Part shown: positions 1 through 64,000 of the stretch, one piece after another
Position numbering within the stretch: the first letter of the stretch is position 1
Layout: every line of letters begins with the position of its first letter
The notes under the pieces: generated by a model
What the model saw: the letters and a program-made list of their open reading frames with translations, nothing else
Databases searched by the model: none
Told to the model about the DNA's origin: nothing
Made by a program: the position numbers and the translations under genes
Virus record (IMG/VR): IMGVR_UViG_3300037067_018912
Location: 256,001 to 320,000 of that record
Length of the DNA stretch: 64,000 nucleotides
Source of the DNA: a virus
Taxonomy: Duplodnaviria > Caudoviricetes
Reading direction: 5' to 3' (one strand)

Positions 1-44
1 ACCGTGCCGAAAGGTGTGTGGGTTCGAATCCTACCTACTGCGCA
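1..44 (+). tRNA. 3' part of a tRNA cut by the window edge (long variable arm, probably Leu/Ser class)
   Basis: GTGGG-TTCGAAT-CCTAC T-arm preceded by a variable-arm hairpin; anticodon lies outside the window. Confidence 0.7.
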
Positions 45-358
45 ACATTAATTAAATAAGAAAGCGAGGCGTGTTTTCAAACTGCGAATCAAGAATAGAA
101 ATAAGATTTGGTGGTGGCGATTCGTTCACTACAATTATTTCCACAGAAGATTATTCCGTGAATTCTATGTGCAAAGGAAAAGATTCACAGAACGACAGAT
201 TAGGAAATACCATTTGTACCAAAAACTCGATGATCTGATTACCTTCCGATGGTGCAAATTGTATCACAGGTTGTTATTTTGGCTCGAAGAATAAATTCCT
301 GTATTTATTGATAACAACATTTGCTTTTATGCGTATAATGTTATAATTTTGATTTATC

Positions 359-1102
359 ATGTACATCATTGCAAAAAAGAAAGACTATTACGACGGGGTC
401 GCCGGAACGGTAGGAATTGACAAGACTATTGTCTATGACCGCCAAATCGTTGAACTCGAAATCGACAAGATGCCGAAACTCTTTGGAGTTAAAAAGGGTT
501 TTTGGGGTCTTTCGTACAAGGAAACGCCATTCAGGAAACTATCGTACCACAGCCTGAAAAGGGAATGTAAAAATGTGTGCGATGAGCATGCGTTCTTTAT
601 TATAGGGTTCTGCGGTAAGTTCTACATTGGTTGGAAATTGTATAAGGAAGTTCGGTTCGGATGGAATGGGGTGCACGACCGGATTACAACTACGATCACA
701 TACGACATGGATTACATCAAAACAATCCTTGAACCAAAAAGTTGGCATGGCAATCTTGCAGATAGTATTGATTACATCAAATCATACAACCCCTTGCAGA
801 TTTTCAGGGATTTGAAAACACCCGTGTTCGTTTTCGATAGCGATTATAACAGAACGTGGATCAGTAAGAACGTATATAACGACCATAGTCCGAAGTTCTT
901 TGTCAATCCCCTTTTGAAGGATTACGAATTCCCCAAAGTTTTCGATGCTTTTCAAACATTCCAAGAGATACAAATGTTTATCAGTGGAGTATTGGGTACA
1001 GGTGAAAAAGACATGGTCGAGATCGCCGACAAATATAAGATAATGGAGCATGGGTTCGACTATAAATGGTCTTTCAGAAAAGAACCGGAGGCGAAGAAAT
1101 GA
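359..1102 (+). CDS. hypothetical phage protein
   Basis: 247-aa ORF behind a TAATTTTG -7 box. Confidence 0.8.
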   Translation: MYIIAKKKDYYDGVAGTVGIDKTIVYDRQIVELEIDKMPKLFGVKKGFWGLSYKETPFRKLSYHSLKRECKNVCDEHAFFIIGFCGKFYIGWKLYKEVRFGWNGVHDRITTTITYDMDYIKTILEPKSWHGNLADSIDYIKSYNPLQIFRDLKTPVFVFDSDYNRTWISKNVYNDHSPKFFVNPLLKDYEFPKVFDAFQTFQEIQMFISGVLGTGEKDMVEIADKYKIMEHGFDYKWSFRKEPEAKK

Positions 1103-1258
1103 ACGGGTTAAGCAGGGAGGAATTAAGAGAGGTGTTAAGCAAACCTCCCCATAAACCAAACACAGACACAATAATCTGTTCAGAAAAATTCGCAGAGGCA
1201 TTGAAAAAAGCATTGGATGATTACGAAAATAACCGGAAGTCTACAATAAAAAAGGATT

Positions 1259-1462
1259 ATGGAAGAAAGAAGATTTTTTGAAATACACAGATCAGATGCC
1301 ATCAAGGTGTTGCTTTCAAAGGAAAAGACCCCAAGCCTCCACACCAATCTCAGGTTGGCGGAACTGCTTGAGGAACGTTTCCCGAAGAAAGACAGGCATT
1401 ACATTGTCAAGGAAGATGATATTGAATTGAACGATAATGCGTTGACTTCATCAACTTTTTAA
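1259..1462 (+). CDS. hypothetical protein
   Basis: 67-aa ORF in a tightly packed operon. Confidence 0.6.
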   Translation: MEERRFFEIHRSDAIKVLLSKEKTPSLHTNLRLAELLEERFPKKDRHYIVKEDDIELNDNALTSSTF

Positions 1463-1672
1463 ATGGGTGCTTTCGATAACATCAAAGGTGATATCAAGGC
1501 TCAACTTGATAAAATTGATTATCAAGGCGATTTGAGTGATATTGGTAACGAAATCGGTATTGCAATCGGAAAATACGTCCGTGAGAAAGATGATGATTCG
1601 GGTTGGGATTTAACGGATTTCATCCACGGTGTGAAACACGGGATTTCTTTGGTAAACGGTACACATTCATGA
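1463..1672 (+). CDS. hypothetical protein
   Basis: 69-aa ORF abutting the previous stop. Confidence 0.65.
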   Translation: MGAFDNIKGDIKAQLDKIDYQGDLSDIGNEIGIAIGKYVREKDDDSGWDLTDFIHGVKHGISLVNGTHS

Positions 1673-1735
1673 AAAACGTTTATTTTTCATGAAAAACGTT
1701 TATCTTTCATGTGATTTTATGAAAAACATTTATTA
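1666..1735. repeat. 20-bp tandem repeat TTCATGAAAAACGTTTATTT (2 near-exact copies + 1 degenerate) upstream of tmRNA
   Basis: Copies at 1666, 1686 and ~1716; ATGAAAAA/TTTTTCAT dyad across the junction. Confidence 0.8.
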
Positions 1736-1754
1736 TTAACGTTCTTTAACATCA

Positions 1755-2117
1755 GGGGGTGCTTTGGCTTTGACAGCGTGAACGGGATATGACGCAAGCA
1801 AGTGGTAGTTGAATCGGACTACCTTAAAAAGGTTCAAAACAATAGAAGCAGAGGATATAATGTCCATTCCAACTTCCCTCACAAGGGGAAGAAGCGTTTT
1901 CGTTGAGAGTGCTGAACTCATCGCAGCGTAAGGAAGCAACAAACGGCAAAAAACTTCCCAAATCATTCAGGTCTTTTGAAATCTGGTTTTTGGAAGATAC
2001 AGGAAGTAAAATAAAAGAATTGAATCAGATATGTTGACTGTTCTGAAAAACAGTATAAACTTGTAGAAAACGCATTGATCGCATGTTTGGACCGGGGTTC
2101 GACTCCCCGCACCTCCA
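1755..2117 (+). ncRNA. ssrA: tmRNA; predicted tag AEDIMSIPTSLTRGRSVFVESAELIAA* (1848-1931)
   Basis: 5' GGGGGTG pairs with 3' CACCTCC-A with G3:U70; CGGGG-TTCGACT-CCCCG T-arm; internal ORF ends in ...IAA-stop. Confidence 0.93.
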
Positions 2118-2143
2118 CTTAAACAATTGTAAATTAATTATTT

Positions 2144-2578
2144 ATGAGTCTCGACATTAAAAAAATGATAAAACAAATGAGGGAATGGAGTCAGTCTGAT
2201 GAAGGCAGGGCATTTTTCGAACAGCGAAAAGTTGAGCATGAAATCAGATTACAACGTTTCAAAAGATTTGAAAAATACCTTGAGACTCACGACTTTGATG
2301 AATTGATGTATCGATTGATACTCGAACACGACGACGAGTATCGTGAAAAATGCCGAGAAAAGGGATTCGAGGACTATCCGAACAACAAATTGCAGTTCGT
2401 CTTCGACTATGTTGTATACAACACAGAAAGACTTGATCCGACACCCAATGAAATTATTTCAGACTTCCCGGAGGAAGCATATGAGTTCAAAGGGTATTAT
2501 TTCCAAATCATATTCGGGCAAGGGAGTTTCATCCGCATATTCAATAAAGAGGACAAAAAACTGCTATTGGCCGTTTAA
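2144..2578 (+). CDS. hypothetical protein
   Basis: 144-aa ORF, A/T-rich start context. Confidence 0.75.
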   Translation: MSLDIKKMIKQMREWSQSDEGRAFFEQRKVEHEIRLQRFKRFEKYLETHDFDELMYRLILEHDDEYREKCREKGFEDYPNNKLQFVFDYVVYNTERLDPTPNEIISDFPEEAYEFKGYYFQIIFGQGSFIRIFNKEDKKLLLAV

Positions 2579-2581
2579 TCC

Positions 2582-2668
2582 GGCTCTGTGATGAAATTGG
2601 TAGTACATGCTGGTCTTAAAAACCAGTGGTCCGCAAGGATCGTGTCGGTTCAACTCCGATCAGAGCCA
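2582..2668 (+). tRNA. tRNA-Leu(TAA)
   Basis: Cloverleaf, CTGGT-CT TAA AA-ACCAG, long variable arm. Confidence 0.93.
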
Positions 2669-2683
2669 CAAAAACAAAATCAA

Positions 2684-2959
2684 ATGGAACTATCGTCTGA
2701 ATTAAAAAAAGTGGTTCAAATCGAAATCCGGAAGGACTGTCGTGAGGAAGCAATAAGAATCCTTGAACTCGCCGATGAAAAAGACCGGGAGGATTTCCTC
2801 AAGTACCACCGACAGGATTTGGGAAACCTCTGTTGTTCAGTTCTTGACTATGCAAAGAAAAAATTGGTTGAAGAGGGTAAGATAGAACAAAAAGAAGGTG
2901 ATTGTTTCGAAGACCCATATAAATGGTTGGAAGAAAATGGCGATAAGAAAGGGAAATAA
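2684..2959 (+). CDS. hypothetical protein (start moved to the ATG after the tRNA)
   Basis: MELSSELKK...; the upstream part of the tracked ORF overlaps tRNA-Leu. Confidence 0.7.
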   Translation: MELSSELKKVVQIEIRKDCREEAIRILELADEKDREDFLKYHRQDLGNLCCSVLDYAKKKLVEEGKIEQKEGDCFEDPYKWLEENGDKKGK

Positions 2960-3059
2960 TGATTGTGGTTGCGGTAAACCTGTCAGGAATTCTGATAAAA
3001 AGAACGGCAAAGGAAAACCTCCGGTGAAAAAGACTGTGACTAAAAGAAAATAAGCATAT

Positions 3060-3133
3060 GCCCATGTGATGGAACTGGTATACGTGTTCGTCTCAAAAGC
3101 GAAATTTTGTGGGTTCGAATCCCACCTTGGGCA
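3060..3133 (+). tRNA. tRNA-Leu(CAA), short variable loop
   Basis: TTCGT-CT CAA AA-GCGAA; only ATTTT between anticodon and T arms. Confidence 0.88.
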
Positions 3134-3398
3134 CAATTTGAAAACTTTCTCGTTATTGTAACGAATTACAATTTCCATCGTATTATCTTTGTATATGGCC
3201 ATTATGATGGAAAAGGACAAGAAGGACTACAAATTCGAATATTACAAGCCTCCAAAGAACGAATTGACTTGGAGGGAAGCCTTGTTGATATACGGAATTA
3301 TCATTGGCGGGAATGTTCTTATTATTATCATAATCATATTATCAGTAAAAAAATGGTGATTTCATTCTGTTCAGCGTATTTATGACAAACGGTTCACC

Positions 3399-3659
3399 AT
3401 GAAAAAGATTACCGATATCATTAATGAAGAACTTGTCAAGTTGAATGAACTTGCAGGAGAAAAATATTATCAATGGACGGATAAATCCGGAAGGGGCGAA
3501 AAACCACTAAAACTCGCCAAATCAAATATTGCAAAAACCTGGGATTTGGACGAAGAAGATTGGTTTGGCAAGACATTGGGTGAATTTCTTGAGGAAAGTT
3601 ACATCGGTGATGTTTGGGAGACCCGAACTGAAAAACTTGAATGCATTGGAATATATTAA
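3399..3659 (+). CDS. hypothetical protein with N-terminal IINEE motif
   Basis: MKKITDIINEELVKLNE; GTATTTAT 23 nt upstream. Confidence 0.75.
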   Translation: MKKITDIINEELVKLNELAGEKYYQWTDKSGRGEKPLKLAKSNIAKTWDLDEEDWFGKTLGEFLEESYIGDVWETRTEKLECIGIY

Positions 3660-3730
3660 TCACATAAACACAACAAAATGAAGAAAATTACTGATGCCTT
3701 GTAGGTTGCTCACATGCTGCCACAAGGAAA

Positions 3731-4024
3731 ATGTACAAAAATTTAGTTAAATCGACCACCAATCGTGGTGAGTTTAATCGTGCTTATAAAGCATATCTTG
3801 AATCAACAAAAGCAGAAATTCATTGCTCCCGCTGCCCATATCATCGTAATGAAAACGATGACAGAAAATATTACGGCGGATATCGCAGGATGAACGGTCA
3901 TTTATCAATAAGTTTCCCTAATTGGAAACTCGTTTCGAAAAACCGCAAGCAATGGATGAAAAAACCAATGAAAATTATTACAGAGGTCAAACACGACCGT
4001 GAATACACTGAAATTAAATTTTAG
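3731..4024 (+). CDS. basic hypothetical protein with CxxCxxH motif
   Basis: 97-aa ORF, HCSRCPYH. Confidence 0.7.
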   Translation: MYKNLVKSTTNRGEFNRAYKAYLESTKAEIHCSRCPYHRNENDDRKYYGGYRRMNGHLSISFPNWKLVSKNRKQWMKKPMKIITEVKHDREYTEIKF

Positions 4025-4038
4025 TGTATTCCTTTTAT

Positions 4039-4111
4039 GCCGCTATCGCTCCAAAGGTTAGGACGATTCTCTCATAAGGAATAGATCATGGTTCGACTCC
4101 ATGTAGCGGTA
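4039..4111 (+). tRNA. tRNA with CAT anticodon (Met or lysidine-modified Ile2)
   Basis: ATTCT-CT CAT AA-GGAAT; GCCGCTA/TAGCGGT acceptor stem. Confidence 0.85.
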
Positions 4112-4114
4112 CAA

Positions 4115-4474
4115 TTATTCCAGCATGTCTTTCTTCTTCTTGCCTTCCTTAATGTAATATTTGTCTTGTACATTTTGAACGGCCTGCGTTTGCATAGGGT
4201 TCAACTTGTTCAAGAACGGTTTGAAAAAGGAAATGAGTAGGGGATATCTCACCAAAATGTTTGCAATATCCTCACCCTCGAAATTATCTAAATGAAACCT
4301 GTATCTGTCGATCAACATTGGGTTGTTTAACAATTCATCGGCCATTTTCTTGCTTCTTTTCTTTGGATCGGCAGCAAAAAACTGAAATTTTTCATCCATA
4401 TCGCTTGGTATGTTGAATGTCGGGTCGACCCTTTCCATGACTTCGAAAAGCCGTTGCCTGTTGTCTTTTTTCAT
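4115..4474 (-). CDS. hypothetical protein
   Basis: 119-aa ORF, last gene of a minus-strand operon. Confidence 0.75.
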   Translation of the reverse strand: MKKDNRQRLFEVMERVDPTFNIPSDMDEKFQFFAADPKKRSKKMADELLNNPMLIDRYRFHLDNFEGEDIANILVRYPLLISFFKPFLNKLNPMQTQAVQNVQDKYYIKEGKKKKDMLE

Positions 4475-4478
4475 GCTA

Positions 4479-5321
4479 TTATACGATTATTCCTTCCACC
4501 CAATCACTATCGCCAGATTCTGCCACTTGTTTTACTCCTCCCTGACCAAATTGTAAGGTTTTAATCACTTTATCGTCAAGAAGTTTCCCAAGCAATTCAT
4601 CGGAAAGCGGTATATAGGATATTCCACGGGCGAAACTTCTTTTAAGAGGTGCTTGAAGTACTTCAGCATTTTGCGTTTCAACGAACGTCACTTCGGCATT
4701 TCTATATCTTCCACGTTTTATCATATAGTCGAAGAATTTGTTCAGATATTCCATTTCCACGCTATTGGCAAACATACTCGGAGTTATTGTCATTATGTAA
4801 TATTTCCCATCAAGATTAAGTATTATGGCGATCAAAATCCTTGCATTATTTTGTTTAGTCACATCCGACACCTCCATTTGATCTGTGTTTACTGGAGTTA
4901 TTTTAAATCCAAGACCCATTGAATTGATCCTGTCTGCCTCCCATAAAAAATAACGTCCGTGTGGATTACCTTGACGTAATTGATCCTTATTAGAGAACAA
5001 TTTGACATGTATCATTTCATGTGCCATCACATCCTTGAATATGCGATACGACATTCTGTAAAAATTAGACATGGCCAAGTGCTCAACTAATATCTCCTCG
5101 CTCACCCTGTTCCTTTTATATTTGACGTGACCCAATGCACGTTTCCTGGTGCTCCACACCATCGGTACTCTCGGCAACTTATTCTCAAAAAGTTGCACGT
5201 TTAATCTGTCGTATTCATGTTGTAAATCGATCTGTTTTGGATCGATGAATTCATCGTCACGATATTCAACATATTCATTAATGAACTTGCCGATTTCCTC
5301 ATTTATTATTGTTTTCAACAT
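4479..5321 (-). CDS. SprT-like zinc metalloprotease with N-terminal IINEE motif
   Basis: LNVQLFENKLP...AHEMIH...HGRYF SprT-type motifs. Confidence 0.8.
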   Translation of the reverse strand: MLKTIINEEIGKFINEYVEYRDDEFIDPKQIDLQHEYDRLNVQLFENKLPRVPMVWSTRKRALGHVKYKRNRVSEEILVEHLAMSNFYRMSYRIFKDVMAHEMIHVKLFSNKDQLRQGNPHGRYFLWEADRINSMGLGFKITPVNTDQMEVSDVTKQNNARILIAIILNLDGKYYIMTITPSMFANSVEMEYLNKFFDYMIKRGRYRNAEVTFVETQNAEVLQAPLKRSFARGISYIPLSDELLGKLLDDKVIKTLQFGQGGVKQVAESGDSDWVEGIIV

Positions 5322-5332
5322 GCCGCACAATG

Positions 5333-6064
5333 TTAAAAGTAAATTCTGCAGGTTTGAGTGTTGAAATCGAAATCAAGTCCCATGACGTACAACGATTTGT
5401 TGAGTGCAAGGACGACATTATCTTCCGTTTCAAATTTCCAATCAACCTCGGCGATGTTCTTAACAGTTTCTTGGACGACTTCATCGGATTGCCTGTCAAG
5501 GAATTGAAGTTTATATTGACCCTCGACTTTTTCACCGTGGACTGCGAAATTCTCGATGCCGTATCCGTTTACCCAAAAAACCACCTGCCATGTGACGGCG
5601 ATGTTGCTCTCCGATATATCGGTGTCGTATTCGCTTGAAAATGATGCATAATTATAAAAACCGACCTTGGCACTGTTCACAGGTTGAATGAAATTGAAAT
5701 TTTCGCCGCCAACAACAACAGTCCCGCTATTATAACTTCTTTGAATTTCCTCTTTTATGATATTTTTCAGATCATTGGCAACATTTCTCATGTGTTTATT
5801 GTCTTTATAAACAAATCTTTTGTTATGGTTGTCATAAAGTGCTTTGCCAGTTGCATCAATAATTTGAATAACTTCAAACGGTGAAGATATTTGTGTCGTT
5901 TGAACAACTTTTAGTGCGTCCTCCAATTCAAATTTTTGTACGTTTGGGTCTGAAAAGGGTTTATTTGTGTAATATACCGAATATGGATAACCAGGACCCC
6001 TGTATTCACCAACATACCCTTTCTCACCGTGTGAAACTTTTCTAATGACAACAGGATTTTCCAT
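5333..6064 (-). CDS. hypothetical protein (internal IIKEEI motif)
   Basis: 243-aa ORF; minus-strand GTATTTAT at 6082-6089. Confidence 0.75.
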   Translation of the reverse strand: MENPVVIRKVSHGEKGYVGEYRGPGYPYSVYYTNKPFSDPNVQKFELEDALKVVQTTQISSPFEVIQIIDATGKALYDNHNKRFVYKDNKHMRNVANDLKNIIKEEIQRSYNSGTVVVGGENFNFIQPVNSAKVGFYNYASFSSEYDTDISESNIAVTWQVVFWVNGYGIENFAVHGEKVEGQYKLQFLDRQSDEVVQETVKNIAEVDWKFETEDNVVLALNKSLYVMGLDFDFNTQTCRIYF

Positions 6065-6141
6065 TAATCAACTATTTTTTTATAAATACTTGACAATCGT
6101 TTAAAATTGTAGTTGTTTTGTTATAATAATATCGTGTTGTT

Positions 6142-6678
6142 ATGGGTAAACCAATTGTTGTCAATCTTTTTGCCGGTCCGGGAACAGGTAAAAGCACGTC
6201 ATGTGCACAGATATTTGCAGAATTAAAGCACCAAGGTATTAATTGTGAAATGGTGCGTGAATTTGCCAAAGACAAAGTATGGGAGAATTCTCTTGACGTC
6301 CTCAATGATCAGATTTATATTTTCGGCAAACAACAGCACAGAATGAAAATATTGATTGGACAAGTTGATGTAATTATCACAGATTCCCCGCTTTTATTAT
6401 CAATCATTTATGATAAATCAGACAATCAAAATTTTAAAAATTTGGTTGTTGATACACATAATGAATTCAAAAACATTAATATCTTTCTCGTGAGAGAAAA
6501 ACCATATAATCCGAAAGGTAGGGTTCAAAACGAAGAAAAGGCTAAACTTTTAGATGTTAAAATTAAATCATTACTGACTGAATTAAACATTCCATACCTC
6601 TGTATAAAAAGCAACCGGGAGAGCATTTTTGATTTAAGCAAAACGATGCTAACGTCTTTAAAAAAAAATGTGGTATGA
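6142..6678 (+). CDS. P-loop nucleotide kinase-like ATPase (AAA_28/NadR-like)
   Basis: NLFAGPGTGKST Walker A; VIITDSPLLLS; YNPKGRVQ. Confidence 0.8.
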   Translation: MGKPIVVNLFAGPGTGKSTSCAQIFAELKHQGINCEMVREFAKDKVWENSLDVLNDQIYIFGKQQHRMKILIGQVDVIITDSPLLLSIIYDKSDNQNFKNLVVDTHNEFKNINIFLVREKPYNPKGRVQNEEKAKLLDVKIKSLLTELNIPYLCIKSNRESIFDLSKTMLTSLKKNVV

Positions 6679-7193
6679 ACGTCGTCAAACAAGAATATTG
6701 TAGTGCAAAATCTTGTATAAAACAAATCCCGGCAGGATTCGGGATTGTTAGTAAGTATTTCGGATGGAAACCAAACACGGTTAATTTCGACATTGGCGGT
6801 GGAAAGTATGACTTAATGACCGAGAAATTGAAAGAGAAGGGTGTGACAAATTTGGTCTACGATCCATACAACAGAAGCCAAATTCACAATATTGTTGTCA
6901 CAAATAATGTTATTTTCAATAACGGTGTTAATACTGTGACAATATTCAACGTTCTTAATGTAATCATGGAAAAGGAAATCCAATTGAAAGTGATTAAAAT
7001 GGCATATAACGCACTCAAAACCGGGGGAATGCTCTTTGTCAGGTCAACCTATATGAACCCCGCTAAAGCCTCCGGATTAACAAAATCGGGCACTTTTCAG
7101 CACTATCTAACACAAATTGATTATTTGAAAATTGTTCGGCAGATTTTTCCACATGCAGAACTGAAACACGGAATCATATTTGCAACAAAATGA
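6675..7193 (+). CDS. class I SAM-dependent methyltransferase
   Basis: FDIGGGKYD motif I, VYDPYNR, FNVLNVI. Confidence 0.75.
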   Translation: MNVVKQEYCSAKSCIKQIPAGFGIVSKYFGWKPNTVNFDIGGGKYDLMTEKLKEKGVTNLVYDPYNRSQIHNIVVTNNVIFNNGVNTVTIFNVLNVIMEKEIQLKVIKMAYNALKTGGMLFVRSTYMNPAKASGLTKSGTFQHYLTQIDYLKIVRQIFPHAELKHGIIFATK

Positions 7194-8122
7194 ACGTTTT
7201 ATCCCTTTTTGATGGCATATCTTGTGGACGTTTGGCGTTGGAACGGGCGGGGGTAAAGTATGATAACTACTATTCCTCTGAAATTGACTATTATGCCATT
7301 AAAATTGCACAAAAGAACTACCCAAACACAATCCAATTGGGAGATGTTTGTAACATAAGACTCGTTGATTTACCCGAAATTGATCTTCTTATCGGTGGTA
7401 GTCCGTGTCAAGGATTCAGTATAGCCGGAAGCAAATTGAATTTTACCGATCATCGAAGTGTACTTTTCTTTGAATTCGTTCGGTTGATGAAAGTGAAACC
7501 CAAGCATTTTCTTCTTGAAAACGTGAAAATGAAGAAAGAATGGAGAGACATTATCAGCGAATATCTTGAAGTCGAACCGATTGAAATTAATTCGAATCTT
7601 GCATCGGCTCAAAACAGGAAAAGACTTTATTGGACAAATATACCGGGTATCACACAACCCGTGGACAAAAAGATATTTTTAAAGGATGTTTTGGAAAAAA
7701 ATATCGGAGACGTTGAATTCGAGATACCCACCGAAATTGTGAATAAATGTGATATTGAAAGATTCCGCAATACAGGCGTCTCCCAAGTTATGTTCACCGA
7801 AAGACGGACGGAAGAAGCCAAAAGGATAAGACGAGAGTATCAACAATTATATAAAAGGGATTTCTGCCCCCGAAGGGCGAAAGAACTCATTCCACGGACT
7901 GATAATAAAAGTAACTGTTTGACGACTTCATTGACTAAAGAACACATTTTACTCGATGAATCACAAAATTTCAGATATCTTACCCCACTTGAGTGTGAGC
8001 GTCTTCAAACACTACCCGACAATTACACAGAACTTGAAGGAATCTCAAACAACCAACGATACAAAATGATCGGCAACGGTTGGACTGTGGATGTAATCGC
8101 ACACATCTTATCGTTTATATAA
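7190..8122 (+). CDS. dcm: DNA (cytosine-5)-methyltransferase
   Basis: SLFDGISCG, GGSPCQGFS, LLENV, QNRKRLYW, ECERLQ, GNGWTV. Confidence 0.95.
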   Translation: MNVLSLFDGISCGRLALERAGVKYDNYYSSEIDYYAIKIAQKNYPNTIQLGDVCNIRLVDLPEIDLLIGGSPCQGFSIAGSKLNFTDHRSVLFFEFVRLMKVKPKHFLLENVKMKKEWRDIISEYLEVEPIEINSNLASAQNRKRLYWTNIPGITQPVDKKIFLKDVLEKNIGDVEFEIPTEIVNKCDIERFRNTGVSQVMFTERRTEEAKRIRREYQQLYKRDFCPRRAKELIPRTDNKSNCLTTSLTKEHILLDESQNFRYLTPLECERLQTLPDNYTELEGISNNQRYKMIGNGWTVDVIAHILSFI

Positions 8123-8127
8123 CAATA

Positions 8128-8496
8128 TCATCCACCGAAGATCAATTTAACCTTCTCCTCAATTTCTTCGGGAGTGAAATTGGAAATCGATTCTGCTTTT
8201 GTGGTTATAATGTGCTCGTTCTTCAATAAGACACGAATTTCACCTTCTTTGACATCACCTTCAATAAAGACTCCAGATTCCGTTCCCTTGAATCTTTTTA
8301 AATCACCACCGTCGGGAATATTGGTAAAATCAAGATAATAGCAACCCTTTTTGAATTCCAGCACGGTTGATTTCTCTTTTTCAACGAAAAGCCTTTGTTT
8401 TATCAATTTCTTTTCTTTCTCCTTGTTCCAAAAACCAGGATCGACCCTTTGTATCGCTTTCAGCAATAATACTGAACCATGTGTGAAATTGGTCAT
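8128..8496 (-). CDS. hypothetical protein
   Basis: 122-aa ORF; minus-strand GTATTTAT 25 nt upstream. Confidence 0.7.
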   Translation of the reverse strand: MTNFTHGSVLLLKAIQRVDPGFWNKEKEKKLIKQRLFVEKEKSTVLEFKKGCYYLDFTNIPDGGDLKRFKGTESGVFIEGDVKEGEIRVLLKNEHIITTKAESISNFTPEEIEEKVKLIFGG

Positions 8497-8540
8497 AATT
8501 TAAAGATTTTAACATAAATACAAAATTATTTAGATTTTTT

Positions 8541-8582
8541 TGTAACTTTTATTTGTTAGTCTCGTATTTATTCGTACATTTG
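8541..8582 (+). promoter_or_regulatory. stacked promoters (ECF-type TGTAAC-N16-CGTA, GTATTTAT, Bacteroidota -7 TACATTTG)
   Basis: TGTAAC 8541, CGTA 8563, TACATTTG 8575. Confidence 0.7.
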
Positions 8583-8619
8583 CATCACGATTTTTGATAA
8601 ACTAAGTAAAAACAATATA

Positions 8620-8712
8620 ATGTTTGCATTCGGAACATATTATTACACCAAGAAATCTTATAAAAAGCAATTTATAGGAATCGGGAATAATATGTCCACA
8701 TGCGAAAGATAA
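8620..8712 (+). CDS. Tyr/Lys-rich leader peptide MFAFGTYYYTKKSYKKQFIGIGNNMSTCER (attenuator 1)
   Basis: 30-aa ORF between promoter and terminator; TAT TAT TAC ACC AAG AAA TCT TAT AAA AAG; upstream of Lys/Tyr tRNAs. Confidence 0.85.
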   Translation: MFAFGTYYYTKKSYKKQFIGIGNNMSTCER

Positions 8713-8737
8713 GCAATGATCTTTGCATTATGCACTG

Positions 8738-8767
8738 AAAACCCGGTTCGAAAGACCGGGTTTTTTT
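8738..8767 (+). terminator. intrinsic terminator of attenuator 1
   Basis: AAAACCCGGT-TCGAAAG-ACCGGGTTTTTTT; 5' arm can pair with GAATCGGG at 8678-8685. Confidence 0.9.
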
Positions 8768-8777
8768 GTTTTATGTT

Positions 8778-8849
8778 GATCTCGTAGCAAAGTTGGTTTA
8801 GCCTCGGACTTTTAATCCGAAGACGTGGGTTCGAGTCCCACCGGGATCA
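8778..8849 (+). tRNA. tRNA-Lys(TTT)
   Basis: TCGGA-CT TTT AA-TCCGA cloverleaf. Confidence 0.92.
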
Positions 8850-8919
8850 CAGCGATGGAGACATTTGGAACTTTTGTAGAACAGCCGCACAAATGCGTGG
8901 AAGCGTAAAAGTTCAATAA

Positions 8920-8998
8920 GGAAGTGTTGGGTGCTGGAATACCCAAGAGTCTGTAAAACTCCCGCTTCGGCATGTAGGTTCGAGTCCTACCACTTCCA
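8920..8998 (+). tRNA. tRNA-Tyr(GTA)
   Basis: GAGT-CT GTA AA-ACTC, variable arm, GGAAGTG/CACTTCC acceptor. Confidence 0.9.
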
Positions 8999-9073
8999 CT
9001 AACTGAAACCGTGTGAACCGGAGTTTCTGTTAACCCGTTCAATTAGAACGGGAAGAGTTTAAAAGGTTCATTT

Positions 9074-9157
9074 GTATCCGTAGCAAAGAGGCTATGCACC
9101 AGACTTTTAATCTGGGGACAGTATTGTCCTACGTGGGTTCGAATCCCACCGGGTACA
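9074..9157 (+). tRNA. tRNA-Lys(TTT) with long variable arm
   Basis: CCAGA-CT TTT AA-TCTGG then GGACA-GTAT-TGTCC arm. Confidence 0.88.
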
Positions 9158-9222
9158 CTGATAAAACTTAACGTGGTCGGAAGTTTATTATTCCGAAAGG
9201 CAACTGTTTCAAGATCACAAAT

Positions 9223-9304
9223 GCAGTCGTGGCAGAATGGCCATGCTCCTGACTCTTAATCAGGGTACGAAAGTACGATGGGGGTTCGAATCCCTTCGGC
9301 TGCA
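9223..9304 (+). tRNA. tRNA-Lys(CTT) with long variable arm
   Basis: CCTGA-CT CTT AA-TCAGG then GTAC-GAAA-GTAC arm. Confidence 0.88.
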
Positions 9305-9310
9305 CAAAAT

Positions 9311-9382
9311 GTCTTCGTGGCTCAACGGTAGAGTAACTGACTCTTAATCAGTGGGTTGTGGGTTCGAATCCCACCGGGGACA
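9311..9382 (+). tRNA. tRNA-Lys(CTT)
   Basis: ACTGA-CT CTT AA-TCAGT canonical cloverleaf. Confidence 0.93.
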
Positions 9383-9388
9383 CAAAAT

Positions 9389-9502
9389 GGGAGTGTGGTC
9401 GAGCGGTAGACGCAGGCTGAATTGGTACACTGTTTGGGTTTACAACCTTAACAAACAGAGGAAGCCTGATAAGTACGCAGGTTCGAATCCTGCCACCCTC
9501 CA
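9389..9502 (+). ncRNA. tRNA-like RNA with expanded anticodon arm
   Basis: D and T arms intact; CAGGCT/AGCCTG stem encloses ~44 nt including a CTGTTTG/CAAACAG hairpin. Confidence 0.7.
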
Positions 9503-9507
9503 CAAAA

Positions 9508-9753
9508 ATGATGAGTATGGAAACTTTAAAACAAATCGTAAGCGGAACATTGGCCAAAATGAGCCATATGTGTAACGGAAAAGTGTATTACACGATCGAT
9601 ACACAGGAACATTCGTATCAACTTGAAATTGATTGCCTGGACAAGGAATGGAAGGATGTTTATATCCTCCCGAAGTATAAGGCGATCACTCTGATGCGTT
9701 GGATCAGAAAAGGCATTGAGAAGGACAACGGCACGTTCATAATGTTGAAATAA
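9508..9753 (+). CDS. hypothetical protein
   Basis: 81-aa ORF between tRNAs. Confidence 0.7.
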   Translation: MMSMETLKQIVSGTLAKMSHMCNGKVYYTIDTQEHSYQLEIDCLDKEWKDVYILPKYKAITLMRWIRKGIEKDNGTFIMLK

Positions 9754-9759
9754 TGTGTT

Positions 9760-9848
9760 GGGAGTGCGGTAACGGTGGTGGTGTTGCAATTGACTGTAAA
9801 TCAATTCCCATAGGGTAAACATTGGGGGTTCGAATCCCTCCACTCTCA
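9760..9848 (+). tRNA. tRNA-Tyr(GTA)
   Basis: ATTGA-CT GTA AA-TCAAT, long variable arm. Confidence 0.9.
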
Positions 9849-9851
9849 CAC

Positions 9852-9881
9852 AAAACCCGGTTCGAAAGACCGGGTTTTTTT
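9852..9881 (+). terminator. terminator closing the Lys/Tyr array (same sequence as 8738-8767)
   Basis: AAAACCCGGTTCGAAAGACCGGGTTTTTTT. Confidence 0.9.
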
Positions 9882-9998
9882 ATTTTAAGTATTTATATTC
9901 CCAATTATATTTATTCAGACTAAATAAAAATAACCTTGCATTTCTGTTCTGAATTAGTTATATTTGGTAAAATAACTTTATTTAATGCTTACGTATAC

Positions 9999-10871
9999 AT
10001 GGCAAAAAAAGTAAAAAAGGTGACGACTACAACCACCGTTACCGAAGAAATCATCGAAGGATCATCAAACGAAAAAACACAAATTGTTTGTATCCTTGAC
10101 CGTTCAGGCTCAATGAGTGAAGGCGGAATAATCTATGAAGCAATCAACGGCTTCAACCGTTTCTTGAAAGAACAAAAAGAATTGAAAGACCAGGCTACAA
10201 TTACTGTTGCCTTGTTCGACGATCGTTATGAACTCCTTTATGATGACATCGACATCAAAAAAGTTCCAGAAATAACTTATGCCACTTGGACTCCAAGGGG
10301 AACTACCGCCTTATTGGATGCTATTGGCAAAACTGTTAACACTGTCAAGTCAAACCACATCCGTTTAGGGAGTGAGAAACCTGCGAAAGTTCTCGTTTGC
10401 ATCGTAACGGACGGTAAAGAGAATGCCAGTCATGAGTACACCCGTGAAGGCATCAGAAGTCTCATTCGGGAACGTGAAAGGGATAATTGGAACTTCATCT
10501 ACCTGGCAGCAAACCAAGATGCGTTTGCCGTTGGACAATCGTTCGGTATCAGTCATCATAACAACTACACCTATGCTGCATCAGGTGCGGGTATGATGGA
10601 TATGAGTAGTGTATTGGGAAATGCCACGACTTCATACAGAAGTATGGTCTCCAGTTCTGCAGATTTTCAAACAAGATCGAAATCCCTTCTCAAAGACGAG
10701 GGCGATGCAAAGGACAATCTCACAGACAACATTAATGTTGTTGGTACAATCAAAGGTAATGACACGTATTTCAGCACCGGAACTGTGGTTTACAGCGGAG
10801 GAACAACTACAAATAGCACGGGTGTTCCGGGTGATGTCAATTTCACCGCTCAAAACGTCACAGTGACATAA
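9999..10871 (+). CDS. von Willebrand factor A domain protein
   Basis: ILDRSGSMS MIDAS, GTTALLDAIG, IVTDGKENAS. Confidence 0.88.
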   Translation: MAKKVKKVTTTTTVTEEIIEGSSNEKTQIVCILDRSGSMSEGGIIYEAINGFNRFLKEQKELKDQATITVALFDDRYELLYDDIDIKKVPEITYATWTPRGTTALLDAIGKTVNTVKSNHIRLGSEKPAKVLVCIVTDGKENASHEYTREGIRSLIRERERDNWNFIYLAANQDAFAVGQSFGISHHNNYTYAASGAGMMDMSSVLGNATTSYRSMVSSSADFQTRSKSLLKDEGDAKDNLTDNINVVGTIKGNDTYFSTGTVVYSGGTTTNSTGVPGDVNFTAQNVTVT

Positions 10872-11064
10872 TAATTTCCGTTTTTTGTAATTGTTTATTG
10901 GTTTTTTGGGGGTGCTTTCAGCACCCTCTTTTTTTGTTAAAATTTTGTAAATTAAATACATAAATTTTTAATAAAATCTTCAAGTATATTTTTAAAAACC
11001 CTTGTATTTATGGTTGCCTTTGGGTAAATTCGTTTACATAATTTTATAAAAAATTATTATTTCT

Positions 11065-13689
11065 ATGTTAGAGAAATCCCAACAAAAATTCCAAGAATCG
11101 GAAATTCTTAAATCAACCTTAAAATACTTCAATGGTGACGAACTCGCAGCAGATGTTTGGATGAAGAAGTATTGTCTGAAAGACGAAAAAGATTACTATG
11201 AACTCAATCCTGACCATATGCATTGGAGGATTGCAAAAGAACTTGCAAGGATTGAAGCAAAATATCCGAATCCTTTAACTGTGGAGGAGATATATGAGAC
11301 ATTAAAAGGGTTCAAGAAACTCGTCCCACAAGGCTCGCCAATGAGTGGCATTGGAAACGACTTCCAAGTCGTCTCCTTGTCCAACTGTTTTGTAATTGGT
11401 AATCAAAAGGATAGTGATTCCTACGGGGGAATCATGAAACTTGATCAAGAAGTCGTTCAATTGGAAAAAAGACGTGGAGGGGTCGGCATGGACTTGTCGT
11501 TCGTGCGTCCGGCTGGAACTCCAGTAAAGAACTCTGCAATAACATCGACAGGAGTTGTGCCATTCATGGAAAGATACTCCAATTCAACAAAAGAAGTCGC
11601 ACAGGATGGCCGTAGAGGTGCTCTCATGGAAAGCATCTCAATCAAGCATCCTGATGCAGAGAAATTCATTGATGCCAAACTCACCCAAGGTAAGGTCACG
11701 GGGGCGAACATCTCAGTAAAAATCACAGATGATTTCATGGAGGCAGTCATCAAAGACGATGAATTTTGGCAAACATATCCGATTGATATGAAAATCCCGT
11801 TAGGTGCAAATTACGACGAGTTGATTACCAATGCCAAAGAAAATGAACTTGTGAAACTATCCGGTGTAGGTTATCTAAAAAAAATAAATGCCCGAAAACT
11901 TTGGAACAAAATTATATTCAATGCATGGAAATCCGCTGAACCCGGAATATTGTTTTGGGATGTCATATTAAGAGAAAGCATTCCCGATTGTTATGCTGAT
12001 TTGGGTTATAGGACTACATCCACGAACCCTTGCGGCGAAATCCCGCTTTGCCCGGATGACAGTTGCCGTTTATTGTGTATAAATCTTTATGGTTATGTTT
12101 CTGCACCATTTACCGAGTTCCCGATATTCGAATGGGAGAAGTTTGAACATGACGTCCAAATTGCACAACGCCTGATGGACGATATCATCGATCTTGAAGC
12201 GGAAAAGATAGATGCAATCCTTAACAAGATCAAGGCAGACCCGGAGGATGAGTTTATCAAACTCTACGAAACAAAGATGTGGGAAAGGATTAAGAAAAAA
12301 ACCCTTGAAGGTCGTAGGACTGGTCTCGGCGTTACCGCCGAAGGTGATATGATAGCCGCAATGGGATTGAGATATGGTACTGAGGAAGCCACCGCATTTA
12401 GTGAAAGGGTTCATAAGATACTGAAACTGAACGCATATCAGTCATCGGTTCAAATGGCAAAAGAACGTGGGGCATTTCCTATATGGGATGCTGAACGTGA
12501 AAAACATAATCCATTTATTGAAAGAATCGCCAAAGAAGACTTCGATCTTTGGGACGAAATGATGAAATACGGTCGCAGGAACATCGCCCTTCTGACAGTA
12601 GCACCAACCGGAACAGCCAGTCTAATGACACAGACAACTTCCGGTATCGAACCCGTATTTCTCCCCGTGTACAAGCGCAGGCGCAAAGTTAACCCCCAAG
12701 AGAAAGACGCAAGGATCGATTTCGTTGATGAAGAAGGTCTTGCGTGGCAAGAATACCTTGTCTTTCATCACAAATTCGAAACGTGGCTTGAAGTCAATGG
12801 TTATAACGTAACTGTTGTAAAGACTATGACTTCCGAACAAGTGGAAGAGATTGTAAAGAAGTCACCGTATTACAAAGCGACGAGCAATGATGTCGATTGG
12901 GTGAAAAAGGTCGAAATGCAAGGCCGTGTCCAAAAGCATGTTGATCATAGCATTTCTGTGACGGTCAACCTGCCAAAAGATGTTACCGAGGAAATCGTCG
13001 CCAAGGTTTATGAAACCGGATGGAAAAGCGGATGCAAGGGAATAACCGTCTACCGTGACGGTTCAAGAAGTGGGGTACTTCTTTCTGAAACTGAAAAGAA
13101 AGAAGAGAAATTACATGACACCCACGCTCCCAAGCGTCCAAAACGTTTGAAAGCCGAAATCCATCGTTTCCAAAACAGCCTTGAGAAATGGATTGCCGTC
13201 GTTGGTATCAAAGACGGAAGACCGTATGAAATCTTTACCGGAAAATTCGAGAATGGTTTAAGTAACTTGCCAAGTAATGTGGTAGAATGCGAGGTGGTGA
13301 AGAACATTATTGAATCAGAATCCGCCGAGGGCGATAAAACAAGAGTGAAACGTTACGATATTGAATACATCGATAACGACGGTGAGAAACACACCCATCC
13401 CGGATTGAACCATGCATTCAACCCCGAATTTTGGAACTACGCCAAACTCATCTCCGGTGTTATGAGGCATGGAATGCCTGTGGTAAAATTATACGAATTA
13501 ATCGTGTCGTTGAATTTCAAAGAAGATTATATCAACACATGGAAGAACGGCGTTGCCCGTGTCGTAAAAAGATACATCAAGGATGGTGAAAGGATTAGGG
13601 GGAGATGCCCCGAATGTGGTGGTGAAAACCTTGAATTCGTGGAAGGATGTTTGACATGTAAGAGTTGTGGAAATTCAAAATGTGGATAA
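11065..13689 (+). CDS. nrdJ: adenosylcobalamin-dependent (class II) ribonucleotide reductase
   Basis: SLSNCFV, TNPCGEIPL, VAPTGT, GCKGITVYRDGSR, C-terminal Zn ribbon; no NrdB partner seen. Confidence 0.93.
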   Translation: MLEKSQQKFQESEILKSTLKYFNGDELAADVWMKKYCLKDEKDYYELNPDHMHWRIAKELARIEAKYPNPLTVEEIYETLKGFKKLVPQGSPMSGIGNDFQVVSLSNCFVIGNQKDSDSYGGIMKLDQEVVQLEKRRGGVGMDLSFVRPAGTPVKNSAITSTGVVPFMERYSNSTKEVAQDGRRGALMESISIKHPDAEKFIDAKLTQGKVTGANISVKITDDFMEAVIKDDEFWQTYPIDMKIPLGANYDELITNAKENELVKLSGVGYLKKINARKLWNKIIFNAWKSAEPGILFWDVILRESIPDCYADLGYRTTSTNPCGEIPLCPDDSCRLLCINLYGYVSAPFTEFPIFEWEKFEHDVQIAQRLMDDIIDLEAEKIDAILNKIKADPEDEFIKLYETKMWERIKKKTLEGRRTGLGVTAEGDMIAAMGLRYGTEEATAFSERVHKILKLNAYQSSVQMAKERGAFPIWDAEREKHNPFIERIAKEDFDLWDEMMKYGRRNIALLTVAPTGTASLMTQTTSGIEPVFLPVYKRRRKVNPQEKDARIDFVDEEGLAWQEYLVFHHKFETWLEVNGYNVTVVKTMTSEQVEEIVKKSPYYKATSNDVDWVKKVEMQGRVQKHVDHSISVTVNLPKDVTEEIVAKVYETGWKSGCKGITVYRDGSRSGVLLSETEKKEEKLHDTHAPKRPKRLKAEIHRFQNSLEKWIAVVGIKDGRPYEIFTGKFENGLSNLPSNVVECEVVKNIIESESAEGDKTRVKRYDIEYIDNDGEKHTHPGLNHAFNPEFWNYAKLISGVMRHGMPVVKLYELIVSLNFKEDYINTWKNGVARVVKRYIKDGERIRGRCPECGGENLEFVEGCLTCKSCGNSKCG

Positions 13690-13690
13690 C

Positions 13691-13879
13691 ATGGAAAATC
13701 CAAGAAGAAGCCTAAAAGGATTATTGAAAAACGGCGATAATTTTAAAGCCAGAAAAATCAATCTCGACGATCCTGAAGTCAAAATAATGCTTGAAGCAGT
13801 GAAAGAAGAGAAAAAGAAATGCCTTGAAAGAAAGAAAGTTAATTGGGCAAAACTGAATAATACTTACGTTAACATTTAA
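13691..13879 (+). CDS. hypothetical protein
   Basis: 62-aa ORF directly after nrdJ. Confidence 0.6.
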   Translation: MENPRRSLKGLLKNGDNFKARKINLDDPEVKIMLEAVKEEKKKCLERKKVNWAKLNNTYVNI

Positions 13880-14016
13880 AAATCCGAGTATTTATCAAAA
13901 AGTTCTTTGATATCTTAATTGGAATTTCTATATTTGTTTGGAATATTGTAACTATTTCATCTCACATGCGTAATAGAATTGAAACACAAAAATAACTGTA
14001 TATAAAACTTAACTGT

Positions 14017-16278
14017 ATGAACAAACATTTTGTGAAACTTGATGAAAACTATTTTCTTACAACCCAGGAAGTCAATAGTAATGTGACCGTAGAAGTCACA
14101 AAAAAAACGAACCACATTTTTGTGGTCGATGTTAGCGGATCAATGTCCTGGGAACTCCCCAAAATCAGAACTCAACTCAAGAACAAACTTTCTAACCTAA
14201 TGAAAGAAGGCGATACGATTTCGATCGTGTGGTTCTCCGGCAGGGATCAAAGCGGCATCTTGAAAGAAGAGGTTGAGGTCAAATCCCTCACAACTCTTAG
14301 CAGCCTAAACGATGCCATTGACAAATGGCTTCACCCGGTCGGCATGACCGCATTTCTCAAACCCTTACAACTTGTCAAGGAATTAACTGGAAGGATCAGC
14401 AAGAACAGACCGGACAGCGTGTTCAGCATGATCTTTCTTACCGACGGCTATAATAACGACTGTCCTTGGACGGAAGTAATTAAAGCCGTTAAGGATTTGG
14501 AAGTGGACATCGCTTCCTCAACATTTGTTGAATACGGCTATTACGCCGATACTCAAAAAATCACCCAAATGGCTGCCATATTGGGTGGTGAAAAAATCTC
14601 CTGCGATGGTTTCGATGATTTCGAACCCCTTTTCGACCGCAAGATTTCCCAATCCGCAAAAGGTGGGAAGAAAACCTTGGTCGATGTCGTTGACAAATAC
14701 CTGTATGATTTCGCATTCTCCGTTTCAGACGGTGGCGTAATCCTGTACAGTATCGTTGACAACAAAATCATGGTTGGTTCGGATGTAAAGGAAATCCATT
14801 TTTTCTCACCGAAAGAAGTTGGTGTCGATGCAGGAACTAATGCAACCGATACTGCACTTTATGCAGGTATCTACGTGCTTGCAGACAAACTTCTCAATGA
14901 TGATGCTGAGAAATTGTTCTATGCATTGGGTGATAACCATTATTACAGAATGTTATCCAACGCTTTCGGCAAACAGAAATTGAATGCATTTAAAACTGCA
15001 ATCAAGGAATGTATCGCCGATGTATCGAAAAGATTTCCTGATGGTGGAAAAGCAAAAATTCAAAAAGTGGATGAAAACGCTTACTGCCTGATGAATTTGA
15101 TTAGTGACTTGGGAGAAACAGAAAATTGCCTGTTCTATCCCAATCATTCAGACTTCAAATACAACCGCATTGGTAGGAAGATGGTAGCCTCTGCAAGCGT
15201 CCTGACGGAAACCGAAAAGAAACAACTCTCCGAAGCCAAGAACGTTGACGAAGCAGCCAAACTTCTGAAAGAATTTGAGGAAAAGAAAGTTGAAGTAAAA
15301 TTTGTTGCCCTCGATAAGAATAAGGGATATGCTCTTACTGATCTTGTATGGAATGAAGAACGTGCAAACCTGTCTGTCCGCATCTGTATTACCGGGGAAG
15401 CAATCTTGCCGGAAAACAAGTTCAAAATCGACAAGGTTGCCACTTACAAATACAATACTTTCACCTTAATAAAGGACGGTATTGTAAACGTTGAAAAACT
15501 CCCGGTAAGTTATTCCAGAGAATTGGCAGAATTGTTGACCAACAAAGGTGTTGAATATGATGATTTGGAAGCAACTTCCGATTCAAACAGAACAATCGTC
15601 ATTTACCTCAACAGTCTGCCCATTGTCAACAAACGTATGGTGAAGGAGTTATCTGCCAACGAACTTGCAAAACAGGAATGGGCATTGATCAGACTGCAGG
15701 GTGACAAGAAAGTATACGATTACTACCGCAAGGCTTTATTCCCCAAGGAAAGCAAGTCGTTCATCGAATTGTACAGCCAAGAAGCCGCCGATTGGTTGAA
15801 GGAGGTTGGCGTCACTGATTATAACGGTTTTGCGCCGAAAGTGACAGCCGAGGAATCCACGGACTTCTACATGTCTGTCAATCTGATAACCAAGATCAAA
15901 GGTCTCTCGTCCTTACCGAAAGTTGAGGATGTGGTAGCCAAGATCAAGTCAGGCAAAGAATTGAAATTGAGTGAATGGGTGATGGCCGATGCAATAACCA
16001 AATATACTGCGCAACTCGACAGTGACATCTACAAAACACTTGGCGAGGAGCAGCAGAAGGAAATGTTGAAAACCTACCTGATCACCAAATCGACCATCCT
16101 GAATAAACAAAGAAGGAAAGCGTTGCAGGAGATCGCAGAGATCAAGTTCGCTCTGATCCTTTCGAAGAAATGGTTCACAGAATTCAAGAGTTTCGATGAA
16201 AACAAACTCAACCTGAAACTCGATGACCAGGATTTGGAATTCACCTTTGATTTATGTGAAAAGGAAGTGAAAATATAA
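14017..16278 (+). CDS. large VWA-domain protein
   Basis: VVDVSGSMS MIDAS, FLTDGY; ECF-type promoter at 13947; terminator at ~16300-16332. Confidence 0.85.
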   Translation: MNKHFVKLDENYFLTTQEVNSNVTVEVTKKTNHIFVVDVSGSMSWELPKIRTQLKNKLSNLMKEGDTISIVWFSGRDQSGILKEEVEVKSLTTLSSLNDAIDKWLHPVGMTAFLKPLQLVKELTGRISKNRPDSVFSMIFLTDGYNNDCPWTEVIKAVKDLEVDIASSTFVEYGYYADTQKITQMAAILGGEKISCDGFDDFEPLFDRKISQSAKGGKKTLVDVVDKYLYDFAFSVSDGGVILYSIVDNKIMVGSDVKEIHFFSPKEVGVDAGTNATDTALYAGIYVLADKLLNDDAEKLFYALGDNHYYRMLSNAFGKQKLNAFKTAIKECIADVSKRFPDGGKAKIQKVDENAYCLMNLISDLGETENCLFYPNHSDFKYNRIGRKMVASASVLTETEKKQLSEAKNVDEAAKLLKEFEEKKVEVKFVALDKNKGYALTDLVWNEERANLSVRICITGEAILPENKFKIDKVATYKYNTFTLIKDGIVNVEKLPVSYSRELAELLTNKGVEYDDLEATSDSNRTIVIYLNSLPIVNKRMVKELSANELAKQEWALIRLQGDKKVYDYYRKALFPKESKSFIELYSQEAADWLKEVGVTDYNGFAPKVTAEESTDFYMSVNLITKIKGLSSLPKVEDVVAKIKSGKELKLSEWVMADAITKYTAQLDSDIYKTLGEEQQKEMLKTYLITKSTILNKQRRKALQEIAEIKFALILSKKWFTEFKSFDENKLNLKLDDQDLEFTFDLCEKEVKI

Positions 16279-16363
16279 TTCACTGACGTTCAATATACTA
16301 AAACCCCGAATAAAAAAATTCGGGGTTTTTTTAAAAATATATTGAAAAATTTTTGCAAATTAG

Positions 16364-16394
16364 TGTAACTGTTTTATCTTTGCAACGTATTTAA
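16364..16394 (+). promoter_or_regulatory. stacked promoters (ECF-type, Bacteroidota -7 TATCTTTG, GTATTTA)
   Basis: TGTAAC 16364, TATCTTTG 16376, CGTATTTA 16386. Confidence 0.7.
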
Positions 16395-16436
16395 GAGAAA
16401 CGATATTTTTCGTAAAATAATAACTTTAAATTTTCA

Positions 16437-16562
16437 ATGAAAACTTTAGCCACATATAGGCCAACGTCCGGATCGACAGAAAGTCGCAACGGGAATGCTA
16501 TATCCTGCTCATTTATTAATGACGGCAGAGGCATATACGGCATCGGGTTATTGTTTTCGTGA
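16437..16562 (+). CDS. codon-sampling leader peptide MKTLATYRPTSGSTESRNGNAISCSFINDGRGIYGIGLLFS (attenuator 2)
   Basis: 41-aa ORF; 29 of 41 residues are T/R/S/G/N/I/C/F, the specificities of the downstream tRNAs. Confidence 0.85.
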   Translation: MKTLATYRPTSGSTESRNGNAISCSFINDGRGIYGIGLLFS

Positions 16563-16589
16563 GAAAAAAAGGACAGTTAAAACTTAACG

Positions 16590-16619
16590 AAACCCGGTGT
16601 CAAAAGCACCGGGTTTTTT
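16590..16619 (+). terminator. intrinsic terminator of attenuator 2
   Basis: AAACCCGGTGT-CAAAA-GCACCGGGTTTTTT; 5' arm can pair with GGCATCGGGTT at 16539-16549. Confidence 0.9.
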
Positions 16620-16662
16620 GTTTTAGGGTTGTTGTGTATAGTTTTTTGGGTTCTTTTCATAC

Positions 16663-16733
16663 GTCGGGATAGTATAGTGGTAGTACGCTTGTGTGGTATT
16701 CAAGTGACACCAGTTCGAGTCTGGTTCTCGGCT
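16663..16733 (+). tRNA. tRNA-Thr(GGT), atypical anticodon arm
   Basis: CTTG-T-GT GGT AT-T-CAAG; acceptor and T arms intact. Confidence 0.7.
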
Positions 16734-16817
16734 CAACGAATATCAGTTGTGAAACTCATATTCATCGATTATAAGGTCACAACCTTATGATTGAGTTCTT
16801 TGACATGCTGGAATTTT

Positions 16818-16898
16818 GAAGGGTTGCCTGAGTGGTTGAAAGGGACAGTCTGCAAAACTGTTAGGAAACTCACGTGGGTTCAAATCCCACACCCTTCT
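16818..16898 (+). tRNA. tRNA-Cys(GCA), long variable region
   Basis: ACAGT-CT GCA AA-ACTGT, U73. Confidence 0.9.
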
Positions 16899-16960
16899 CA
16901 AAAGCGATATTTTGCGAAAAGCATTGTTTTTCGGTACTTATTGCAAAATATCGCTCTTAT

Positions 16961-17032
16961 GGACTGGTGGCTCAGTGGTAGAGCGTCTGGCTGTTAACCA
17001 GAGGGTCGGGGGTTCAAATCCCTCTCAGTCCG
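16961..17032 (+). tRNA. tRNA-Asn(GTT)
   Basis: TCTGG-CT GTT AA-CCAGA. Confidence 0.93.
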
Positions 17033-17037
17033 CAAAT

Positions 17038-17111
17038 TGTCTCGTAGTTCAGTTGGTTAGAGCACATCCCTGATAAGGATGAAGTCGTGAGTTCAACTCT
17101 CACCGAGACAA
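17038..17111 (+). tRNA. tRNA-Ile(GAT)
   Basis: CATCC-CT GAT AA-GGATG. Confidence 0.93.
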
Positions 17112-17187
17112 CAAACCGCCCCCAGCGGTATATAAAATTATGAATAAGCAATGCGCATTTAGTGCTGTTCATATACTGGGGACGCAT

Positions 17188-17262
17188 TGGGTGGTAGTTC
17201 AGTCCGGTTAGAACGCATCTCTGATAAGGATGAAGTCGAGGGTTCAAATCCCCCCCTCCCAA
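17188..17262 (+). tRNA. tRNA-Ile(GAT), second copy
   Basis: CATCT-CT GAT AA-GGATG. Confidence 0.88.
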
Positions 17263-17383
17263 CAAAAGGTTCGTAGTCCGAAAGCCTAACCAGCCGACGG
17301 GTGAAGTTTCCTTGGCGAAATTGATGTAAACAAGCACCTGTGGTGGGATTGCGATGTGCTGATAAAGTGACCGAAAACTTAAT

Positions 17384-17470
17384 GGAAGGTTGGCAGAGCG
17401 GTCGATTGCGCCTGTCTTGAAAACAGGTGTACATGCCAATGTACCGGGGGTTCGAATCCCTCACCTTCCG
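17384..17470 (+). tRNA. tRNA-Ser(TGA)
   Basis: CCTGT-CT TGA AA-ACAGG, long variable arm, G73. Confidence 0.93.
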
Positions 17471-17553
17471 CACTTGGCGTAACCACGGCACGAACCGTGA
17501 CTTCGGATTTGATCACCGATGAAGCATTTAATGTTGATGCAGTCATGATATTT

Positions 17554-17638
17554 GGAGAGTTGGCAGAATGGTCATTGCAACAGTCCCGAAAACTGTCGTC
17601 GTGAAAGCGGCGTGTAGGTTCGAATCCTATGCTCTCCG
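17554..17638 (+). tRNA. tRNA-Ser(CGA)
   Basis: ACAGT-CC CGA AA-ACTGT (C33), long variable arm. Confidence 0.88.
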
Positions 17639-17645
17639 CAAAATC

Positions 17646-17717
17646 GAGGAAGTAGCATTACATGGGTAGCGCAGGGGCGAAAACCCTGAGAGGTGGGTTC
17701 GATTCCTGCATTCCTCA
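17646..17717 (+). tRNA. atypical tRNA or tRNA-like RNA (GAA in loop GCGAAAA)
   Basis: CAGGG/CCCTG stem and T arm present; weak D arm, no U33. Confidence 0.55.
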
Positions 17718-17726
17718 CTCAAACAT

Positions 17727-17815
17727 GGAAGGTTGACAGAGCGGTCTATTGTAACAGCCTGGAAAGTTGTCGTCGTGAAAGCGACGCAGGGGTTCGAATC
17801 CCTTACCTTCCGCCA
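17727..17815 (+). tRNA. tRNA-Ser(GGA)
   Basis: ACAGC-CT GGA AA-GTTGT, encoded CCA. Confidence 0.92.
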
Positions 17816-17819
17816 AAAT

Positions 17820-17895
17820 TGACTTTAATATTGGAACAAAAAGGATGTAGTGTCATGACACATTCTTCGGGGAGGTTCAAATCCTTCAGAGTCAG
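17820..17895 (+). ncRNA. tRNA-like RNA without canonical D/anticodon arms
   Basis: TGACTTT/AGAGTCA acceptor, GGAGG-TTCAAAT-CCTTC T arm, AAGGATGT/ACATTCTT central stem. Confidence 0.55.
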
Positions 17896-18148
17896 CAAAC
17901 GGGTTGGACTGCAATCCGACCTGTTCTCACAGGATGCTGTTACAATCGTATCATTGCAGTGATGTGGTTGATGCAAAATGTGCGAGTCCCTGTATGCATA
18001 AGATGCTGTCCTAATGTTCAGTAGCAATTCCTCTTTCGCACACATGGTTGGCAACATGAAATGTGTGAGTACGGTGTTGTTCAGAGACGTTTATGTTGGT
18101 TGCAATGCCTCCGGGTTCGTGGTATAAGGCCACAACAGGGACAAATAT

Positions 18149-18220
18149 GGAGTGGTAACTCAGCGGTAGAGTGCCTCCCTGAAGAGGAGGTGGTCGGGGG
18201 TTCAAATCCCTCTCACTCCA
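18149..18220 (+). tRNA. tRNA-Phe(GAA)
   Basis: CCTCC-CT GAA GA-GGAGG. Confidence 0.92.
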
Positions 18221-18556
18221 CAAAAAAGGCAGGTGGACGGATCAAATCCTGTTCCCGCAGGACAAGATTGCCGCCTTGGTGCGGACGTTCACAACGGGAC
18301 TGCCTTATACAGGTCGGGCAACCAGCGGGGTTGTTCGGGTAACTTCCTCACAAGGAATCCTGTAAAAACATTGATAAACGGGGATACCCCGCTGCGAAAG
18401 CAGTGCCCCGCCCATAAAACAGGCTTCACGAAGACCTCCAACTTTAGGTTGGTGGGCGGTCAAACGCCCGGTGAAAGGTTCGTATATCAACAGGCTCACG
18501 GAGTCCTCCAACTTAAAATTGGTGAATCTCAATAATTCAGTAAAAAGTCCGTAAAT

Positions 18557-18628
18557 GCGAGTATAGCACAACGGCCAGTGCGTCAGATTTCCAATCTGAG
18601 GATGTCAGTTCGATCCTGATTACTCGCT
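18557..18628 (+). tRNA. tRNA-Gly(TCC)
   Basis: TCAGA-TT TCC AA-TCTGA, U73. Confidence 0.92.
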
Positions 18629-18635
18629 CAAACAT

Positions 18636-18715
18636 TCACGAATAACTCAGCGGTTAGAGTGCCTCGGCGGGCTTCGGCTACGAGGGAGTCGGGGGTTCAA
18701 ATCCCTCTTCGTGTA
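18636..18715 (+). ncRNA. tRNA-like RNA with 14-nt anticodon loop
   Basis: CCTCG-GCGGGCTTCGGCTA-CGAGG; D and T arms canonical. Confidence 0.7.
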
Positions 18716-18767
18716 CAAAAGGTCTGAGGGAGTCCTTTGAAGGTATAAACAACCTGTCCCTCTCCAC

Positions 18768-18840
18768 GGTGGTGTGGCGCAATGGTCAGCGCAGGACTCT
18801 TATAAGGTCAAGGTTGGGGGTTCAAGTCCCTTCACCACTA
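18768..18840 (+). tRNA. tRNA-Ile(TAT)
   Basis: GACT-CT TAT AA-GGTC. Confidence 0.88.
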
Positions 18841-18847
18841 CAAAAAT

Positions 18848-18932
18848 GTTTGGTTAGTCAAGTGGCCGACGACAGCAGGCTGTTAACCTGCCGAGAGAAA
18901 TCCCATCGTAGGTTCGAATCCTACATCAAACG
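18848..18932 (+). tRNA. tRNA-Asn(GTT) with long variable region
   Basis: GCAGG-CT GTT AA-CCTGC plus 16-nt variable region. Confidence 0.88.
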
Positions 18933-18978
18933 CAAATCATTTCCAAACCCTTATAGTATTTATGTGAAAATTAATGAT

Positions 18979-19230
18979 ATGAAGAAGGTTTGGGAAAGTC
19001 TCAAGTGGTTTTTCAGCAGATGGATGCTCGTGTTGGTTGTGCTTATTGTATTGGGGATAATCGCAACGTTCATAATAAAATTCACAACACATACAGAAGA
19101 ACCATACAAAATTCCATTGTTCATCATCGGTGGTTGGGGGGTATTTGTCGTTCTCTTCACTTGGGTGAGAGAGATTTATTGGAAAATTGCAGGTAAAGGT
19201 GATTATGCTAAAAAGGACGAAAAGAAATGA
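18979..19230 (+). CDS. small two-TM membrane protein
   Basis: Two hydrophobic stretches; GTATTTAT 23 nt upstream. Confidence 0.75.
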   Translation: MKKVWESLKWFFSRWMLVLVVLIVLGIIATFIIKFTTHTEEPYKIPLFIIGGWGVFVVLFTWVREIYWKIAGKGDYAKKDEKK

Positions 19231-19604
19231 ATATAATTTCGATTCTATTATTCTTTTTCGCCGGGGTTTGCAATGCCTGCATGGATGTATTAAGAACGAG
19301 ATATAACACTTCTACATTTCGTTTTTGGCGGAATCAGAATTGGGTGAACCCGGCATTATCATGGCCGAATAAATGGAAGCCAAAGTCGAAATTCGGTGAT
19401 CTTATTATGTCGACAGTCCTTGTATGGGTAACTGATTTTTGGCATATGTGTAAAATGTTGATGATTCTTTGTTTTACAATGGGAGCGATTTTTTATCAAC
19501 CAATTTTTGACTTTTCAAAATTTTGGTTGGATTTGTTGATTTTATATTTTATATTCACAGGAACATTTGAACTGTTTTTCAGCAAAGTGCTAATAAAGAA
19601 ATGA
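19227..19604 (+). CDS. membrane protein
   Basis: Hydrophobic, TDFWHMCK motif, overlaps previous stop. Confidence 0.75.
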   Translation: MNIISILLFFFAGVCNACMDVLRTRYNTSTFRFWRNQNWVNPALSWPNKWKPKSKFGDLIMSTVLVWVTDFWHMCKMLMILCFTMGAIFYQPIFDFSKFWLDLLILYFIFTGTFELFFSKVLIKK

Positions 19605-19632
19605 CAATCATGTAAAATAATAAAGGGACATA

Positions 19633-20544
19633 TTGATGATCAAGATTTTCAAAACTTTCGGCGGGTGCGAAAGCGCAACCAAATTGGAAAAGGGATGTTG
19701 GATAGATGTGATTCAACCTACACAAGACGAGATTGAAGAAATAATAAACGGTTTTAACCTGCCCCCCGATAGTATACAAGACATTCTTGACGCCGATGAA
19801 ATGCCCCGTCTTGAAATCGACGACACTTACACCTTGATCATCATGCGTATTCCGGTGGAGAATTCACAAAACGGAATACCTTATTACACAATACCTCTTG
19901 GAATTTTTGTGACGGAAGATTTCACAATCACGATTTGTAATCAGGACAATGAAATCATTCAACCGAAACAATTGAGTAGCACGGCGGACACATACAATTT
20001 TATTTTGAAATTTTTTGTCAGATCAGCGAGTGTTTTTTTGAAATACCTTAAACAAATCAATCAACAGACAAGTCAAATCGAAAAGGATTTGGAAGAATCA
20101 ATTAAGAACAGTGAATTGAAAAAACTGTTGAAGATGGAAAAATGCCTTGTGTACTTCATTACTGCAATAAAATCGAATGAAATCGTCCTTCACCGTTTAA
20201 AAAACTCGAAAAGGATCACGGGTGAAATCAATGAAGACCTTTATGAGGACGCATTGATTGAAAACAGGCAGGCACTTGAAATGGCGCAGATATATTCAGA
20301 CATCTTGAGCGGGATGATGGACGCATTTGCCTCGATCATTTCGAACAACCTAAATGTGATAATGAAGAAATTGACGCTCATTTCAATAATACTCATGATC
20401 CCGACCCTTATCGCAAGTATATTCGGAATGAACATTCCGAATTTCATGGAAGGTTCAAATTGGGCGTTGCCTTCAATAATAATATTATCCCTATCACTGT
20501 CTTTGATCAGTGTGAAACTGATGAGAAACAAGCAGTGGTTTTAA
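19633..20544 (+). CDS. corA: CorA-family Mg2+ transporter
   Basis: WIDVIQPT, LDADEMPRLE, NNLNVIMKKLT, FGMN signature, two C-terminal TMs. Confidence 0.92.
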   Translation: MMIKIFKTFGGCESATKLEKGCWIDVIQPTQDEIEEIINGFNLPPDSIQDILDADEMPRLEIDDTYTLIIMRIPVENSQNGIPYYTIPLGIFVTEDFTITICNQDNEIIQPKQLSSTADTYNFILKFFVRSASVFLKYLKQINQQTSQIEKDLEESIKNSELKKLLKMEKCLVYFITAIKSNEIVLHRLKNSKRITGEINEDLYEDALIENRQALEMAQIYSDILSGMMDAFASIISNNLNVIMKKLTLISIILMIPTLIASIFGMNIPNFMEGSNWALPSIIILSLSLSLISVKLMRNKQWF

Positions 20545-20548
20545 AAAT

Positions 20549-20632
20549 GCCGATATCGCATAGTTGGTCAATTGCGCCGCACTTGTAATGCGGAGAAGAA
20601 ATTCTTCGTGGGTTCGAATCCCGCTATCGGCT
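20549..20632 (+). tRNA. tRNA-Thr(TGT) with long variable arm
   Basis: CCGCA-CT TGT AA-TGCGG, AGAA-GAAA-TTCT arm. Confidence 0.9.
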
Positions 20633-20734
20633 CAAAAGTAGGTGAAAAAGCGAAAGGATAACCTTCGGTATCAGGAAAACCTTTCACGGGTGCGGGAATA
20701 GACCGACTTGAACCGCACCCCGCTTATTTAAGTT

Positions 20735-20806
20735 GCCGATATAGCACAGCGGTAGTGCACCTGTTTCGTAAACAGGGGGTCGCAGGTTCAAATCCCGCTA
20801 TCGGCT
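20735..20806 (+). tRNA. tRNA-Thr(CGT)
   Basis: CCTGT-TT CGT AA-ACAGG. Confidence 0.92.
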
Positions 20807-20846
20807 CAAATCCTTGCTATTCTCCCTAATTTTTCCTAATTTTAAT

Positions 20847-20918
20847 GCCTCTATAGTTCAAGGGACAGAACAGAAGTTTTCTAAACTTCCGATCATGGTT
20901 CGAGTCCATGTGGGGGTA
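20847..20918 (+). tRNA. tRNA-Arg(TCT)
   Basis: GAAGT-TT TCT AA-ACTTC, A20 in D loop. Confidence 0.9.
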
Positions 20919-20932
20919 CTAAATAAATTAAA

Positions 20933-21166
20933 ATGTATACAGTTATCTGCCCGAAATGCAAGAAGTCCTTCACTGTGTCGGGTGACACCGAATACGTTCT
21001 TTGTTGCGATGAGGTGATATTCATCCCATCTAATGGTCCTGAAATGAAAGGCATCACTTTCCAATGCATACAGGAGGGGTTAATGAGGGATGGACGCAAC
21101 GTCGACCGGATATTTCTTGGTGATCCAAATGAAAGTATTGCACCCGATCCATACGAAGGATTGTGA
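20933..21166 (+). CDS. small Cys-motif protein
   Basis: CPKC...LCC. Confidence 0.6.
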   Translation: MYTVICPKCKKSFTVSGDTEYVLCCDEVIFIPSNGPEMKGITFQCIQEGLMRDGRNVDRIFLGDPNESIAPDPYEGL

Positions 21167-21329
21167 TGCGTTTTACGGTAAAGAAAATGAACGGCAAGGT
21201 CGCCTTTATGAATGAAAACAAAAGGTGGGTCAAACTCAATGGTTACGCTTTCCTTGATGAATACGGCCATTGCATCATAATTGTTTATGGTGAAGCGAGA
21301 ATGAAAGATGTTGAAAAGTATTTAAGTAT

Positions 21330-21401
21330 GCCCCTGTAGTTCAATGGACAGAACGGAAGTTTCCTAAACTTTAAATTCGAGTTCGATTCTCGGTGGGGGT
21401 A
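21330..21401 (+). tRNA. tRNA-Arg(CCT)
   Basis: GAAGT-TT CCT AA-ACTTT. Confidence 0.9.
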
Positions 21402-21493
21402 CAAAAACAGACAAATATTATCCGTCAATATGCAAAAACGTATAATAACCGGATAATAAATATCCTTATATGTAAAAGCATATAATAACATTC

Positions 21494-21565
21494 GCTCCCG
21501 TAGTTCAACGGATAGAACGCAAGTTTCCGGAACTTGTGATGCAAGTTCGATTCTTGTCGGGAGTA
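21494..21565 (+). tRNA. tRNA-Arg(CCG)
   Basis: CAAGT-TT CCG GA-ACTTG. Confidence 0.92.
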
Positions 21566-21592
21566 CAAGGTATTTATGTGAAAAGTAAATCA

Positions 21593-22069
21593 ATGAACAA
21601 CACCAAATTGAATGAAGAGATTCTGACCGCATACCGGGGTGGTGGGGAAATGCCGAGTCAAAGAAGGCTTTGGTACTTTACAACAAACGTCAAATATGCA
21701 AATTGGTTCAAGAGATACGCTTCCCTTGGAAAAGGCAAATTGTTTAAAGCGGATATAAGCACGGACAACCTTCTCGATTTGAGGTTTGTGACAAAACAGT
21801 TGAATTATCTTGATCTTCATTACATTTTAAAAAACAATGGAATAAGACCACCAAAATTCGTAATTGAAAACATTGAAGCGGGTTATGGTGGATACAAAGG
21901 TAATCTTTGGGAGTTCTTGAAAGAAGACAATGAATTGTGGGACAACATCTCAGAGAAATACGACGGAGTTATTTTCACCGAGACGAATCCGGAAGCGAGA
22001 CATACGGGCAAGGCGGAGACTATAATAATTGATATGATCAAGCACCCGGTCGAATATGAAGAAGTATAA
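21593..22069 (+). CDS. putative ADP-ribosyltransferase-fold protein
   Basis: AYRGG...WYFTTNVKYA...YDGVIF pattern of ART-like phage domains; LNEEI N-terminus. Confidence 0.55.
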   Translation: MNNTKLNEEILTAYRGGGEMPSQRRLWYFTTNVKYANWFKRYASLGKGKLFKADISTDNLLDLRFVTKQLNYLDLHYILKNNGIRPPKFVIENIEAGYGGYKGNLWEFLKEDNELWDNISEKYDGVIFTETNPEARHTGKAETIIIDMIKHPVEYEEV

Positions 22070-22072
22070 TAT

Positions 22073-22146
22073 GCACCTGTAGTGTAACTGGACAACACGT
22101 CTGACTACGGATCAGGAGATTGAGGGTTCGAATCCTTTCAGGTGTA
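22073..22146 (+). tRNA. tRNA-Arg(ACG)
   Basis: TCTGA-CT ACG GA-TCAGG. Confidence 0.92.
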
Positions 22147-22256
22147 CTAAAACCATAAGCCTATAGTCCAATATTCGAGAGTAACTTCTCAGAAGGGCAC
22201 GGTGTACAACGGAATTCAGGTATGAAATCCTGATGGGAACAACTTATGGTTTAATT

Positions 22257-22329
22257 GCAGAAATGGCGCAATCGGTAGCGCATGGCCTTCCCAAGGCCAG
22301 GGTTGCGGGTTCGAGACCCGTTTTCTGCT
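22257..22329 (+). tRNA. tRNA-Gly(CCC)
   Basis: TGGCC-TT CCC AA-GGCCA. Confidence 0.92.
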
Positions 22330-22337
22330 CAAATTTT

Positions 22338-22412
22338 GCGGGAATAGCACAGTGGTAGTGCGTTTGCTTGCCAAGCAAAAGGTCGTGAGTTCAAGCCTCA
22401 TTTCCCGCTCCA
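22338..22412 (+). tRNA. tRNA-Gly(GCC)
   Basis: TTTGC-TT GCC AA-GCAAA, encoded CCA. Confidence 0.93.
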
Positions 22413-22413
22413 T

Positions 22414-22486
22414 GCGAGATTAGCACAGTTGGTTAGTGTATCGGCTTGCCATGCCGGGAACGTGGGTTCGAATCCCATATCTTGCT
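22414..22486 (+). tRNA. tRNA-Gly(GCC), second copy
   Basis: TCGGC-TT GCC AT-GCCGG. Confidence 0.88.
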
Positions 22487-22501
22487 CAAAATTATGTTGT
22501 T

Positions 22502-23215
22502 ATGTCATTTACTTTTACACTTAAATCAACAGGAGAAGAGATAACACTCCCAACACCAAGCGGTGGTCCGGTTGAAATTGACTCTTTACCTTCCGAACCA
22601 TTGGAAATGAAGTACAGGACGATCGTGGTATCTGACCTGCACATTTTCAGAGATGATTCGAAATACAAAGAGTGTTTTAAATTTTTGATATACAATCCCT
22701 CGGAGAAGATCATCCTGAACGGTGATATCTTCGATTTCCTGCACCTGCTCAAGCATTGGTCGAATTATAAAAAGTACAAATACGTCATGCGAGGGTTCAG
22801 GATATTCATGAAGGAGAGGGGGACAAAGGTGATCTTCCTCGTCGGCAATCACGACTATCATTATTACCTGTTGAAGATCATACAACCCTTCCTGGGGATC
22901 AAAATTAGAAAATTTTATACTTTCGAATCAATTGCCGGGAGGATTCATGCCACACACGGAGATTGGATACCCTACGTGTTAAAGATCAAAAGGTTCTTCA
23001 ATAAAACAATCAAGATATCCGGCAACGAGGATGATGATTACGTCCTCTACGGATTATTAAAGAAATACAATGTCCTCATTTGCGGACACACACATGAACC
23101 GCTGTACAGGATTTACAACAACCTCCTCTACATCAACACAGGCGATTGGGTGAGCGATAACATGGCCGCCGTGGAAGAATTCGACGGGAGTTGGCATTTG
23201 ATACAAACACAATAA
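22502..23215 (+). CDS. calcineurin-like metallophosphoesterase (LpxH-like)
   Basis: SDLH, NGDIFD, GNHD, THGD, CGHTH, NTGDW. Confidence 0.88.
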   Translation: MSFTFTLKSTGEEITLPTPSGGPVEIDSLPSEPLEMKYRTIVVSDLHIFRDDSKYKECFKFLIYNPSEKIILNGDIFDFLHLLKHWSNYKKYKYVMRGFRIFMKERGTKVIFLVGNHDYHYYLLKIIQPFLGIKIRKFYTFESIAGRIHATHGDWIPYVLKIKRFFNKTIKISGNEDDDYVLYGLLKKYNVLICGHTHEPLYRIYNNLLYINTGDWVSDNMAAVEEFDGSWHLIQTQ

Positions 23216-23222
23216 GAACGGT

Positions 23223-23537
23223 ATGAAAGGGATCATAAAATACAATACCAGGTTTTACAAAAAATCTGATAAACCCCTCAAAGAGGGTGATTTAGTTAAA
23301 CTTGAATGTAAAAGAGGTAGCGATTATTTCAAATACAATGGAATATATACCGTCAACAAATGGAACGAAATATTAGTTCCACTTAAAGAAGAAAACGGTA
23401 AAAAATATAATCTTTGTATTAAACTTGGATACAACGTTTTTAAACACGAGGAATACTCCAAATTGGTTGAGGTTCAAAGAAGGAAGTCCCTTCCAAAACC
23501 AGTGAAAGAAGAACAAATGTGTGGTTATACAATATGA
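23223..23537 (+). CDS. hypothetical protein
   Basis: 104-aa ORF. Confidence 0.65.
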   Translation: MKGIIKYNTRFYKKSDKPLKEGDLVKLECKRGSDYFKYNGIYTVNKWNEILVPLKEENGKKYNLCIKLGYNVFKHEEYSKLVEVQRRKSLPKPVKEEQMCGYTI

Positions 23538-23554
23538 TCTACCCCACCACACAA

Positions 23555-23813
23555 AAAACATAGCACAGAGGATTCATCGCTTGTTCAATAAAATCGTCTG
23601 TTCACTGTACGTGAACATTCAAAAATATTGAACAAGAGGAAGTTCGGGACACCACTGCTGAAGGCGGGAGATTCAACGCTAATCGGGATCGCCAATACCG
23701 CCGAGGGTGCAAGCCAAACAGTTTGAGACGGTGAGCAGGTCTTTGAGAACGGGTTGGTGCGTAGATAAATGATGATTAACAACAGAATCCCGGCTACGCT
23801 CATGCTATGTTTT
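23555..23813 (+). ncRNA. rnpB: RNase P RNA, short form with reduced specificity domain
   Basis: P1 AAACATAGCA/TGCTATGTTT; P3 CTTGTTCAATA/TATTGAACAAG; GAGGAAGTTCGGGA and AACAGAATCCCGGCTA (P4); TAGATAAATGA. Confidence 0.85.
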
Positions 23814-23969
23814 AAAATTTTTGACGAATGAATCGAAATCAGTGACGAATGGATGAGAATCATTAATGAAATTAATGTGTTTTAGTCATAATTTAGTCTT
23901 GAAACTCTTATCATTGTAACAAGTCCGGTTTTTTTTCGTATCTTTGTCAGGTAATCAAAACAATCTTGC

Positions 23970-24281
23970 ATGACAACATTATTGAAAAAGGATATCAAAC
24001 GGGAGACGTTCTCCGTAACAGACTTCAAAGGCAACGTAATGATCGTTACCCTAAAAGCGGGTGACATGATCGAGTTCAGAGCGAAAGGTAAGAGGATCAA
24101 GTACGAAGTACCGCTTGCCGCCTGTTTCAACTTGGCAATGATCTATTCCGCACACGAGCGATATAAGGAAAGGATTAAACGCTACGAGGATGGTCGCAAG
24201 GAAGGCCGGAAAATGAAAAGGCCAAGATTGATGCCAAGGATTTTCAATGAAAGATTGTATCAGGCATTGAAATTAATTTAA
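23970..24281 (+). CDS. hypothetical basic protein
   Basis: 103-aa ORF behind ECF-type promoter at 23915. Confidence 0.75.
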   Translation: MTTLLKKDIKRETFSVTDFKGNVMIVTLKAGDMIEFRAKGKRIKYEVPLAACFNLAMIYSAHERYKERIKRYEDGRKEGRKMKRPRLMPRIFNERLYQALKLI

Positions 24282-24439
24282 TATATTTGTGTTATGACAT
24301 CGGAGAGTAAGAGAAAGAAGGAGAAAAACAACACGCATAGTGCCAACGGGTTTGCGTTGAAAGAGCATGAATGTAAAATGAAAAGAGCATTGTATTTCAA
24401 TTCATCAAAAAGACAAAAACTCAAAAAAATCGACACCGA

Positions 24440-24808
24440 ATGAACCAAGAATTATGGGAAATATTAGTCCCCTCTTTCAGTAACGGTGGTGAAAAATTTC
24501 CGCTCGAACACCATAAGAAATGGGATGCCTTTGTCAAGAAGATCGCAAAAGGCGTGACGATCATGAAAACTGCCAAAGGTGAATGGGTTAGTCCGACCGG
24601 ACAGGTCTATATGGACAGAATGATCCCATGCCGAATCATTTGTAATGAAAGTCAAATGGATAAAATTATTGATTTCACTATTGAGCATTACGACCAAGAG
24701 GCTGTTCTTGCGTACAAGATTTCGGACAACGTGATCCTGCGCCACAGGAATGACAAGAGCATTAACGAGGACGTCCAAAGACTTTGGAATCAAAGAAACT
24801 ACAGATGA
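24440..24808 (+). CDS. hypothetical phage protein
   Basis: 122-aa ORF. Confidence 0.75.
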   Translation: MNQELWEILVPSFSNGGEKFPLEHHKKWDAFVKKIAKGVTIMKTAKGEWVSPTGQVYMDRMIPCRIICNESQMDKIIDFTIEHYDQEAVLAYKISDNVILRHRNDKSINEDVQRLWNQRNYR

Positions 24809-25002
24809 TACCAATTAAGGATATATTACCTTGTCCGTTTTGCGGAGCACAGGTGAAAGATCATCCGAATCCGATAACCAGTAAGGAATTTTTTATGGTA
24901 AGGCACATGAATGGTTGTTATTTCTTAAAAAATAATTCATCGGATTTCACCTTATTATTGAAAAACGATTATTATATAAAAAGTTGGAATAAAAGAATAT
25001 AA
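24805..25002 (+). CDS. zinc-ribbon protein (Lar-like N-terminus)
   Basis: LPCPFCG. Confidence 0.55.
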   Translation: MIPIKDILPCPFCGAQVKDHPNPITSKEFFMVRHMNGCYFLKNNSSDFTLLLKNDYYIKSWNKRI

Positions 25003-25004
25003 TC

Positions 25005-25196
25005 ATGGGAATGTTCGGTGAAATACATGCAGGAATGAATGCTGAACAATTGGAAAAAATCCTTTTGGAGGCAATAAAGGAAAATGACACCATCAAAGCA
25101 TTTGCAAAAAAACATCTGTATCAGTGGTATCTGTCCGAATGCAGTGAAGCGTTCCGTGAATCGAACCATGAAATAAAAGATGAATTTGAAGATTAA
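25005..25196 (+). CDS. hypothetical protein
   Basis: 63-aa ORF in operon. Confidence 0.6.
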   Translation: MGMFGEIHAGMNAEQLEKILLEAIKENDTIKAFAKKHLYQWYLSECSEAFRESNHEIKDEFED

Positions 25197-25413
25197 AAAC
25201 ATGGAAATTGAAACAGTAAACGATTTGGCAGAACAGATAGCCGACTGGATTGGCATCTATGGCGGCTGTAAATCAGATGGGGAAAGTGGTTGCACATACG
25301 ATAAATTCAAAAATCCTTGTTGCTGCCGCACAGGTTTTATCACCGCTATGGAGGAAAGGATAAGAGAAGCGGTGGAGAATGAAAAAAAACTCGAACAAGC
25401 GGGTTTGAAATAA
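25180..25413 (+). CDS. Cys-rich hypothetical protein
   Basis: 77-aa ORF, PCCCR. Confidence 0.6.
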   Translation: MNLKIKNMEIETVNDLAEQIADWIGIYGGCKSDGESGCTYDKFKNPCCCRTGFITAMEERIREAVENEKKLEQAGLK

Positions 25414-25418
25414 AATAA

Positions 25419-25507
25419 GGAAGGGTGGGTGAGTGGCTGAAACCACCTGTTTGCTAAACAGACGTGCGGGGCAACCTGCACCGGGGGTTCAAATCCCCCT
25501 CCTTCCG
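25419..25507 (+). tRNA. tRNA-Ser(GCT)
   Basis: CTGT-TT GCT AA-ACAG, long variable arm. Confidence 0.92.
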
Positions 25508-25547
25508 CAAAAAATACTCCCACATTTTGTTGAGTATTTATACGTAA

Positions 25548-25748
25548 ATGGATTTCATGTGGGAGTATGAAAGAAAGGACTTCAAATTCAGATGGTATGC
25601 TGATCTTGTTATGTTTTTGAATGAGAAAGGCAAGGAGGGTTGGCAAGTGATTTGGTACGAAGAGGAAAGACCCGGAAAATTTGATGTCGAGATTACGGCG
25701 AAGATATTATTTAAACGGTTAAAGGATGAAACTACTCGAACAGGTTAA
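25548..25748 (+). CDS. DUF4177-like small protein
   Basis: WEYE...LNEKGKEGWQVI...LFKR pattern. Confidence 0.6.
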   Translation: MDFMWEYERKDFKFRWYADLVMFLNEKGKEGWQVIWYEEERPGKFDVEITAKILFKRLKDETTRTG

Positions 25749-26142
25749 AATGGTGTTCGTCAAGCATGAATGGAGACCCCTCGAAATTCCAGCAGGTCAC
25801 AAGAACCTTTACAGGTATCTTGACGAATTCCCCGAAGAACGAAAAAGCGATAAATACTCCTCTCCCAAGGACGACAGGTATTTCATAAACAAATACAGAA
25901 AGCACATCCCGCCAGGATGGTACGGATTCTCCCTCGGCAACCCAATAATTCCAGTATGGTGCGACATCATTGAAGAAGTGATTGAACTTTGCATTACAAA
26001 CGACCCGGACTTTGAAATTCATCAAATCAAAGTTAAGATGGGTCGGATATGTTTTTACACCGACAGTAACATTATTGAAGACACGGACGAGATCGACATG
26101 TTCTTTGAAAGAACTTTGTCCGATCCGGCATTGGTTTATTGA
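25726..26142 (+). CDS. hypothetical phage protein
   Basis: 138-aa ORF, QIKVKMGRICFY. Confidence 0.7.
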   Translation: MKLLEQVKMVFVKHEWRPLEIPAGHKNLYRYLDEFPEERKSDKYSSPKDDRYFINKYRKHIPPGWYGFSLGNPIIPVWCDIIEEVIELCITNDPDFEIHQIKVKMGRICFYTDSNIIEDTDEIDMFFERTLSDPALVY

Positions 26143-26170
26143 AACTTTTTTCATCCATACACGTATTATA

Positions 26171-26443
26171 ATGCCGAAGGACTTTGAATTATTGAAACGG
26201 ACGTACCCGGTGTCGGAGTTTGACAGATTTTGTGATGGTTATGATTACATCATGGCCAACAGTACGCCGGAGGAACGGAAGGAGTGGGGTATTAAGGAAG
26301 ACGAATTGGAACGGGTGATCAAAGAAGGAGAGAAGTACATCTACCAAGTGGCCACGGAAGGTGAGGAATTCAAGACGATGTGCCTGTGTTTTAAGAATTA
26401 TGAGATCATCCGGAAGAAGATATTTAAACTCGAAGACGACTGA
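26171..26443 (+). CDS. hypothetical protein
   Basis: ATG 5 nt after TGAAAC-N16-CGTA (26140-26165), so nearly leaderless. Confidence 0.7.
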   Translation: MPKDFELLKRTYPVSEFDRFCDGYDYIMANSTPEERKEWGIKEDELERVIKEGEKYIYQVATEGEEFKTMCLCFKNYEIIRKKIFKLEDD

Positions 26444-26458
26444 TAACACTATAATACT

Positions 26459-26719
26459 ATGAAAGATTTTCCAAGATTTTGGTTCGAAGGTAATTTATAC
26501 TTTGGTTGGGTAAATAACCTTGATGAATTAAATGTTGTGTTCGAATACTATAAAGAAGGTCATATGACCAAAGACGAAGTTCTCGACAAAGCGGTAAGTC
26601 TTGAAGATGAGGACAAGAGTGGAAAACACACGGAGTTTGGTTTAAGAATCGAACATCGGGGCAGCATGACCTTACGCCAATTCTTGGAAGAGAAAGGGGT
26701 TGACTATGGAAAAGAATAA
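26459..26719 (+). CDS. hypothetical protein
   Basis: 86-aa ORF. Confidence 0.65.
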   Translation: MKDFPRFWFEGNLYFGWVNNLDELNVVFEYYKEGHMTKDEVLDKAVSLEDEDKSGKHTEFGLRIEHRGSMTLRQFLEEKGVDYGKE

Positions 26720-26903
26720 ACGGATGACGACAAGACAACTGTTTAAGGAATTCCTTGATTTTGCTTGCGAAATCGGCGGTGTCGTTTTGTACATTGGGGT
26801 GATCTTATGTGCCATTTCCTACAAGGCGTATGGGATTATCCCGGTTTGCGTGGCAGGTATTGCCTGCACGCTGTACACAACGCTTCGTAAGGGGTGTAAC
26901 TAA
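26706..26903 (+). CDS. small membrane protein
   Basis: Two hydrophobic segments. Confidence 0.6.
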   Translation: MEKNKRMTTRQLFKEFLDFACEIGGVVLYIGVILCAISYKAYGIIPVCVAGIACTLYTTLRKGCN

Positions 26904-26906
26904 GAC

Positions 26907-26979
26907 GGTTCTGTAACTTAATCGGCTAAAGTAGCAGTCTCTAAAACTGTGTTTGCGGGTTCGAACCCCGCCAGGATCA
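26907..26979 (+). tRNA. amber suppressor tRNA (anticodon CTA)
   Basis: GCAGT-CT CTA AA-ACTGT; GGTTCTG/CAGGATC acceptor; GCGGG-TTCGAAC-CCCGC T arm. Confidence 0.9.
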
Positions 26980-26995
26980 CCTATATATTTTTACA

Positions 26996-27310
26996 ATGAG
27001 TAGAACGAATAAAGACCTAAAAAGTCATAAAACAGGGATTGGCAGATATGGAAGAAAACCTCAAAGAAAACTCACTCCCTTTATTCATGATGCAAATAAA
27101 ATCGTAGGCAAAAATGAAGTTTTATCGTGCTTGCCTGACAACGATATTAAACAAGATGATTTCGAAAAGGGATATCATTGGCACAATGCAAAAGCAGTAC
27201 GTGCGATAAGAAAGAAAATCCGTGCCGAAAGGGGTTATGAAAAATCCAAAGCAAGGGGAAGAATTAAACAATTTGACAAAAAAATTTGTGAAACTCAAAA
27301 ATTTGATTAA
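26996..27310 (+). CDS. basic K/R-rich hypothetical protein
   Basis: MSRTNKD..., 104 aa. Confidence 0.7.
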   Translation: MSRTNKDLKSHKTGIGRYGRKPQRKLTPFIHDANKIVGKNEVLSCLPDNDIKQDDFEKGYHWHNAKAVRAIRKKIRAERGYEKSKARGRIKQFDKKICETQKFD

Positions 27311-27365
27311 TTTTGTTCGCTCAAGTATTTATGTTTTTAAACATTAACAACTAAAATTTTTAATC

Positions 27366-27695
27366 ATGAGGTAGGTAAAATTAATAACAGTAACCCGTAA
27401 GGATTTAAAAGACGGTCAACAACTTGTGCAGACCGGGCATTCCATTGCCGAATTCGCACACAAGCATCCCGATCAATTCTCCGATTGGATGCAAAACTCA
27501 CAATATCTTGTTTCGTTATCGACCGATAACGAAGAGAATCTCACAGAAATGTACAATAAATTAAAGTACTATGGTGCTCATGTCGTTGCGTTCCATGAAC
27601 CCGACATTGGTAATCAAATGACTGCGATCTGTTATTTCGGTACGCCGGAGATGCGTAAATTCACACAGAAACTTGATTTGGCACTTAACTATTAA
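27366..27695 (+). CDS. peptidyl-tRNA hydrolase 2-like protein with in-frame TAG at codon 3
   Basis: ATG AGG TAG then VKLITVTRKDL..GQQLVQTGHSIAEF...FHEPDIGNQMTAI (Pth2-like pattern). Confidence 0.75.
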
Positions 27696-27888
27696 ATTTT
27701 ATGGCCATGAAAGACACATAGTTCTCAAACAGACCACCATAATGATGAAATTCGCAATTTGCGAATCACGAATTGCGAAAAACTTCGTTACGCAAAATTG
27801 CGTAACGCTGTAATGCGTAATCTACGTAACGCAAAATACGTAACAAACAAAATGTAAATTACAAAATGTAACATTAATAAACATCATT

Positions 27889-28209
27889 ATGGAAACAATA
27901 GTTGAAATCAATATCAGCAAGATGAAGGCGGACATCAAGGAAAACGCCGAGAAGCAGAAATTCTACAGAAATCAAAGAAAAACCGAGAAATTGGTTGGCG
28001 AAAGGCAAATGCCTGCATGGGAAGCGACATATTCCCATCAAAAAAACAGAAGGAATTTGCGCATCATGTATGCCGCATACGGATTAGCCAAAGGAAAGAA
28101 TTTCTCTCAAATTGAAAATCATTATCCCGAAGAGAACCACCCGTTGAATGAATTACGGTATGAGATCGACAAGATGATGAATGAATACAAGGCCAAAGAC
28201 GGCGAATAA
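27889..28209 (+). CDS. hypothetical phage protein
   Basis: 106-aa ORF followed by a hairpin. Confidence 0.75.
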   Translation: METIVEINISKMKADIKENAEKQKFYRNQRKTEKLVGERQMPAWEATYSHQKNRRNLRIMYAAYGLAKGKNFSQIENHYPEENHPLNELRYEIDKMMNEYKAKDGE

Positions 28210-28300
28210 AAAAAGAGGGGGCATCTGCCCCCTTTTCCTTGCATCTTATTTTAATATGGATTATATTTGAGTAAAATAACTTTATTTTAAACAACGTTAT

Positions 28301-28618
28301 ATGTCATCAGATGTCGATCCCAATGTTAGTTCAATACTGACCCCCGAAGAAATCGAAAAATTCAGTTCAAAGTATCCTGATTTGGCTGAAGCCGCAGAAT
28401 CGGAAGAGAAATCCACAGAAGAGGGTGCTGAAAAAGAACTCACCGAGGAAGAGAAACGTGAGTTGTACGTCAAACAATTGAAAGAGTCCAAAATAAAATT
28501 CAGAAACGTTACGCAGAAAGGCAATAAGACTACAGTCAAGTTCAATGCCGCCTACAAACAGGAGCGGAAACGCAAAAATAAGCAGCAGCGGAAATCCCGC
28601 AAGAAAAACAAAAAATAA
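28301..28618 (+). CDS. hypothetical protein, acidic N-terminus and basic C-terminus
   Basis: 105-aa ORF behind TATATTTG. Confidence 0.75.
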   Translation: MSSDVDPNVSSILTPEEIEKFSSKYPDLAEAAESEEKSTEEGAEKELTEEEKRELYVKQLKESKIKFRNVTQKGNKTTVKFNAAYKQERKRKNKQQRKSRKKNKK

Positions 28619-28619
28619 T

Positions 28620-29531
28620 ATGTCAATCACGGGCACAACAGACCTGCCCGGTTTCACTGGAGACACCAATCCATCCCTGTTAAGTAATCATTACAAAAGG
28701 GTTTTCAAAATCCCCGTTGGTGATATACCGAAGGAAGAGATTGAAGATTACGTCCGTGAAATCGCCAAAAAATTCAAGAATCCATCGGATATCATGCCAG
28801 ATTTGGATTGTGGCATCTATCCAATACCGGATTATGATATTTTCTTACCAACAAGAAACGATATGAGCAATAATTTTTATATGCAGTCTGTCCCCAATAG
28901 TCATTGGTGGCCTAAATTAGGGGGATTAATTGTTTCAATTGAACAACATCTCACCATCTTAGATCGATTGGAAAAGGCTGTGAAAGACAACCAAACATAT
29001 TATGGCGAACTCCTGACCAAGGAACACATCATTATCGGCCTTGAAAATTCAATCAAACACGGATACAAATTAAAACCTGCATCCAAAGACTTAAACGAAA
29101 TTATACAGATCAATGATCCGGTATTCATTTCGATAGAACAAATGATTGAATTTGTGAAAGATGAGGATTTTGATTTCAAAGACTTTCTCATTTTCCTGCA
29201 AAACACCGTTGAAAACAAACTCGACTTGGACAATGGATTGAAGATGTTCAGGCAGGACGTGTATAAGCGGATTGACAAGGAAAGGGATTATCAGGACCTT
29301 CGTTGGAATACAAATCTGCGTGAAGACGAAGTCCCTGACGAAGAAAAACCTGTCTCTGAATGGCTAAATTATATTGAGTTCCACCTGTCCAAGGCCAAGA
29401 ATTGGAATTATCATTTAGACAAGGAAAAATCATTGGCCGAATTACGCAAAGTTGCAGCACTTGCTGTGCGTGCAATGGAAATCCACGGATGTCCGGAAAG
29501 AATCATGAGAGTCCCAAATATTGAAGAATAA
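28620..29531 (+). CDS. multidomain protein with C-terminal MazG-like NTP pyrophosphohydrolase domain
   Basis: IDKERDYQDLRW...EWLNYIE...ELRKVAALAVRAME. Confidence 0.55.
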   Translation: MSITGTTDLPGFTGDTNPSLLSNHYKRVFKIPVGDIPKEEIEDYVREIAKKFKNPSDIMPDLDCGIYPIPDYDIFLPTRNDMSNNFYMQSVPNSHWWPKLGGLIVSIEQHLTILDRLEKAVKDNQTYYGELLTKEHIIIGLENSIKHGYKLKPASKDLNEIIQINDPVFISIEQMIEFVKDEDFDFKDFLIFLQNTVENKLDLDNGLKMFRQDVYKRIDKERDYQDLRWNTNLREDEVPDEEKPVSEWLNYIEFHLSKAKNWNYHLDKEKSLAELRKVAALAVRAMEIHGCPERIMRVPNIEE

Positions 29532-29533
29532 AA

Positions 29534-29893
29534 ATGGACAATATTGATCTTAACAACACACATTGGGATCGTCTTAAAGGATATGTAACCGAACTTCGTG
29601 TGGATGCCCGGTGGTTACTCCGACAGGATAACACGGACAAACCCCTTGGATCGCTGCGCATTGTGTCGCATCCGGATTTGCAACCAGGATACCTGCGTGC
29701 GTTCTTCACCTATGTCACATCTATACGAAAAAAGACCAGGGAGGAGAAAATTAGGACAATCGAGGACTACCAAATGGAAATCGGTGAACTTGAAGTTTAT
29801 TCAATCGGCGAGGATATTAAGACCGAAAACCTGAAACACGAGGCGTCGCTCAAAGACCTTGAAGAAATGTTTAATGTGAAAATATTCGAATGA
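29534..29893 (+). CDS. hypothetical protein
   Basis: 119-aa ORF. Confidence 0.75.
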   Translation: MDNIDLNNTHWDRLKGYVTELRVDARWLLRQDNTDKPLGSLRIVSHPDLQPGYLRAFFTYVTSIRKKTREEKIRTIEDYQMEIGELEVYSIGEDIKTENLKHEASLKDLEEMFNVKIFE

Positions 29894-29910
29894 TTAAACC
29901 AACGTGAAAA

Positions 29911-30855
29911 ATGAAAAACAAAGACACAGATTACGACAGTAGGAGCAAGAACATTACTGAACAATTGGTTAAAGAAGCAATAATGGAAAACAACGAAGAA
30001 AAAAAGAAGGAAAAGGATGCTACGGCAACAACAGGCAAAGGCGGCGGCCTTCGTTTTAATAAAGGAAAATTAAGATACGACCTTGTTGAACCAAGAGCAT
30101 TCCGGGACTTTGTTCAAGTTCTCACCGACGGTGCGAATAAATATTTCGACCGCAATTGGGAGAACGGCCTCACTTGGACATCCGTTATTGCATCACTTAA
30201 AAGACATGTGGCGGCTATTGAAATGGGTGAAGATTATGATTCAGAAAGCGGCAGGCTTCACATTTCCCACGCAGCATGCAACGTACATTTCCTTAATGCT
30301 TTCTATTATATATTCCCACAAGGAGACGACAGGCCAAAACGATTCTTGAAACAACCATACATTGGCTTGGATATCGATGGAGTCTTGGCTGACTTCACCG
30401 GGTCTTGGAACAAAATGTATCCTGAAATACCCAATTCTCCGAATTCATGGTATTTCGACCGAAGGGTTACCGACAGGTTTGAGGAGATGCGTGCCAACGG
30501 CACTCTTGAAGAATTCTACCTTAATATTGAACCTTTAATCAAACCGGAAGAACTACCGTTCGAACCACATTGTTACATCACCTCCCGTCCCGTGCCTACG
30601 GAGATCACAGAAAAATGGCTTGACAAGTTTCACTTTCCCTGTAAGAAGGTGTACAGTGTTGAATTGAAAGGAACGAAAGTGGATGCAGCGAAAGAGGCGG
30701 GAGTTGAAATATTTATTGACGATTCATACGATAATTTTGTTGATCTTAACAACCACGGAGTATTCACCTATCTGTTCACAGCACCGTGGAATGAACGCCA
30801 CAACGTCGGCCACATGCGCCTCAATTCATTGAAAACCATACCCTTACTTCAATAA
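29911..30855 (+). CDS. dATP/dGTP diphosphohydrolase (DUF5664-like) fused to HAD 5'-nucleotidase
   Basis: GKLRYDLV...GANKY..RNWENG...SLKRH...DSESGRLHISHAACN; then LDIDGVLADF, ITSR, FIDD. Confidence 0.82.
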   Translation: MKNKDTDYDSRSKNITEQLVKEAIMENNEEKKKEKDATATTGKGGGLRFNKGKLRYDLVEPRAFRDFVQVLTDGANKYFDRNWENGLTWTSVIASLKRHVAAIEMGEDYDSESGRLHISHAACNVHFLNAFYYIFPQGDDRPKRFLKQPYIGLDIDGVLADFTGSWNKMYPEIPNSPNSWYFDRRVTDRFEEMRANGTLEEFYLNIEPLIKPEELPFEPHCYITSRPVPTEITEKWLDKFHFPCKKVYSVELKGTKVDAAKEAGVEIFIDDSYDNFVDLNNHGVFTYLFTAPWNERHNVGHMRLNSLKTIPLLQ

Positions 30856-30941
30856 GGTTCGAAATATATTTCATTGGTTTCCACTTTTATTGCCTTGTGT
30901 TCAGTATTTATATGTGAACACAGATTTAATAATTGAAACCA

Positions 30942-31418
30942 ATGGACAGCAATCTTGTAAAAGATATTGTCAACGACGTCCACATCAAACCAAGCCGTAC
31001 AAAGGTTGTGTTGAGATGGGTGGTTACCGCATCATTGATGTTGATTGCGGCTGCTTTCATAGTTGGTCAATTCAAGACGTCTTATGTAAATAAGATCAAA
31101 ATCCTTGAAGAACAGATAAGAAAAAATCAAGAAGCCTACGATAAACTGCATCAGGAAATGCATGTTTATATAAACGAAACGAACCAAAAAATTGATAAGA
31201 TTTATGTTGACGCTTATGAGTTTTTCTCTGAATTCAATAGATTTAGGAATGACCAAATTAAATTGATTCTCGATAACTCGACTATACCTAACAAAGAGAT
31301 GCTCAAGAGAATGCTCGATTTGAACACCCGTGAAAACATGAGGAAACTTGAAATGGAATTCAACTCAGAACATCCTGTGGAAGAGTCTCCTGAAAAATCT
31401 GAAAAACATTTGAAATAA
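30942..31418 (+). CDS. membrane-anchored coiled-coil protein
   Basis: N-terminal TM and helical body; GTATTTAT at 30904. Confidence 0.7.
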   Translation: MDSNLVKDIVNDVHIKPSRTKVVLRWVVTASLMLIAAAFIVGQFKTSYVNKIKILEEQIRKNQEAYDKLHQEMHVYINETNQKIDKIYVDAYEFFSEFNRFRNDQIKLILDNSTIPNKEMLKRMLDLNTRENMRKLEMEFNSEHPVEESPEKSEKHLK

Positions 31419-31503
31419 ATCGCTTATGGTGGTAGTGTTTTAGAATGATTGCAGTATTTATTTTAAACGCTTTAAGACAACGTTTAACTAAAAATTTGCA
31501 GTT

Positions 31504-31875
31504 ATGCCGGAAATGATAGTATCGGGGACAGAGTTGCGTACCCTTATAGAAGACGCAATGCGCTTTCGTGACGAAAAAACAAACGGACAATTTAAGGTGA
31601 TCGACACTAAATTGGACGGCATTACACTGAGACTTGATAAGATAAACGGCACTGTCGCCAGTCACGAGAAAATAATAAATGAGAGAGCGATCGTAGTGGC
31701 CGATTACATGGATCACGCAAAAGAAGCGGAGGATATAGAAAAACGTCTGCGTGCTGTGGAAGATACACAATTAACACAGAGATCAATCAAAAAGTGGATC
31801 GTTGGTACGATCGGAGTGACAGGCACTATCTTGGCAATAATAATTGCAGCGTTGCAATTTTTCAATGGTAAATAA
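31504..31875 (+). CDS. coiled-coil protein with C-terminal TM (holin/XhlA-like topology)
   Basis: RLRAVED...WIVGTIGVTGTILAIIIAAL. Confidence 0.6.
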   Translation: MPEMIVSGTELRTLIEDAMRFRDEKTNGQFKVIDTKLDGITLRLDKINGTVASHEKIINERAIVVADYMDHAKEAEDIEKRLRAVEDTQLTQRSIKKWIVGTIGVTGTILAIIIAALQFFNGK

Positions 31876-31935
31876 CACGAAATTGTATTATATTTGATAC
31901 TTTGAGTATTTAATGTAACACAATTAAACGTTATT

Positions 31936-32607
31936 ATGAAGATTTGTATCATATCTGATACCCACAACAAACATAAGTATCTAAAGAATCTGCCAGAGGC
32001 GGATGTGATTGTCCATTGCGGCGACATAACCTCCGTCGGTCGCAACCATGAAGTGGCAAATTTCATGGATTGGTTCTCGGCATTGGATAAATTCAAACAC
32101 AAGATTTTCATCGCAGGCAACCACGACTTTCTTTTCGAAAGGGAGTCAATATATGCCAAGACTCTTGTACCCGACAATGTGATTTACCTTGAAGACAATG
32201 GTGTTGAGATTGATGAAATTCGATTTTGGGGGTCTCCTGTCAGCAAGCCTTTTAATAATTGGGCATTCAACAGGCCGGAGGAGAAACTGTTACAACATTG
32301 GCAGGTAGTCCCGGCGGATACTGATGTATTGATCACCCACACCCCACCATATTCAATAATGGATTGGGTTGATTGGAACAGGAGTCACGAGGGTTCACCG
32401 ACGCTTTACAAAGAGGTTGTTGAAAGGATAAAGCCAAAAATTCATTGCTTTGGAAATATCCACGGTGGATATGGAATGAAAACGTTAGACGGCATTACCT
32501 TTGTAAATGCTTCAAACCTGGATGAGGATTATGTATGTGTGAACGCCCCGATAGTTCTTGAAATTATGTTAGGGGACGTTTATTTTGACGGCAAGATGGT
32601 GATATAA
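31936..32607 (+). CDS. metallophosphoesterase (MPPED/239FB-like)
   Basis: ISDTH, HCGD, AGNHD, LITHTPP, FGNIHG. Confidence 0.9.
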   Translation: MKICIISDTHNKHKYLKNLPEADVIVHCGDITSVGRNHEVANFMDWFSALDKFKHKIFIAGNHDFLFERESIYAKTLVPDNVIYLEDNGVEIDEIRFWGSPVSKPFNNWAFNRPEEKLLQHWQVVPADTDVLITHTPPYSIMDWVDWNRSHEGSPTLYKEVVERIKPKIHCFGNIHGGYGMKTLDGITFVNASNLDEDYVCVNAPIVLEIMLGDVYFDGKMVI

Positions 32608-32648
32608 AAAAAGGGGGTCGAAAACCCCCTTTTGTTTTTTATTAATTA

Positions 32649-33074
32649 TTAGGCAACGGTTTTTGTTACAGTTGCTTTGTCGGGAAGAATCTTCAACAGT
32701 GCAAGCAACTGCCTGATCCATTCAACATTATAAATGACATTAGAACCAGCGGCAAAACTCAACACAATAATTATAAGATTCAGCCAATCGACCCCCGCAA
32801 AAATACCAAGTTGCATAAAATATCCAATGACGGCGACGATTGCGGCGACAACCCAACTTGTGATGCTTCGCCCAAGTGTGGAAAGATTTTTAAGTATATA
32901 CCTCGTGATCACACCTGTAACAACCAAAACACCTGCAGCATATCCTGCAAACGAAGTGAATAGCGACATGATGTCGAAACTCGTTCCAGGTTCAGTCGGC
33001 ACATCCTGTGCAAAAATTGCCACGGGAATCATCAATAGCAGTGTTGCAATAATAAACTTCCAAAATTTTTTCAT
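32649..33074 (-). CDS. multi-TM membrane protein with signal peptide (holin-like)
   Basis: MKKFWKFIIATLLL...; 3 further TMs; minus-strand GTATTTAT at 33114-33121. Confidence 0.7.
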   Translation of the reverse strand: MKKFWKFIIATLLLMIPVAIFAQDVPTEPGTSFDIMSLFTSFAGYAAGVLVVTGVITRYILKNLSTLGRSITSWVVAAIVAVIGYFMQLGIFAGVDWLNLIIIVLSFAAGSNVIYNVEWIRQLLALLKILPDKATVTKTVA

Positions 33075-33177
33075 AACATTTGTTTTTTGAGGATTAATAA
33101 TAATTATTTTCACATAAATACTTGAATATTGTAAAATGATCATTCCACGACTATTTATGTGAAAACATCGTTTTCGT

Positions 33178-33810
33178 ATGAACAGAATTCAAGAAATCAT
33201 TTGTGAGGAAATAGTCAACTACCTGCGAGAAGTCGACGACGAAACCGATTGGGATTTGTATGAAAAATACGATCAAATGAAATCAGAAATCCTGTATGGT
33301 TTTCTTGATGACAAGAAACGGGGTGTAAAAGATCAACCTTGGACTTTAGTCCCATTTGGAAGATTGAAAAAGATTTGGGAAGACTTCATGATATATGGTC
33401 ACGTCCGGGACACAAGAGGATTGGAAATGATCGAAGACATCATTCAAGACAATATAATAAAACTTTATGTGAACACCGAACTCGTCGGCCACACCTCGCA
33501 CGATCCTGATGAAGACTTTGAGGAAGCCGGATTCACTGAACAAGATAAGGAAGAATTTTACAATTACATTAATAAATTCAGTGATTACGCTTTCAGTGAT
33601 TTTGGAGGTCGCAGGTTGGGGTTAACCACGCTGCTCACTCATTTAAGAAAGGCGAGAACCCCGGAGGAGAAAGTTCCAATTATTGATCAGATTTTGAATG
33701 TTATACATCAAACTTCCGATCTTGCAGCATGGTTCGTGGAGGGCGGTTCATCGGCTTTAAGTCAACTCAGCGGTTCACCTTCAGAAATTACCACTTCAAC
33801 TGCTGCATAA
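33178..33810 (+). CDS. hypothetical protein with IICEE N-terminal motif
   Basis: MNRIQEIICEEIVNYLRE. Confidence 0.78.
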   Translation: MNRIQEIICEEIVNYLREVDDETDWDLYEKYDQMKSEILYGFLDDKKRGVKDQPWTLVPFGRLKKIWEDFMIYGHVRDTRGLEMIEDIIQDNIIKLYVNTELVGHTSHDPDEDFEEAGFTEQDKEEFYNYINKFSDYAFSDFGGRRLGLTTLLTHLRKARTPEEKVPIIDQILNVIHQTSDLAAWFVEGGSSALSQLSGSPSEITTSTAA

Positions 33811-33894
33811 AATTTTTCTATAAACCTTGTCTTTTCGATAAAAACCGTCTATTTATGGTTAAAATTATTTTCAACCATAAACATTATTATTAAT

Positions 33895-34221
33895 ATGAAA
33901 ATCAACGAATTATTCGAAGAAATACAAAACAATCTTCTTCCGGAGGAATTGAACGGGGAATTCCAATTGCAAGGGAATTGCATCGTTTGGACTTACAACC
34001 TTGATGATGACAGCGAAGAGATCGATGCTCCTGTTGGAGAAGACGACGATGAATCCAGTTTCAGTTTTGAAGCCACACCTCCTGAAGAATTGTTGCAGGA
34101 AGCATGTGACAAAGACAAAGAATTACTCAATCAATTCTTTGAAGACATTGAGGAATCCGGTAATTGGACGGTATCAGAACCCGAAACGGGAGATTATACA
34201 ATTTCTTTCAAAATTTTTTAA
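33895..34221 (+). CDS. acidic hypothetical protein
   Basis: 108-aa ORF. Confidence 0.75.
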   Translation: MKINELFEEIQNNLLPEELNGEFQLQGNCIVWTYNLDDDSEEIDAPVGEDDDESSFSFEATPPEELLQEACDKDKELLNQFFEDIEESGNWTVSEPETGDYTISFKIF

Positions 34222-34273
34222 GAAATCTCTTGCACATTAATTTTAATTTACTTATTATTGTCAGACTAATCAC

Positions 34274-34741
34274 ATGGGTATGAAACTTTACAAAGCATTA
34301 AAACTGAAGAAGAGTTTGGTGGGGGAAATCGCCAAATTGAAACAACAGATCGCAGGCAAGAACTCCTATATGGTGGGTTCTAAAAATGCTGAAAGCACCG
34401 ATGTGCTCGGTCTGTTTGAAGACCTACAGGCGAAGATCGACAAACTTGTCGGCCTGAAATTTACTATCAATGAAGCCAACAAGGAAATCCAATCGAAAAT
34501 CTACGTTATTGGTGAATATAAGGCATTGATTGCTTTCCTGAACGGTCTTGATGTCACCGAGGGTAGCAAGGCATTCGGTTATTCCGACACCGTCGTAAGA
34601 GAGTACAAAGTCCATATGGACGAAACCAAGCGTGATGATTTGGTTCACGATTTCCAAAAAAGAATCGACGCCATCCAAGAAGAGATCGACGTCTACAATT
34701 ATACCACCGACATTCCTTGGGATGAGGCGGTAGTTGAATAA
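34274..34741 (+). CDS. DIP1984-like coiled-coil protein
   Basis: MKLYKAL.LK...LKFTINEAN...IQEEIDVYNYTT pattern. Confidence 0.6.
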   Translation: MGMKLYKALKLKKSLVGEIAKLKQQIAGKNSYMVGSKNAESTDVLGLFEDLQAKIDKLVGLKFTINEANKEIQSKIYVIGEYKALIAFLNGLDVTEGSKAFGYSDTVVREYKVHMDETKRDDLVHDFQKRIDAIQEEIDVYNYTTDIPWDEAVVE

Positions 34742-34963
34742 AGGCACGGAAGTGTGTTATTATTTGGTTTAAAACAAGATGATTGAGCAGTCTTCGCAAA
34801 AGACTCTACACTATGACGCCATTGGTGCACAATGATATCGAGAACGAAATTCAAAATTCAAGATGCGTCCCATCAAAATTAAAACTTTAAGCCTCAAGCA
34901 TCATTTTTCAACATCTGTTTTTCATCACTTAATGCACACTTCTCTTTTTTTGTTATGTGAAAT

Positions 34964-35326
34964 ATGATCATCCAAGTGAATTCTGTTGATGAAATCAACG
35001 CATTAATACAGAAATACTCCCCCCTTATTGAACTAAAGGCGAAACAGCAAGAACATGTCCCCCTCCTTGCATACGTCTATGATACAGCAATCAATTATAT
35101 TAAAGAGAATTACAGCGGCCTGACCAAAGATTGGAAGGCTTGGACGGTATTCGTGGTAGGCGAGCGGGTCATGTCGGGTCAAATCGCCGAAGTACCTGAT
35201 ATAAAAAAAACCATTGATGACTTTATTGGATATTGGAAATTGAACTATCAACCATATCTTGACGATTTGGCATTGTATTCCAGCGAATTCGATAGAGACG
35301 CCGGGTTCGTCAAAAGTTTCCTCTAA
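34964..35326 (+). CDS. hypothetical protein
   Basis: 120-aa ORF. Confidence 0.7.
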   Translation: MIIQVNSVDEINALIQKYSPLIELKAKQQEHVPLLAYVYDTAINYIKENYSGLTKDWKAWTVFVVGERVMSGQIAEVPDIKKTIDDFIGYWKLNYQPYLDDLALYSSEFDRDAGFVKSFL

Positions 35327-35395
35327 TAAAAAATCGGCAACTTATCTTCCGATAAACTACCGATCCGTAATATAATCCTCCGAAAATCGTCTGAT

Positions 35396-35572
35396 CTAAT
35401 AATCACCCATCGCTTCGATCTCTTCCAACCACGCTTCAAGCCTTTCTTGTTGTGCCTCAAGTTTGTTCCGTTTTGTTTCGTCGATACCCATTTGCGTCCA
35501 TACATCGACTTTATCTTTTTTGATCTTGATCTTCTCGTTCAAAATCTTGACGTGTCCATCTTTCTTGCTCAT
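35396..35572 (-). CDS. small hypothetical protein (MSKKDGHVKILNE...)
   Basis: 58-aa ORF; minus-strand GTATTTAT at 35606-35613. Confidence 0.6.
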   Translation of the reverse strand: MSKKDGHVKILNEKIKIKKDKVDVWTQMGIDETKRNKLEAQQERLEAWLEEIEAMGDY

Positions 35573-35669
35573 AATGTCAAATTTTTAGTGTTGGATTATT
35601 TTCATATAAATACTGAAAACCTTGCAATCCACACCATTTTTCGTTACATTTGTTAATCAAAATATCGTT

Positions 35670-35879
35670 ATGGAAAGATATGTCAAGTACAAGAGGTTCA
35701 CAGGGACATTCAACGAAACAACAATGCAGGAGTTTTTCGATAAGTTGACTGCCGATGGTTGGGAAATTATTCATTATAATGAAGTCCAACAACCCGCCGG
35801 AATGTTGACCAACGCTCCAACCGATGTTATCATTCATCTTACCGTTATAGGCGGCAAAAGACAAAGCGACGTGATATGA
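35670..35879 (+). CDS. small DUF4177-like protein
   Basis: FFDKLTADGWEIIHY. Confidence 0.55.
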   Translation: MERYVKYKRFTGTFNETTMQEFFDKLTADGWEIIHYNEVQQPAGMLTNAPTDVIIHLTVIGGKRQSDVI

Positions 35880-36049
35880 GTAAGGATTCAGGATGCCTGG
35901 TTGAAACAAAATCAGGCAAGCAAGGCAGGACTTATCACCGTGAGGGTCTTGTGAACAAGAAGATGATTGTGCACCTCGATATCGACGGCAAAGACGTTAA
36001 GATGTTGTGCGACCCCAAAACAGTGAAAATAGTCGGATACGTCGATTAA
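35876..36049 (+). CDS. small hypothetical protein
   Basis: 57-aa ORF overlapping the previous stop (ATGA). Confidence 0.6.
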   Translation: MSKDSGCLVETKSGKQGRTYHREGLVNKKMIVHLDIDGKDVKMLCDPKTVKIVGYVD

Positions 36050-36091
36050 CCATTTCCGGCTATTGAACGTATTTATAATAAATATGTTCCG

Positions 36092-36658
36092 ATGTCGAAT
36101 AACAGACTACTCCGGATAATCAATGAGGAAATCCATAAATTTCTTGAGGGTTCTTATGAAGGTAAGGGCGTTGGTGATAAGTATTTTGACAGACTGACGA
36201 GTCAAGCCAAATCTACCGAACAACTCAAGAATCTGCCGGAATACAAACTCAGCGGCAAATTAGTTGGATTGATAGGTGAAAGCAGAGGTAGATTGCTATC
36301 CAAAGCAATTCCTGTCTATCTCAACCCGGAAAACCTTGATGGATTCGAATCATCTGTCAGGGGTGTTCTAACAAGTGATCTTGACATTTATCTCGCACAA
36401 GGTGCTGAGATTCTTCACGAAGACCTTTTCCCTTTTCTTTACAAGATTGGTGCAATACAAACTAACCCTGGAAGGGAATATGGTTCAATTCTCTCCCCTG
36501 AACACGTTGGAATCGTAAGAGTTTACAATTCAAAAGTCTTTATGCAATCAAACGCATACCACGACATTACTGTTGAATACAGGAAAATGTTTGGTGAGGC
36601 TAATGTGAAATACGGAGGTAGATATGTATTTCATATCGTTCCATCGAAAAAAGAATAA
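36092..36658 (+). CDS. IINEE-motif protein, paralogous to the C-terminal domain of 44287-48147
   Basis: GVGDKY...NPENLDGFESSVRGVL vs GVGDVY...NPNSLDGLGKSVRGVI. Confidence 0.78.
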   Translation: MSNNRLLRIINEEIHKFLEGSYEGKGVGDKYFDRLTSQAKSTEQLKNLPEYKLSGKLVGLIGESRGRLLSKAIPVYLNPENLDGFESSVRGVLTSDLDIYLAQGAEILHEDLFPFLYKIGAIQTNPGREYGSILSPEHVGIVRVYNSKVFMQSNAYHDITVEYRKMFGEANVKYGGRYVFHIVPSKKE

Positions 36659-36664
36659 CTGGAT

Positions 36665-37054
36665 ATGATGAAAGGGGCAACAAGAGATAAAGTCTTGACC
36701 ATCCTGAAATGGTGTCAGGAAAGATTCGGAAAATCCCCATATAAGAAAACATTCCCCCTTTTAAGGGTCTACAAAACCTCTGGGTTCTATGCTGACAACG
36801 ACAAATTCAATAAATGTGGCCAATACTGTTCGGTCACCAGCATAATTACAATTTTTCTAAAATCAAATAATTCGTATAAGGAACTCTGTGGCACAGTCCT
36901 GCACGAATACAAACACTACCTTCTGAACACTACTTTCAGTAACAAACAGATCAAATCGGGAAAACAACATCCCCACGAAAAAAACTGTAACAGGTTTGAA
37001 AAGAAATGGAAAGATGTTTGTTTCAATGAGTTGAAAGATAAACTTCTTTCCTAA
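36665..37054 (+). CDS. HExxH zincin-like protein
   Basis: TVLHEYKHY...HPHE. Confidence 0.65.
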   Translation: MMKGATRDKVLTILKWCQERFGKSPYKKTFPLLRVYKTSGFYADNDKFNKCGQYCSVTSIITIFLKSNNSYKELCGTVLHEYKHYLLNTTFSNKQIKSGKQHPHEKNCNRFEKKWKDVCFNELKDKLLS

Positions 37055-37104
37055 GATTTGTAACATCCCTCCCGTTTTTCCGTATCATTAAGAAAAACAA
37101 GATT

Positions 37105-37533
37105 ATGCCAAACGGAAGTACACATGATATCATAACAATCGTAGTTGCCCCAGTTGTCGCCGGAGTCTCGTATTGGGCAACCAAGGACATCAAAACGACA
37201 GCGATCATTTTCGTTGCATACCTCTTCGCCTCATTCATGTTCAACGGCGACTTAGACACCAACAGCAGACCATACAACCGTTGGTTCATATTGAAAATGA
37301 TATGGATACCGTATCAACTTTTGTTTGAGCACCGAAGCGTGTTCACCCACGGATTGGTGATTGGGACTTTAATTAGGGTTGTGTATGTGGCTGTGATACC
37401 CGTTGCCGTATTTGCATTCCGGGGAGATACTCCACATATTCTCACTGCTGTTAATTTAAAAATCCTTTTGTACGTTCTTATCGGCCTTGAAGCGGGTTCT
37501 GCCGTGCATACCGTATCAGATAAAATATTTTAA
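37105..37533 (+). CDS. DUF2227-like metal-binding membrane protein
   Basis: MPNGSTHD, GDLD, HRSVFTHG, VHTVSD. Confidence 0.75.
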   Translation: MPNGSTHDIITIVVAPVVAGVSYWATKDIKTTAIIFVAYLFASFMFNGDLDTNSRPYNRWFILKMIWIPYQLLFEHRSVFTHGLVIGTLIRVVYVAVIPVAVFAFRGDTPHILTAVNLKILLYVLIGLEAGSAVHTVSDKIF

Positions 37534-37580
37534 TTTTTTTTGTAACCTTCTTATTATTTATACGTATCTTTGTATCATAT

Positions 37581-37747
37581 GGGGATGTGGACAAATTGGT
37601 AAAGTCGCTTGCATGTTTACGCACAGCAGGAGAGACGGAGAGTGTACATCATAACCGTTGGGTTACAGTTGATAATTTTATGGCGGTGCGCACCGCTGTA
37701 TTATGAAGACCTATAATCTTTGGGGGTTCGAGTCCCCCCCTTCCCCA
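37581..37747 (+). ncRNA. tRNA-like RNA with ~110-nt insertion replacing the anticodon arm
   Basis: GGGGATG-TG-GAC AAATTGGTAAA GTC ... GGGGG-TTCGAGT-CCCCC-CCTTCCCC-A. Confidence 0.7.
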
Positions 37748-37839
37748 CGATGTCGACCGGAAGGTCGGCATTAATGTAAGGTTGAATTAAGGGTGCATGA
37801 ATCTGCAGATAACATGCATCGAATAGTCTTCCAAGCATT

Positions 37840-37907
37840 AGCGATGTAACTCAGTTGGTAGAGTGCTCCAGAAGGAGAAGTCGCAGGTTCGAATCCTGCT
37901 GTCGCAA
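37840..37907 (+). ncRNA. tRNA-like RNA with a tetraloop in place of the anticodon loop
   Basis: CTCC-AGAA-GGAG; canonical D and T arms. Confidence 0.7.
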
Positions 37908-37927
37908 CTAAAAGTTCTTTGATGATT

Positions 37928-38144
37928 TAAAGTCTTTCCGCTTGAAGCAGAGCAGCACGAATAGTTGAAAAAAACAGCGTTAACGATGATTCCATTACGG
38001 TCATCACGTAAGTGCAGGCTGATGCAGAGGCCGTTGTTTTGTGTAAAGGTGATCGCCGCCAAGTGAAGCAATCTGGTAAGGGCAGATCGGTGAAAAATGG
38101 TTGAACGCCAATCATTCTCCTGCAAATGGGACGGAAAGACTTTA
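37928..38144 (+). ncRNA. ~215-nt rod-like structured RNA candidate
   Basis: 13-bp terminal stem TAAAGTCTTTCCG/CGGAAAGACTTTA plus nested helices. Confidence 0.55.
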
Positions 38145-38147
38145 TCT

Positions 38148-38352
38148 GGTGTCGTGGCGAAATTGGTAGACGCAGCATTCATAAAGAGTGCCATAACGTA
38201 GGAATCGGTAGTAAAACCAAATTCTTGAATAGGGGTTACTGTAACGCAAGTTGCACACTGCGAAAAAGATGGGAGAATAGGACAGGATTCCGGTGGGCGA
38301 GTAATAAAGAGTGCCGGGGCGACCCGTGGAGGTTCAAGTCCTTCGGACACCG
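38148..38352 (+). ncRNA. Leu-type tRNA body interrupted by a 123-nt insertion
   Basis: D arm GCG-AAATTGGTAGA-CGC, variable and T arms at 3' end; ATAAAGAGTGCC at both 38181 and 38304. Confidence 0.7.
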
Positions 38353-38355
38353 CAT

Positions 38356-38436
38356 GGTTGGGTAACTTAAAAATTAGAGTGGTATTCCTGAAATAGTTGG
38401 TAACGCCAGATGTTGGTTCAAGTCCAACCCCAACCG
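38356..38436 (+). ncRNA. degenerate tRNA-like RNA
   Basis: GGTTGGG/CCCAACC acceptor, GTTGG-TTCAAGT-CCAAC T arm; irregular anticodon arm. Confidence 0.6.
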
Positions 38437-38536
38437 CCTTATAAAAATATTATTCATTTTTTTGTAATTAACAACATTATTTCCTACATTTGTTAGTTGA
38501 ATTTGGTTTTTTTACAACCGATTAACCACTAACACG

Positions 38537-38863
38537 ATGACAGGACAAGAACTCTACGACTACATCACAAGTCAACTCACCCCCGAACAGGCGTTAAAAA
38601 AAGTGCTCGAAGGCTATCTGATCGAGTATGAACACCTGAAATTCAGCGAAGAAGGAAATGAAATGCACCCACTGCTCATAGTTGCCATGTGCGGCATGGA
38701 ACTCGGATGGCAATTCCTGTTGCCAAAAGATGCCGAAACAGATGAAACCCCAATGGATGGTGTTGTCATGGGCACGGAGGATTTCATAAACAAACTTCTT
38801 AAACTCGACGTCCCAAAAGAACCCGACGAACAACCCCCTCAAAACAACGAACCCAATGCTTAA
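38537..38863 (+). CDS. hypothetical protein
   Basis: 108-aa ORF behind TACATTTG. Confidence 0.75.
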   Translation: MTGQELYDYITSQLTPEQALKKVLEGYLIEYEHLKFSEEGNEMHPLLIVAMCGMELGWQFLLPKDAETDETPMDGVVMGTEDFINKLLKLDVPKEPDEQPPQNNEPNA

Positions 38864-39194
38864 AATCAACTACACCCAAGAATTGATCGACGAGATCAAA
38901 AAAGTCTACCCGGATAACACACTACTCCACGATCTTGTAGAAGAAGGGGAAGAATCCATAGGCAGAATGCTTCTCGATCTTATACCCAAAGACCCAACAT
39001 ACGACGAATTGCTCGCAATTGAAACCTTCGAGGAATTCCAAGCACTGAAAAATCATGCCAAGCAAGCCAAAATAAAAGACGCCCTGTATGAGAAGTGGAT
39101 ACGGGAAATGCATGCCGCCTATCTAAACGACATACAATCAACACCAATAGTGAAACGGAAATTGATGTACAATCTTATTGAAGAAGATAAATAA
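38856..39194 (+). CDS. hypothetical protein
   Basis: 112-aa ORF. Confidence 0.7.
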   Translation: MLKINYTQELIDEIKKVYPDNTLLHDLVEEGEESIGRMLLDLIPKDPTYDELLAIETFEEFQALKNHAKQAKIKDALYEKWIREMHAAYLNDIQSTPIVKRKLMYNLIEEDK

Positions 39195-39202
39195 TTATCA
39201 CC

Positions 39203-39463
39203 ATGCCCGAAATAAACGAAAATCGTATTAAAACGATCAAAATCATTACGAACAAAGGTGAGGAATACGAATTTCCCGCTGAACAGCACACAAAGATAAG
39301 CACGTGGATGGGGACTATGAATATGGGTGCTTATAATTTCATTGAACACACGCACAATGGAAAGAAACTCTTGGCGATAATCAGCACCTCTGATGACGAA
39401 ATTATGGACGAGGTTATGAGACTCTTTGATAAGAGCAATATTGAAAAAATATTAAACAACTGA
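39203..39463 (+). CDS. hypothetical protein
   Basis: 86-aa ORF. Confidence 0.7.
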   Translation: MPEINENRIKTIKIITNKGEEYEFPAEQHTKISTWMGTMNMGAYNFIEHTHNGKKLLAIISTSDDEIMDEVMRLFDKSNIEKILNN

Positions 39464-39464
39464 T

Positions 39465-39674
39465 ATGCCAACAAAAGTTGCAAGACTCGAAATTCTTGAT
39501 TCCATAGGTGGGGTTGTAAAAACACACCACATTCCATATTCAAGCGAAATCGACAACACCATTGTCATCAGCATTGGCAAATATGTTTATTTCTTGAACG
39601 ATGATGGTGAGATCACGATTAAATCCTTGAGAGATGATATTGATAAACAAATCTATAAACCAATAACAACATGA
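39465..39674 (+). CDS. hypothetical protein
   Basis: 69-aa ORF. Confidence 0.65.
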   Translation: MPTKVARLEILDSIGGVVKTHHIPYSSEIDNTIVISIGKYVYFLNDDGEITIKSLRDDIDKQIYKPITT

Positions 39675-40336
39675 AAAATCTATTATTCACAATCCTTTTC
39701 GCATTCATTGCAATTAGTCTCTTCGCACAAGAAACCCAGGAAAAACCATCACCATTCTCTGCAGGTGCAGATTTCTACAGCAGTTTCATTTGGAGGGGAT
39801 CGAAACTTGGAACAGGTCCGGCCTTCCAACCCTGTGTCAAATATGCCACGGACAACCTCGTGATAGGTGCTTGGGGTTCGTTTGATGCTTCCGGTTTCAC
39901 AGAAACCGATCTGTTTTTCAGTTATACCCTTCCGTTCAATTTGAGCCTCGGAATGACTGATTATTACTCCCCGGCACTTGAATATTTCGATTACTCCGAT
40001 TCTACGGGAAGCCATGCATTCGAAATCAACGCCGCATACACAATCGAAGGTCTAACCCTCAACGCCAACTATATCATTAATGAAGCAGGTGGCATGGGTT
40101 CAAAAGGTGGTGATATGTACTTCCAAGCCTTATATCAATTCAAACACTTCAATATGAGTGTCGGTGCGGGTGATGGTTGGTTAACCACTGACAACAAGTT
40201 CAACGTCTGCCACATCGGGATCGGGACAGTAAAGGAGATTAAAATAACCGACAAATTCTCTATACCCGTTACCGGGCAGGTAGTTCTCAATCCTGAACAG
40301 GAGAAGTTGTACGTGGTGGTGGGATTCTCGTTATAA
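39671..40336 (+). CDS. outer-membrane beta-barrel protein (TorF-like putative porin)
   Basis: Signal peptide; ADFYSSFIWRG, AFQP, GAWGS, ETDLF; amphipathic C-terminal strand VVVGFSL. Confidence 0.72.
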   Translation: MKNLLFTILFAFIAISLFAQETQEKPSPFSAGADFYSSFIWRGSKLGTGPAFQPCVKYATDNLVIGAWGSFDASGFTETDLFFSYTLPFNLSLGMTDYYSPALEYFDYSDSTGSHAFEINAAYTIEGLTLNANYIINEAGGMGSKGGDMYFQALYQFKHFNMSVGAGDGWLTTDNKFNVCHIGIGTVKEIKITDKFSIPVTGQVVLNPEQEKLYVVVGFSL

Positions 40337-40355
40337 ATTTACAAAAACTATTAAT

Positions 40356-40640
40356 ATGGCAAATATTAACGAAGGAATGGCAAAAAAAGACCCTTCCGAT
40401 TTTGAAAACATCCTCGTGCAATTGAGAACACACGTTAAGGATTCAGAAGGGATTTCCAACGATTTATATTCAATAGCAGAAACCTTGACCTCCCAAGACA
40501 AGGAAGAGTCGAAACCCGAACCCGAACCATCGATGATACGTGGAGGTATAATACCGGAAATGTGCTATCTCATACATCAATTGGAATTGATCAATGCCAA
40601 AAACCACGGTCTGTTGCAAAGACTCCACAGAATGGTCTAA
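40356..40640 (+). CDS. hypothetical protein
   Basis: 94-aa ORF. Confidence 0.7.
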   Translation: MANINEGMAKKDPSDFENILVQLRTHVKDSEGISNDLYSIAETLTSQDKEESKPEPEPSMIRGGIIPEMCYLIHQLELINAKNHGLLQRLHRMV

Positions 40641-40643
40641 AAT

Positions 40644-40847
40644 ATGAAAATATTAGCGGAAATATGGAAGTGGTTGTTGATTGTAGGATGTATAGTCCTA
40701 TTGGTCATTAAGTGGGTTGTTGTGATCCCAGTATGGTCGTTGACTGGTTTCCTTATTACAGGAAGATTTTTCAATGAATTCGATTTCGCCATACTGCCTG
40801 AGATATGGTTTGAGGATTTGGTGAACAAAAAAATCAACAACATATGA
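40644..40847 (+). CDS. small membrane protein
   Basis: Hydrophobic N-terminal half. Confidence 0.6.
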   Translation: MKILAEIWKWLLIVGCIVLLVIKWVVVIPVWSLTGFLITGRFFNEFDFAILPEIWFEDLVNKKINNI

Positions 40848-41068
40848 AAGAAAAAATACAAGCACGGATCGACGAGTACCAAAAGGAACTCGACAAATGG
40901 AAAGAACAATGGAGGCAGATTCAGGACGGTGAACTCCCTATGATGCCACCTTTCGCCGATATGGTGAATAGGCATTTGGCGATGTACGGTTATCAAATAG
41001 GAGAACTCAAATGGGTTCTTGAACAAATGAATACCCCAGAGGAAACAACAAAAACCCCCGTATCATGA
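40844..41068 (+). CDS. hypothetical protein
   Basis: ATGA overlap with previous gene. Confidence 0.65.
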   Translation: MKEKIQARIDEYQKELDKWKEQWRQIQDGELPMMPPFADMVNRHLAMYGYQIGELKWVLEQMNTPEETTKTPVS

Positions 41069-41301
41069 CACACGAACAGAAAATTAATTACATGAGGATC
41101 GCCGCAGGAATGGCAAGCCTTTACTTCAACAACGACCAATTGGACTTGTTGGTCAGCCTCTATGACACCGTCATCGAAAAAGAAGGTAAGACATCAGTCA
41201 GTGACATCGTGGATGTTGAATTTGCAGTGAAGACTCGCAAGGAGGAAAGGGAACGCAAGGAATTGAGTGAAAAGGCGAGAAAAGTAGGCGAAAACTCATA
41301 G
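41065..41301 (+). CDS. hypothetical protein
   Basis: ATGA overlap with previous gene. Confidence 0.7.
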   Translation: MTHEQKINYMRIAAGMASLYFNNDQLDLLVSLYDTVIEKEGKTSVSDIVDVEFAVKTRKEERERKELSEKARKVGENS

Positions 41302-41303
41302 CC

Positions 41304-41642
41304 ATGATGGATTTGATGTATTTTGGATATGGCTACGAGGATGATGCTGTGAAGTACCAATCGGATTTCATCAACGAAGTCAAGGAAGTATTCCCGGACG
41401 TCGTATTAAAAAACGCCTATGATCAAATCAAGGGATACAGGCAGGAAGTATGGTTGGATGACTGCCGAGAGGATGATTATTACACCTTCCTGATCGGCAA
41501 AGGGTGGTTCGAAATGTCCCTTACTATGCAACTCGTCATGCATAGCAATGAAAGGAAAGAAGACTTCAAAAAGTGGTTCAAACTTGCCAAGAAGCAATAC
41601 CCGGAAGCATTCAAACCGGAAGCGTTGAAAGAGGACGAATAA
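41304..41642 (+). CDS. hypothetical protein
   Basis: 112-aa ORF. Confidence 0.72.
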   Translation: MMDLMYFGYGYEDDAVKYQSDFINEVKEVFPDVVLKNAYDQIKGYRQEVWLDDCREDDYYTFLIGKGWFEMSLTMQLVMHSNERKEDFKKWFKLAKKQYPEAFKPEALKEDE

Positions 41643-41723
41643 ATTTTTAAAATTTGTTGACAACGATATTTAATTTGAGTATCTTTGCAGTCTTTTAAAA
41701 ATTAACATTAAACAACCAACGAA

Positions 41724-41945
41724 ATGCTGAACACAAAAAAGAGCCTGCACGAATTGATCATGGAGAAGTATGAATGCCAAAAAAGGATCAGCATCAACAG
41801 TCACCACATCCACGATTTGAGGCAGGAAGGAAAGGACACCACAAAATTGATGAGTGAAATCGAGAATATGAAACATCGGATCACTTGCTTAAACCGGGAG
41901 ATGGAAGACAAATATTCATATTCGTGCCATCATATCACGGTCTAA
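41724..41945 (+). CDS. hypothetical coiled-coil protein
   Basis: 73-aa ORF behind TATCTTTG. Confidence 0.65.
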   Translation: MLNTKKSLHELIMEKYECQKRISINSHHIHDLRQEGKDTTKLMSEIENMKHRITCLNREMEDKYSYSCHHITV

Positions 41946-41974
41946 TGACTTAAACCCAAACACCTTGAAACAAA

Positions 41975-42178
41975 ATGATTACCCTCAACGATGTCCAATC
42001 ACCCTTTTCTATTGATATTATTAATGGACAAAAAGTAATATCAATGGGAGATTATTATGTCCCTCTTGTAAAGACAATTTCCAATCAAAGTGCGGAATTG
42101 GCTAAACATCTCATGGAGTTTTATTATAAATTAGGCTTTATGGCAGCCGTCCGTCAAATGACAAAAATACAAGAATAA
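41975..42178 (+). CDS. hypothetical protein
   Basis: 67-aa ORF. Confidence 0.6.
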   Translation: MITLNDVQSPFSIDIINGQKVISMGDYYVPLVKTISNQSAELAKHLMEFYYKLGFMAAVRQMTKIQE

Positions 42179-42179
42179 A

Positions 42180-42374
42180 ATGTCACGAAGAGAACCACGT
42201 TTTTATCCTGGCCACAAAGGAGAGCGCAAAAGGACAGGAGAATGGATCAGCACTTGGGTTAAACCCAAGGGGAAGTTTTGGAAAAGAAACTCCAATAAGA
42301 AGATTAGAAAAAGCGATTCAGTCTCCGGCGGTGGTTTCTTTAAAAAAGTTTGGGGATGGTTTGAGTGGTCGTAA
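42180..42374 (+). CDS. small basic K/R/W-rich protein
   Basis: MSRREPR...KRNSNKKIRK...FKKVW. Confidence 0.65.
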   Translation: MSRREPRFYPGHKGERKRTGEWISTWVKPKGKFWKRNSNKKIRKSDSVSGGGFFKKVWGWFEWS

Positions 42375-42386
42375 ACAATTATCATT

Positions 42387-42677
42387 ATGCGATATAAAAT
42401 TGACGATAATAAAATTTGGGAAGACACCGGAAAAGTCAAGATACACAATTATCCGCCGGAAGGTAGGGGTACGTTTTCTTATATCACCCGCATCTATCGT
42501 GAATATAAAAAAGATCAATTTGGTTGGAAAGAAGTTGAAGGAGAACCTATTTATTTTCACGATCTGAAAACAGAACTGTTAGCATTTGCCAAGATAATGG
42601 CGGAGTCCGAAGCCGCATTAGATGCCTTATTGGAACGTGAAAAATTTCTTATTCCAATTAATGATTATCCTTTTTAA
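42387..42677 (+). CDS. hypothetical protein
   Basis: 96-aa ORF. Confidence 0.65.
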   Translation: MRYKIDDNKIWEDTGKVKIHNYPPEGRGTFSYITRIYREYKKDQFGWKEVEGEPIYFHDLKTELLAFAKIMAESEAALDALLEREKFLIPINDYPF

Positions 42678-42725
42678 ATAAAAGTAAGCAACGATATTTG
42701 ATTTATCCAAAAAAACCCTAAACCA

Positions 42726-43331
42726 ATGTTCAAGAACCCATTCAAAAAGAAAAGGAAGGAAAAGCCGATCTGCAGGCATTATAACAACTTCCGGTTGTTG
42801 AAAGACTTTACCGACGGCGGAGTCCCCTATCTCGACCATGAATGCTACGACTGCGGTTACAGATTCAGTGGCAGAGTACATGTGAAACCGGAGGATTGGA
42901 AAAGTAGGTTCGTCTGTGCGGAAGAAGGTTTCATATTGATCAACAGGATTCCTGAAACCAAACATAAAAAAGTTCTTTGTATCGTGATCCCCATGTTGTT
43001 CTTGATATTGAATTCTTGTGTCCAAGTCGTTGAGAAAGGTCCATTCACATGTGAAAGCAAGGTGATCAATAGACATCACGAGGACGCCAAGACCGAATAC
43101 GGTTACCATTATGGTTACTCCATCATGAAAGGAAAGACCTGTTACCATTATGGTGATTACGATGTCCCGGAAGAGAACGAGATTACATATATATTCCTCG
43201 GTGACACCCTGACAACAAATAATAAAGAATTGTATAATAAAGACCACCTCTTTATCACTTACATGAAAATCTATCACGTTGAAAAAGAGGACACATCGTT
43301 CAGCCATATCCGGGTCATCGACACCCAATAA
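42726..43331 (+). CDS. hypothetical protein with internal lipoprotein-like signal
   Basis: Cys/His N-domain, then KKVLCIVIPMLFLILNSC. Confidence 0.65.
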   Translation: MFKNPFKKKRKEKPICRHYNNFRLLKDFTDGGVPYLDHECYDCGYRFSGRVHVKPEDWKSRFVCAEEGFILINRIPETKHKKVLCIVIPMLFLILNSCVQVVEKGPFTCESKVINRHHEDAKTEYGYHYGYSIMKGKTCYHYGDYDVPEENEITYIFLGDTLTTNNKELYNKDHLFITYMKIYHVEKEDTSFSHIRVIDTQ

Positions 43332-43410
43332 AACAAACCGATAATAATTTTTTGGGTTTAAGAGTACGGGTATTTTATCCCTGATCGGTCGTAAGTATGA
43401 AAAAGGACTT

Positions 43411-44190
43411 ATGACCAAAACATTCTTGATATTATTGCTGTCGTTATTATCTTTCGTTCCCGACGATCCGCCGTACAAATACGGTAAGCCTACAACTAAA
43501 GGTATAAGTGACTACATCAAAACCTTTGAATACGACCTTGTTATAGAATTCAAGAATTATATAAAGGACACTATATTAGACGAGGCCGAAGTATGGATAG
43601 AGTGTGATAATTTGTCCGAGTACACGGAGCACGACACTTTAGAACTCGGAAGATTTTATATCCCCGGTGATGTTATTATTACGAATGAGACCCTGTTCCT
43701 CGATTATGATATCAACATGATGTCCAAGTGGAAAAGATCGCAGTATATCGAAACGAACCAATTCGTTAAGGCCACCGTGATGCACGAACTGACACATTTC
43801 TATTTCTATATGGTAACTTTATATATGAAGTATTCGAAACAATACGTCTCTCCCGAATACAAGGCTACTATCAATCTGTTTCCATATAACAGCCAAGGAG
43901 CAGAATTTATTGAGGAAGGTGTGTGTGAATACGTCACGGTGAAAATGGGTGAGACTATCCCTTACAAAAATAATTACAAACCTGTAACCACAAGAGAAAT
44001 TATCGAAAACAGGAATACCCACAAACTCAAATACAAATACAGCAGTTTCTTTGTAAAACAACTCCTCGATACGGTGGACCTGAGAACAGGAATTGAAATC
44101 CTTATCTCCAATTCCCCGCCATCTACAGAAGAAATCTTACATCCGGAGACCTTCTACAAAAGGTTGAGATACGATATCCCAAGTGATTAA
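43411..44190 (+). CDS. secreted HExxH metallopeptidase-like protein
   Basis: Signal peptide, VMHELTH, FIEEGVCEY, PPSTEEILHPE. Confidence 0.75.
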   Translation: MTKTFLILLLSLLSFVPDDPPYKYGKPTTKGISDYIKTFEYDLVIEFKNYIKDTILDEAEVWIECDNLSEYTEHDTLELGRFYIPGDVIITNETLFLDYDINMMSKWKRSQYIETNQFVKATVMHELTHFYFYMVTLYMKYSKQYVSPEYKATINLFPYNSQGAEFIEEGVCEYVTVKMGETIPYKNNYKPVTTREIIENRNTHKLKYKYSSFFVKQLLDTVDLRTGIEILISNSPPSTEEILHPETFYKRLRYDIPSD

Positions 44191-44286
44191 GATATTGCGT
44201 TTTATAAACAACGAAAAGTCATTATTATAAGATCGTATTCCTTTCATTGTAATCTTGTCATTTTGGAAGTATTTATTGAAAACAGA

Positions 44287-47200
44287 ATGATTTTGAATAA
44301 CATCGTCATAAACGAAACCTACGGGAGCATTCAGGAACTCAAGAAACTCACGGACGATATCCTGTATGAGGTGGCAAGTAAGAACTATCCCGATTATCAA
44401 CGTAATAATATCTTCGGGTACATCTATGGTATTCATCTCGGTGATATGGATGCAACCCGCTACAGGGAAATAGGGGATTTCGTTAAAAACCACAACGTGC
44501 AGGTGTATTTCACCCCATACAAAGAAGGTGATGTTGGTGTTAATGCAAAAACTAAAGGCACATATTTGTTTCCGTCCACAACCGATAAAAGAGATTACAA
44601 AACTGGATTCGGCAGGGAAATCAACGTTAATTACAATTACAATGAGATGAAGAATGCCGTGGATACCATGCTCAAGGAAAAGGATGCCGAAGGGAAGAAC
44701 TTTAATGTGACTGATATATATTCCAAGTTTTCCTCAAGATTGCATTTGACCCTTCTTCATGAACTCCAACATGCCTATGATGAATATAGAAGTAAGGGGA
44801 TGGCGTTTCAATCAAAACAATCTGTATCTTTTCAAAAGAAATATCCACAAAAAGCGGCTGCTGATACGAAAATGGAGGAATTGGCCGAACTCAATAAATT
44901 CAAATCGTATTCAAATCTCCCCCACGAAGTTTGGGCAAGGTTCACCCAGGCGGTTACTAACGTGCCCTTCTTTAATGTCGATATGGATGCCTCGGAGAAT
45001 TATTTCATTTATGCAATGAATCCTTTGCATAACGTGGTAAAAAAATTCACAACTTATTTCGAGAATTGGAGACTCCTGCCGGAGAAAATGAAATGGACAC
45101 TGATTAAAAGGGTTTCACAATTTTGGCATCACGAACAGGAGAGAATGAAAGAAAAGAACCTCAAAGAAAAATCTGATTGGGAAATTCACCAAAGACAAAA
45201 GGCAAGTGTTCCGCAAAACAATCCCGTAAATATTCCTCAAGGAAGTGTTCCTGTCCAGGCCGAGTCTCTCCTTTCAGCATCACAATTAGAGGAAGACGTC
45301 AAGAATATCACGGATGAAGAGATTGTTATCAGCGCAGGCACAGAACTCTACCACGGCACTATAGAAGAATTCGACAAAGAAAAAGCAAAAGTCGGCGGTT
45401 ATGACGAAATGTTTTGGACAACGACTAACCCCGCTATTGCACAAACTTATATACCACAATCCGGATATCTTTACACGTGGAGTCAGACTATAGCAATGCC
45501 CAACGAAGACCCAACCGACGTGAATATGCAAAAGGCGTTTGGAATAGATTATGATTATTCCAAAGTCAAGTTTGATAGTCATCGGGCGAGTTCTTATATG
45601 GAAGCACCTGTGTTCAGGCAGTACAGTGATCAGTATTGGACTCTGAGCAGCGAAGCATATGCGAAATACAAAGCATTGGAAGACTTCAAAAAGGCATTCA
45701 ACGAAAAAGAAAAACAAAACCTCGAAACCGATCAAGACCTTAACGAATTCGAGAGGTTGGAAAACGAGTACAGCGAAGCCGAACAGAACCTCCGTGGAAT
45801 GAACGTGGAAAAGTTCAAGAACGAATACGTTAACGGCAAATTGAAAGAACTCGGCTATGAGCCTATTAAATCCGACGATTATAACAAAAACTACGGTTGG
45901 AAACTCAAAGTTCATAATCAACAATTGCAACCAGCCGACTATAAGGCAGAAGGAAGATTATTTATCGTCAGACCCAAAAGAGATTTAAAAATCTACGATA
46001 CTACTGAAGGCGGAAGCAGAGAAGCCGACTTAACCGACCTCGACTATCACAAACACACTTGGTTTCAACAAGCCAAAGAAAGTGGATATGATGGGATAAA
46101 AATTACTGACTTTGCTCAAAGCGAAGACCAAGGTAATGTGGAGCACACTTCGATTGGTCTTTTCCAAGAGACTTTAAGGGACGTTGCTATCGACGAAGTC
46201 CCTGCTGTTCATCACGAACTCGGACAATTCTACGGGACAGATTGGAAAACTCCTGAATATAAGAAATACAAAGGAATAACAGAAGAAGAAATAACACCCG
46301 GAGGACTCAATACAACTGACCCCGGTGTAATTACTAAAACAGCGTTAAGACTTATTCTCGACTCCGATAAGGCATACGAAATCTTGGATACCACAAGAGC
46401 GGGAGGATCAACTTGGTGCGCAGGTGGGTGTGGGATATTGGCAGAAGCACTTAATATCCTTTATGGTTACCCTTTATACGCCGTTTATGACCACGATTGG
46501 GGACAAGTGGATCATATGGTCGTCCGTACACCGAGAGGAACATTCATCGACTGTGACGGCGAACAAAAGGGTATCCTTGCCAATTTCAAAAGAAAGGAAC
46601 ATTACGAACGTCCTAATGTGAAATTATCATTGGTTCTTTATGACCAAGACGCTAAAACAAAATTACGCAACAGTATCATTTTTGACCATAAGGCAAGCGA
46701 GAGATTGGCCGAATTAATCAAAAATGGATTAAATAATACTAATCAAAATAATACTAATCAAAATAATACTAATCAAAATAATACTAATCAAAATAATAAC
46801 AATCAGACCCTTAATCAGACCCTCACAAACGAAAATGATGATCCCTCAAAGATCGCAAGTAATGGTCCTGAAGATTCTACCAAAAAGATTTATTATAATG
46901 GACGTACCAACGCAAGACCGTACACGGGCAAATATATTTATATCACAGACTCACCCGGTTATGCATCAGGTTATTCAAACGGGAGAGAATTGTATTCTTA
47001 CACCATTCCTTTCCCTGAGACGAGATTGTTTAGTATAAAAAATTCTAATCATATGAACCTGTTAAGACAATACCTCGACAGACAGACCATAGAGGCTATA
47101 ATCCGAGACAGCGGTGCAGGCAGTGAAATTGATTGGGCAGCCTTTGGATATATTTCAACAGACGATTTTGAGGCAGGGGAAGATTTGTTACAGTACTTGG

Positions 47201-48147
47201 GTTTTTATGGAGTGAGACTAAAGGAACGTGAGGGAGTGGAATCAATCTATATCTTTGATGAAAAGAACCTGGAATTTGAGGGAAAAGTGGATATAACGAC
47301 CCCCGATATGATCAAGTCTATAGGTGATTATTATAAGTGGTTCTCCAAAGACAAAAACTTTTTAGAAGAAAACGATCCCACAAATCCTATAGCAGAATCA
47401 ATATCAATAGAGTTGTTATCCTTATTGAATAATTCTTCTTATCTTTGTAACAATTCCCTGGGGGAGACGTATAAAAGAACTATGAACACGATTTTAAATA
47501 CCGTTAATACTATTAGTCACGATCCTCTTGTCACTGCTATTAACGAAGAGATCGTAGAGACCATCACCAATAAGGAGATTATCGAAGGTGTGGGTGATGT
47601 TTATGCGCAAAAAGCATTTGGTATCCCTGATACTTCAAAGGACTTTTCAGGCAAGGGCGTTCCGCTGCAAGGAGAACTTATTCATCGTGACGGAAATTGG
47701 CTCTTAATAAAGAATCCTAATAGTCTCGACGGTTTGGGAAAAAGTGTCAGGGGAGTTATACTTCCTAATGGTGATTATTACACTGAGAATTATAGCGAGA
47801 AAATTCATTACGATCTTTTGGAGATATTGGCAAATAAGGGCGTTATACCTGTGAATCCGAAGAAGGATTGGTCGAAGAAGACCCCGCAAGAGTCTGGCTT
47901 CTTAACCGTTCAGAGATATAAGGATACTGACGCCGTTGCTATAGGAGAAAGCAATCGTTTGTTGTATGACATAAATTTTTACAAAGGGAATGTTTCTCTT
48001 TATGACGAATTTCTTGCCAAGGCGAAAACGAAAAATCCCGGTGTCCGGTTTGAGAACAAACTCGTGGGCACGAAATTTTTCACAGGCGGGGACAAGTCGA
48101 ACCGTTTCTCAGCGGATGAAAGCGTGTTGATGAAAAACAATCTGTAA
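44287..48147 (+). CDS. large polyvalent protein (zincin, ART-like, Cys-protease-like domains)
   Basis: LLHELQH; LYHGT...FWTTTNPAIAQTY...YDGIKI; GGCGILA...DHMVV...IDCDG; YITDSPGYASGY. Confidence 0.8.
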   Translation: MILNNIVINETYGSIQELKKLTDDILYEVASKNYPDYQRNNIFGYIYGIHLGDMDATRYREIGDFVKNHNVQVYFTPYKEGDVGVNAKTKGTYLFPSTTDKRDYKTGFGREINVNYNYNEMKNAVDTMLKEKDAEGKNFNVTDIYSKFSSRLHLTLLHELQHAYDEYRSKGMAFQSKQSVSFQKKYPQKAAADTKMEELAELNKFKSYSNLPHEVWARFTQAVTNVPFFNVDMDASENYFIYAMNPLHNVVKKFTTYFENWRLLPEKMKWTLIKRVSQFWHHEQERMKEKNLKEKSDWEIHQRQKASVPQNNPVNIPQGSVPVQAESLLSASQLEEDVKNITDEEIVISAGTELYHGTIEEFDKEKAKVGGYDEMFWTTTNPAIAQTYIPQSGYLYTWSQTIAMPNEDPTDVNMQKAFGIDYDYSKVKFDSHRASSYMEAPVFRQYSDQYWTLSSEAYAKYKALEDFKKAFNEKEKQNLETDQDLNEFERLENEYSEAEQNLRGMNVEKFKNEYVNGKLKELGYEPIKSDDYNKNYGWKLKVHNQQLQPADYKAEGRLFIVRPKRDLKIYDTTEGGSREADLTDLDYHKHTWFQQAKESGYDGIKITDFAQSEDQGNVEHTSIGLFQETLRDVAIDEVPAVHHELGQFYGTDWKTPEYKKYKGITEEEITPGGLNTTDPGVITKTALRLILDSDKAYEILDTTRAGGSTWCAGGCGILAEALNILYGYPLYAVYDHDWGQVDHMVVRTPRGTFIDCDGEQKGILANFKRKEHYERPNVKLSLVLYDQDAKTKLRNSIIFDHKASERLAELIKNGLNNTNQNNTNQNNTNQNNTNQNNNNQTLNQTLTNENDDPSKIASNGPEDSTKKIYYNGRTNARPYTGKYIYITDSPGYASGYSNGRELYSYTIPFPETRLFSIKNSNHMNLLRQYLDRQTIEAIIRDSGAGSEIDWAAFGYISTDDFEAGEDLLQYLGFYGVRLKEREGVESIYIFDEKNLEFEGKVDITTPDMIKSIGDYYKWFSKDKNFLEENDPTNPIAESISIELLSLLNNSSYLCNNSLGETYKRTMNTILNTVNTISHDPLVTAINEEIVETITNKEIIEGVGDVYAQKAFGIPDTSKDFSGKGVPLQGELIHRDGNWLLIKNPNSLDGLGKSVRGVILPNGDYYTENYSEKIHYDLLEILANKGVIPVNPKKDWSKKTPQESGFLTVQRYKDTDAVAIGESNRLLYDINFYKGNVSLYDEFLAKAKTKNPGVRFENKLVGTKFFTGGDKSNRFSADESVLMKNNL
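46732..46806 (+). repeat. 15-bp coding tandem repeat (NNTNQ x4 + 1 variant)
   Basis: AATAATACTAATCAA x4. Confidence 0.95.
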
Positions 48148-48530
48148 GACCCTTCAAGACAAGACCTCTCAGACCCCTAAAGTTTTATCATAAAGACTTC
48201 TTTTAAAGTTTTATCATAGACCCCTTTCCATTACAGAGAGGGGTTTTTCATTTTATAAAAAAATTTCTGGAAAAATTTTTAAGACCTTTGATAAAGGGGG
48301 AAGGGGATTTTTTTCTGGAAAAATTTCTGTTATGGCGGTCCTTTCCATGTAGCACCCCCGGCCTCCAGAAGCCGCCCCTGACGGGCGTCCTGGGCGGGGG
48401 GGATACGGAGGGGGCACTGGGGGCTGTTTCCAGAGGGTGTGCCTCTGTACTCTGCCCTGGCTGTGGCTTGCAGAGGCTTCTGTGTCCCTTGCCTGGCGCA
48501 GGGTACAGCAAGAGGGGTTATTTAGAACCA
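48148..48530. other. non-coding block with short repeats and GC/G-rich core (candidate terminus, packaging or origin site)
   Basis: Abrupt GC increase, G-tracts 48392-48423, duplicated AAAGTTTTATCATA and TTTCTGGAAAAATTT. Confidence 0.5.
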
Positions 48531-48665
48531 TTATAAAGAGTATAAATATACTTGCATAAACATACAGCCGTTTTGTTTATTTAGACTGTATATAAACAAG
48601 GAAACAGGCCACAAAAAAGAGGGTGAACGTTCACCCTCTTTTAAGTTTATTTTGCCGTACCCTTT

Positions 48666-49238
48666 TTAGTTTATTTCGAGGGTTTCACCGTTCATTTTAA
48701 CCGATTCGACGTTGGCAACTATATAATCCCGGAACTTGTCAGCGGAGAGGTTTAAAGCCTTTTTAATGGCTTTCTTTGCCAATGTTTTGGCTGAACTGTT
48801 GACGGTTTTATATTCACCCTCAACAATAACTTTTTTCTGTATACCCTGACCGAAGATGTGCAATTCCTGAGTGTCTTTGTGGAGGCGGATTGCAGGGGTG
48901 ATGAAGATATAGGCATCAGTCTGCGCCTGACTTTGAGCGGTTCTGTCCTCTGCCTTTTCGGAAAGGTTCTTTTTTGCGCTTTCAATCATTTCTGACAGGG
49001 CAGTTTTGCAAACATCAACTGCTATCATTGATTTCAGGGCAATAGCCGAGAGGGTTGCTTCGTCGCAAGCCAATAACTTGGCTAAATCGTTTTCCTTTAC
49101 GTTCTTAACTGACAGGCCAATGTTTACTGTATGGTTGGCAATTTCGCCCGTAGTTTTGGACAGGTAGTTGTTTAATGATACAAAGGTTACACCTTTAAGA
49201 CCTTGTAAATTGCTGAAAAATTGTTTTCCGTTTTTCAT
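48666..49238 (-). CDS. hypothetical phage protein
   Basis: 190-aa ORF; minus-strand CGTAAC-N16-CGTA at 49303-49278. Confidence 0.8.
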   Translation of the reverse strand: MKNGKQFFSNLQGLKGVTFVSLNNYLSKTTGEIANHTVNIGLSVKNVKENDLAKLLACDEATLSAIALKSMIAVDVCKTALSEMIESAKKNLSEKAEDRTAQSQAQTDAYIFITPAIRLHKDTQELHIFGQGIQKKVIVEGEYKTVNSSAKTLAKKAIKKALNLSADKFRDYIVANVESVKMNGETLEIN

Positions 49239-49329
49239 GACTGTTTGTTTTTGTGTGATTGATTTTATATAAGAGTTTACGGTAAAAACAGTAAAAGGTT
49301 ACGTAAATGATTATCAATTTTTGCCTATG

Positions 49330-49443
49330 TGACGAATGGCTTAAAACCTTTGACGAACGGCCAGGTCCTGGAGACCAATAGCCAGGTCTTGGCGTTTATC
49401 CCAGATCTGGTGCTGTTCGTCACCGGAAATCGTACATTGGTCA
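49330..49443. promoter_or_regulatory. TGACGAA-type direct repeats with 21-bp period, in both orientations
   Basis: + strand 49330, 49351, (49372); - strand 49443, 49422. Confidence 0.55.
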
Positions 49444-49564
49444 AAGTTACAAAATTTAATGCTTATTAGTCGAACTTTATTTGTATTTTTACGTAACATA
49501 TTACGGAAACAGTTTAAAACAAATTATTAAAGGTCTAAATTGAATAACTTTAAACGTGTGCAAA

Positions 49565-50248
49565 ATGAAAACAGCAAACAGTAAAACAGCAAAAAACAGA
49601 TACAACAAATCACGTGTTATGCGTATGGCATGGGTTGTATACCGCAAAAATGGTGGTGACTTATTATGGTCAGACAGCCTGAAACAGGCGTGGAATATGG
49701 AAAAGAACGGTTTGGCCGTTAATACCATTGAAAACCTTTATACAAGGTATTATAAAATGATTTTCAACCATATCATTTTAAGGGTGCGCAAATATGAGAT
49801 AGCACAGGAATTGACACAGGATGTCTTAATCAAAGCCAATGAACACCTTGCAAATTATGACGTTATGCGCTCCAAAGTATCAACATGGCTTTTGACTATT
49901 GCCAATAACAAAATAATTGATTTTTACCGGAGCAATGCCAATGCAAGTAATAAGGTCAATATTGGCGATTTTGTGAACGAAAAAGGTAATGAAACCCTGC
50001 CCATCATTGGCGGTTCACAGGCTAATGAAATGACTGAAAACGAAGAGTTAAAGGAAAAGATAATGTCCTGTATTGACAAATTAAAACCTAATTACAAACA
50101 GGTTGCTATATTGCGCTTTGTCGAAGACAAGGAATACAGCGAAATAGCCGAGGCAATGTCCATAACCATTGACAATGTGAAAGTTATGGTAAACCGTGTC
50201 CGTGCAATGTTACAAGAGCAATTGCAGGACGAATATTCCAACCTCTAA
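49565..50248 (+). CDS. ECF-type RNA polymerase sigma-70 factor with N-terminal extension
   Basis: Region 2: LYTRY...AQELTQDVLIKA...STWLLTIANNKIIDFYR; region 4: IDKLKPNYKQVAILRF...YSEIAEAMSITIDNVKVMVNRVR. Confidence 0.92.
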   Translation: MKTANSKTAKNRYNKSRVMRMAWVVYRKNGGDLLWSDSLKQAWNMEKNGLAVNTIENLYTRYYKMIFNHIILRVRKYEIAQELTQDVLIKANEHLANYDVMRSKVSTWLLTIANNKIIDFYRSNANASNKVNIGDFVNEKGNETLPIIGGSQANEMTENEELKEKIMSCIDKLKPNYKQVAILRFVEDKEYSEIAEAMSITIDNVKVMVNRVRAMLQEQLQDEYSNL

Positions 50249-50331
50249 CCGAGGTTGGCCATTTGTCCGGTCAATGTCCAAAGTGATTTATACAATGTCC
50301 TTAATGTCCAAACAATTAACACAATACAATC

Positions 50332-50652
50332 ATGAACGAAATAAATAAAATACCGAGTGAATATATTGAACCGTACCTTGTTAAATTTTTAGGTTCAATG
50401 ATAGATTTCCTGGCCTGTGCCTATCTTACAGAAGAAGACAAACAAAATATTGGTAGGGGTATAGGTTGGACAGTTGCAGAGGTTAAACTATGGATTAAAG
50501 GGGTTGAGGTCTTTGTTTCTCAATCCTGTGGTATTCATGCAAGCATAGCAATGAGCAATCAATTGGAAAAGTTTATCTGTATGCCTGACAAAGAATTAAA
50601 GGAAATGTGTGCTAAAGTTGCCCGTGAGGCAGTAAGAGAATGGGATGAATAG
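50332..50652 (+). CDS. hypothetical protein
   Basis: 106-aa ORF downstream of the sigma gene. Confidence 0.72.
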   Translation: MNEINKIPSEYIEPYLVKFLGSMIDFLACAYLTEEDKQNIGRGIGWTVAEVKLWIKGVEVFVSQSCGIHASIAMSNQLEKFICMPDKELKEMCAKVAREAVREWDE

Positions 50653-50738
50653 CACAATGTGCAAATATAACCGAGCAATAACGTAACCTTATTGTTCAAT
50701 TTACGTAAAATCTTACATACAATCAATACACAAACATT

Positions 50739-51080
50739 ATGGCAATGAAAATTATAACCAAAGAGATTGAGGCAATGTTCGCCAAACAGGGTGACACCTC
50801 AGAGAAAGAGATGAAAGAGATAAAGATCATCATGAAGTTATTCAACCCCGCAGGCGCAGGCACGTGGTATCTGTATGAGAAACTGGACGATGATGTTTAT
50901 ATGTGTTTTGCAAACCTCGGCGATAGCGAAATGGCTGAAATGGGTACGGTTTCAATGTCCGAGTTAATGTCGCTGCGTCTGCCCTTTGGCCTGCACATAG
51001 AACGTGACAAAGGTTTCAAACCAATGTCCATAACCTTAGAGGAAGTTTACAACAAGATAAAGGCAGGCGGTCATATTTAA
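50739..51080 (+). CDS. DUF2958-like protein
   Basis: KLFNPAGAGTWYLYE...EMGTVSMSEL...GLHIERD. Confidence 0.78.
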   Translation: MAMKIITKEIEAMFAKQGDTSEKEMKEIKIIMKLFNPAGAGTWYLYEKLDDDVYMCFANLGDSEMAEMGTVSMSELMSLRLPFGLHIERDKGFKPMSITLEEVYNKIKAGGHI

Positions 51081-51248
51081 CCTGTAACAAAACAACCCTT
51101 TGCACGTATCATTTAAAGCATAAGTTTAAACGTTTTCCAATTCAATGACTGAGAGGCCGGACAGCAATGTCCGGCTTTTTTATTGTTCATAACTGTAACA
51201 TTATTGTCCGGCTTACGTAAAATCTTACATAACCAATACACAAAAGCA

Positions 51249-51509
51249 ATGGTAAACATAAAACAAAGTGGTGATGTTTATCTTCTCTTTGGCACACAGG
51301 CTGTGAAAGCATATGAAGAAAACAACATTAAAGCCGCCGTGAAAATTGTCAAAGATGATAATGGTGCGGCGTACCATTGGAACTCAAACCATGACACACC
51401 TATGTCACTTATTAATAATATAAATGATTTGTCAGACAGGTACAAAGATAGTGATAACTGTGATGAATACACCGAAATCACTAAGGAAGAATACGAACTT
51501 TTTCAATAA
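51249..51509 (+). CDS. hypothetical protein, paralog of the C-terminal half of 62399-62818
   Basis: YLLFG.QAV.AYE...YHWNSN.D.PMSL...YTEITKEEY shared. Confidence 0.78.
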   Translation: MVNIKQSGDVYLLFGTQAVKAYEENNIKAAVKIVKDDNGAAYHWNSNHDTPMSLINNINDLSDRYKDSDNCDEYTEITKEEYELFQ

Positions 51510-51581
51510 AGAAATTGTATCATTTACGTAACATATTACGTATTTTCCCGTATAATCTTATGTAACCAACACACAGACACA

Positions 51582-51698
51582 ATGGAAACGATACAGATTG
51601 AACGCAGCGAAAAGAATGCACGATGGATGCAGGTAGCATTTATAATTGGCACAGCCTTTTCAGTGGCTTTTTGGGTGGTCTTATTCATAATCCTTTAA
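51582..51698 (+). CDS. 38-aa single-TM peptide
   Basis: ATG directly after a cassette leader. Confidence 0.65.
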   Translation: METIQIERSEKNARWMQVAFIIGTAFSVAFWVVLFIIL

Positions 51699-51708
51699 TC
51701 TTACGGTC

Positions 51709-52092
51709 ATGAAAAAATCACTCGCAATGTTATTAAAGGGTTTTGAGTCTTCATCGACTCTTACCCCCGAATTTGCACAGTTTTACAGGACGTTCAAAAA
51801 AGAATTTACCTGTGAATTGCAGAGTATTGGCGCAACCAATATAGAATTTCATCGTGGCCATTTCTACGTGTCCGGTTTTTTCACTGTTGACGGACAGGCA
51901 TATTATTTCAGTCTTTCTGATGTGAGGGGCATGGATTACAGCATTAAAAATCATCCTGACAGTTGTATGAGCAAATTACTGTACCGCACAGCCAGGGACT
52001 ACAAAGACTACACAGGCGGTAAGAACAGGTACGCAACCATTAGATTTGATATGGCCGCAGATATGTGCTGGTATTTCAAAGTGGTTGACTAA
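51709..52092 (+). CDS. hypothetical phage protein
   Basis: GHFYVSGFF...LYRTARDYKDYTGG. Confidence 0.78.
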   Translation: MKKSLAMLLKGFESSSTLTPEFAQFYRTFKKEFTCELQSIGATNIEFHRGHFYVSGFFTVDGQAYYFSLSDVRGMDYSIKNHPDSCMSKLLYRTARDYKDYTGGKNRYATIRFDMAADMCWYFKVVD

Positions 52093-52173
52093 GACCACAA
52101 CAAAATAACCCTTTAACCCTGTAACACACAGGGTTTTTTCACGTATTATCTTACACAATCAATACACAAGACA

Positions 52174-52410
52174 ATGAGAATAATAAGCGTAATTGAAATC
52201 AAAGAGGGTGTTGTTTACGACATCACATCTTTTGGAATCGACGAGGCTAATGTACAGCCGACTGTTGACAAGGCTGAGAAGTTATTTGAGGAGAAATGCC
52301 GTGAATACGGATACGACGAGGACGACCATACGGCCATTGAAGAGTTTATTGAAGACGGATATTTCGGAGGCGGCAACTTTTCAATCTGCCTTACTTGGTC
52401 AGAAATCTAA
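52174..52410 (+). CDS. acidic hypothetical protein
   Basis: ATG after cassette leader. Confidence 0.78.
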   Translation: MRIISVIEIKEGVVYDITSFGIDEANVQPTVDKAEKLFEEKCREYGYDEDDHTAIEEFIEDGYFGGGNFSICLTWSEI

Positions 52411-52435
52411 TGTACAACTTTTAATACACCTCATC

Positions 52436-52681
52436 ATGGACACAAATTTCCAATTGAAGTTAGCCAAAGAGGCCGGGAAGATTACCCTGAAAAGCGCAAC
52501 CTACGACACATGGGAAGAAGAGTATAAATATCACGTGGGTATGGTTCAGAATCCCTTTCCTTTCGGAGTGTTCAAATTAAAACTTGAATCGTTGGACAGA
52601 ATGTTCAACGCCGACCCGGACGGGAAGAACCCGGCATATGACAAGCCGATACAGAAACTTTGCAACGAATTAGGTTATTAA
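52436..52681 (+). CDS. hypothetical protein
   Basis: MDTNFQLK..., 81 aa. Confidence 0.7.
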   Translation: MDTNFQLKLAKEAGKITLKSATYDTWEEEYKYHVGMVQNPFPFGVFKLKLESLDRMFNADPDGKNPAYDKPIQKLCNELGY

Positions 52682-52700
52682 CCCCTTAAAACATACTATC

Positions 52701-52877
52701 ATGTTACAGATTGTTCATATTAACGGATTTGTTTGGTATGCTGACATAAACAGTCAGGTGTTATACGAAGACAGTGAGAAGAAGAGCGGCACGCCGTTCT
52801 CATTCATGGCACGCAACGAACGGGAGCAAATGGAAAATGAACTCAGATTCCCCCGGCGCAAAGAAGAACAGGACTAA
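52701..52877 (+). CDS. hypothetical protein
   Basis: 58-aa ORF MLQIVHING... Confidence 0.65.
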   Translation: MLQIVHINGFVWYADINSQVLYEDSEKKSGTPFSFMARNEREQMENELRFPRRKEEQD

Positions 52878-52898
52878 GGTTTTAATTTAACGACCATA

Positions 52899-53375
52899 AT
52901 GTTCAAAGCCAAACAACAAGGATTTAAGACGCTGCAAGAGGTTCAAGCCTACTTGCAGCAACTTCCATTTGTGAACTTTGGTGGGTGTGGCATTGCTGCT
53001 CTTGCAATGTACAGGTGGCTAAAAAAGAACCGTAAAGCAAGTAGAAAGATTTGTTTTTACATGTTGGCTGATCAAGGTTTTATCCATGAGAACAACGCCA
53101 AGTGTTTGGAGGGTGAGGAAGACAGACAACCAACAGCACCCGGACATATGGTGCTGTATGACAAGGGCAAATATTTTGATTGTGGTGGTACATATGACCC
53201 AACAAGATATAACTATCATTTAAAGGTAACAAAGGAACAATTTATCGTTGAATCTCTCAATAATGTACCGACATGGCGAGAGGATTTCCCCCGCAAATAT
53301 CTTATTGGCAGAATAGCACAGAAACTTAATATTGACCTCTCCGACGTAGTTGAAGAATGTGATTGTGAATTGTAA
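52899..53375 (+). CDS. Cys-His-Asp (papain/transglutaminase-like) protein
   Basis: NFGGCGIAA...GHMVL...YFDCGG, similar to a domain in 44287-48147. Confidence 0.6.
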   Translation: MFKAKQQGFKTLQEVQAYLQQLPFVNFGGCGIAALAMYRWLKKNRKASRKICFYMLADQGFIHENNAKCLEGEEDRQPTAPGHMVLYDKGKYFDCGGTYDPTRYNYHLKVTKEQFIVESLNNVPTWREDFPRKYLIGRIAQKLNIDLSDVVEECDCEL

Positions 53376-53425
53376 CCTTTCGAATGATTTTACGTAATAT
53401 CTTACATAATCAACAACACAAGACG

Positions 53426-53656
53426 ATGATAAGCAAAGCAAAATTTGTACAGGTGGTTACCATCAAAGACCCGGACACCAAAGGACAGGTTGAGTTATCC
53501 ATCTACAAACACGAGAACGGCGGAATGTTCGCAATGGATTCTTCCTATATGGAACAACTTGATGGTATCGGCGATGAAGATGATATCACTTGCAGGATTC
53601 CCGACCCGTTCGGAGATAACGAACATATGACATTGGTCGAACTTCACGAAGATTAA
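53426..53656 (+). CDS. hypothetical protein
   Basis: ATG after cassette leader. Confidence 0.75.
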   Translation: MISKAKFVQVVTIKDPDTKGQVELSIYKHENGGMFAMDSSYMEQLDGIGDEDDITCRIPDPFGDNEHMTLVELHED

Positions 53657-53771
53657 ATGATTGTTGGTGTATTGTTTTAATGTATTGGTAAATTCCCCGG
53701 CATCGTCCGGGGTTTTTTATTGTACATATCGAGTATTTATGGTATATTTGCAGATTATCTGACACCCAAAA

Positions 53772-54254
53772 ATGAAATACACCAAGTACCTCCTTAAAGG
53801 AGATTATATCAACATTGAACAATTCGAAAACAAGGAACACCCTTTGTACAACTTTCCACTTGTAGCGATTTCAATACCTCTTACCGTGGCATTGCTTGGG
53901 GGAATTATCGTCATGCTCCCGGTTACAATAACGTTTGATAACGGACGGTGGTTGTGGTATAAATGGTTGCTGTATGACCGGAAGTATAACCTCTCATATA
54001 ATGTTCAAAAGACTGTAACAAACATGGAGGCATACCGTATCATTGATCATGGATTCAATAAATTAACACACGGTATCAATGAGCAAACCAATATTTTATC
54101 AGGCAGTTTTGCAACCCTTGACGGACGAGGAATTAAAAAAGGAATTGAGAGGTTGCACCTTATCCGAACGAATGGAAACAGAAGAAGCGAAATGCCCAAT
54201 CTGTGGCCGAAACGAATGGTGGCTATTGCCAAAAGTATCAGTCTCAGTGCGTGA
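53772..54254 (+). CDS. hypothetical membrane protein (3' part overlaps next ORF)
   Basis: TM segment; TATATTTG and GTATTTAT upstream. Confidence 0.55.
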   Translation: MKYTKYLLKGDYINIEQFENKEHPLYNFPLVAISIPLTVALLGGIIVMLPVTITFDNGRWLWYKWLLYDRKYNLSYNVQKTVTNMEAYRIIDHGFNKLTHGINEQTNILSGSFATLDGRGIKKGIERLHLIRTNGNRRSEMPNLWPKRMVAIAKSISLSA

Positions 54255-54309
54255 GGGTGGCAAGCCTTACATAGAGTGCCTGCATTGCGGACACACCACA
54301 CACCTGTAA
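54079..54309 (+). CDS. zinc-ribbon protein
   Basis: CPIC...CLHC. Confidence 0.65.
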   Translation: MSKPIFYQAVLQPLTDEELKKELRGCTLSERMETEEAKCPICGRNEWWLLPKVSVSVREGGKPYIECLHCGHTTHL

Positions 54310-54411
54310 AATCCTGGCTCTAAGGCCATTTTATTTAAAATCTTTTCGCCCTGTGATTGTAACATCACGGGGTTTTTTACGTAATATCTTACATAATCAA
54401 CACACAATACA

Positions 54412-54600
54412 ATGGAAAAGAAATTCGTAATTTATTGGGATGAAACCTACATGACTTCCAAATCAAGAGTGGTTGAATTGAGTTTTTTCAGCGCACTTAA
54501 AGGTTTTGATATCGAAGATCAGAACGCTGTTGAACGTCTTGACATTGGCGAAACCACACCAATGGATAACAATCACATTTGGATAATGAGAGTAAAATAA
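54412..54600 (+). CDS. hypothetical protein
   Basis: ATG after cassette leader. Confidence 0.75.
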   Translation: MEKKFVIYWDETYMTSKSRVVELSFFSALKGFDIEDQNAVERLDIGETTPMDNNHIWIMRVK

Positions 54601-54616
54601 CCAATACACACAAGCA

Positions 54617-55003
54617 ATGAAAGCAACAAAATGGATTTGTGAGAACTGCAACAGCGATAATGTTGAGTTCAAAGCATGGGTAAAACCCAATGAGAATAAC
54701 AAATTTGTCGATTATTCCGGTGAGGAAAGTGACGACAATTATTGTCAGGATTGCCAAAAGCACGTTGAAACACACCAAGTCGAAATCAAAACCGGGGCAA
54801 AAATTATAGGCTTTCAGGTTGTTGGTGAGGGTGATTTGGAGGGTGAAATTCATCCCGATATGGATGCAAGTTTTTGTGTTTACAATCTCTCACAGGCACG
54901 TAAAATGATTGAACTGAATGAAAACTATTGGCGACTCCTGACTATATGGAGTGGTGATATTGAAGAACCAACCATGATGTTCAGAGGTAACCCAAGAAAG
55001 TAA
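54617..55003 (+). CDS. zinc-ribbon protein
   Basis: CENC...CQDC. Confidence 0.75.
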   Translation: MKATKWICENCNSDNVEFKAWVKPNENNKFVDYSGEESDDNYCQDCQKHVETHQVEIKTGAKIIGFQVVGEGDLEGEIHPDMDASFCVYNLSQARKMIELNENYWRLLTIWSGDIEEPTMMFRGNPRK

Positions 55004-55090
55004 ATGGTTTTATTTAAAACCTTAAAGACCCCGCCTGTAACAAGCGGGGTTTTTTTACGTATTATCTTACGTAACCAATACACAAACACA

Positions 55091-55576
55091 ATGACTAAAA
55101 AGAGTTTCAAGGAAATGGCATCCTATCATCCTTACAGAGGACATGGAACTAAAGGTTTTAACGCCTTGTTCTTTGATTGGAAGTCAGAGGACGTGAACGG
55201 CAAATATATCGTAGGCTTCAAGTATTGCCTATGGGCACGCACCGAGAACGCCACGAAGAAAGAACTCGAAGATACCCTGTACGATTACATTACAGGCAAA
55301 ATTGATGATACCAAAATTCCGTGGTATATGCAATTGGTTGAAGCATCCATCGACCAACAGAGGTTCAAAGTGCCTTTGGGTGGAAACGGCCTTAACAGCA
55401 TGGTTAATCATTATATAAGTGTGATAATCCTTATGGTTAAAGGTCAGGCAAAGGGTATTGTAACCTCTCTCCCTGTTGTAAAGCAATGGTGGGATGATGC
55501 TCGTTACGTGAAAGTGCCTATTGTAGATTATTACAATGAAAAGGTGATAATAAGTACCATTCAAAACTATATGTGA
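55091..55576 (+). CDS. hypothetical protein
   Basis: ATG after cassette leader. Confidence 0.75.
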   Translation: MTKKSFKEMASYHPYRGHGTKGFNALFFDWKSEDVNGKYIVGFKYCLWARTENATKKELEDTLYDYITGKIDDTKIPWYMQLVEASIDQQRFKVPLGGNGLNSMVNHYISVIILMVKGQAKGIVTSLPVVKQWWDDARYVKVPIVDYYNEKVIISTIQNYM

Positions 55577-55577
55577 T

Positions 55578-55823
55578 ATGTACGACAGCCTATTCAGCGA
55601 CGAAGATATTCGCAAAGTGTTGCAGGAACGAAACATATCAATTCCTGGCAGCAAGGCCGATTTGGCTTCCAAAGAGATTGGCGACAGGGTTTTCTTCCTA
55701 TACGGCGAGGACAAGGATTATTATATTGTTATTGACAAAGAACCGGATTCCATGCTCGTATTGGTGAACCCAAAGAATAATTATCAATGCAAAACACATT
55801 CGACATTGGTCAAAGTATTGTAA
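55578..55823 (+). CDS. hypothetical protein
   Basis: 81-aa ORF; its stop lies in the next -35 element. Confidence 0.7.
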   Translation: MYDSLFSDEDIRKVLQERNISIPGSKADLASKEIGDRVFFLYGEDKDYYIVIDKEPDSMLVLVNPKNNYQCKTHSTLVKVL

Positions 55824-55874
55824 CATTGCGGAATTTTTTACGTAACATCTTACATAATCAATACATACAATACA

Positions 55875-56321
55875 ATGGGAGGCTTTACACAAATCAGATT
55901 ACGGCACACTTCAGAAGAAGTGATAGCAAGGGAAAATGAGGAACTGAAAAATTGCGGCGTTGCTCGTAGGTATCGTTTCTATTCCAATGCCGATATAAGA
56001 GCCGAATACGAATATTATCTTAAAGGCGACGGTAATTATCCGCCTCACCTCTTCCCCCCTCACAAAATCAATACTTTCGAGGATTTTAGAAAATATTGGT
56101 CGCCGGAGGCACTTGGAGAGGTCTTTGTTCCCAAAAATGGAACTCTTAACCTCGACTGTTATTTTGGCCGCACAAGCAAACGGGCAATGCACAATATAGC
56201 ACGCTACCTGCTTTGTAATTCATCCAAAATTAAATCCGTCAACGGCTCATTCTCCACCTTTGTTGAGCGTTGCGGGTACGGGAAGAAGAACCAAGCCATA
56301 TTAATGGAATTGGACAAATAA
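55875..56321 (+). CDS. hypothetical protein
   Basis: ATG after cassette leader. Confidence 0.78.
   Translation: MGGFTQIRLRHTSEEVIARENEELKNCGVARRYRFYSNADIRAEYEYYLKGDGNYPPHLFPPHKINTFEDFRKYWSPEALGEVFVPKNGTLNLDCYFGRTSKRAMHNIARYLLCNSSKIKSVNGSFSTFVERCGYGKKNQAILMELDK

Positions 56322-64000: not shown

What the first reader, a model, noticed from the sequence alone, without database searches (positions are those of the whole stretch)
8541..25507. Candidate new system: phage tRNA arrays gated by codon-matched leader-peptide attenuators (tRNA-depletion sensors)
Seen: two separate loci share the layout promoter, short ORF, GC hairpin with U-tract, tRNA array. In both, the leader codons match the anticodons of the tRNAs downstream. 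In both, the leader contains ATCGGG (encoding GIG), which is complementary to the 5' arm of its own terminator; the two pairings differ in sequence but both hold. Established: trp/his-type attenuation works by ribosome stalling on leader codons, and several antiphage defences (e.g. PrrC on tRNA-Lys) destroy host tRNAs. Inference: when host tRNAs are cleaved or uncharged, the ribosome stalls, the antiterminator forms and the phage transcribes the missing tRNAs. I know of no described case of attenuation controlling phage tRNA genes, but I could not search the literature.
Basis: partly seen in the sequence, partly recalled or inferred. Interest (0 to 1): 0.97.

Follow-up and report, generated by a model that had tools for sequence, protein, structure and literature searches.

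The report
Attenuator switches controlling phage tRNA operons
This giant phage puts each of its four blocks of tRNA genes behind a tiny gene written in the very codons those tRNAs read, wired to a switchable transcription stop, so it probably makes a tRNA set only when ribosomes run short of it, a trp-operon-style control that I could not find described for tRNA genes.

Summary
Confirmed and larger than reported. The window is part of a complete 357-kb phage, probably of Bacteroidota. Both cassettes are real: promoter, short ORF, antiterminator, terminator, tRNA array. Two more lie just upstream of the window, a held-out test that passed. The four arrays split the 20 amino acids without overlap. 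The four leaders contain codons for 41 of 43 downstream anticodon classes (33.7 expected).

In 41 non-redundant units (37 from other phage contigs) the leaders match their own arrays (z=12). A blind second set of 69 replicates this (z=14.5). Each leader pairs best with its own terminator arm (-15 against -10 kcal/mol). Matching codons peak just before the point where a ribosome would cover the antiterminator, then fall to background. Cultured phages (Gundel_1, Panino, Kabachok) and Lak-B1 carry it; T5 does not.

Best reading: ribosome-mediated transcription attenuation giving negative feedback on the tRNA pool. Translation and regulation are not shown experimentally. The trigger (host tRNA nucleases, starvation or general tRNA decay) is open. 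I found no paper describing it. This scan has noted the same system on many other genomes.

The parts
8552..8582 (+). Bacteroidota sigma-A type promoter of cassette C (-33 TTTG, -7 TAnnTTTG)
   Evidence: consensus from PMC6847099
8620..8712 (+). Leader ORF C, 30 codons; sensing window codons 7-16 (4 Tyr, 4 Lys; AAA, AAG, TAT, TAC all used)
8678..8685 (+). Antiterminator segment C, pairs with 8742-8749; sequestered by the 5' part of the leader in naked RNA
8742..8767 (+). Intrinsic terminator C (attenuation site)
8778..9849 (+). tRNA array C: Lys(TTT) x2, Lys(CTT) x2, Tyr(GTA) x2, plus one tRNA-like element
9856..9882 (+). End-of-array terminator, identical in sequence to terminator C
16352..16382 (+). 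Bacteroidota-type promoter of cassette D
16437..16562 (+). Leader ORF D, 41 codons; covers 18 of 19 downstream anticodon classes (only CGG missing)
16539..16549 (+). Antiterminator segment D, 11 bp with 16591-16601
16593..16619 (+). Intrinsic terminator D (attenuation site)
16663..22487 (+). tRNA array D core: Thr x3, Cys, Asn x2, Ile x3, Ser x3, Phe, Gly x4, Arg x4, with interspersed protein genes
25419..25508 (+). tRNA-Ser(GCT): its codon AGT is in leader D, but internal promoter-like sites at 23939 and 24282 lie upstream
1..4112 (+). Tail of array B (end of Trp, tmRNA, Leu TAA, Leu CAA, Met). Its leader (C1:253373-253465) and cassette A (C1:249120-250720) lie before the window

Best explanation
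Each tRNA block is an operon under ribosome-mediated transcription attenuation, forming a negative-feedback loop on the tRNA pool. (1) Host RNA polymerase starts at a sigma-A promoter (inferred: promoter motif present, no phage RNAP beta subunit). (2) A ribosome translates the leader, whose first part holds about one codon for each tRNA species of the block (composition shown; translation inferred). (3) If decoding is fast, the ribosome covers the antiterminator segment at the leader's 3' end, the terminator forms and the tRNAs are not made (modelled). (4) If any sampled aminoacyl-tRNA is scarce, the ribosome waits upstream, the free segment captures the terminator's 5' arm before the 3' arm is made, and polymerase reads through into the block (modelled). 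(5) With no translation at all, the leader folds on itself and termination is the default (modelled). (6) New tRNAs restore speed and shut the block off (inferred). The most likely purpose is to replace tRNA species lost during infection, whether to host tRNA nucleases or to general decay (about 0.55 within this model); see rivals for other triggers.
For: Held-out cassettes A and B match their arrays (P=2.5e-5 and 1.2e-5) and the four arrays partition 20 amino acids. 41 non-redundant units: cognate fraction 0.486 against 0.278, 0 of 20000 permutations; frames +1 and +2 show no excess. Blind set under frozen rules: 69 new units, 0.512 against 0.307, z=14.5. Antiterminator -14.8 against -9.9 (synonymous shuffle) and -9.5 (other arms), p<1e-10; replicated at -15.0 against -10.1. 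Own arm beats homologous arms in 22 of 27, p=0.001. Cognate codons reach 0.82-0.88 just before the modelled switch point and drop to background within about 3 codons (57% against 27%, p=1e-22). In all four G000 leaders the modelled switch flips at or just before the last codons of the cognate block. Anticodon-class coverage 41/43 against 33.7 (0 of 1000), also above chance in other phages. TAnnTTTG upstream of 36/61 leaders against 6.6% background; A at -3, -6, -12 in about 61-66%. The genome also encodes RtcB and a CCA/poly(A) polymerase domain.
Against: No expression, translation or reporter data. At full equilibrium the terminator still wins or ties for many stall positions in C (0.56-1.0) and D (0.3-1.0), so read-through there needs kinetic trapping. 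Classical coding signal is weak (31 synonymous against 56 non-synonymous changes, p=0.018; codon-position test p=0.13). One codon per tRNA species gives a much weaker stall than the tandem runs of hisL or trpL (own knowledge). Transcription-translation coupling in the unknown host was not tested. Distal tRNAs may bypass the switch.
Confidence: 0.86

Rival explanations
1. Same switch, but the signal selected for is amino-acid starvation (uncharged tRNA) in nutrient-poor hosts, not loss of tRNA molecules to defence nucleases.
For: This is what classical attenuators sense (established). Arrays are grouped by amino acid, and all 20 are covered rather than only known nuclease targets. Starvation itself destabilises tRNA in E. 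coli (PMC5314770), which blurs the two triggers.
Against: Leaders sample isoacceptors beyond what the peptide requires (41/43 against 33.7), which is unnecessary for amino-acid sensing. The controlled genes are tRNAs, not biosynthesis or synthetase genes, and more tRNA does not supply a missing amino acid (inference).
Confidence: 0.3
2. The leaders are general speed or timing sensors: any slowing or uncoupling of translation during infection opens all blocks together, and codon matching only provides the later shut-off.
For: Small phages use one leader sampling nearly all amino acids for one array (L009, L325, L315). Single codons per species would respond best to global slowing (inference).
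Against: Large phages keep 4 or more separately wired blocks with disjoint sets, and partitions differ between phages with leaders tracking them, which is pointless without block-specific control.
Confidence: 0.15
3. No attenuation: the hairpins are constitutive terminators or processing signals passed by a phage antitermination factor, and the short ORFs are incidental or act as peptides.
For: Terminator C is repeated exactly at the end of its array. Selection on the peptide sequence is weak.
Against: It does not explain array-specific composition in the reading frame only, covarying antiterminators, or the positional peak. Peptides share composition rules, not sequence, across families, and the antiterminator is kept while its reading frame changes between D homologues.
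Confidence: 0.05

Closest known systems
Ribosome-mediated transcription attenuators of amino-acid operons (trpL, hisL, pheL; multivalent thrL and ilvGMEDA leaders; Bacteroid-trp RF01692 in Bacteroidetes, listed in PMC2864571)
   Same: Promoter, short leader ORF with control codons, mutually exclusive protector / antiterminator / terminator pairings, U-tract, default termination without translation.
   Different: Controlled genes are tRNAs in a phage, not biosynthetic enzymes. Up to 8 amino acids and 19 anticodon classes per leader, about one codon each rather than tandem runs. The product directly removes the signal. No Rfam leader family matched.
pheM attenuator of E. coli pheST (aminoacyl-tRNA synthetase; own knowledge)
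   Same: Attenuation that senses aminoacyl-tRNA supply and controls a part of the translation machinery.
   Different: One amino acid, a protein-coding host operon; it controls charging capacity, not tRNA abundance.
T-box riboswitches
   Same: tRNA-responsive terminator/antiterminator choice.
   Different: T-boxes bind uncharged tRNA directly through a specifier loop and T-box bulge with no translation. Here there is an ORF with many codons and no T-box match.
Phage tRNAs as counter-defence (T4 repair after PrrC; phage tRNA rescue of retron Ec78, PMC10264068; SegB amplification of tRNA-Tyr against Septu, PMC13096335)
   Same: Phage tRNA supply compensates for destroyed host tRNA, and dose matters.
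   Different: Those cases use resistant tRNAs, repair or gene amplification; no sensing element is described. T5 shows no such unit.

Membership tests
Ribosome-mediated transcription attenuator | Short ORF between promoter and first regulated gene | tested here: met
   4 of 4 in G000; 123 of 141 terminator-led arrays in the blind set
Ribosome-mediated transcription attenuator | Control codons functionally matched to the regulated genes | tested here: met
Ribosome-mediated transcription attenuator | Intrinsic terminator before the regulated genes | tested here: met
   predicted from sequence
Ribosome-mediated transcription attenuator | Antiterminator exclusive with the terminator, conserved by covariation | tested here: met
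Ribosome-mediated transcription attenuator | Geometry: stall on control codons frees the antiterminator, full translation covers it | tested here: met
   model and positional profile; C and D need kinetic trapping
Ribosome-mediated transcription attenuator | Protector (1:2) pairing giving termination without translation | tested here: met
   terminator probability 0.99-1.0 in naked RNA for all four; not tested against shuffles or across homologues
Ribosome-mediated transcription attenuator | Leader is translated | tested here: inconclusive
   frame-specific signal and invariant ATG in D homologues; weak synonymous excess; no ribosome data
Ribosome-mediated transcription attenuator | Read-through rises when cognate aminoacyl-tRNA falls; coupled transcription and translation | not testable with these tools
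   needs reporters or Term-seq
Amino-acid operon attenuator (strict sense) | Regulated genes are biosynthesis, transport or synthetase genes | tested here: not met
   downstream genes are tRNAs
T-box riboswitch | Specifier stem and T-box antiterminator bulge | tested here: not met
   no Rfam match other than tRNA and tmRNA in the window

The most novel reading that the evidence does not exclude
A widespread, undescribed phage surveillance circuit: leader ORFs act as a codon-by-codon readout of the whole tRNA pool and switch on only the tRNA block that holds the missing species, giving an inducible, self-limiting answer to tRNA-destroying bacterial immunity. It occurs in Bacteroidota jumbo and small phages, Lak megaphages and an alphaproteobacterial phiCbK-like phage.
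Probability: 0.5. Interest if true: 0.95.

Novelty: new variant of a known kind. Interest (0 to 1): 0.88.

Why it matters
Why phages carry tRNAs has been open for more than 50 years (PMC10264068). A regulatory element that states, in codons, the condition under which a phage wants its tRNAs is direct evidence for replacement on demand rather than constitutive codon compensation. It makes the question testable with simple reporters and in cultured phages (Tenacibaculum phage Gundel_1, Maribacter phage Panino, Brevundimonas phage Kabachok). It extends attenuation to non-coding RNA operons and to closed-loop control of the tRNA pool. It also offers ready-made in vivo sensors for tRNA-targeting defences, and a way to read which tRNAs matter to an uncultured phage.

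Tried and rejected
Rfam: only tRNA and tmRNA, so no T-box or known leader family. The sigma-70 promoter scan was at chance level (50 against 45.7); the Bacteroidota motif is the relevant one. Coding-type substitution test: weak, and some pairs were not true homologues. Bacterial chromosomes: 301 Bacteroidota genomes searched with one pattern gave 15 hits, none with a leader-attenuator on inspection of most; 12 GTDB hits likewise, except a phage contig binned in a MAG (L110) and an unclear case (L101). This means not found in those searched, not absent. No unit was seen in T5, crAss-like IAS and DAC15, or immuto_2-6A in the regions examined. Vibrio phage phi-Grn1 has a 37-codon ORF plus terminator before its main array, but only a weak antiterminator (-9.0), so it is left unresolved. 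A loose terminator caller gave false calls inside arrays and was replaced. My rule picked the wrong ORF at L118, L128 and L129; these were kept in the statistics, which is conservative. Ten literature searches found no description of attenuation of tRNA genes (one search was for the promoter); most subscription journals are not covered. PF09511 search was uninformative.
Full report
Setting. The window is C1:256001-320000 of a 357,275-bp virus record with direct terminal repeats, a large terminase, no RNA polymerase beta subunit, an RtcB ligase and a CCA/poly(A) polymerase domain. It has 60 tRNA genes and a tmRNA; 59 of the 61 lie in one 34-kb stretch on the + strand. Its ribonucleotide reductase is closest to uncultured huge phages (60%) and then crAss-like Bacteroides phages (41%). 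Promoters follow the Bacteroidota TTTG/TAnnTTTG consensus (PMC6847099). A Bacteroidota host is therefore inferred, not shown.

The observation. Both cassettes are present as described. C: promoter 8552-8582, ORF 8620-8712, terminator 8742-8767, Lys/Tyr tRNAs; eight of codons 7-16 are Lys or Tyr. D: promoter 16352-16382, ORF 16437-16562, terminator 16593-16619, 22 tRNAs for Thr, Cys, Asn, Ile, Ser, Phe, Gly, Arg; 29 of 40 codons are cognate. ATCGGG (8680, 16542) pairs with each cassette's own terminator 5' arm.

Held-out test in the same genome. Both have the same layout: a His/Gln/Pro-rich 22-codon ORF before Pro, His and Gln tRNAs, and a Leu/Val/Ala/Asp/Glu/Trp-rich 30-codon ORF before those tRNAs and Met (P=2.5e-5 and 1.2e-5). 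The four arrays divide the 20 amino acids into disjoint sets, and in the 4x4 matrix each array is matched best by its own leader. At codon level the leaders contain codons for 41 of 43 anticodon classes downstream. Synonymous shuffles that keep the peptide give 33.7 +/- 2.0 (0 of 1000). Only GCG and CGG are missing.

Other phages. I scanned viral contigs for a terminator tail followed by a tRNA T-arm, with no condition on any ORF, and added regions of several large genomes. A fixed rule (longest ATG ORF of 15-70 codons ending 15-50 nt before the stem) gave 72 leaders in 79 units. In 41 units below 50% identity, four of them from this genome, the cognate fraction is 0.486 against 0.278 expected (z=12.4, 0 of 20000 permutations of arrays among leaders); leaving this genome out and keeping arrays of at most 10 amino acids gives z=11.7 in 32 units. 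The same DNA read in frames +1 and +2 shows no excess, and 95% of array amino acids appear in their leader against 69% by chance. Partitions differ between phages (for example Thr/Lys, Gln/Pro/Asp, Lys/Phe/Ser/Trp/His, Glu/Pro) and the leaders follow them. With rules frozen, two new patterns gave 237 loci: 123 of 141 arrays of three or more tRNAs behind a terminator had a leader, and 69 new non-redundant units gave 0.512 against 0.307, z=14.5. These scans select on the terminator, so they do not measure prevalence. Background frequencies came from this genome, but the permutation test does not depend on them.

Named phages. Prevotella phage Lak-B1 has two units (P=0.002 and 8e-5). Cultured Tenacibaculum phage Gundel_1 and Maribacter phage Panino each have one ahead of Tyr/Trp/Phe/Ser(/Asn) tRNAs (P=0.002 to 0.095 depending on the array boundary). 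The phiCbK-like Brevundimonas phage Kabachok has two, one starting at GTG, which shows the system is not limited to Bacteroidota. The lead to look at phiCbK-like phages came from an earlier scan note. T5, two crAss-like phages and a sample of Bacteroidota chromosomes showed none in the regions examined.

The RNA switch. The best duplex between a leader and its own terminator 5' arm averages -14.8 kcal/mol, against -9.9 for synonymous shuffles and -9.5 for other units' arms (p<1e-10). It ends a median 17 nt before the end of the stop codon. The blind set repeats this (-15.0 against -10.1). Within homologous families the own arm is better than relatives' arms in 22 of 27 cases (p=0.001), which indicates compensatory change. 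In D homologues the start codon and the GGGTT core are invariant while the frame in which the core is read changes, as expected for an RNA element at the end of a coding sensor.

Ribosome-position model. Naked transcripts fold into the terminator (probability 0.99-1.0) because the antiterminator segment is tied up by the upstream leader. With a ribosome on the control codons, the terminator's 5' arm is captured with probability near 1 before the 3' arm exists. Capture collapses once the A site passes codon 14 (A), 25 (B), 17 (C, to about 0.55) or 32 (D), which is at or next to the end of each cognate block. Across 34 units, cognate codons rise to 0.82-0.88 two to four codons before this point and fall to background about three codons after (57% before, 27% after, p=1e-22). 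For C and D the equilibrium with the full stem often still favours the terminator, so the outcome must be kinetic. These are predictions with an assumed 13-nt ribosome edge.

Mechanism and rivals. The anatomy meets every sequence-testable criterion of ribosome-mediated attenuation (0.86). Shown: layout, matching, complementarity, covariation, geometry. Inferred: translation, stalling, read-through, feedback. The trigger is less certain. Isoacceptor sampling and the nature of the product favour loss of tRNA species (about 0.55), as caused by defence nucleases (PMC10264068, PMC12409363, PMC13096335) or general decay. Starvation (0.3) and a general speed signal (0.15) remain; these three split the trigger within the attenuation model. 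A non-regulatory reading (0.05) cannot account for the data.

Caveats. There are no expression data. The coding-type substitution signal is weak. Promoter-like sites at window 344, 3184, 23939 and 24282 may drive the distal tRNAs separately, although their codons (TTA, TTG, ATG, AGT) are in the leaders.

Novelty. The switch is classical; its use on tRNA operons, with many codons sampled once and the product cancelling the signal, was not found in ten searches of open literature, which omits most subscription journals. It works like a multivalent thr/ilv attenuator but is not an amino-acid operon attenuator or a T-box. This scan has already noted the same system on many other genomes and on neighbouring windows of this one. 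Those notes are not evidence; my reading and all statistics rest on the calls cited here. Verdict: real, widespread, new variant of a known kind, interest 0.88.

Noticed in passing
window 8738-8765 and 9852-9878: Attenuator terminator C and the end-of-array terminator are an identical hairpin of about 27 bp flanking the Lys/Tyr array; a possible duplication or recombination boundary.
   Followed up: partly
window 9389-9504, 17646-17717, 17817-17898, 18636-18715: tRNA-like elements inside the arrays with altered anticodon arms (one with an insert of about 40 nt, one with an abnormal D arm); possible decoys or pseudogenes.
   Followed up: partly
window 37840-37907 and 38356-38436: Two further tRNA-like Rfam hits outside the arrays, not called by ARAGORN; the first has a shortened anticodon arm.
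   Followed up: no
window 26907-26981: tRNA with CTA anticodon (amber suppressor type) although long ORFs read normally in table 11.
   Followed up: no
G000 C1:253714-253788 (L001): tRNA-like gene with a perfect cloverleaf and a four-base loop call (gcgc) between two tRNA-Asp genes.
   Followed up: no
window 1755-2118: Phage tmRNA inside array B, possibly co-regulated with the tRNAs; a promoter-like site at 344 lies upstream.
   Followed up: partly
G000 C1:159493-159745 (L002), minus strand: Isolated tRNA-Met and a TCA-anticodon call with several tRNA-like neighbours, behind a TAnnTTTG site with no leader ORF seen.
   Followed up: no
window 19633-20544 and 22436-23215: A CorA-like Mg transporter and a metallophosphoesterase lie inside array D and may share its control.
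   Followed up: no
G000 C1:103924-104310: CCA/poly(A) polymerase domain within a 1510-aa open frame.
   Followed up: no
L156:4751-4925 (Vibrio phage phi-Grn1): 37-codon ORF plus terminator before a 27-tRNA array in a KVP40-like phage; weak antiterminator, unresolved.
   Followed up: partly
L101:862-1050: Gemmatimonadota MAG contig with a terminator and 40-codon ORF ahead of a tRNA array; match unclear.
   Followed up: no

What the first reader, a model, noticed from the sequence alone, without database searches (positions are those of the whole stretch)
8620..9881. Attenuator 1: YYYTKKSYKK leader in front of a Lys/Tyr-only tRNA array
Leader 8620-8712 has 4 Tyr (TAT,TAT,TAC,TAT) and 4 Lys (AAG,AAA,AAA,AAG) in 10 consecutive codons. 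The array holds 2 Lys(TTT), 2 Lys(CTT), 2 Tyr(GTA) and one tRNA-like RNA. The alternative helices are visible: ACATATTATT/AATAATATGT and TCTTATAAA/TTTATAGGA within the leader, antiterminator GAATCGGG (8678-8685) with CCCGGTTC (8742-8749), and terminator 8738-8767. An identical terminator closes the array at 9852.
Basis: partly seen in the sequence, partly recalled or inferred. Interest (0 to 1): 0.92.

Follow-up and report, generated by a model that had tools for sequence, protein, structure and literature searches.

The report
Leader-peptide attenuator gating phage Lys/Tyr tRNAs
A giant phage puts a tiny test gene written in lysine and tyrosine codons, wired to a switchable transcription stop, in front of its lysine and tyrosine tRNA genes, so it probably makes these tRNAs only when ribosomes read those codons slowly; I found no published case of such control for tRNA genes.

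Summary
Observation confirmed. The window lies in a complete 357-kb phage, with a Bacteroidota host inferred. A 30-codon leader (8620-8712; 8 Lys/Tyr in 10 codons, unique among 1,807 small ORFs) precedes a terminator and a Lys4/Tyr2 tRNA array, with no promoter between them. The genome has four such cassettes; each leader matches its own array, and together they cover all 20 amino acids. The Lys/Tyr cassette recurs in 48 distinct loci with compensatory base changes. Cultured phages Tunturi 5 and phiCbK show the same design with other amino-acid groupings. In folding models the antiterminator forms only with the ribosome on codons 3-16, ending at the last Lys. Best reading (0.85): trp-type attenuation acting as direct feedback on tRNA supply. 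Caveats: there are no RNA data. The switch needs kinetic trapping. A role against tRNA nucleases is inferred only. Ten literature searches found no precedent. This scan has already reported the design on other DNA (203 notes, at least 119 genomes).

The parts
8552..8582 (+). Bacteroidota-type promoter: TTTG (-33) at 8552-8555, 19-nt spacer, TAnnTTTG (-7) at 8575-8582
   Evidence: Sequence; consensus from PMC7366714; TAnnTTTG is enriched upstream of this genome's ORFs, 50 vs 22.6 expected. Start site not measured.
8564..8571 (+). GTATTTAT motif, probably a phage-specific promoter element, overlapping the host-type promoter
   Evidence: 58 vs 6.9 expected in the 120 nt upstream of ORFs, peaking 20-30 nt before ATG; the core GTATTTA lies upstream of all four leaders. 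Function inferred.
8620..8712 (+). Leader ORF, 30 aa; control codons 7-16 at 8638-8667 (4 Tyr, 4 Lys, both AAA and AAG)
   Evidence: ORF intact (25-31 aa) in 48 distinct loci; A at -3 and no Shine-Dalgarno, as in Bacteroidota
8635..8695 (+). Segment 1:2 hairpin (outer 8635-8644/8686-8695, inner 8656-8664/8671-8679): anti-antiterminator, possibly a pause hairpin
   Evidence: MFE; 90.6% of cells paired; the pair 8664:8671 is G-C in 33 and A-U in 13 loci
8678..8685 (+). Segment 2, antiterminator strand GAATCGGG, starting 13 nt after the first base of the last Lys codon
   Evidence: Pairs with 8742-8749. Kept as RNA across a frameshift in L189 and L194. Compensatory variant in G004/L213.
8738..8767 (+). 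Intrinsic terminator (segments 3:4) with a 7-T tail, ending 10 nt before the first tRNA
   Evidence: hairpin -14.7 kcal/mol; only TTTTTTTGTTTTATGTT lies between hairpin and tRNA, so no promoter fits there
8778..8850 (+). tRNA-Lys(TTT)
8920..8999 (+). tRNA-Tyr(GTA)
9074..9158 (+). tRNA-Lys(TTT) with a long variable arm
9223..9305 (+). tRNA-Lys(CTT) with a long variable arm
9311..9383 (+). tRNA-Lys(CTT)
9389..9501 (+). tRNA-scaffold RNA whose anticodon loop is replaced by a 45-nt module; no canonical anticodon
   Evidence: Rfam alignment; conserved in L154, L195 and L126 with paired changes in two helices
9508..9753 (+). 81-aa ORF of unknown family inside the array
   Evidence: 64-70% identity in Lys/Tyr arrays of five relatives; homologues in Lak phages, a 735-kb phage and Tunturi 5; no Pfam family and no significant fold match
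9760..9849 (+). tRNA-Tyr(GTA)
9852..9881 (+). Closing terminator, identical to the first but without an upstream antiterminator strand
   Evidence: best upstream duplex -7.9 vs -13.8 kcal/mol for the opening copy
16437..16620 (+). Paralogous cassette D: 41-aa leader rich in Thr/Ser/Arg/Asn/Gly/Ile/Cys/Phe plus terminator, ahead of the array of those tRNAs. Cassettes A (Pro/His/Gln) and B (Asp/Glu/Val/Leu/Ala/Trp/Met) lie upstream of the window at C1:249120 and C1:253373.

Best explanation
A ribosome-mediated transcription attenuator that lets the phage make its Lys and Tyr tRNAs on demand. RNA polymerase starts near 8588 and a ribosome translates the leader. If Lys/Tyr codons are read at normal speed, the ribosome runs over segment 2 (codons 17-28 cover it). 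Behind the ribosome, segment 2 is recaptured by the 1:2 hairpin, the terminator forms, and transcription stops 10 nt before the first tRNA. If charged, intact tRNA-Lys or tRNA-Tyr is scarce, the ribosome lingers on codons 7-16. It then masks segment 1 and leaves segment 2 just outside its leading edge; segment 2 pairs with the terminator's 5' arm as it emerges, and polymerase reads through the 1.1-kb array to the closing terminator. The products are the tRNAs that decode the leader, so the loop is direct negative feedback. Shown: anatomy, codon match, conservation, covariation and the in-silico switch. Inferred: translation of the leader, coupling to transcription, kinetic trapping, and the physiological trigger (most plausibly tRNA loss or overload during infection rather than amino-acid starvation, since more tRNA does not cure a lack of amino acid).
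For: (1) Four cassettes in this genome, conserved in five other complete genomes; 21 of 21 leaders score best against their own array and contain every amino acid of it (related genomes, so not 21 independent cases). (2) The four array terminators rank 1, 2, 3 and 5 of 48 genome terminators for an upstream antiterminator duplex. (3) A search by the RNA elements alone gave 18 new loci: 13 Lys/Tyr leaders before Lys/Tyr arrays, 4 Thr/Ser/Ile/Asn-type leaders (3 with their matching array in view), and 1 chance hit. A search by Lys/Tyr codons alone returned segment 2, the terminator and Lys/Tyr tRNAs wherever sequence was available, bar one chance hit. (4) Lys-to-Tyr exchanges at control positions and a frameshift between control codons and segment 2 (L189, L194) point to selection on codons and RNA, not on a peptide. 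(5) Paired changes occur in 1:2, in 2:3 (G004, and across paralogues) and in 3:4 (the window's A-to-G in the arm is matched on the 3' arm). (6) The switch profile ends at Lys16-Gln17 for footprint edges of +10 to +15; barrier from antiterminated to terminated about 10.5 kcal/mol. (7) Distant phages use other groupings with matching leaders: Tunturi 5 (3 arrays), LR756501, phiCbK. (8) Leader-peptide attenuation is reported as likely in Flavobacterium (PMC9723704).
Against: No RNA or ribosome data. At equilibrium the terminator beats the antiterminator in the full transcript even with a stalled ribosome (by 2-5 kcal/mol, against 10-12 otherwise). A ribosome at this leader's stop does not cover segment 2 (22-24 nt upstream), unlike cassettes A, B and nearly all D. 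In most relatives the model leaves 2:3 formed at the stop and without a ribosome; the model ignores that 2:3 would have to loop around the ribosome. The ON zone (codons 3-16) also contains Phe, Ala, Gly, Thr and Ser codons. Taken over the whole leader, Lys/Tyr enrichment alone is modest (p = 0.02). A few relatives have an extra Leu, Cys or Val call in the array without a matching control codon.
Confidence: 0.85

Rival explanations
1. The same RNA switch, but it reports general translation speed or shut-off (or the stage of infection) rather than Lys/Tyr supply: any slow or absent ribosome on the first half of the leader turns the array on.
For: The ON zone spans codons 3-16, including non-cognate codons. 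In most relatives the antiterminator also forms with no ribosome (median 0.89).
Against: A general sensor would not need four leaders each matched to its own array, leaders that follow different groupings in other phages, or Lys-to-Tyr exchanges at control positions.
Confidence: 0.09
2. The ORF encodes a functional peptide and the hairpin is an ordinary terminator. The tRNAs are made by leak or by a phage-encoded processive antitermination factor, and the complementarity is incidental.
For: The identical hairpin is used as the closing terminator. The peptide looks well conserved among close relatives. The genome encodes its own sigma factors.
Against: The C-terminal half changes frame in L189 and L194 while the RNA segment is kept. 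Array terminators stand out for upstream complements. Codon content tracks the array in every lineage examined. Part of the peptide conservation comes from my search pattern.
Confidence: 0.04
3. Chance or relic: AT-rich DNA yields Lys/Tyr codons, and the cassette no longer works.
For: Lys and Tyr codons are AT-rich and the region is AT-rich. The window's 2:3 helix carries a G-U where relatives have A-U.
Against: Unique among 1,807 small ORFs; open frame and helices kept in 48 distinct loci at 68% mean column identity. Among 63 hits of the RNA pattern in bacterial and archaeal genomes, only a mis-binned phage scaffold has the leader and array.
Confidence: 0.02

Closest known systems
Multivalent leader-peptide transcription attenuators of enterobacterial amino-acid operons (thrL with Thr/Ile, ilvGMEDA leader; pheL described in PMC3082878; trpL and hisL from own knowledge)
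   Same: Short leader ORF with clustered control codons, 1:2, 2:3 and 3:4 alternative helices, an intrinsic terminator before the controlled genes, and a stall position that leaves segment 2 free.
   Different: Controls tRNA genes, not biosynthetic enzymes, so the product itself decodes the leader. It lies in a phage and is one of four cassettes that partition all 20 amino acids. Segment 2 lies inside the ORF 24 nt before the stop, so a ribosome at the stop does not cover it.
E. coli pheM-pheST attenuator (own knowledge, not checked in a paper here)
   Same: Attenuation that senses a charged tRNA and controls a component of the translation machinery.
   Different: The controlled genes encode the synthetase, not the tRNA; single amino acid; chromosomal.
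Anabaena trn operon under the TrcR repressor (PMC10272220)
   Same: A tRNA gene array that is silent until translation is stressed.
   Different: Control by a DNA-binding repressor at initiation, one array, no codon specificity.
T5-like phage tRNA-Tyr against retron-Eco7 PtuAB and tRNA-Lys against PrrC170 (PMC11555353)
   Same: Phage-encoded Tyr and Lys tRNAs replace host tRNAs cut by defence nucleases; these are the same two amino acids as in this cassette.
   Different: There the phage relies on a strong promoter, and the paper has no mention of attenuation. Those systems were tested in enterobacteria, not in this phage's host.
T-box riboswitches
   Same: A terminator/antiterminator switch that responds to tRNA charging.
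   Different: A T-box binds uncharged tRNA directly and needs no translation. There is no T-box match here.

Membership tests
Leader-peptide (ribosome-mediated) transcription attenuator | Short ORF between a promoter and the controlled genes | tested here: met
   Promoter consensus at 8552-8582, ORF 8620-8712, no promoter between terminator and first tRNA
Leader-peptide (ribosome-mediated) transcription attenuator | Cluster of control codons cognate to the operon's function | tested here: met
   8 of 10 codons are Lys/Tyr and the array is Lys/Tyr; 21 of 21 leaders match their own array
Leader-peptide (ribosome-mediated) transcription attenuator | Intrinsic terminator and a mutually exclusive antiterminator | tested here: met
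   compensatory changes
Leader-peptide (ribosome-mediated) transcription attenuator | A ribosome stalled on the control codons leaves segment 2 free to form the antiterminator | tested here: met
   In silico, mean P over the Lys/Tyr codons above 0.8 in all 48 loci; the ON zone ends at about the last Lys
Leader-peptide (ribosome-mediated) transcription attenuator | A ribosome at the stop codon prevents the antiterminator | tested here: inconclusive
   P 0.03-0.13 in this genome, through the 1:2 hairpin rather than masking; median 0.99 in relatives, in a model that allows pairing around the ribosome. Met by masking in cassettes A and B and in 4 of 5 D cassettes.
Leader-peptide (ribosome-mediated) transcription attenuator | 1:2 pause or anti-antiterminator hairpin | tested here: inconclusive
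   Present and covarying but dominant without a ribosome in only 11 of 48 loci; pausing not testable
Leader-peptide (ribosome-mediated) transcription attenuator | Leader is translated and readthrough rises on shortage of the charged tRNA | not testable with these tools
   Needs a reporter, Ribo-seq or Term-seq
Amino-acid biosynthesis or synthetase operon attenuators (trp, his, phe, thr, ilv, pheST) | Controlled genes encode biosynthetic enzymes or an aminoacyl-tRNA synthetase | tested here: not met
   The controlled unit is six tRNAs, a tRNA-like RNA and an unknown 81-aa ORF
T-box riboswitch | Stem I with specifier loop and T-box antiterminator bulge | tested here: not met
   No Rfam T-box match at gathering score or at E up to 5
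TrcR-controlled trn operon | Repression at the promoter by a ribbon-helix-helix protein | not tested
   No search for a repressor was run

The most novel reading that the evidence does not exclude
The four leaders are a phage-encoded surveillance panel for the host tRNA pool. The Lys/Tyr cassette is kept as its own small, separately gated module because these two tRNAs are frequent targets of defence nucleases. On attack it releases replacement tRNAs (two of them structurally atypical), and possibly a decoy RNA and a small helper protein, so it would be an inducible RNA-based counter-defence.
Probability: 0.4. Interest if true: 0.9.

Novelty: new variant of a known kind. Interest (0 to 1): 0.78.

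Why it matters
Why phages carry tRNA genes is a long-open question, with codon bias, replacement of degraded host tRNA and escape from anticodon nucleases as the main answers. A sensor that turns a tRNA set on only when its codons are read slowly implies that the need is conditional and specific to each group of amino acids. That favours replacement over constitutive codon optimisation. It also extends classic attenuation to non-coding RNA genes as a direct feedback loop, and offers a ready reporter for which tRNAs fail during infection. Because the design is present, though not described as such, in cultured phages (Tunturi 5, phiCbK), it can be tested now.

Tried and rejected
Expression: no RNA holder was listed, and laying four DNA runs told nothing on transcription. 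Ten paper searches found no account of leader-peptide control of tRNA genes; the library lacks most subscription journals. A 2026 preprint on phage tRNAs and the Tunturi paper do not mention attenuation or leaders. From memory, T-boxes ahead of tRNA genes have been mentioned for some Firmicutes; I could not confirm this. No cultured phage has a close DNA match to this leader. The 81-aa ORF gave no Pfam family, only a weak unknown PHROG, atlas scores under 0.8, a pLDDT-63 model and no PDB match. The Lak-B2 tRNA region showed no terminator-leader cassette by my criteria. The sigma-70 match at 8594-8621 was rejected as the promoter because it overlaps the start codon. An in-silico synonymous double change in segment 2 only halved the ON state and is weak evidence. 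The grouping of amino acids into four arrays does not follow synthetase class or tRNA modification class by inspection and remains unexplained. Much of the invariance in the 48-locus alignment is built in by the search patterns, so I relied on features each pattern did not specify. Count-based covariation includes relatedness, so the shuffle counts are not probabilities.

Full report
Context. The window is C1:256001-320000 of a 357,275-bp virus record with direct terminal repeats and 61 tRNA/tmRNA genes. A Bacteroidota host is inferred from three things. TAnnTTTG boxes are enriched upstream of ORFs, with A at -3 and no Shine-Dalgarno excess (consensus in PMC7366714). The best cultured matches of its ribonucleotide reductase are Bacteroides crAss-like phages. 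The 81-aa ORF has homologues in Prevotella Lak phages. The host is not shown directly.

Observation. All stated features are present at the stated coordinates. The leader is the only one of 1,807 small ORFs in the genome with at least 8 Lys/Tyr in 10 codons. A host-type promoter lies at 8552-8582, overlapped by a phage-enriched GTATTTAT motif. The terminator's T tail ends 10 nt before the first tRNA, leaving no room for a separate promoter, so the array depends on readthrough. The unit closes at an identical terminator that has no strong upstream complement (-7.9 vs -13.8 kcal/mol), which serves as an internal control.

Part of a genome-wide system. I found the other three cassettes from the genome itself before consulting earlier notes. 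Leader A (C1:249120) precedes Pro/His/Gln tRNAs. Leader B (C1:253373) precedes Asp/Glu/Val/Leu/Ala/Trp and, further on, Leu and Met. Leader D (window 16437) precedes Thr/Cys/Asn/Ile/Ser/Phe/Gly/Arg. The layout recurs in five other complete genomes. All 21 leaders examined are most enriched for their own array's amino acids and lack none of them; these genomes are related, so the cases are not independent. Among 48 terminators of this genome, the four array terminators rank 1, 2, 3 and 5 for an upstream duplex with their 5' arm, and the complementary segment changes together with the arm between cassettes and genomes.

Conservation of the Lys/Tyr cassette. Relatives were reached in three ways: through the neighbouring vWA gene, through the control codons and through the RNA elements alone. 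This gave 48 distinct leaders of 25-31 codons. The RNA-only search is the cleanest test. Of 18 new loci, 13 had Lys/Tyr leaders before Lys/Tyr arrays, four had the Thr/Ser/Ile/Asn-type leader (three with a matching array in view), and one was a chance hit without tRNAs. Control positions exchange Lys for Tyr. In L189 and L194 a one-base deletion changes the frame across segment 2 while both control codons and segment 2 are kept. The third base of Lys15 covaries with the first base of codon 18 (G-C 33, A-U 13). G004 has a paired change in segment 2 and the terminator arm. The same RNA pattern in 185,579 prokaryote genomes gave 63 hits, of which only a mis-binned phage scaffold has the leader and array.

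Mechanism in silico. I masked the ribosome from -17 to +12 around the A site and cut the transcript after segment 3. The antiterminator then forms with probability 0.84-1.0 on codons 3-16, zero on codons 17-28, 0.03-0.13 at the stop, and zero with no ribosome. The result holds for other footprint edges and start sites. The last Lys codon begins 13 nt before segment 2, about one leading edge of a ribosome. In the complete transcript the terminator is favoured by 2-5 kcal/mol with a stalled ribosome and by 10-12 otherwise. The refolding barrier is about 10.5 kcal/mol, so readthrough must rest on the antiterminator forming first.

The weak point is the OFF state. In cassettes A, B and most D a ribosome at the stop covers segment 2. 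In the Lys/Tyr class segment 2 lies 22-24 nt before the stop. In most relatives the equilibrium model keeps 2:3 both at the stop and with no ribosome. There, termination would depend on timing, on the local 1:2 hairpin forming first, or on the steric cost of pairing around a ribosome, none of which the model captures.

Beyond this family. Following homologues of the 81-aa ORF led to the cultured Acidobacteriota phage Tunturi 5 (PP885688). Its three tRNA arrays have a different partition (Leu/Cys/Tyr/Ser; Asn/Gln/Gly/Thr/Pro/His/Ala/Phe; Trp/Asp/Met/Lys/Val/Arg/Glu/Ile). Each sits behind a leader that best matches it (p 9e-4, 0.07, 3e-6) and a hairpin; for arrays 1 and 2 I also found an upstream complement (-15.2 and -17.4 kcal/mol). 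The paper describing the phage notes 43 tRNAs but no leaders (PMC11924767). The 735-kb phage LR756501 shows the same for Arg/Thr/Val/Ala/Gly/Pro. A Ser/Leu/Ala/Pro/Lys-rich ORF (gp083) and an unannotated Gln/Phe/Val/Ile-rich ORF each precede an annotated terminator and the matching tRNAs; I did not fold these. Leaders that follow different groupings in unrelated phages are the strongest argument that the codons, not the peptide, are what matters.

Purpose (inferred). The switch reads slow decoding, whatever its cause. Making more tRNA helps when tRNA is missing or overloaded, not when the amino acid is missing, so tRNA loss is the more sensible trigger. Lys and Tyr are the tRNAs cut by PrrC170 and retron-Eco7, and phage copies rescue infection (PMC11555353). 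The genome also encodes RtcB and a nucleotidyltransferase domain of the CCA/poly(A) family. This fits a counter-defence role but does not show it.

Verdict. A real, conserved element that works like a multivalent leader-peptide attenuator and meets its structural criteria, apart from an uncertain OFF geometry. It is not a member of the amino-acid operon families because it controls tRNA genes. I found no published precedent in the searchable library. The scan has recorded the design before in at least 119 genomes; that is repetition by similar readers, not independent evidence. Novelty: new variant of a known kind; interest 0.78.

Noticed in passing
window 9074-9158 and 9223-9305: Two tRNA-Lys genes have long (class II-like) variable arms, atypical for Lys; this might alter recognition by nucleases or synthetases.
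   Followed up: no
window 9389-9501; L154, L195, L126: tRNA-scaffold RNA with a conserved 45-nt module in place of the anticodon loop and paired changes in two helices; it could be an intron-containing tRNA or a decoy.
   Followed up: partly
window 9508-9753; L282:11992-12219: The unknown 81-aa ORF lies directly before a tRNA-Tyr both here and in Tunturi 5, and inside the tRNA region of Lak-B2.
   Followed up: partly
whole genome, e.g. window 8564-8571: GTATTTAT is eightfold enriched 20-30 nt before start codons, a likely phage promoter; the genome has three Sigma70_r2 genes, one at window 49556-50248.
   Followed up: partly
window about 1665-1735; L127, L130, L132, L164: Short repeats of the type ATGAAAAACGTTTA or GCATAAAAAC precede the tmRNA here and fill the gap between terminator and first tRNA in several relatives; possible protein-binding sites.
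   Followed up: no
window 26907-26981 and C1:159671-159745: tRNAs with CTA and TCA anticodons. The CTA one is present in all six complete genomes although TAG still ends some long ORFs under code 11, so it may be a suppressor.
   Followed up: no
window 9001-9073 and 9160-9222: Structured spacers between tRNAs; the first is similar in L200 and the second is 95% identical in L172, so they may be small RNAs.
   Followed up: partly
window 8738-8764 and 9852-9878: The opening terminator differs from the family consensus at a paired position yet is identical to the closing one, suggesting recent local duplication or conversion.
   Followed up: no
L238: A 362,763-bp scaffold filed in a Paceibacterota MAG has the same length and leader as phage G002 and is probably that phage, mis-binned.
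   Followed up: partly

Follow-up and report, generated by a model that had tools for sequence, protein, structure and literature searches.

A block of 21 tRNA genes in a large phage genome is directly preceded by a cassette (window 16352-16624) comprising a promoter motif, a 41-codon leader open reading frame, an antiterminator segment and an intrinsic terminator. The window is the whole stretch of DNA analyzed here, 64,000 nt in length, which corresponds to G000:C1:256001-320000 of the phage record. The best explanation, with a probability of about 0.8, is ribosome-mediated, codon-group-specific transcription attenuation of the tRNA block, in which the modelled switch would act as an OR-type sensor of tRNA shortage. 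The cassette is real and conserved, and is probably functional.

The phage record is complete (357,275 bp with direct terminal repeats) and T4-like, with genes for a Gp23 capsid protein of the T4 type and for a terminase. It contains 61 tRNA/tmRNA genes, 58 of which lie in four amino-acid-sorted blocks (A to D, the block above being D) plus a tail. The host appears to belong to Bacteroidota, since the promoters have the form TTTG-N19-TAnnTTTG, the Bacteroidota sigma-ABfr consensus (PMC7366714), the translation starts are A-rich and free of a Shine-Dalgarno sequence with A at -3, a base that favours initiation in Flavobacterium (PMC6847099), the capsid is closest, among cultured phages, to that of a Flavobacterium phage (41.5%) and, as a weak indication, there are CorA clusters. 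The best DNA matches for the phage were landfill and groundwater metagenomes; the region 16200-16889 was identical between two assemblies, either of which may be the source of this DNA. A search with the leader profile against 401 genomes of Bacteroidota, the phylum of a Proteiniphilum MAG, gave nothing credible (best score 19.9 bits versus 63 for the phage), and a pattern search of genome contigs found the cassette in none among the matches listed. The cultured Flavobacterium phage immuto, whose capsid is 41.5% identical, has four tRNAs and, as judged by eye, no evident leader-terminator cassette.

The promoter motif of the block D cassette is of the Bacteroidota sigma-ABfr type and lies at 16352-16382 (+), with TTTG at -33 and TATCTTTG at -7. 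A scan for sigma-70 promoters gave hits at chance level. The leader ORF (16437-16562, +) runs from the ATG at 16437 to the TGA at 16560-16562 and encodes the peptide MKTLATYRPTSGSTESRNGNAISCSFINDGRGIYGIGLLFS. Its codons 35-38 contain the antiterminator segment (16539-16549, +), for which an 11-nt pairing had been claimed in the preliminary description; the pairing was reproduced between GGCATCGGGTT (16539-16549) and AACCCGGTGTC (16591-16601), with 11 bp, two G:U pairs and -19 kcal/mol. The putative attenuator is an intrinsic terminator hairpin with a U tract (16590-16624, +), in which the stem is followed by T6-G-T4. A strong inverted repeat at 16301-16333, right 3' of a VWA gene, has similar hairpins in the related loci L002, L007, L008 and L010, and probably serves as a bidirectional terminator shielding the attenuated promoter.

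The leader had also been described as sampling nearly every codon class read by the downstream tRNAs. Every codon listed for it was present, and all the anticodons listed were found by ARAGORN among the 21 tRNAs at 16663-22487 plus tRNA-Ser(GCT) at 25419. A cognate codon was found for 18 of the 19 anticodon classes, and CCG (codon CGG) was indeed the sole gap. In the permutation test of codon coverage that had been proposed, synonymous shuffles of the same peptide covered 14.8 classes on average (P=0.010 for 18 classes), and random phage codons covered 10.1, with none of 100,000 draws reaching 18. When the shuffles were restricted to codons 2-31, a window taken from the folding model and not from codon counts, the mean was 13.7 and P=0.001. 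At the level of residues, 29 of 40 are amino acids of block D against a background of 44% (P=2e-4). Eight codons among codons 2-31 are off-target (Lys, Leu, two Ala, Tyr, Pro, Glu and Asp), most codon classes in the sensing window of leader D occur once or twice, and the last new class, AGA at codon 31, stands at the edge of the modelled window. The match of 18 out of 19 reflects the unusually complete tRNA set of this phage.

Block D (16663-22487, +) encodes 21 tRNAs for Thr, Cys, Asn, Ile, Ser, Phe, Gly and Arg, and is also interspersed with tRNA-like RNAs and some ORFs. Strong internal promoters, which the preliminary description had named as evidence against an attenuated array, were not encountered: a scan for TAnnTTTG detected no -7 element from 16383 to 23938, with the scope of host-type promoters, so that phage-specific promoters of other kinds would escape it. 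A search for hairpin-U terminators from 16625 to 27500 found none. Therefore, the 21 tRNA genes to 22487 lie without any other host-type promoter. Further -7 elements at 23939-23946 and at 24282 (+) could transcribe the distal part including tRNA-Ser(GCT) (25419-25508, +), which matches the AGT codon of the leader; this tRNA may be read through from leader D or be served by these elements. The genes downstream of leader D are tRNA genes, a CorA Mg transporter gene (19633-20544, inside block D), a metallophosphoesterase gene (22436-23215, inside or just behind the block) and small ORFs, with no genes for amino-acid biosynthesis or synthetases. CorA and the metallophosphoesterase would be co-induced with block D.

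Several RNAs in and around the blocks resemble tRNAs with altered anticodon arms. The one at 18636-18715 has normal D and T arms, but an extended stem carrying a CUUCGG hairpin takes the place of its anticodon loop; it scored 46 bits with the Rfam tRNA model, was missed by ARAGORN and is possibly a decoy or a repurposed tRNA. Others with long or degenerate anticodon arms occur in the attenuated blocks (9389-9501, 17646-17717 and 17817-17898), and a cluster of tRNA-like RNAs that lack normal anticodon loops is present at 37580-37730, 37840-37907, 38138-38336 and 38356-38436. In the window at 37539-38440, a Bacteroidota-type promoter is located ahead of this cluster, with no evident leader or terminator. 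In addition, tRNAs with CTA and TCA anticodons, which are possible amber and opal suppressors, were found at window 26907-26981 and G000:C1:159671-159745 (-); CTA tRNAs recur in the relatives L014, L015, L017, L024 and L181.

Conservation of the cassette was analyzed with the adjacent VWA gene as bait, which retrieved 27 viral loci at 58-78% identity; where block D lay downstream, the cassette was present in nearly all. A DNA pattern search added further loci and brought the set to 51 distinct D leaders, this one among them. The pattern itself imposed the fixation of CGY and GGR in 34 of the 51, and for these codons only the 18 leaders obtained via the neighbouring gene were counted. A lack of conservation of the ORF had been the other point named against the attenuator; the ORF, promoter, antiterminator and terminator were all kept in the 50 related leaders. 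Insertions and deletions in the 51 leaders were in frame only, the other two frames were closed in 51/51, a -7 promoter element was located 36-70 nt upstream of the leader in 51/51, and A occupied position -3 of the start in 38/51. On-target residues made up 88% of the predicted sensing window versus 62% of the tail, a core peptide motif SRNGNxIFCS was well conserved, and peptide conservation faded past the modelled window edge. The terminator was kept in the homologues, and the stop codon preceded it by 18-38 nt in 51/51, so a ribosome at the stop codon should not block the hairpin.

The antiterminator also paired better with the terminator arm of its own leader than with those of other leaders. 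Duplexes of an antiterminator with its own terminator arm had a mean of -15.6 kcal/mol versus -13.3 kcal/mol for swapped partners (P<5e-5, inflated since the sequences are related), and the difference held for the 17 leaders obtained via the neighbouring gene only (P=4.5e-4, again inflated by kinship). Shuffled antiterminator segments gave a mean of -7.3 kcal/mol, and the flanking columns of the duplex showed several pair types. In a sediment relative, among the differences listed, the leader carried a 3-nt in-frame insertion and mostly synonymous changes, and T16600C turned a G:U into a G-C pair in both the antiterminator and the terminator.

The switch was modelled by folding with a ribosome footprint of -12/+15 at a decision point where the terminator 3' arm is still in the polymerase. 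With the A site at codons 2-31 of this leader, the predicted antiterminator probability was about 0.9-1 when only RNA downstream of the ribosome was folded and 0.5-1 if the upstream RNA was allowed to refold, and it fell to about 0.2 by codons 32-35. The predicted sensing window of leader D therefore extends from codon 2 to about codons 31-32 (16440-16532, +). Over the 51 leaders, the modelled probability was 0.92-0.94 up to the conserved Gly-Arg codons and 0.94 at the conserved AGA, then 0.34 four codons past GGC and 0.01 at the stop codon; cassettes A-C were likewise predicted to switch off right after their own control codons. Equilibrium folding was tried as a test of switching and showed no switch for B-D, so that the co-transcriptional cut was required. 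Since the terminator of the full-length RNA was favoured at equilibrium at every ribosome position, control must be kinetic, and readthrough needs a trapped antiterminator. For ribosome-free nascent RNA, the model gave an antiterminator probability of 0.86 here and a mean of 0.91 over the leaders. Untranslated RNA is thus predicted to read through, and total translation failure would also open the block. This prediction is the opposite of super-attenuation in trp, in which untranslated RNA terminates.

Two hairpins were predicted inside the leader. H1 (CGAC/GTCG; 16474-16486, +) was paired in 99% of cells across the related leaders, without compensatory change, and H2, in which Phe/Ser-Cys codons pair with Gly-Arg codons (16503-16530, +), was paired in 98% of cells with one-sided changes only. 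Covariation in H1 and H2 across the related leaders, which showed no compensatory changes, was not above that of shuffles; therefore, the helices rest on conservation and one-sided changes. H1 is possibly a pause or spacer hairpin and H2 possibly an RNA polymerase pause hairpin, and together they could make the polymerase wait for a ribosome to load. Since the codons AGT, TCG/ACG, TTC-TGT and GGC-AGA fall in H1 or H2, their fixation can be explained by structure.

The preliminary description had further proposed a multi-input OR gate that resolves individual isoacceptors. The attenuator and the OR gate are supported by the 50 related leaders and by the lack of an internal -7 element or terminator before 23939. 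As for isoacceptors, the claim held in part: the codon choice is under selection, but the leaders do not track the anticodons of their own phages and have a single output. The number of codon classes in D leaders exceeds what their peptides call for (15.8 versus 14.0; 50 of 51 leaders, which are related sequences). Fifteen codon classes occurred in at least 43 of the 51 sensing windows; among them are both Ser boxes, both Arg boxes, ATA together with ATY, and GGA together with GGY. In the 18 pattern-free leaders, CGY and GGR never crossed class, though the third base varies, and ATA was present in 16; TCA was found in 46 of the 51 leaders. Some third positions that lie in no predicted helix are also fixed for class. 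The VWA gene next door behaves differently in these phages: 0 of 23 Gly columns were all GGR, ATA was fixed in 0 of 28 Ile columns and a single codon in 0 of 23 Ser columns. Synonymous codon class is thus under selection beyond the peptide, with partial confounding by the hairpins.

A comparison of leader codons with the phage's own anticodons in 15 near-complete arrays gave no significant class, with low power for invariant classes. tRNA-Arg(TCG) was present in 10 of these arrays and CGA in one leader, tRNA-Arg(CCT) was present in 11 with AGG in 4 of those, and the TCG codon was present in 14 leaders with tRNA-Ser(CGA) in 2 arrays. A close relative has ACA for ACG and GGA for GGG in its leader. 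It is more likely, then, that the leader covers the infected cell's main decoding classes and is no mirror of the phage's own list. Because the output is a single block, the gate could detect the loss of one isoacceptor but not which one. In nine relatives (L010, L016, L025, L092, L133, L143, L167, L168 and L181), Ile-TAT is replaced by a tRNA with a CAT anticodon, probably a lysidine-type tRNA-Ile2, and ATA is kept in the leader whether the relative has Ile-TAT or the CAT-anticodon tRNA.

All four tRNA blocks share the same head, namely a promoter, an ORF of 22-41 codons, a segment complementary to the terminator 5' arm and a terminator. Leader A (G000:C1:249120-249188, upstream of the window) belongs to block A (Pro, His and Gln), and leader B (G000:C1:253373-253465, also upstream of the window) to block B (Asp, Glu, Val, Leu, Ala and Trp). 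The distal end of block B (1755-4112, +) contains a tmRNA, Leu-TAA, Leu-CAA and Met, and is presumably co-transcribed with leader B. Cassette C (8552-8768, +) consists of a promoter, a 30-codon Tyr/Lys-rich leader (8620-8712), an ATCGGG antiterminator and a terminator, and is followed by block C (Lys and Tyr; 8778-9881, +), which is closed by its own terminator. The attenuator terminator (8739-8768) and the end terminator (9851-9881) of block C have an identical hairpin sequence. On-target residues numbered 9/21, 21/29 and 8/29 in leaders A, B and C, and the enrichment of each leader for the amino acids of its own block gave P values of 2.5e-5, 2e-5, 0.02 and 2e-4 for A to D. None of the off-diagonal pairings of leader and block among the four cassettes reached P<0.05. 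In 4, 6 and 14 relatives, respectively, leaders A, B and C were found again, each in front of its corresponding block. An internal ATG was present in 7/7 B leaders, and a tRNA-Met ends block B; together these would complete the 20 amino acids over the four cassettes. The phage tmRNA (1755-2120) lies within block B, a position conserved in L303 and L306-L314, and ribosome rescue by tmRNA may thus also be inducible through a sensor of this type.

In the proposed mechanism, we infer from the motif at 16352-16382 that host RNA polymerase starts there, and the conservation of the frame suggests that a ribosome then loads on leader D and translates it, presumably coupled to the polymerase. When every charged tRNA that it needs is present, the ribosome would pass codon ~33, cover 16539-16549 and halt 25 nt before the terminator, which would then fold and end transcription at about 16620. 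A ribosome waiting anywhere between codon 2 and about codons 31-32 would leave the antiterminator free to capture the emerging terminator 5' arm and, by computation, kinetic trapping of this structure would let the polymerase read into the block of 21 tRNA genes. Leader D would thus be an OR gate with one output, exerting negative feedback on tRNA supply, and the four cassettes would divide the 20 amino acids among four blocks. Because most classes occur once or twice, we infer that severe tRNA loss, through cleavage by host defence or decay during infection, is a likelier trigger than mild shortage. Such a trigger is consistent with the RtcB RNA ligase gene of the phage (G000:C1:348880-349941, -), with a CCA-adding/poly(A) polymerase head domain within a 1510-codon open frame (G000:C1:103924-104310, -) and with the counter-defence idea of PMC10264068. 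We give even odds to the more general proposal that a family of Bacteroidota jumbo phages monitors the whole code by four leaders, with D, the broadest of them, firing on the loss of even one major class. If it is true, a loss signal in D, e.g. the reader of AGA, ATA, GGR or AGY being cut by a host anticodon nuclease, would bring out replacement tRNAs, and the cassette would amount to a counter-defence that ribosome stalling switches on.

Other explanations were weighed against attenuation by codon group. The switch might be a general sensor of translation stress, opened by any slow or absent ribosome (antibiotic, toxin or host shut-off), with codon identity secondary and the fixed codons mostly serving the hairpins. 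The predicted antiterminator in ribosome-free nascent RNA, the fact that H1 and H2 account for the fixation of AGT, TTC-TGT and GGC-AGA, and the lack of a cross-phage match of leader codons to own anticodons are all compatible with such a sensor, and a precedent exists in the E. coli toiL uORF, which senses many ribosome antibiotics (PMC12121999). It is nevertheless unlikely: four leaders each spelled in the amino acids of their own block would be needless, changes in the hairpin loops always preserve the frame and mostly involve on-target residues, and the unpaired third positions (CGY, GGR, TCA) are class-fixed, unlike the columns of the VWA gene.

A sensor of amino-acid starvation only, comparable to a multivalent attenuator of a biosynthetic operon and responding to uncharged tRNA of the eight amino acids with synonymous codon choice irrelevant, would account for amino-acid enrichment being the strongest signal, for the ACG to ACA and GGG to GGA swaps of the close relative, and for CGA and AGG codons being mostly missing where the matching tRNAs are present. 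The retention of both Ser boxes, both Arg boxes, ATA/ATY and GGR/GGY in nearly all leaders argues against it, extra tRNA is no cure for a lack of amino acids, and we consider its chance to be very slight; it overlaps with codon-group attenuation, because stalling cannot distinguish the two causes. Finally, the leader could give a functional peptide or small RNA, with a merely leaky terminator and an incidental codon match. The well-conserved core motif and a terminator that always wins at equilibrium would fit, but conservation is at the codon level and goes no further than the footprint window, each antiterminator prefers its own terminator arm as a partner and the block match is repeated in four unrelated leaders, which makes this explanation very improbable.

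Among known systems, T-box riboswitches resemble the cassette in the control of a terminator and antiterminator by tRNA status; they bind uncharged tRNA directly via a specifier loop and need no ORF. An Rfam search found no T-box and no cis-regulatory family, only tRNA and tmRNA matches, and a Stem I with specifier loop and T-box bulge was not detected; the T-box identity was rejected. Multivalent attenuators of enterobacteria include thrL (Thr/Ile) and ilvL of ilvGMEDA (Ile/Leu/Val), and trpL, hisL, pheL and pheM of pheST are further attenuators of this kind. Like thrL, ilvL and trpL, the cassette has a promoter, a short control-codon ORF, an antiterminator overlapping the 3' part of the ORF and an intrinsic terminator and, like thrL and ilvL, a stalled ribosome is predicted to give readthrough. 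To our knowledge, classical leaders cover at most three amino acids, versus eight for leader D. Unlike thrL and ilvL, leader D is phage-encoded and controls tRNAs rather than enzymes or synthetases; it samples about 18 codon classes, mostly as single codons and not runs, it has no predicted strong 1:2 protector that would terminate untranslated RNA, and it is one of four parallel cassettes spanning the whole code. Since tRNA genes and not biosynthesis or synthetase genes lie downstream, the cassette is a variant of leader-peptide attenuation, as generally described (PMC4833913), and not a member of those operon families.

The trn operon of Anabaena PCC 7120, and with it the bacterial tRNA L-arrays, offers a further parallel in the form of a long supernumerary tRNA array that is induced by impaired translation (PMC8421152). 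It differs in being one array without leader-codon sorting, for which repression at promoter direct repeats has been proposed and a leader or attenuation is not mentioned (PMC8421152). The toiL uORF of E. coli is similar in that stalls at several positions of one uORF lead to one output; it works through translation attenuation and Rho, its inputs are antibiotics and its target is a toxin-antitoxin pair (PMC12121999). Why phages carry tRNA genes has been an open question for more than 50 years (PMC10264068). A counter-defence role for phage tRNAs, in which they offset the depletion of host tRNAs, has been discussed (PMC10264068, citing Yang 2021 and Azam 2023). It gives a likely purpose for leader D, namely to make up for tRNAs cleaved or lost in the host; that article describes no regulation of phage tRNA transcription. 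Block-wise sensing of slow decoding favours replacement of what the host loses over constitutive codon compensation, an idea that is testable with a 270-nt reporter, and the four leaders could report which tRNA groups are attacked by Bacteroidota defence systems. A literature search, with most subscription papers outside its reach, turned up no account of tRNA genes controlled by leader-peptide attenuation. In summary, the probable mechanism is a known one, ribosome-mediated attenuation, and the target, tRNA genes, is new; attenuation, familiar from enzyme genes in hosts, would thereby reach tRNA genes and phages.

What the first reader, a model, noticed from the sequence alone, without database searches (positions are those of the whole stretch)
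23555..23813. Phage RNase P RNA reduced to its catalytic domain
P1-P4 and the conserved core words are recognisable, but only about 50 nt (closed by GGCGG/CCGCC) occupy the position of the specificity domain, giving about 260 nt in total. Established: the S-domain reads the tRNA T-loop/elbow. Inference: a minimal ribozyme that may process the atypical tRNAs and tRNA-like RNAs of this phage, possibly with host RnpA.
Basis: partly seen in the sequence, partly recalled or inferred. Interest (0 to 1): 0.75.

Follow-up and report, generated by a model that had tools for sequence, protein, structure and literature searches.

The report
Phage miniature RNase P ribozyme gene
A 357-kb phage with about 60 tRNA genes carries a 259-base gene for RNase P RNA, the ribozyme that trims new tRNAs; it keeps the whole catalytic half but only a 40-base stub of the half that normally reads tRNA shape, and it belongs to a widespread phage RNA family that I could not find described in any paper.

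Summary
Confirmed. Window 23555-23813 (+) is an RNase P RNA. It has P1-P5, the P6 pseudoknot, P15-P17, the GGU that pairs with tRNA CCA, the bulged U of P4 and CR-I/IV/V, matched base by base to E. coli rnpB. The specificity region is 40 nt (E. coli 157); CR-II/III, P18 and P19 are absent. Rfam misses it at gathering score. About 70 distinct homologs (48 below 90% identity) show compensatory changes in every helix tested, including the stub, which is a conserved module. Most lie among tRNA genes; one is in cultured phage DLP6, unannotated. This phage has no recognisable RnpA, but three related megaphages encode both the mini RNA and RnpA. Best reading: an active tRNA 5'-maturase using host RnpA; cleavage and expression are untested. 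The 'atypical tRNA' rationale fails here, since this phage's tRNA elbows are canonical, although a sister clade has elbow-swapped tRNAs. Closest known: bacterial type A RNA (ancestry) and archaeal type T (parallel reduction). This scan found the family before on other DNA (41 notes, at least 37 genomes); I found no paper on it.

The parts
23555..23813 (+). Miniature RNase P RNA gene, 259 nt
   Evidence: Rfam RNaseP_arch local hit; family model R1 154.7 bits, single copy in the genome; covariation
23555..23565 (+). P1 5' strand (11 bp with 23803-23813; a further 3 bp at 23568-23570 with 23799-23801)
23572..23578 (+). P2 5' strand (pairs with 23771-23777)
   Evidence: all 7 pairs show changes on both sides in the family
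23580..23636 (+). P3, long in this copy (11 bp plus an inner 7-bp hairpin at 23599-23617); it accounts for the 259 nt against about 200-215 nt in most homologs
23636..23649 (+). CR-I and P4 5' strand (23641-23649), bulged U at 23644 = E. coli U69; family signature G-C and U-G at the E. coli A67-U and G68-C pairs
23650..23653 (+). P5 5' strand (pairs with 23706-23709)
   Evidence: 99% of cells paired, 3-4 pairs covary
23655..23659 (+). P6 pseudoknot 5' strand (pairs with 23734-23738 in the P17 loop)
   Evidence: own-partner score 14.1 against 9.2 +/- 0.36 with shuffled partners, maximum 10.3 in 1000
23663..23702 (+). Specificity-domain remnant, 40 nt: 5-bp stem in the P7 position, GA, a hairpin (23670-23690), and a 7-nt one-sided bulge (23691-23697; family consensus G-Y-Y-W-N-Y-A)
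23709..23712 (+). J5/15, equal to E. coli G246-A249 (A248 is the N-1 binding site, established knowledge)
23713..23758 (+). P15 (3 bp; E. coli has 4), L15 with GGU at 23752-23754, P16 and P17
23763..23770 (+). CR-IV (J18/2); P18 absent in this copy
23782..23796 (+). CR-V and P4 3' strand (23788-23795); 23786-23787 = E. coli A351/A352; P19 absent
16437..16619 (+). Context: leader peptide and terminator ahead of the tRNA array (16663-25507) in which the RNA lies; probable shared transcript (inferred)

Best explanation
The gene encodes a working, stripped-down bacterial type-A RNase P RNA. It is probably transcribed with the phage tRNA array (inferred). It folds into the full catalytic domain (shown by covariation), binds Mg2+ at P4 and CR-V (inferred from conserved nucleotides), and recruits the host's RnpA protein (inferred). 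It grips precursor tRNA by the 3' CCA end through L15 and by the base before the cut through J5/15, and it cuts 5' leaders from the roughly 60 phage tRNAs and the tmRNA (inferred). The 40-nt stub replaces the two T-loops of CR-II/III, either as a reduced elbow contact, as modelled for archaeal type T, or as a structural strut. The gain for the phage would be tRNA maturation capacity that does not depend on the host's rnpB RNA.
For: The active-site and substrate-binding nucleotides match E. coli rnpB and are nearly invariant in 52 members; L15 GGU is found in 52 of 52. Helices covary. 30 of 47 representatives have a tRNA within 500 nt, many 0-11 nt away, and tRNAs nearby lie almost always on the same strand. 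A full-size type A RNA (RF00010 157.8 bits) with the same P4 signature lies in a viral contig among tRNAs. Three megaphages carry both the mini RNA and RnpA with its RNR motif. 42 of 58 phage tRNA genes have U at -1 against 32% U in the flanking bases. The phage also encodes a CCA-adding-type domain. The E. coli C-domain alone cleaves, about 100- to 500-fold more slowly, and needs P6 but hardly P18 (PMC5839562); type T RNA without most of the S-domain is catalytically active (PMC7191817).
Against: No cleavage assay and no expression data. CR-II/III are absent, and losing the S-domain costs E. coli RNA 100- to 500-fold (PMC5839562). P15 is usually one pair shorter than in E. coli. Only 5 of 58 tRNA genes encode a full CCA, so CCA must be added before L15 can pair fully. 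The host is unknown and presumably has its own RNase P. The three RnpA-bearing phages are relatives, so they count as one case. A camelpox RNase P-like RNA proved inactive (PMC3001073).
Confidence: 0.7

Rival explanations
1. An active RNase P-type ribozyme with shifted specificity: freed from the elbow check, it mainly cuts hairpin-plus-CCA substrates such as polycistron spacers, tRNA-like RNAs, elbow-variant tRNAs or host RNAs.
For: CR-II/III are lost while L15 is kept. One clade of mini-RNA phages has whole tRNA sets with T loops starting TGC and D loops lacking GG. C-domain constructs cut model hairpins (PMC5839562).
Against: This phage and most carriers have canonical elbows. The stub is conserved in the position where type T is modelled to touch the elbow (PMC13462272).
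Confidence: 0.17
2. A catalytically dead decoy that soaks up host RnpA or binds tRNA ends to disturb host tRNA processing.
For: No RnpA in this genome or in 26 other carriers, most of them fragments. An inactive viral RNase P-like RNA is on record (PMC3001073).
Against: The metal-binding and substrate-binding bases are nearly invariant. Some carriers bring their own RnpA. A phage with 60 tRNA genes needs 5' processing.
Confidence: 0.08
3. A split enzyme: the missing specificity function is supplied by a second phage RNA or by a phage protein.
For: The stub is conserved and could be a docking site. Two basic proteins of about 104 aa flank the gene.
Against: No S-domain-like sequence elsewhere in the genome. 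No protein family is shared near more than 4 of 48 representatives, and the two flanking proteins have no homolog beside other copies and no informative Atlas match.
Confidence: 0.04
4. A decayed rnpB fragment or a chance resemblance.
For: RF00010 gives no hit at E <= 1 in a whole-genome search.
Against: Compensatory changes across 44-52 sequences and base-level agreement with E. coli.
Confidence: 0.01

Closest known systems
Bacterial type A RNase P RNA (E. coli M1 RNA, rnpB; Rfam RF00010)
   Same: P1-P5, the P6 pseudoknot to the P17 loop, P15-P17, L15 GGU, bulged U in P4, CR-I/IV/V. A full-size viral member shares the P4 signature.
   Different: S region 40 nt against 157; no CR-II/III, P12-P14, P18 or P19; P15 of 3 bp; two exchanged pairs in P4; below the Rfam cut-off; phage-encoded.
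[quoted passage not shown]
   Same: Intact catalytic domain, P6 present and P18 absent (PMC5839562), S-domain reduced to one stem with a loop extruded on one side.
   Different: Type T is archaeal, cellular and works with Pop5, Rpp30, Rpp29 and L7Ae. The phage RNA has bacterial type A features and is found with bacterial RnpA. Its 7-nt bulge usually has a pyrimidine where a T-loop has a purine. I read this as a parallel reduction, not descent (no tree built).
Engineered E. coli C-domain RNA (Eco CP RPR; PMC5839562)
   Same: Catalytic domain without S-domain, dependent on P6 and nearly indifferent to P18.
   Different: Artificial; has no conserved stub.
Diverged CPR RNase P RNAs (PMC8172020)
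   Same: Reduced bacterial RNAs that fall below Rfam cut-offs.
   Different: They lose single helices (P12-P14, P16/17) and often the L15 GGU; the phage RNA loses nearly the whole S-domain and keeps L15.
Camelpox RNase P-like RNA (cited in PMC3001073)
   Same: A virus-encoded RNase P candidate.
   Different: Only loose structural likeness and no activity; unrelated to this family.

Membership tests
RNase P RNA (clan CL00002) | P4 pseudoknot with bulged U, CR-I and CR-V | tested here: met
   one P4 pair covaries C-G 35, G-C 11, A-U 2
RNase P RNA (clan CL00002) | P1, P2, P3, P5 core and CR-IV | tested here: met
RNase P RNA (clan CL00002) | Cleaves the pre-tRNA 5' leader | not testable with these tools
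   needs an in vitro assay
Bacterial type A RNase P RNA (RF00010) | P6 pseudoknot with P16/P17 | tested here: met
Bacterial type A RNase P RNA (RF00010) | L15 GGU pairing with tRNA RCCA | tested here: met
   23752-23754; 52 of 52 members
Bacterial type A RNase P RNA (RF00010) | S-domain with P8-P12 and CR-II/CR-III | tested here: not met
   40 nt against 157; CR-II-like word in 3 and CR-III-like word in 1 of 48 representatives
Bacterial type A RNase P RNA (RF00010) | Rfam gathering score (100 bits) | tested here: not met
   the DLP6 homolog scores 54.7
Bacterial type A RNase P RNA (RF00010) | Works with RnpA | tested here: inconclusive
   none in this genome; co-occurs in three related megaphages; binding untested
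[quoted passage not shown] | S-domain reduced to one stem, CR-II/III pair lost | tested here: met
[quoted passage not shown] | Single T-loop in the remnant | tested here: inconclusive
   a 7-nt bulge with conserved first G and last A is present, but it does not fit the T-loop pattern well
[quoted passage not shown] | Encoded by Thermoproteaceae genomes | tested here: not met
   phage genome with T4-like capsid; relatives carry bacterial RnpA
[quoted passage not shown] | Archaeal protein partners (Pop5, Rpp30, Rpp29, L7Ae) | not tested
   these families were not searched

The most novel reading that the evidence does not exclude
Phages carry their own structural class of RNase P: a 200-260-nt ribozyme in which a new 40-nt module replaces the T-loop ruler. 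It is active with bacterial RnpA (host-made or, in some megaphages, phage-made) and lets phages mature tRNAs, including elbow-altered ones, independently of the host. In this phage it would also be switched on with the tRNA array by a leader-peptide attenuator. It would be the first functional virus-encoded RNase P.
Probability: 0.5. Interest if true: 0.88.

Novelty: new variant of a known kind. Interest (0 to 1): 0.72.

Why it matters
RNase P is treated as a purely cellular enzyme; the one viral candidate I found in print was inactive. A natural bacterial-type RNA without the S-domain, conserved in dozens of phages and missed by standard annotation, makes an old question directly testable: how far the catalytic domain alone can recognise tRNA in vivo, and what can replace the T-loop ruler. 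A cultured phage (DLP6) carries it and some megaphages carry RnpA too, so both the assay and the infection experiment are feasible. It also extends the picture of jumbo phages that supply their own tRNA pool, from genes through 5' trimming to CCA addition.

Tried and rejected
Expression: no RNA holder listed. Contigs laid on the region are DNA only; two match without a difference but may be the source of this DNA, and two diverged relatives keep the locus. Rfam at gathering score and RF00010 on the whole genome miss the RNA. RnpA, HARP and SmpB were not found in the genome. No separate S-domain was found by nhmmer or blastn; a pattern search for CR-II/III failed its E. coli control and is void. 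No conserved neighbouring protein; Atlas look-ups of the two flanking proteins gave only weak unnamed hits. Host: the Bacteroidota-type promoter word is not enriched genome-wide (332 against 231-568 for controls); with the upstream element 22 of 66 sites are intergenic against 8-20% for controls, a weak hint only. The closest cultured capsid relatives (Microcystis and Flavobacterium phages, 32-33%) and Xoo-sp13 lack the RNA. Five of 27 viral pattern hits were chance matches without CR-V. GTDB gave one hit with a strict pattern, on a 2.3-kb contig with two tRNAs in an Actinomycetes bin that has no full-size rnpB and is under the quality bar: phage or cellular origin is undecided. A kink-turn reading of the stub was considered and dropped, since the position that should be G is a pyrimidine. 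Ten literature searches found no phage RNase P RNA; the huge-phage paper and the DLP6 paper do not mention RNase P. The type T discovery paper was not available, and most subscription journals are not searched. P4 conservation is partly imposed by my search patterns; four homologs found by other routes have different P4 sequences or extend the family beyond the pattern.

Full report
Setting. The window is bases 256,001-320,000 of a 357,275-bp virus record with direct terminal repeats, rated 100% complete. It has a T4-like major capsid gene whose closest cultured relatives are only 32-33% identical, and 60 tRNA genes plus a tmRNA. The best-matching sequencing runs are landfill and groundwater metagenomes, either of which may be the source of this DNA. 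The feature lies on the + strand between two small ORFs, inside a tRNA array that runs from 16663 to 25507.

Observation. Rfam finds nothing here at gathering score, but a local search gives RNaseP_arch 26.2 bits, E 1.8e-5, with the S-domain skipped. Compared directly with E. coli rnpB, the window has CR-I with the bulged U (23644 = U69), G246-A249 (23709-23712), the L15 GGU (23752-23754), CR-IV, and CR-V with A351/A352 (23786-23787). The differences are two exchanged pairs in P4, a P15 of 3 rather than 4 pairs, no P18 or P19, and 40 nt (23663-23702) where E. coli has 157.

Family. Pattern scans gave 22 true matches among 27 viral contigs, 72 metagenome contigs and one GTDB contig. These yield 70 distinct cores, 48 of them below 90% identity, with a median length near 213 nt. 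On a MAFFT alignment of 44 sequences, 83.7% of cells pair (slid controls 34-41%), and 34 of 43 pairs change on both sides. On the model-fitted alignment of 52, which leans towards the structure, 28 of 30 pairs do. The P6 pseudoknot was tested without an alignment: each sequence's own strands score 14.1 against 9.2 +/- 0.36 with shuffled partners. A model built from the family finds one copy in this genome, copies in published huge phages of 484-735 kb, and an unannotated copy in cultured Stenotrophomonas phage DLP6, just before a tRNA-Arg gene. A viral contig holds a full-size type A RNA (RF00010 157.8 bits) with the same P4 signature among tRNA genes, which points to type A ancestry; no tree was built.

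The stub is a module. In 31 of the 45 representatives that could be parsed it has a 7-nt one-sided bulge, with G first in 28 and A last in 30, between a stem in the P7 position and a hairpin that follows a GA. The stem covaries. This is the topology modelled for archaeal type T RNA, one stem with a loop extruded on one side that touches the tRNA elbow (PMC13462272), but the bulge does not fit the T-loop pattern well. Whether it touches the elbow is open.

Substrates. 30 of 47 representatives have a tRNA within 500 nt, often 0-11 nt away and nearly always on the same strand. 42 of 58 have U at -1, as RNase P prefers (own knowledge). Only 5 of 58 encode CCA and 52 encode the first C only; the phage has a CCA-adding-type domain in a 1510-aa multidomain protein.

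Protein partner. No RnpA or HARP was found in this genome, and no RnpA in 22 viral contigs, most of them fragments, or in four published phages. No neighbouring protein is conserved. The 635-kb phage LR745206, however, encodes an RnpA above the Pfam and TIGR00188 cut-offs, and so do LR756502 and a 483-kb viral contig; all three also carry the mini RNA and a T4-like capsid gene. The RNR motif is intact. They are relatives and count as one case, but they tie the mini RNA to a bacterial-type protein.

Expression, inferred only. Following notes on this genome (e1-5647737, e1-5647718), I checked the start of the array. A 41-codon leader at 16437-16562 has 29 of 40 residues from the eight amino acids of the downstream tRNAs (43% expected, p 1.6e-4). 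Its end can pair over 11 bp with the 5' arm of the terminator at 16589-16617. No promoter word of the kind before the leader occurs on the + strand between 16375 and 23939. Four weaker terminator-like sites lie in between, two of them within tRNA genes. The RNA is therefore probably made as part of the attenuated tRNA transcript. No RNA data could test this.

Mechanism. Shown: the catalytic-domain fold and conservation of the active-site bases. Established: the E. coli C-domain alone cleaves 100- to 500-fold more slowly, depends on P6 and hardly on P18 (PMC5839562); type T RNA is active (PMC7191817). Inferred: the RNA binds host RnpA and trims 5' leaders of phage tRNAs and tmRNA, holding the substrate by CCA and the -1 base, with the stub as a reduced elbow contact or strut (0.70). 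Rivals: shifted specificity (0.17), RnpA decoy (0.08), split enzyme (0.04), relic (0.01).

Relation to what is known. It works like bacterial type A RNase P RNA and probably descends from it, but it fails the S-domain test and the Rfam cut-off, so it should not be filed as an ordinary member. It parallels type T without being one. Ten searches of the held library found no phage RNase P RNA; the only viral candidate, from camelpox, was inactive. Subscription journals are mostly not covered. This scan has noted the family before on other DNA (41 notes, at least 37 genomes); those notes are not independent evidence. What I tested here beyond what those notes showed me is the co-occurrence with phage RnpA, the elbow-variant clade and the position behind an attenuator. 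Verdict: real, a new variant of a known kind, interest 0.72, activity untested.

Noticed in passing
L117:1501-1809 (LR745206.1 76444-76752), L120:2001-2276 (LR756502.1), L118:4001-4306, L119:4001-4306: Megaphages encode RnpA, the protein subunit of bacterial RNase P, with an intact RNR motif. Three of the four records also hold the mini RNA; the fourth is a 242-kb linear contig. A complete phage-made holoenzyme is possible.
   Followed up: partly
L009, L037, L038, L044, L067: Whole tRNA sets with an altered elbow: T loops begin TGC instead of TTC and D loops mostly have AG in place of GG, which suggests a swapped 18/55 contact. Literature not checked.
   Followed up: partly
window 16375-16619: Promoter-like word, a 41-codon leader rich in the amino acids of the downstream tRNAs (29 of 40, p 1.6e-4), an antiterminator and a terminator: an attenuator ahead of the tRNA array that holds the RNase P RNA. 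Noted earlier by the scan.
   Followed up: partly
L002:8540-8900: Full-size type A RNase P RNA in an 83-kb viral contig among tRNA genes, with the same P4 signature as the minis.
   Followed up: partly
L112:999-1247 (KU682439.2): Unannotated mini RNase P RNA in cultured Stenotrophomonas phage DLP6, with extra hairpins at the P18 position.
   Followed up: yes
L113:1500-1721, L121:1501-1723, L122:1501-1710: In the RnpA-bearing megaphages the P4 sequence departs strongly from the family signature.
   Followed up: no
window 2582-26981 (tRNA genes): 52 of 58 plus-strand tRNA genes of the genome encode only the first C of CCA. Several Lys, Thr, Asn, Cys, Gln and Trp tRNAs are 82-87 nt long while some Leu tRNAs are 75 nt. 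A CUA-anticodon tRNA lies at 26907.
   Followed up: partly
L103:1-3378 (genome 102-106 kb): A 1510-aa protein joining ART-PolyVal, GNAT and CCA-adding-type nucleotidyltransferase domains.
   Followed up: partly
window 19633-20544: CorA-like Mg2+ transporter gene inside the tRNA array, 3 kb upstream of the RNase P RNA.
   Followed up: no
window 1755-2120: tmRNA with a long tag peptide; no SmpB gene in the genome.
   Followed up: no
window 23516-23551: An 8-bp stem with a 20-nt loop just upstream of P1, a possible processing signal.
   Followed up: no
window 22487-23560: Other contigs in two runs join a tRNA end directly to the start of an RNase P-like RNA, without the 1.07 kb of ORFs between them; they may come from related phages.
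   Followed up: no
L030:175-395: Mini RNA on a 2.3-kb contig with two tRNAs in an Actinomycetes bin that shows no full-size rnpB; phage or cellular origin undecided.
   Followed up: partly

What the first reader, a model, noticed from the sequence alone, without database searches (positions are those of the whole stretch)
26907..27695. Amber suppressor tRNA next to a Pth2-like gene that starts ATG-AGG-TAG
Seen: a CTA-anticodon tRNA, and about 390 nt downstream an ATG in a typical A/T-rich context followed by AGG TAG and then the Pth2-like N-terminal strand KLITVTRKDL in frame. Other genes read normally in code 11, so this is local readthrough. Established: two-codon minigenes (lambda bar) cause peptidyl-tRNA drop-off that Pth must recycle. 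Inference: hydrolase output depends on competition between RF1 and the suppressor, and on tRNA-Arg(CCT), which is also encoded here. That would be another translation-state sensor.
Basis: partly seen in the sequence, partly recalled or inferred. Interest (0 to 1): 0.8.

Follow-up and report, generated by a model that had tools for sequence, protein, structure and literature searches.

The report
Stop-codon-gated phage tRNA-hydrolase gene with suppressor tRNA
A complete 357-kb phage that otherwise uses the normal genetic code keeps a UAG stop as the third codon of a small peptidyl-tRNA-hydrolase-like gene and encodes a UAG-reading tRNA just upstream; dozens of distant phages keep the same pairing, so the enzyme is probably made only when that tRNA overrides the stop.

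Summary
A canonical tRNA with anticodon CUA lies at 26907-26979. An ORF opening ATG-AGG-TAG lies at 27366-27695 and encodes a PTH2-fold protein whose first strand sits between the TAG and the next canonical start.

It is neither an error nor global recoding. The genome is complete and 91% coding in code 11. Nine closer relatives keep ATG-X-TAG or a longer leader ending in TAG.

In 69 non-redundant distant phage loci:
- 53 have ATG, then 0-8 further codons, then TAG (never TAA or TGA), 2-9 codons before strand 1.
- All 53 have a purine after the TAG.
- 47 of the 53 have no canonical start after the TAG.
- 61 carry a same-strand tRNA(CUA), which is the nearest tRNA in 49 of 67 loci.

Best reading (about 0.72): translation starts at the ATG, and full-length protein needs amber suppression by the phage tRNA competing with RF1. 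It works like prfB-type sensing of stop-codon decoding.

The enzyme's role is inferred.

I found no publication describing this. The same scan has already noted the pairing in at least 28 other genomes.

The parts
26907..26979 (+). Phage amber-suppressor tRNA, anticodon CUA. Acceptor pairs are G1-C72, G2-U71, U3-A70; discriminator is A73. The amino acid it carries is unknown.
   Evidence: ARAGORN; Rfam tRNA 61.2 bits, full length; parsed stems.
27353..27365 (+). Start context of the gene: an A-rich tract at -13 to -10 and no Shine-Dalgarno sequence, as for this phage's other genes.
   Evidence: In 242 long ORFs, A reaches 54-58% at -14 to -11 and SD-like words are depleted (7% against a 12% background). 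The context score of ATG 27366 is 3.48 bits, the 44th percentile of true starts and the 98th of random sites. GTG 27426 scores -3.0.
27366..27371 (+). Two-codon leader ATG-AGG (Met-Arg) before the gate.
   Evidence: Sequence. Identical in L008-L011. It is AAG in L104-L106. The ATG lies 1-9 codons upstream of the TAG in the wider family.
27372..27375 (+). In-frame UAG gate at codon 3, plus the following purine (G).
   Evidence: TAG is conserved in nine closer relatives and in 53 of 69 distant loci. It is always TAG, and the +4 base is A in 40 and G in 13.
27366..27695 (+). PTH2-like coding sequence of 109 codons, read with TAG as a sense codon (P0001).
   Evidence: Pfam PTH2 25.5 bits against a cut-off of 23. 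AlphaFold model pLDDT 92. TM 0.79 to archaeal Pth2 2zv3, 3erj and 1wn2, and to human Bit1 1q7s.
27378..27398 (+). First beta strand of the fold (residues 5-11). It lies between the TAG and the first canonical start, GTG 27426.
   Evidence: DSSP on the model gives strand E5-11 and helix H16-33. The code-11 ORF starts at residue 21, so a downstream start would delete strand 1 and part of helix 1.
27597..27626 (+). Family signature E-P-D-I-G-N-Q-M-T-A, the putative active-site loop. It corresponds to the D-A-G-x-T-Q loop of Pth2.
   Evidence: E78, D80, I81, Q84 and T86 are invariant in alignment A2. HMM alignment to PDB Pth2 chains.
26996..27310 (+). A 104-codon ORF inserted between the tRNA and the gene. 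It is variable cargo and not part of the module.
   Evidence: No Pfam, PHROG or NCBIfam match. Homologous only in L107. Absent or replaced in L008, L010, L011 and L104.
21330..21402 (+). tRNA-Arg(CCT), which would decode the AGG at codon 2. It is peripheral to the finding.
   Evidence: ARAGORN. AGG is not conserved outside the closest clade.

Best explanation
This is a suppressor-gated gene. Ribosomes start at ATG 27366, make Met-Arg, and meet UAG at codon 3. If host RF1 wins, only a dipeptide is released and nothing harmful is made. If the phage's own tRNA(CUA), encoded 385 nt upstream on the same strand, decodes the UAG, the ribosome goes on to make a 109-residue PTH2-fold protein. That protein is most likely an esterase acting on peptidyl- or N-blocked aminoacyl-tRNA.

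Output of the protein is therefore tied to how well amber suppression is working in the infected cell. That depends on tRNA processing, charging by a host synthetase, and competition with RF1.

Shown:
- the anatomy of the locus;
- its conservation;
- exclusive use of TAG;
- the purine context after the TAG;
- the specific linkage to the tRNA;
- the fold of the protein.

Inferred:
- that read-through happens;
- which amino acid is inserted;
- that the protein hydrolyses tRNA esters;
- why the two are coupled. My guess is that the enzyme handles by-products of suppression or of RF1 shortfall, such as dropped-off peptidyl-tRNA, alongside the phage tmRNA.
For: 1. The start is ATG 27366.
- Its context is typical of this phage's starts.
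- The phage does not use SD sequences, so the GAGGT in the leader is not a ribosome-binding site.
- The next canonical start removes strand 1 and half of helix 1.

2. The TAG is conserved.
- ATG-AGG-TAG is kept in L008-L011 (77-91% identical proteins) while synonymous changes occur just downstream.
- ATG-AAG-TAG is found in L104-L106. L107 and L108 have a 13-codon leader ending in TAG.
- 53 of 69 non-redundant distant loci have an in-frame TAG 2-9 codons before strand 1, with an ATG 1-9 codons before the TAG. None uses TAA or TGA.
- 47 of the 53 have no canonical start after the TAG.
- The control rate for this pattern is 2.1%.

3. The base after the gating TAG is a purine in 53 of 53 loci. 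After the 27 terminal TAGs of this genome it is T 12, A 7, C 4, G 4.

4. The tRNA link is specific.
- A same-strand tRNA(CUA) is present in 61 of 69 loci.
- It is the only tRNA in 13 of the 14 loci that have a single tRNA.
- It is the nearest tRNA in 33 of 50 loci with three or more tRNAs, where 7.4 would be expected by chance.

5. The suppressor sequences differ widely, even between phages whose hydrolases are 91% identical in the alignment. What is kept is therefore 'an amber suppressor', not one particular tRNA.

6. Gating is old. One well-supported clade of 60 tree rows holds 58 gated members.

7. The genome is complete, uses the standard code, and has no other convincing early-TAG gene.
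Against: - There is no direct evidence of read-through, of charging of the tRNA, or of enzyme activity. Everything is comparative.
- The codon after the TAG is ATT in 25 of 53 loci and AUN in 30 of 53. These are weak non-canonical starts, so termination followed by reinitiation is conceivable in part of the family.
- In Bxz1, Myrna, L107 and L108 a GTG follows the TAG directly. In the mycobacteriophages an SD sits at the right spacing for that GTG, so those lineages may not need suppression.
- The PTH2 match is marginal. It is far below the NCBIfam equivalog cut-off (25 against 82 bits), and the conserved Gly-Lys lysine of Pth2 is Gln18 here.
- Twelve of 16 non-gated loci still have the tRNA next door. 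The partnership is therefore not only about gating, and I cannot explain it.
Confidence: 0.72

Rival explanations
1. Leader mini-ORF with reinitiation. ATG-AGG-TAG is a separate tiny ORF. After termination the ribosome restarts at or near the next codon using a non-canonical start. The suppressor tRNA is linked for another reason and is not needed for expression.
For: The codon after the TAG is ATT, ATA, ATC or ATG in 30 of 53 loci. GTG follows the TAG in Bxz1, Myrna, L107 and L108. Some relatives start directly at M-K-L, so the leader is dispensable for the fold.
Against: - In this window the codons after the TAG are GTA, AAA, TTA and ATA, none of them a usable start. Their context scores are poor, between -0.5 and 0.7 bits.
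- 23 of 53 loci have GTT, GTA, ACN or other codons after the TAG that are not single-base variants of ATG.
- Reinitiation would work with any stop codon. TAA is the commonest stop in these genomes and in control leaders, yet all 53 use TAG.
- This rival does not explain the tRNA(CUA) linkage or the purine at +4.
Confidence: 0.13
2. The two-codon minigene causes fMet-Arg-tRNA drop-off, and hydrolase output reports the peptidyl-tRNA load and the supply of tRNA-Arg(CCT).
For: The window has exactly two sense codons before the stop. The phage encodes tRNA-Arg(CCT). From general knowledge, very short nascent chains are prone to drop-off. M-X-TAG is the modal form, in 26 of 53 loci.
Against: - The ATG lies anywhere from 1 to 9 codons upstream of the TAG, and L107 and L108 have 13-codon leaders.
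- AGG is confined to the closest clade, and X is mostly Lys AAG or AAA, also a common second codon.
- Unlike bar, the stop is in frame with a real gene.
- No route is evident by which accumulated peptidyl-tRNA would raise read-through.
Confidence: 0.08
3. The TAG is a sense codon because the phage is recoded genome-wide or in blocks (code 15), so nothing is special about this gene.
For: TAG is a rare terminator here, ending 27 of 445 ORFs, as in relatives of recoded phages (Borges et al. preprint). A suppressor tRNA is present.
Against: - Code 11 gives 91% coding density, and reading TAG as sense adds 0.6 points.
- ORFs extended through a TAG are almost all trivial, and no PHROG domain clearly spans a TAG.
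- In the related loci, relaxing TAG gains about as much as relaxing TGA, the control.
- The gene family carries one TAG, always at the N-terminus.
Confidence: 0.03
4. Pseudogene, or a sequencing or assembly error.
For: Standard gene callers truncate the gene to 89 residues.
Against: The same TAG appears in independent assemblies from different samples and in cultured phages. The downstream frame is intact and under purifying selection.
Confidence: 0.01

Closest known systems
Stop-codon-recoded phages with phage-encoded suppressor tRNAs (TAG read as Gln, 'code 15'; crAss-like, Lak; Borges et al. bioRxiv 10.1101/2021.08.26.457843; Peters et al. PMC9523058)
   Same: A phage tRNA(CUA) overrides a host stop codon. 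TAG is depleted as a terminator. The idea that suppression controls which phage genes are expressed is shared.
   Different: Here the genome is standard code and only one gene clearly needs the suppressor. The TAG is always at the extreme N-terminus, and the target is a translation-recycling-type enzyme linked in cis to the tRNA. The preprint does not mention Pth or any hydrolase.
prfB (RF2) autoregulation through an early in-frame UGA
   Same: An early in-frame stop codon in a translation-factor gene makes output depend on the competition at that stop codon. This is what the present system works like. The comparison rests on my own knowledge.
   Different: prfB escapes by a +1 frameshift and senses its own product. 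Here escape must be in frame, because a +1 shift at AGG-TAG-G runs straight into TAA. It is mediated by a dedicated tRNA, and the product is not a release factor.
Peptidyl-tRNA hydrolase 2 (Pfam PF01981; PDB 2zv3, 3erj, 1wn2, 1xty, human Bit1 1q7s), noted in jumbo phages by Iyer et al. 2021 (PMC7824862)
   Same: Same fold (TM 0.79). The R-x-D-L strand, the Q-x-x-H-A helix and an invariant acidic loop are conserved. PTH2 is already known to occur in jumbo phages.
   Different: It scores far below the equivalog cut-off. It lacks the conserved Gly-Lys lysine. Its loop is shortened and has its own invariant E-P-D-I-G-N-Q motif. The paper interprets phage PTH2 as ribosome rescue after tRNA cleavage and makes no link to amber codons or suppressors.
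Lambda bar minigenes (AUG-AUA-stop)
   Same: In this window two sense codons are followed by a stop, and there is a thematic link to Pth.
   Different: Bar ORFs are free-standing, use any stop, and act by sequestering tRNA. Here the stop is always UAG and in frame with a gene, and the leader length varies.
Orphan suppressor tRNAs of standard-code jumbo phages (e.g. XacN1, PMC5852040)
   Same: A standard-code jumbo phage with CUA suppressor tRNAs and a PTH2-like gene.
   Different: The XacN1 authors looked for C-terminal extensions and found no target. XacN1's own PTH2-like gene is fused and not gated. The present module gives such tRNAs a concrete N-terminal target in other phages.

Membership tests
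Pth2 (PF01981 / TIGR00283 arch_pth2) | Pfam PTH2 domain above the gathering score | tested here: met
   25.5 bits against a cut-off of 23, residues 5-78. 24.6 bits in the six-frame genome search. The match is marginal.
Pth2 (PF01981 / TIGR00283 arch_pth2) | NCBIfam equivalog score | tested here: not met
   TIGR00283 scores 25.1 bits against a cut-off of 82. NF003314 scores 23.7 against 126.
Pth2 (PF01981 / TIGR00283 arch_pth2) | Pth2 alpha/beta fold | tested here: met
   Model pLDDT 92. Foldseek TM 0.79, probability 1.00, to 2zv3, 3erj, 1wn2 and 1q7s. Profile search against PDB gives 2zv3 at E=2e-9.
Pth2 (PF01981 / TIGR00283 arch_pth2) | Conserved lysine after Gly at the start of helix 1, and an acidic residue in the D-A-G loop | tested here: inconclusive
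   The lysine position is Gln18 here and varies across the family (Q, Y, A or L). An invariant E78 and D80 lie at the loop, but the HMM alignment is ambiguous about which of them matches the Pth2 Asp. The roles of these residues are from memory.
Pth2 (PF01981 / TIGR00283 arch_pth2) | Hydrolysis of peptidyl-tRNA | not testable with these tools
   Needs an enzyme assay or complementation of a pth(ts) strain.
Code-15 recoded phage | Many genes with in-frame TAG and low coding density under code 11 | tested here: not met
   91.4% coding in code 11 against 92.0% with TAG read as sense. No region of the genome shows a TAG-specific gain.
Code-15 recoded phage | Phage-encoded tRNA(CUA), and TAG rare as a terminator | tested here: met
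   tRNA. TAG ends 27 of 445 ORFs.
Lambda bar-type minigene | Free-standing two-codon ORF ending in a stop | tested here: not met
   The stop is in frame with the PTH2 domain. In the family the ATG lies 1-9 codons upstream of the TAG, and L107 and L108 have 13-codon leaders.
Initiator-type tRNA(CUA) (start at UAG) | Three consecutive G-C pairs in the anticodon stem and a 1:72 mismatch | tested here: not met
   The anticodon stem is GCAGU/ACUGU and position 1:72 is G-C. An in-frame ATG precedes the TAG in 53 of 54 loci with an early TAG.

The most novel reading that the evidence does not exclude
The PTH2-like protein and the amber-suppressor tRNA may form a self-checking two-part device that lets a standard-code phage run controlled UAG read-through. 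The hydrolase would be made only in proportion to suppressor activity. It would then either clear the peptidyl-tRNA and stalled-ribosome by-products of suppression or RF1 shortfall, or act on the suppressor's own ester and so form a homeostat. Such a module would be the dedicated natural target of 'orphan' phage suppressors and a plausible evolutionary seed of TAG recoding in phages.
Probability: 0.25. Interest if true: 0.9.

Novelty: new variant of a known kind. Interest (0 to 1): 0.78.

Why it matters
Suppressor tRNAs in standard-code phages have had no known target; the XacN1 authors searched for one and found none. This module supplies a target. It is a single translation-related gene whose expression is wired to stop-codon override, and it is conserved across a family with about 1,750 cluster representatives.

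If the reading is right, it would be:
- a natural amber-codon gene switch, the design synthetic biologists build by hand;
- a possible stepping stone to stop-codon reassignment in phages;
- a reason to correct the annotation of the many genes of this family now called N-terminally truncated.

It is testable in cultured phages. Tenacibaculum phage pT24 has ATG-AAA-TAG. Mycobacteriophages of the Bxz1 and Myrna type have the variant start-TAG-GTG.

Tried and rejected
1. I first read the Q at position 3 of 'full-length' database homologs (M-K-Q-V-K-L) as a sense codon and as a hint that the tRNA inserts Gln. This was wrong. Those proteins were translated with TAG=Q by their source, and the DNA has TAG. 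No amino acid can be inferred.

2. Identity of the suppressor. Its best matches among the phage's 60 tRNAs are Leu(TAA) at 72% and Lys(CTT) at 71%, which is not decisive. Across loci the acceptor stems and discriminators vary widely (A73 in 43, U in 12, G in 12), and a few look Gln-like with U1-A72 and G73.

3. Other amber-dependent genes in this genome.
- Twenty early-TAG candidates look non-coding apart from this gene.
- Of seven mid-gene candidates, only a baseplate-hub-like ORF has a PHROG match that barely crosses a TAG. That case is unresolved.

4. Backup stops after terminal TAGs. There is no enrichment (median 19 codons against 10, p=0.95).

5. Read-through-promoting RNA structure around the TAG. 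None found (z=0.17).

6. Theta or HDV-like ribozyme, or any other Rfam family, near the tRNA. None found.

7. Phage-encoded RF or Pth1. None found.

8. The intervening 104-codon ORF as a third component. It is not conserved.

9. A crude code-11 versus code-15 density test on the related 16-kb loci is confounded by tRNA arrays. The gains from relaxing TAG resemble those from relaxing TGA.

10. An opal-gated gene next to the tRNA(TCA) elsewhere in the genome. None is evident.

11. The careful tree search did not finish in the time allowed, so the quick IQ-TREE result is what I report.

Full report
**Observation**

The window is bases 256001-320000 of a single 357,275-bp virus record with direct terminal repeats, rated 100% complete. 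It carries 60 tRNA genes and a tmRNA.

- A tRNA with anticodon CTA lies at 26907-26979. It matches Rfam tRNA at 61.2 bits, full length, with a canonical cloverleaf.
- 385 nt after the ARAGORN end of the tRNA (26981), on the same strand, the sequence reads ATG (27366) AGG TAG (27372) GTA AAA TTA ATA ACA GTA ACC CGT AAG GAT TTA. It stays open to TAA at 27693-27695.
- Read through the TAG, the 109-residue product (P0001) matches Pfam PTH2 just above the gathering score (25.5 against 23 bits, residues 5-78).
- It folds with pLDDT 92 into the Pth2 alpha/beta fold (TM 0.79 to archaeal Pth2 2zv3, 3erj and 1wn2, and to human Bit1 1q7s).
- The first canonical start after the TAG is GTG 27426, at residue 21. 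Starting there would delete strand 1 (residues 5-11) and part of helix 1.

**Not an error and not global recoding**

- Code 11 gives 91.4% coding density over the whole genome, and reading TAG as sense adds 0.6 points. TAG ends only 27 of 445 ORFs.
- ORFs that lengthen when TAG is read through are almost all trivial extensions.
- Of twenty ORFs with an ATG, a TAG within 10 codons and at least 70 further codons, only this one looks like a gene.
- The phage encodes no release factor, no Pth1, and only this one PTH2.

**Where translation starts**

This phage does not use Shine-Dalgarno sequences. SD-like words upstream of 242 long ORFs are rarer than background (7% against 12%). Its starts are instead preceded by an A-rich tract at -14 to -10.

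ATG 27366 has AAAA at -13 to -10. Its context scores 3.48 bits, the 44th percentile of true starts and the 98th of random positions. GTA 27375, TTA 27381, ATA 27384 and GTG 27426 score 0.7, -0.5, -0.4 and -3.0. The GAGGT inside the leader is therefore not a ribosome-binding site for a hidden downstream start.

A +1 shift at AGG-TAG-G would run straight into TAA. The domain is in frame 0 with the ATG. The tRNA lacks initiator features: it has no run of three G-C pairs in the anticodon stem, and position 1:72 is G-C.

**Conservation in closer relatives**

- Protein searches returned many 89-96-residue homologs that begin at V-Q-T-G-H, the mark of an upstream stop.
- Their DNA (L008-L011, 77-91% identical proteins in the alignment, from independent samples) reads ATG AGG TAG GTA AAA. 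Synonymous and conservative changes occur just downstream: ATA/ATC/GTA, CGT/CGC, AAG/AAA, TTA/CTG.
- Apparently full-length homologs beginning M-K-Q-V-K-L turned out to be TAG=Q translations by the source database. Their DNA reads ATG AAG TAG GTT or ATT. I therefore withdraw my first idea that relatives have Gln there.
- L107 and L108 have a 13-codon leader, conserved at the peptide level (…D-T-G-x-G-S-P-I/M), ending in TAG-GTG.

**Conservation in distant relatives**

A profile scan of viral contigs gave 80 loci, 69 of them non-redundant, mostly from 50-430-kb phages and 32-74% identical.

- In 53 of the 69, an in-frame TAG lies 2-9 codons before strand 1, preceded by an ATG 1-9 codons upstream. 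The commonest distance is 2 codons, that is M-X-TAG, in 26 of 53.
- The stop is never TAA or TGA.
- 47 of the 53 have no canonical start between the TAG and the strand.
- The base after the gating TAG is A in 40 and G in 13, never a pyrimidine. After this genome's 27 terminal TAGs it is T 12, A 7, C 4, G 4.
- From memory, a 3' purine favours amber suppression over RF1 (Bossi 1983; Miller and Albertini 1983; Pedersen and Curran 1991). I did not check those papers here.
- In 1,393 control ORFs from the same loci, the ATG-to-TAG leader pattern occurs in 2.1%. When such a leader exists in controls, its stop is TAG in only 22% of cases.
- On a quick maximum-likelihood tree, one well-supported clade (SH-aLRT 96) of 60 rows contains 58 gated members. 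The non-gated ones mostly form a separate clade. Gating is therefore old and maintained.
- The family is large, with 1,756 50%-identity representatives at E<=1e-10.

**Linkage to the suppressor**

- A tRNA(CUA) lies in 61 of the 69 loci: 49 of 53 gated and 12 of 16 non-gated. All 68 copies are on the gene's strand, at a median distance of about 1 kb.
- It is the only tRNA within 8 kb on either side in 13 of the 14 single-tRNA loci.
- It is the nearest tRNA in 33 of 50 loci with three or more tRNAs, where 7.4 would be expected.
- The suppressors themselves are very diverse in acceptor stem and discriminator. They differ even between phages whose hydrolases are 91% identical in the alignment, for example the window against L008.
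- What is conserved is an amber suppressor next to this gene, not a particular tRNA. This argues that the link runs through decoding of UAG.
- The ORF between the tRNA and the gene in this window (26996-27310) is variable cargo.

**Cultured phages**

- Tenacibaculum phage pT24 has ATG AAA TAG ATA, then 17 more codons without a start before strand 1. Its annotated CDS is N-terminally truncated, and a tRNA-Sup lies 2.6 kb upstream.
- Mycobacteriophages Bxz1 (ATG TAG GTG) and Myrna (GTG TAG GTG) have a tRNA(CUA) 130-300 nt downstream. An SD is well spaced for the GTG, so they may start after the TAG.
- XacN1's PTH2-like gene is fused and not gated.
- Lak-B4's copy is not gated but has a tRNA(UUA) about 700 nt upstream.

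**Interpretation**

The best-supported mechanism is suppressor gating. RF1 termination at codon 3 yields a harmless dipeptide. Decoding by the phage tRNA(CUA) yields the enzyme. Output therefore follows the working level of amber suppression, which depends on tRNA processing, charging and competition with RF1. In logic this resembles prfB, where an early in-frame stop in a translation-factor gene senses decoding at that stop.

The extreme N-terminal position fits a gate whose failure product costs nothing.

Why a PTH2-like enzyme is the target is inference. It may clear peptidyl-tRNA or other by-products of read-through or RF1 shortfall, together with the phage tmRNA (window 1755-2118). Alternatively it may act on the suppressor itself. 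That 12 of 16 non-gated loci keep the tRNA adjacent shows a functional partnership beyond gating.

Caution on the enzyme: it is far below the NCBIfam Pth2 equivalog cut-off. The Gly-Lys lysine of Pth2 is Gln18 here. The loop carries its own invariant E-P-D-I-G-N-Q motif.

The two-codon form and the AGG are features of this clade only. Elsewhere the leader is 1-13 codons long and codon 2 is mostly AAG or AAA. Drop-off sensing remains speculation.

**Literature and earlier notes**

- Iyer et al. 2021 note PTH2 in jumbo phages but make no link to amber codons or suppressors.
- The XacN1 paper could not find targets for its CUA suppressors.
- The Borges et al. preprint on recoding does not mention Pth.
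- Further searches found no description of this gating.
- This scan has already flagged the same pairing in at least 28 other genomes. I reached the core result before reading those notes. I then checked their claim about cultured phages myself.

Noticed in passing
genome 159671-159745 (-), outside the window; L103: ARAGORN calls a second suppressor-type tRNA, anticodon TCA (opal), next to a tRNA-Met(CAT) at 159493-159567. It sits in an intergenic gap of a minus-strand gene block. I saw no TGA-gated gene nearby.
   Followed up: partly
window 27737-27892: The gap between the hydrolase gene and the next ORF is dense in repeats. TCGCAATTTGCGAA and TCACGAATTGCGAA are in tandem. There are two ACGTAACGCAAAAT-like direct repeats 39 nt apart, several imperfect palindromes, and an 11-nt perfect inverted repeat flanking the whole block. 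It looks like an operator or terminator cluster.
   Followed up: partly
L107:3959-4003 and L108:236-280: In two relatives the leader before the TAG is 13 codons long and conserved as a peptide (M-K-N-Y-A-D-T-G-S-G-S-P-I and M-K-K-M-F-S-D-T-G-Y-G-S-P-M). It is followed by TAG-GTG. The conservation suggests the leader is translated and may have a role of its own.
   Followed up: no
L008:3772-3843 against window 26907-26979: The suppressor tRNA differs completely in acceptor and anticodon stems between two phages whose hydrolase genes are 91% identical in the alignment. The suppressor has been replaced or has diverged fast while the module was kept.
   Followed up: partly
genome 192324-193415 (-); L097: A baseplate-hub-like ORF (phrog_150, E=3e-12) ends at a TAG at codon 303. 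Read through, it gains about 60 residues, and the PHROG match just crosses the TAG (to residue 310). This may be a C-terminal read-through extension, or it may be nothing.
   Followed up: partly
genome 250497-250583, 265074-265158, 253714-253788 and others: Several phage tRNAs are unusually long for their class, for example Gln(TTG) at 87 nt and Lys(TTT) at 85 nt. One call has a four-base anticodon (gcgc). Introns, long variable arms or miscalls were not resolved.
   Followed up: no
L114 (Prevotella phage Lak-B4) 3293-3365: In this TAG-recoded megaphage the PTH2-like gene has no early TAG, but a tRNA with anticodon TTA lies about 700 nt upstream. The hydrolase is again next to a stop-codon-reading tRNA.
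   Followed up: no
window 1755-2118: A phage-encoded tmRNA with an unusually long tag (27 residues ending ...A-E-L-I-A-A). It may be relevant if read-through creates non-stop complexes.
   Followed up: no
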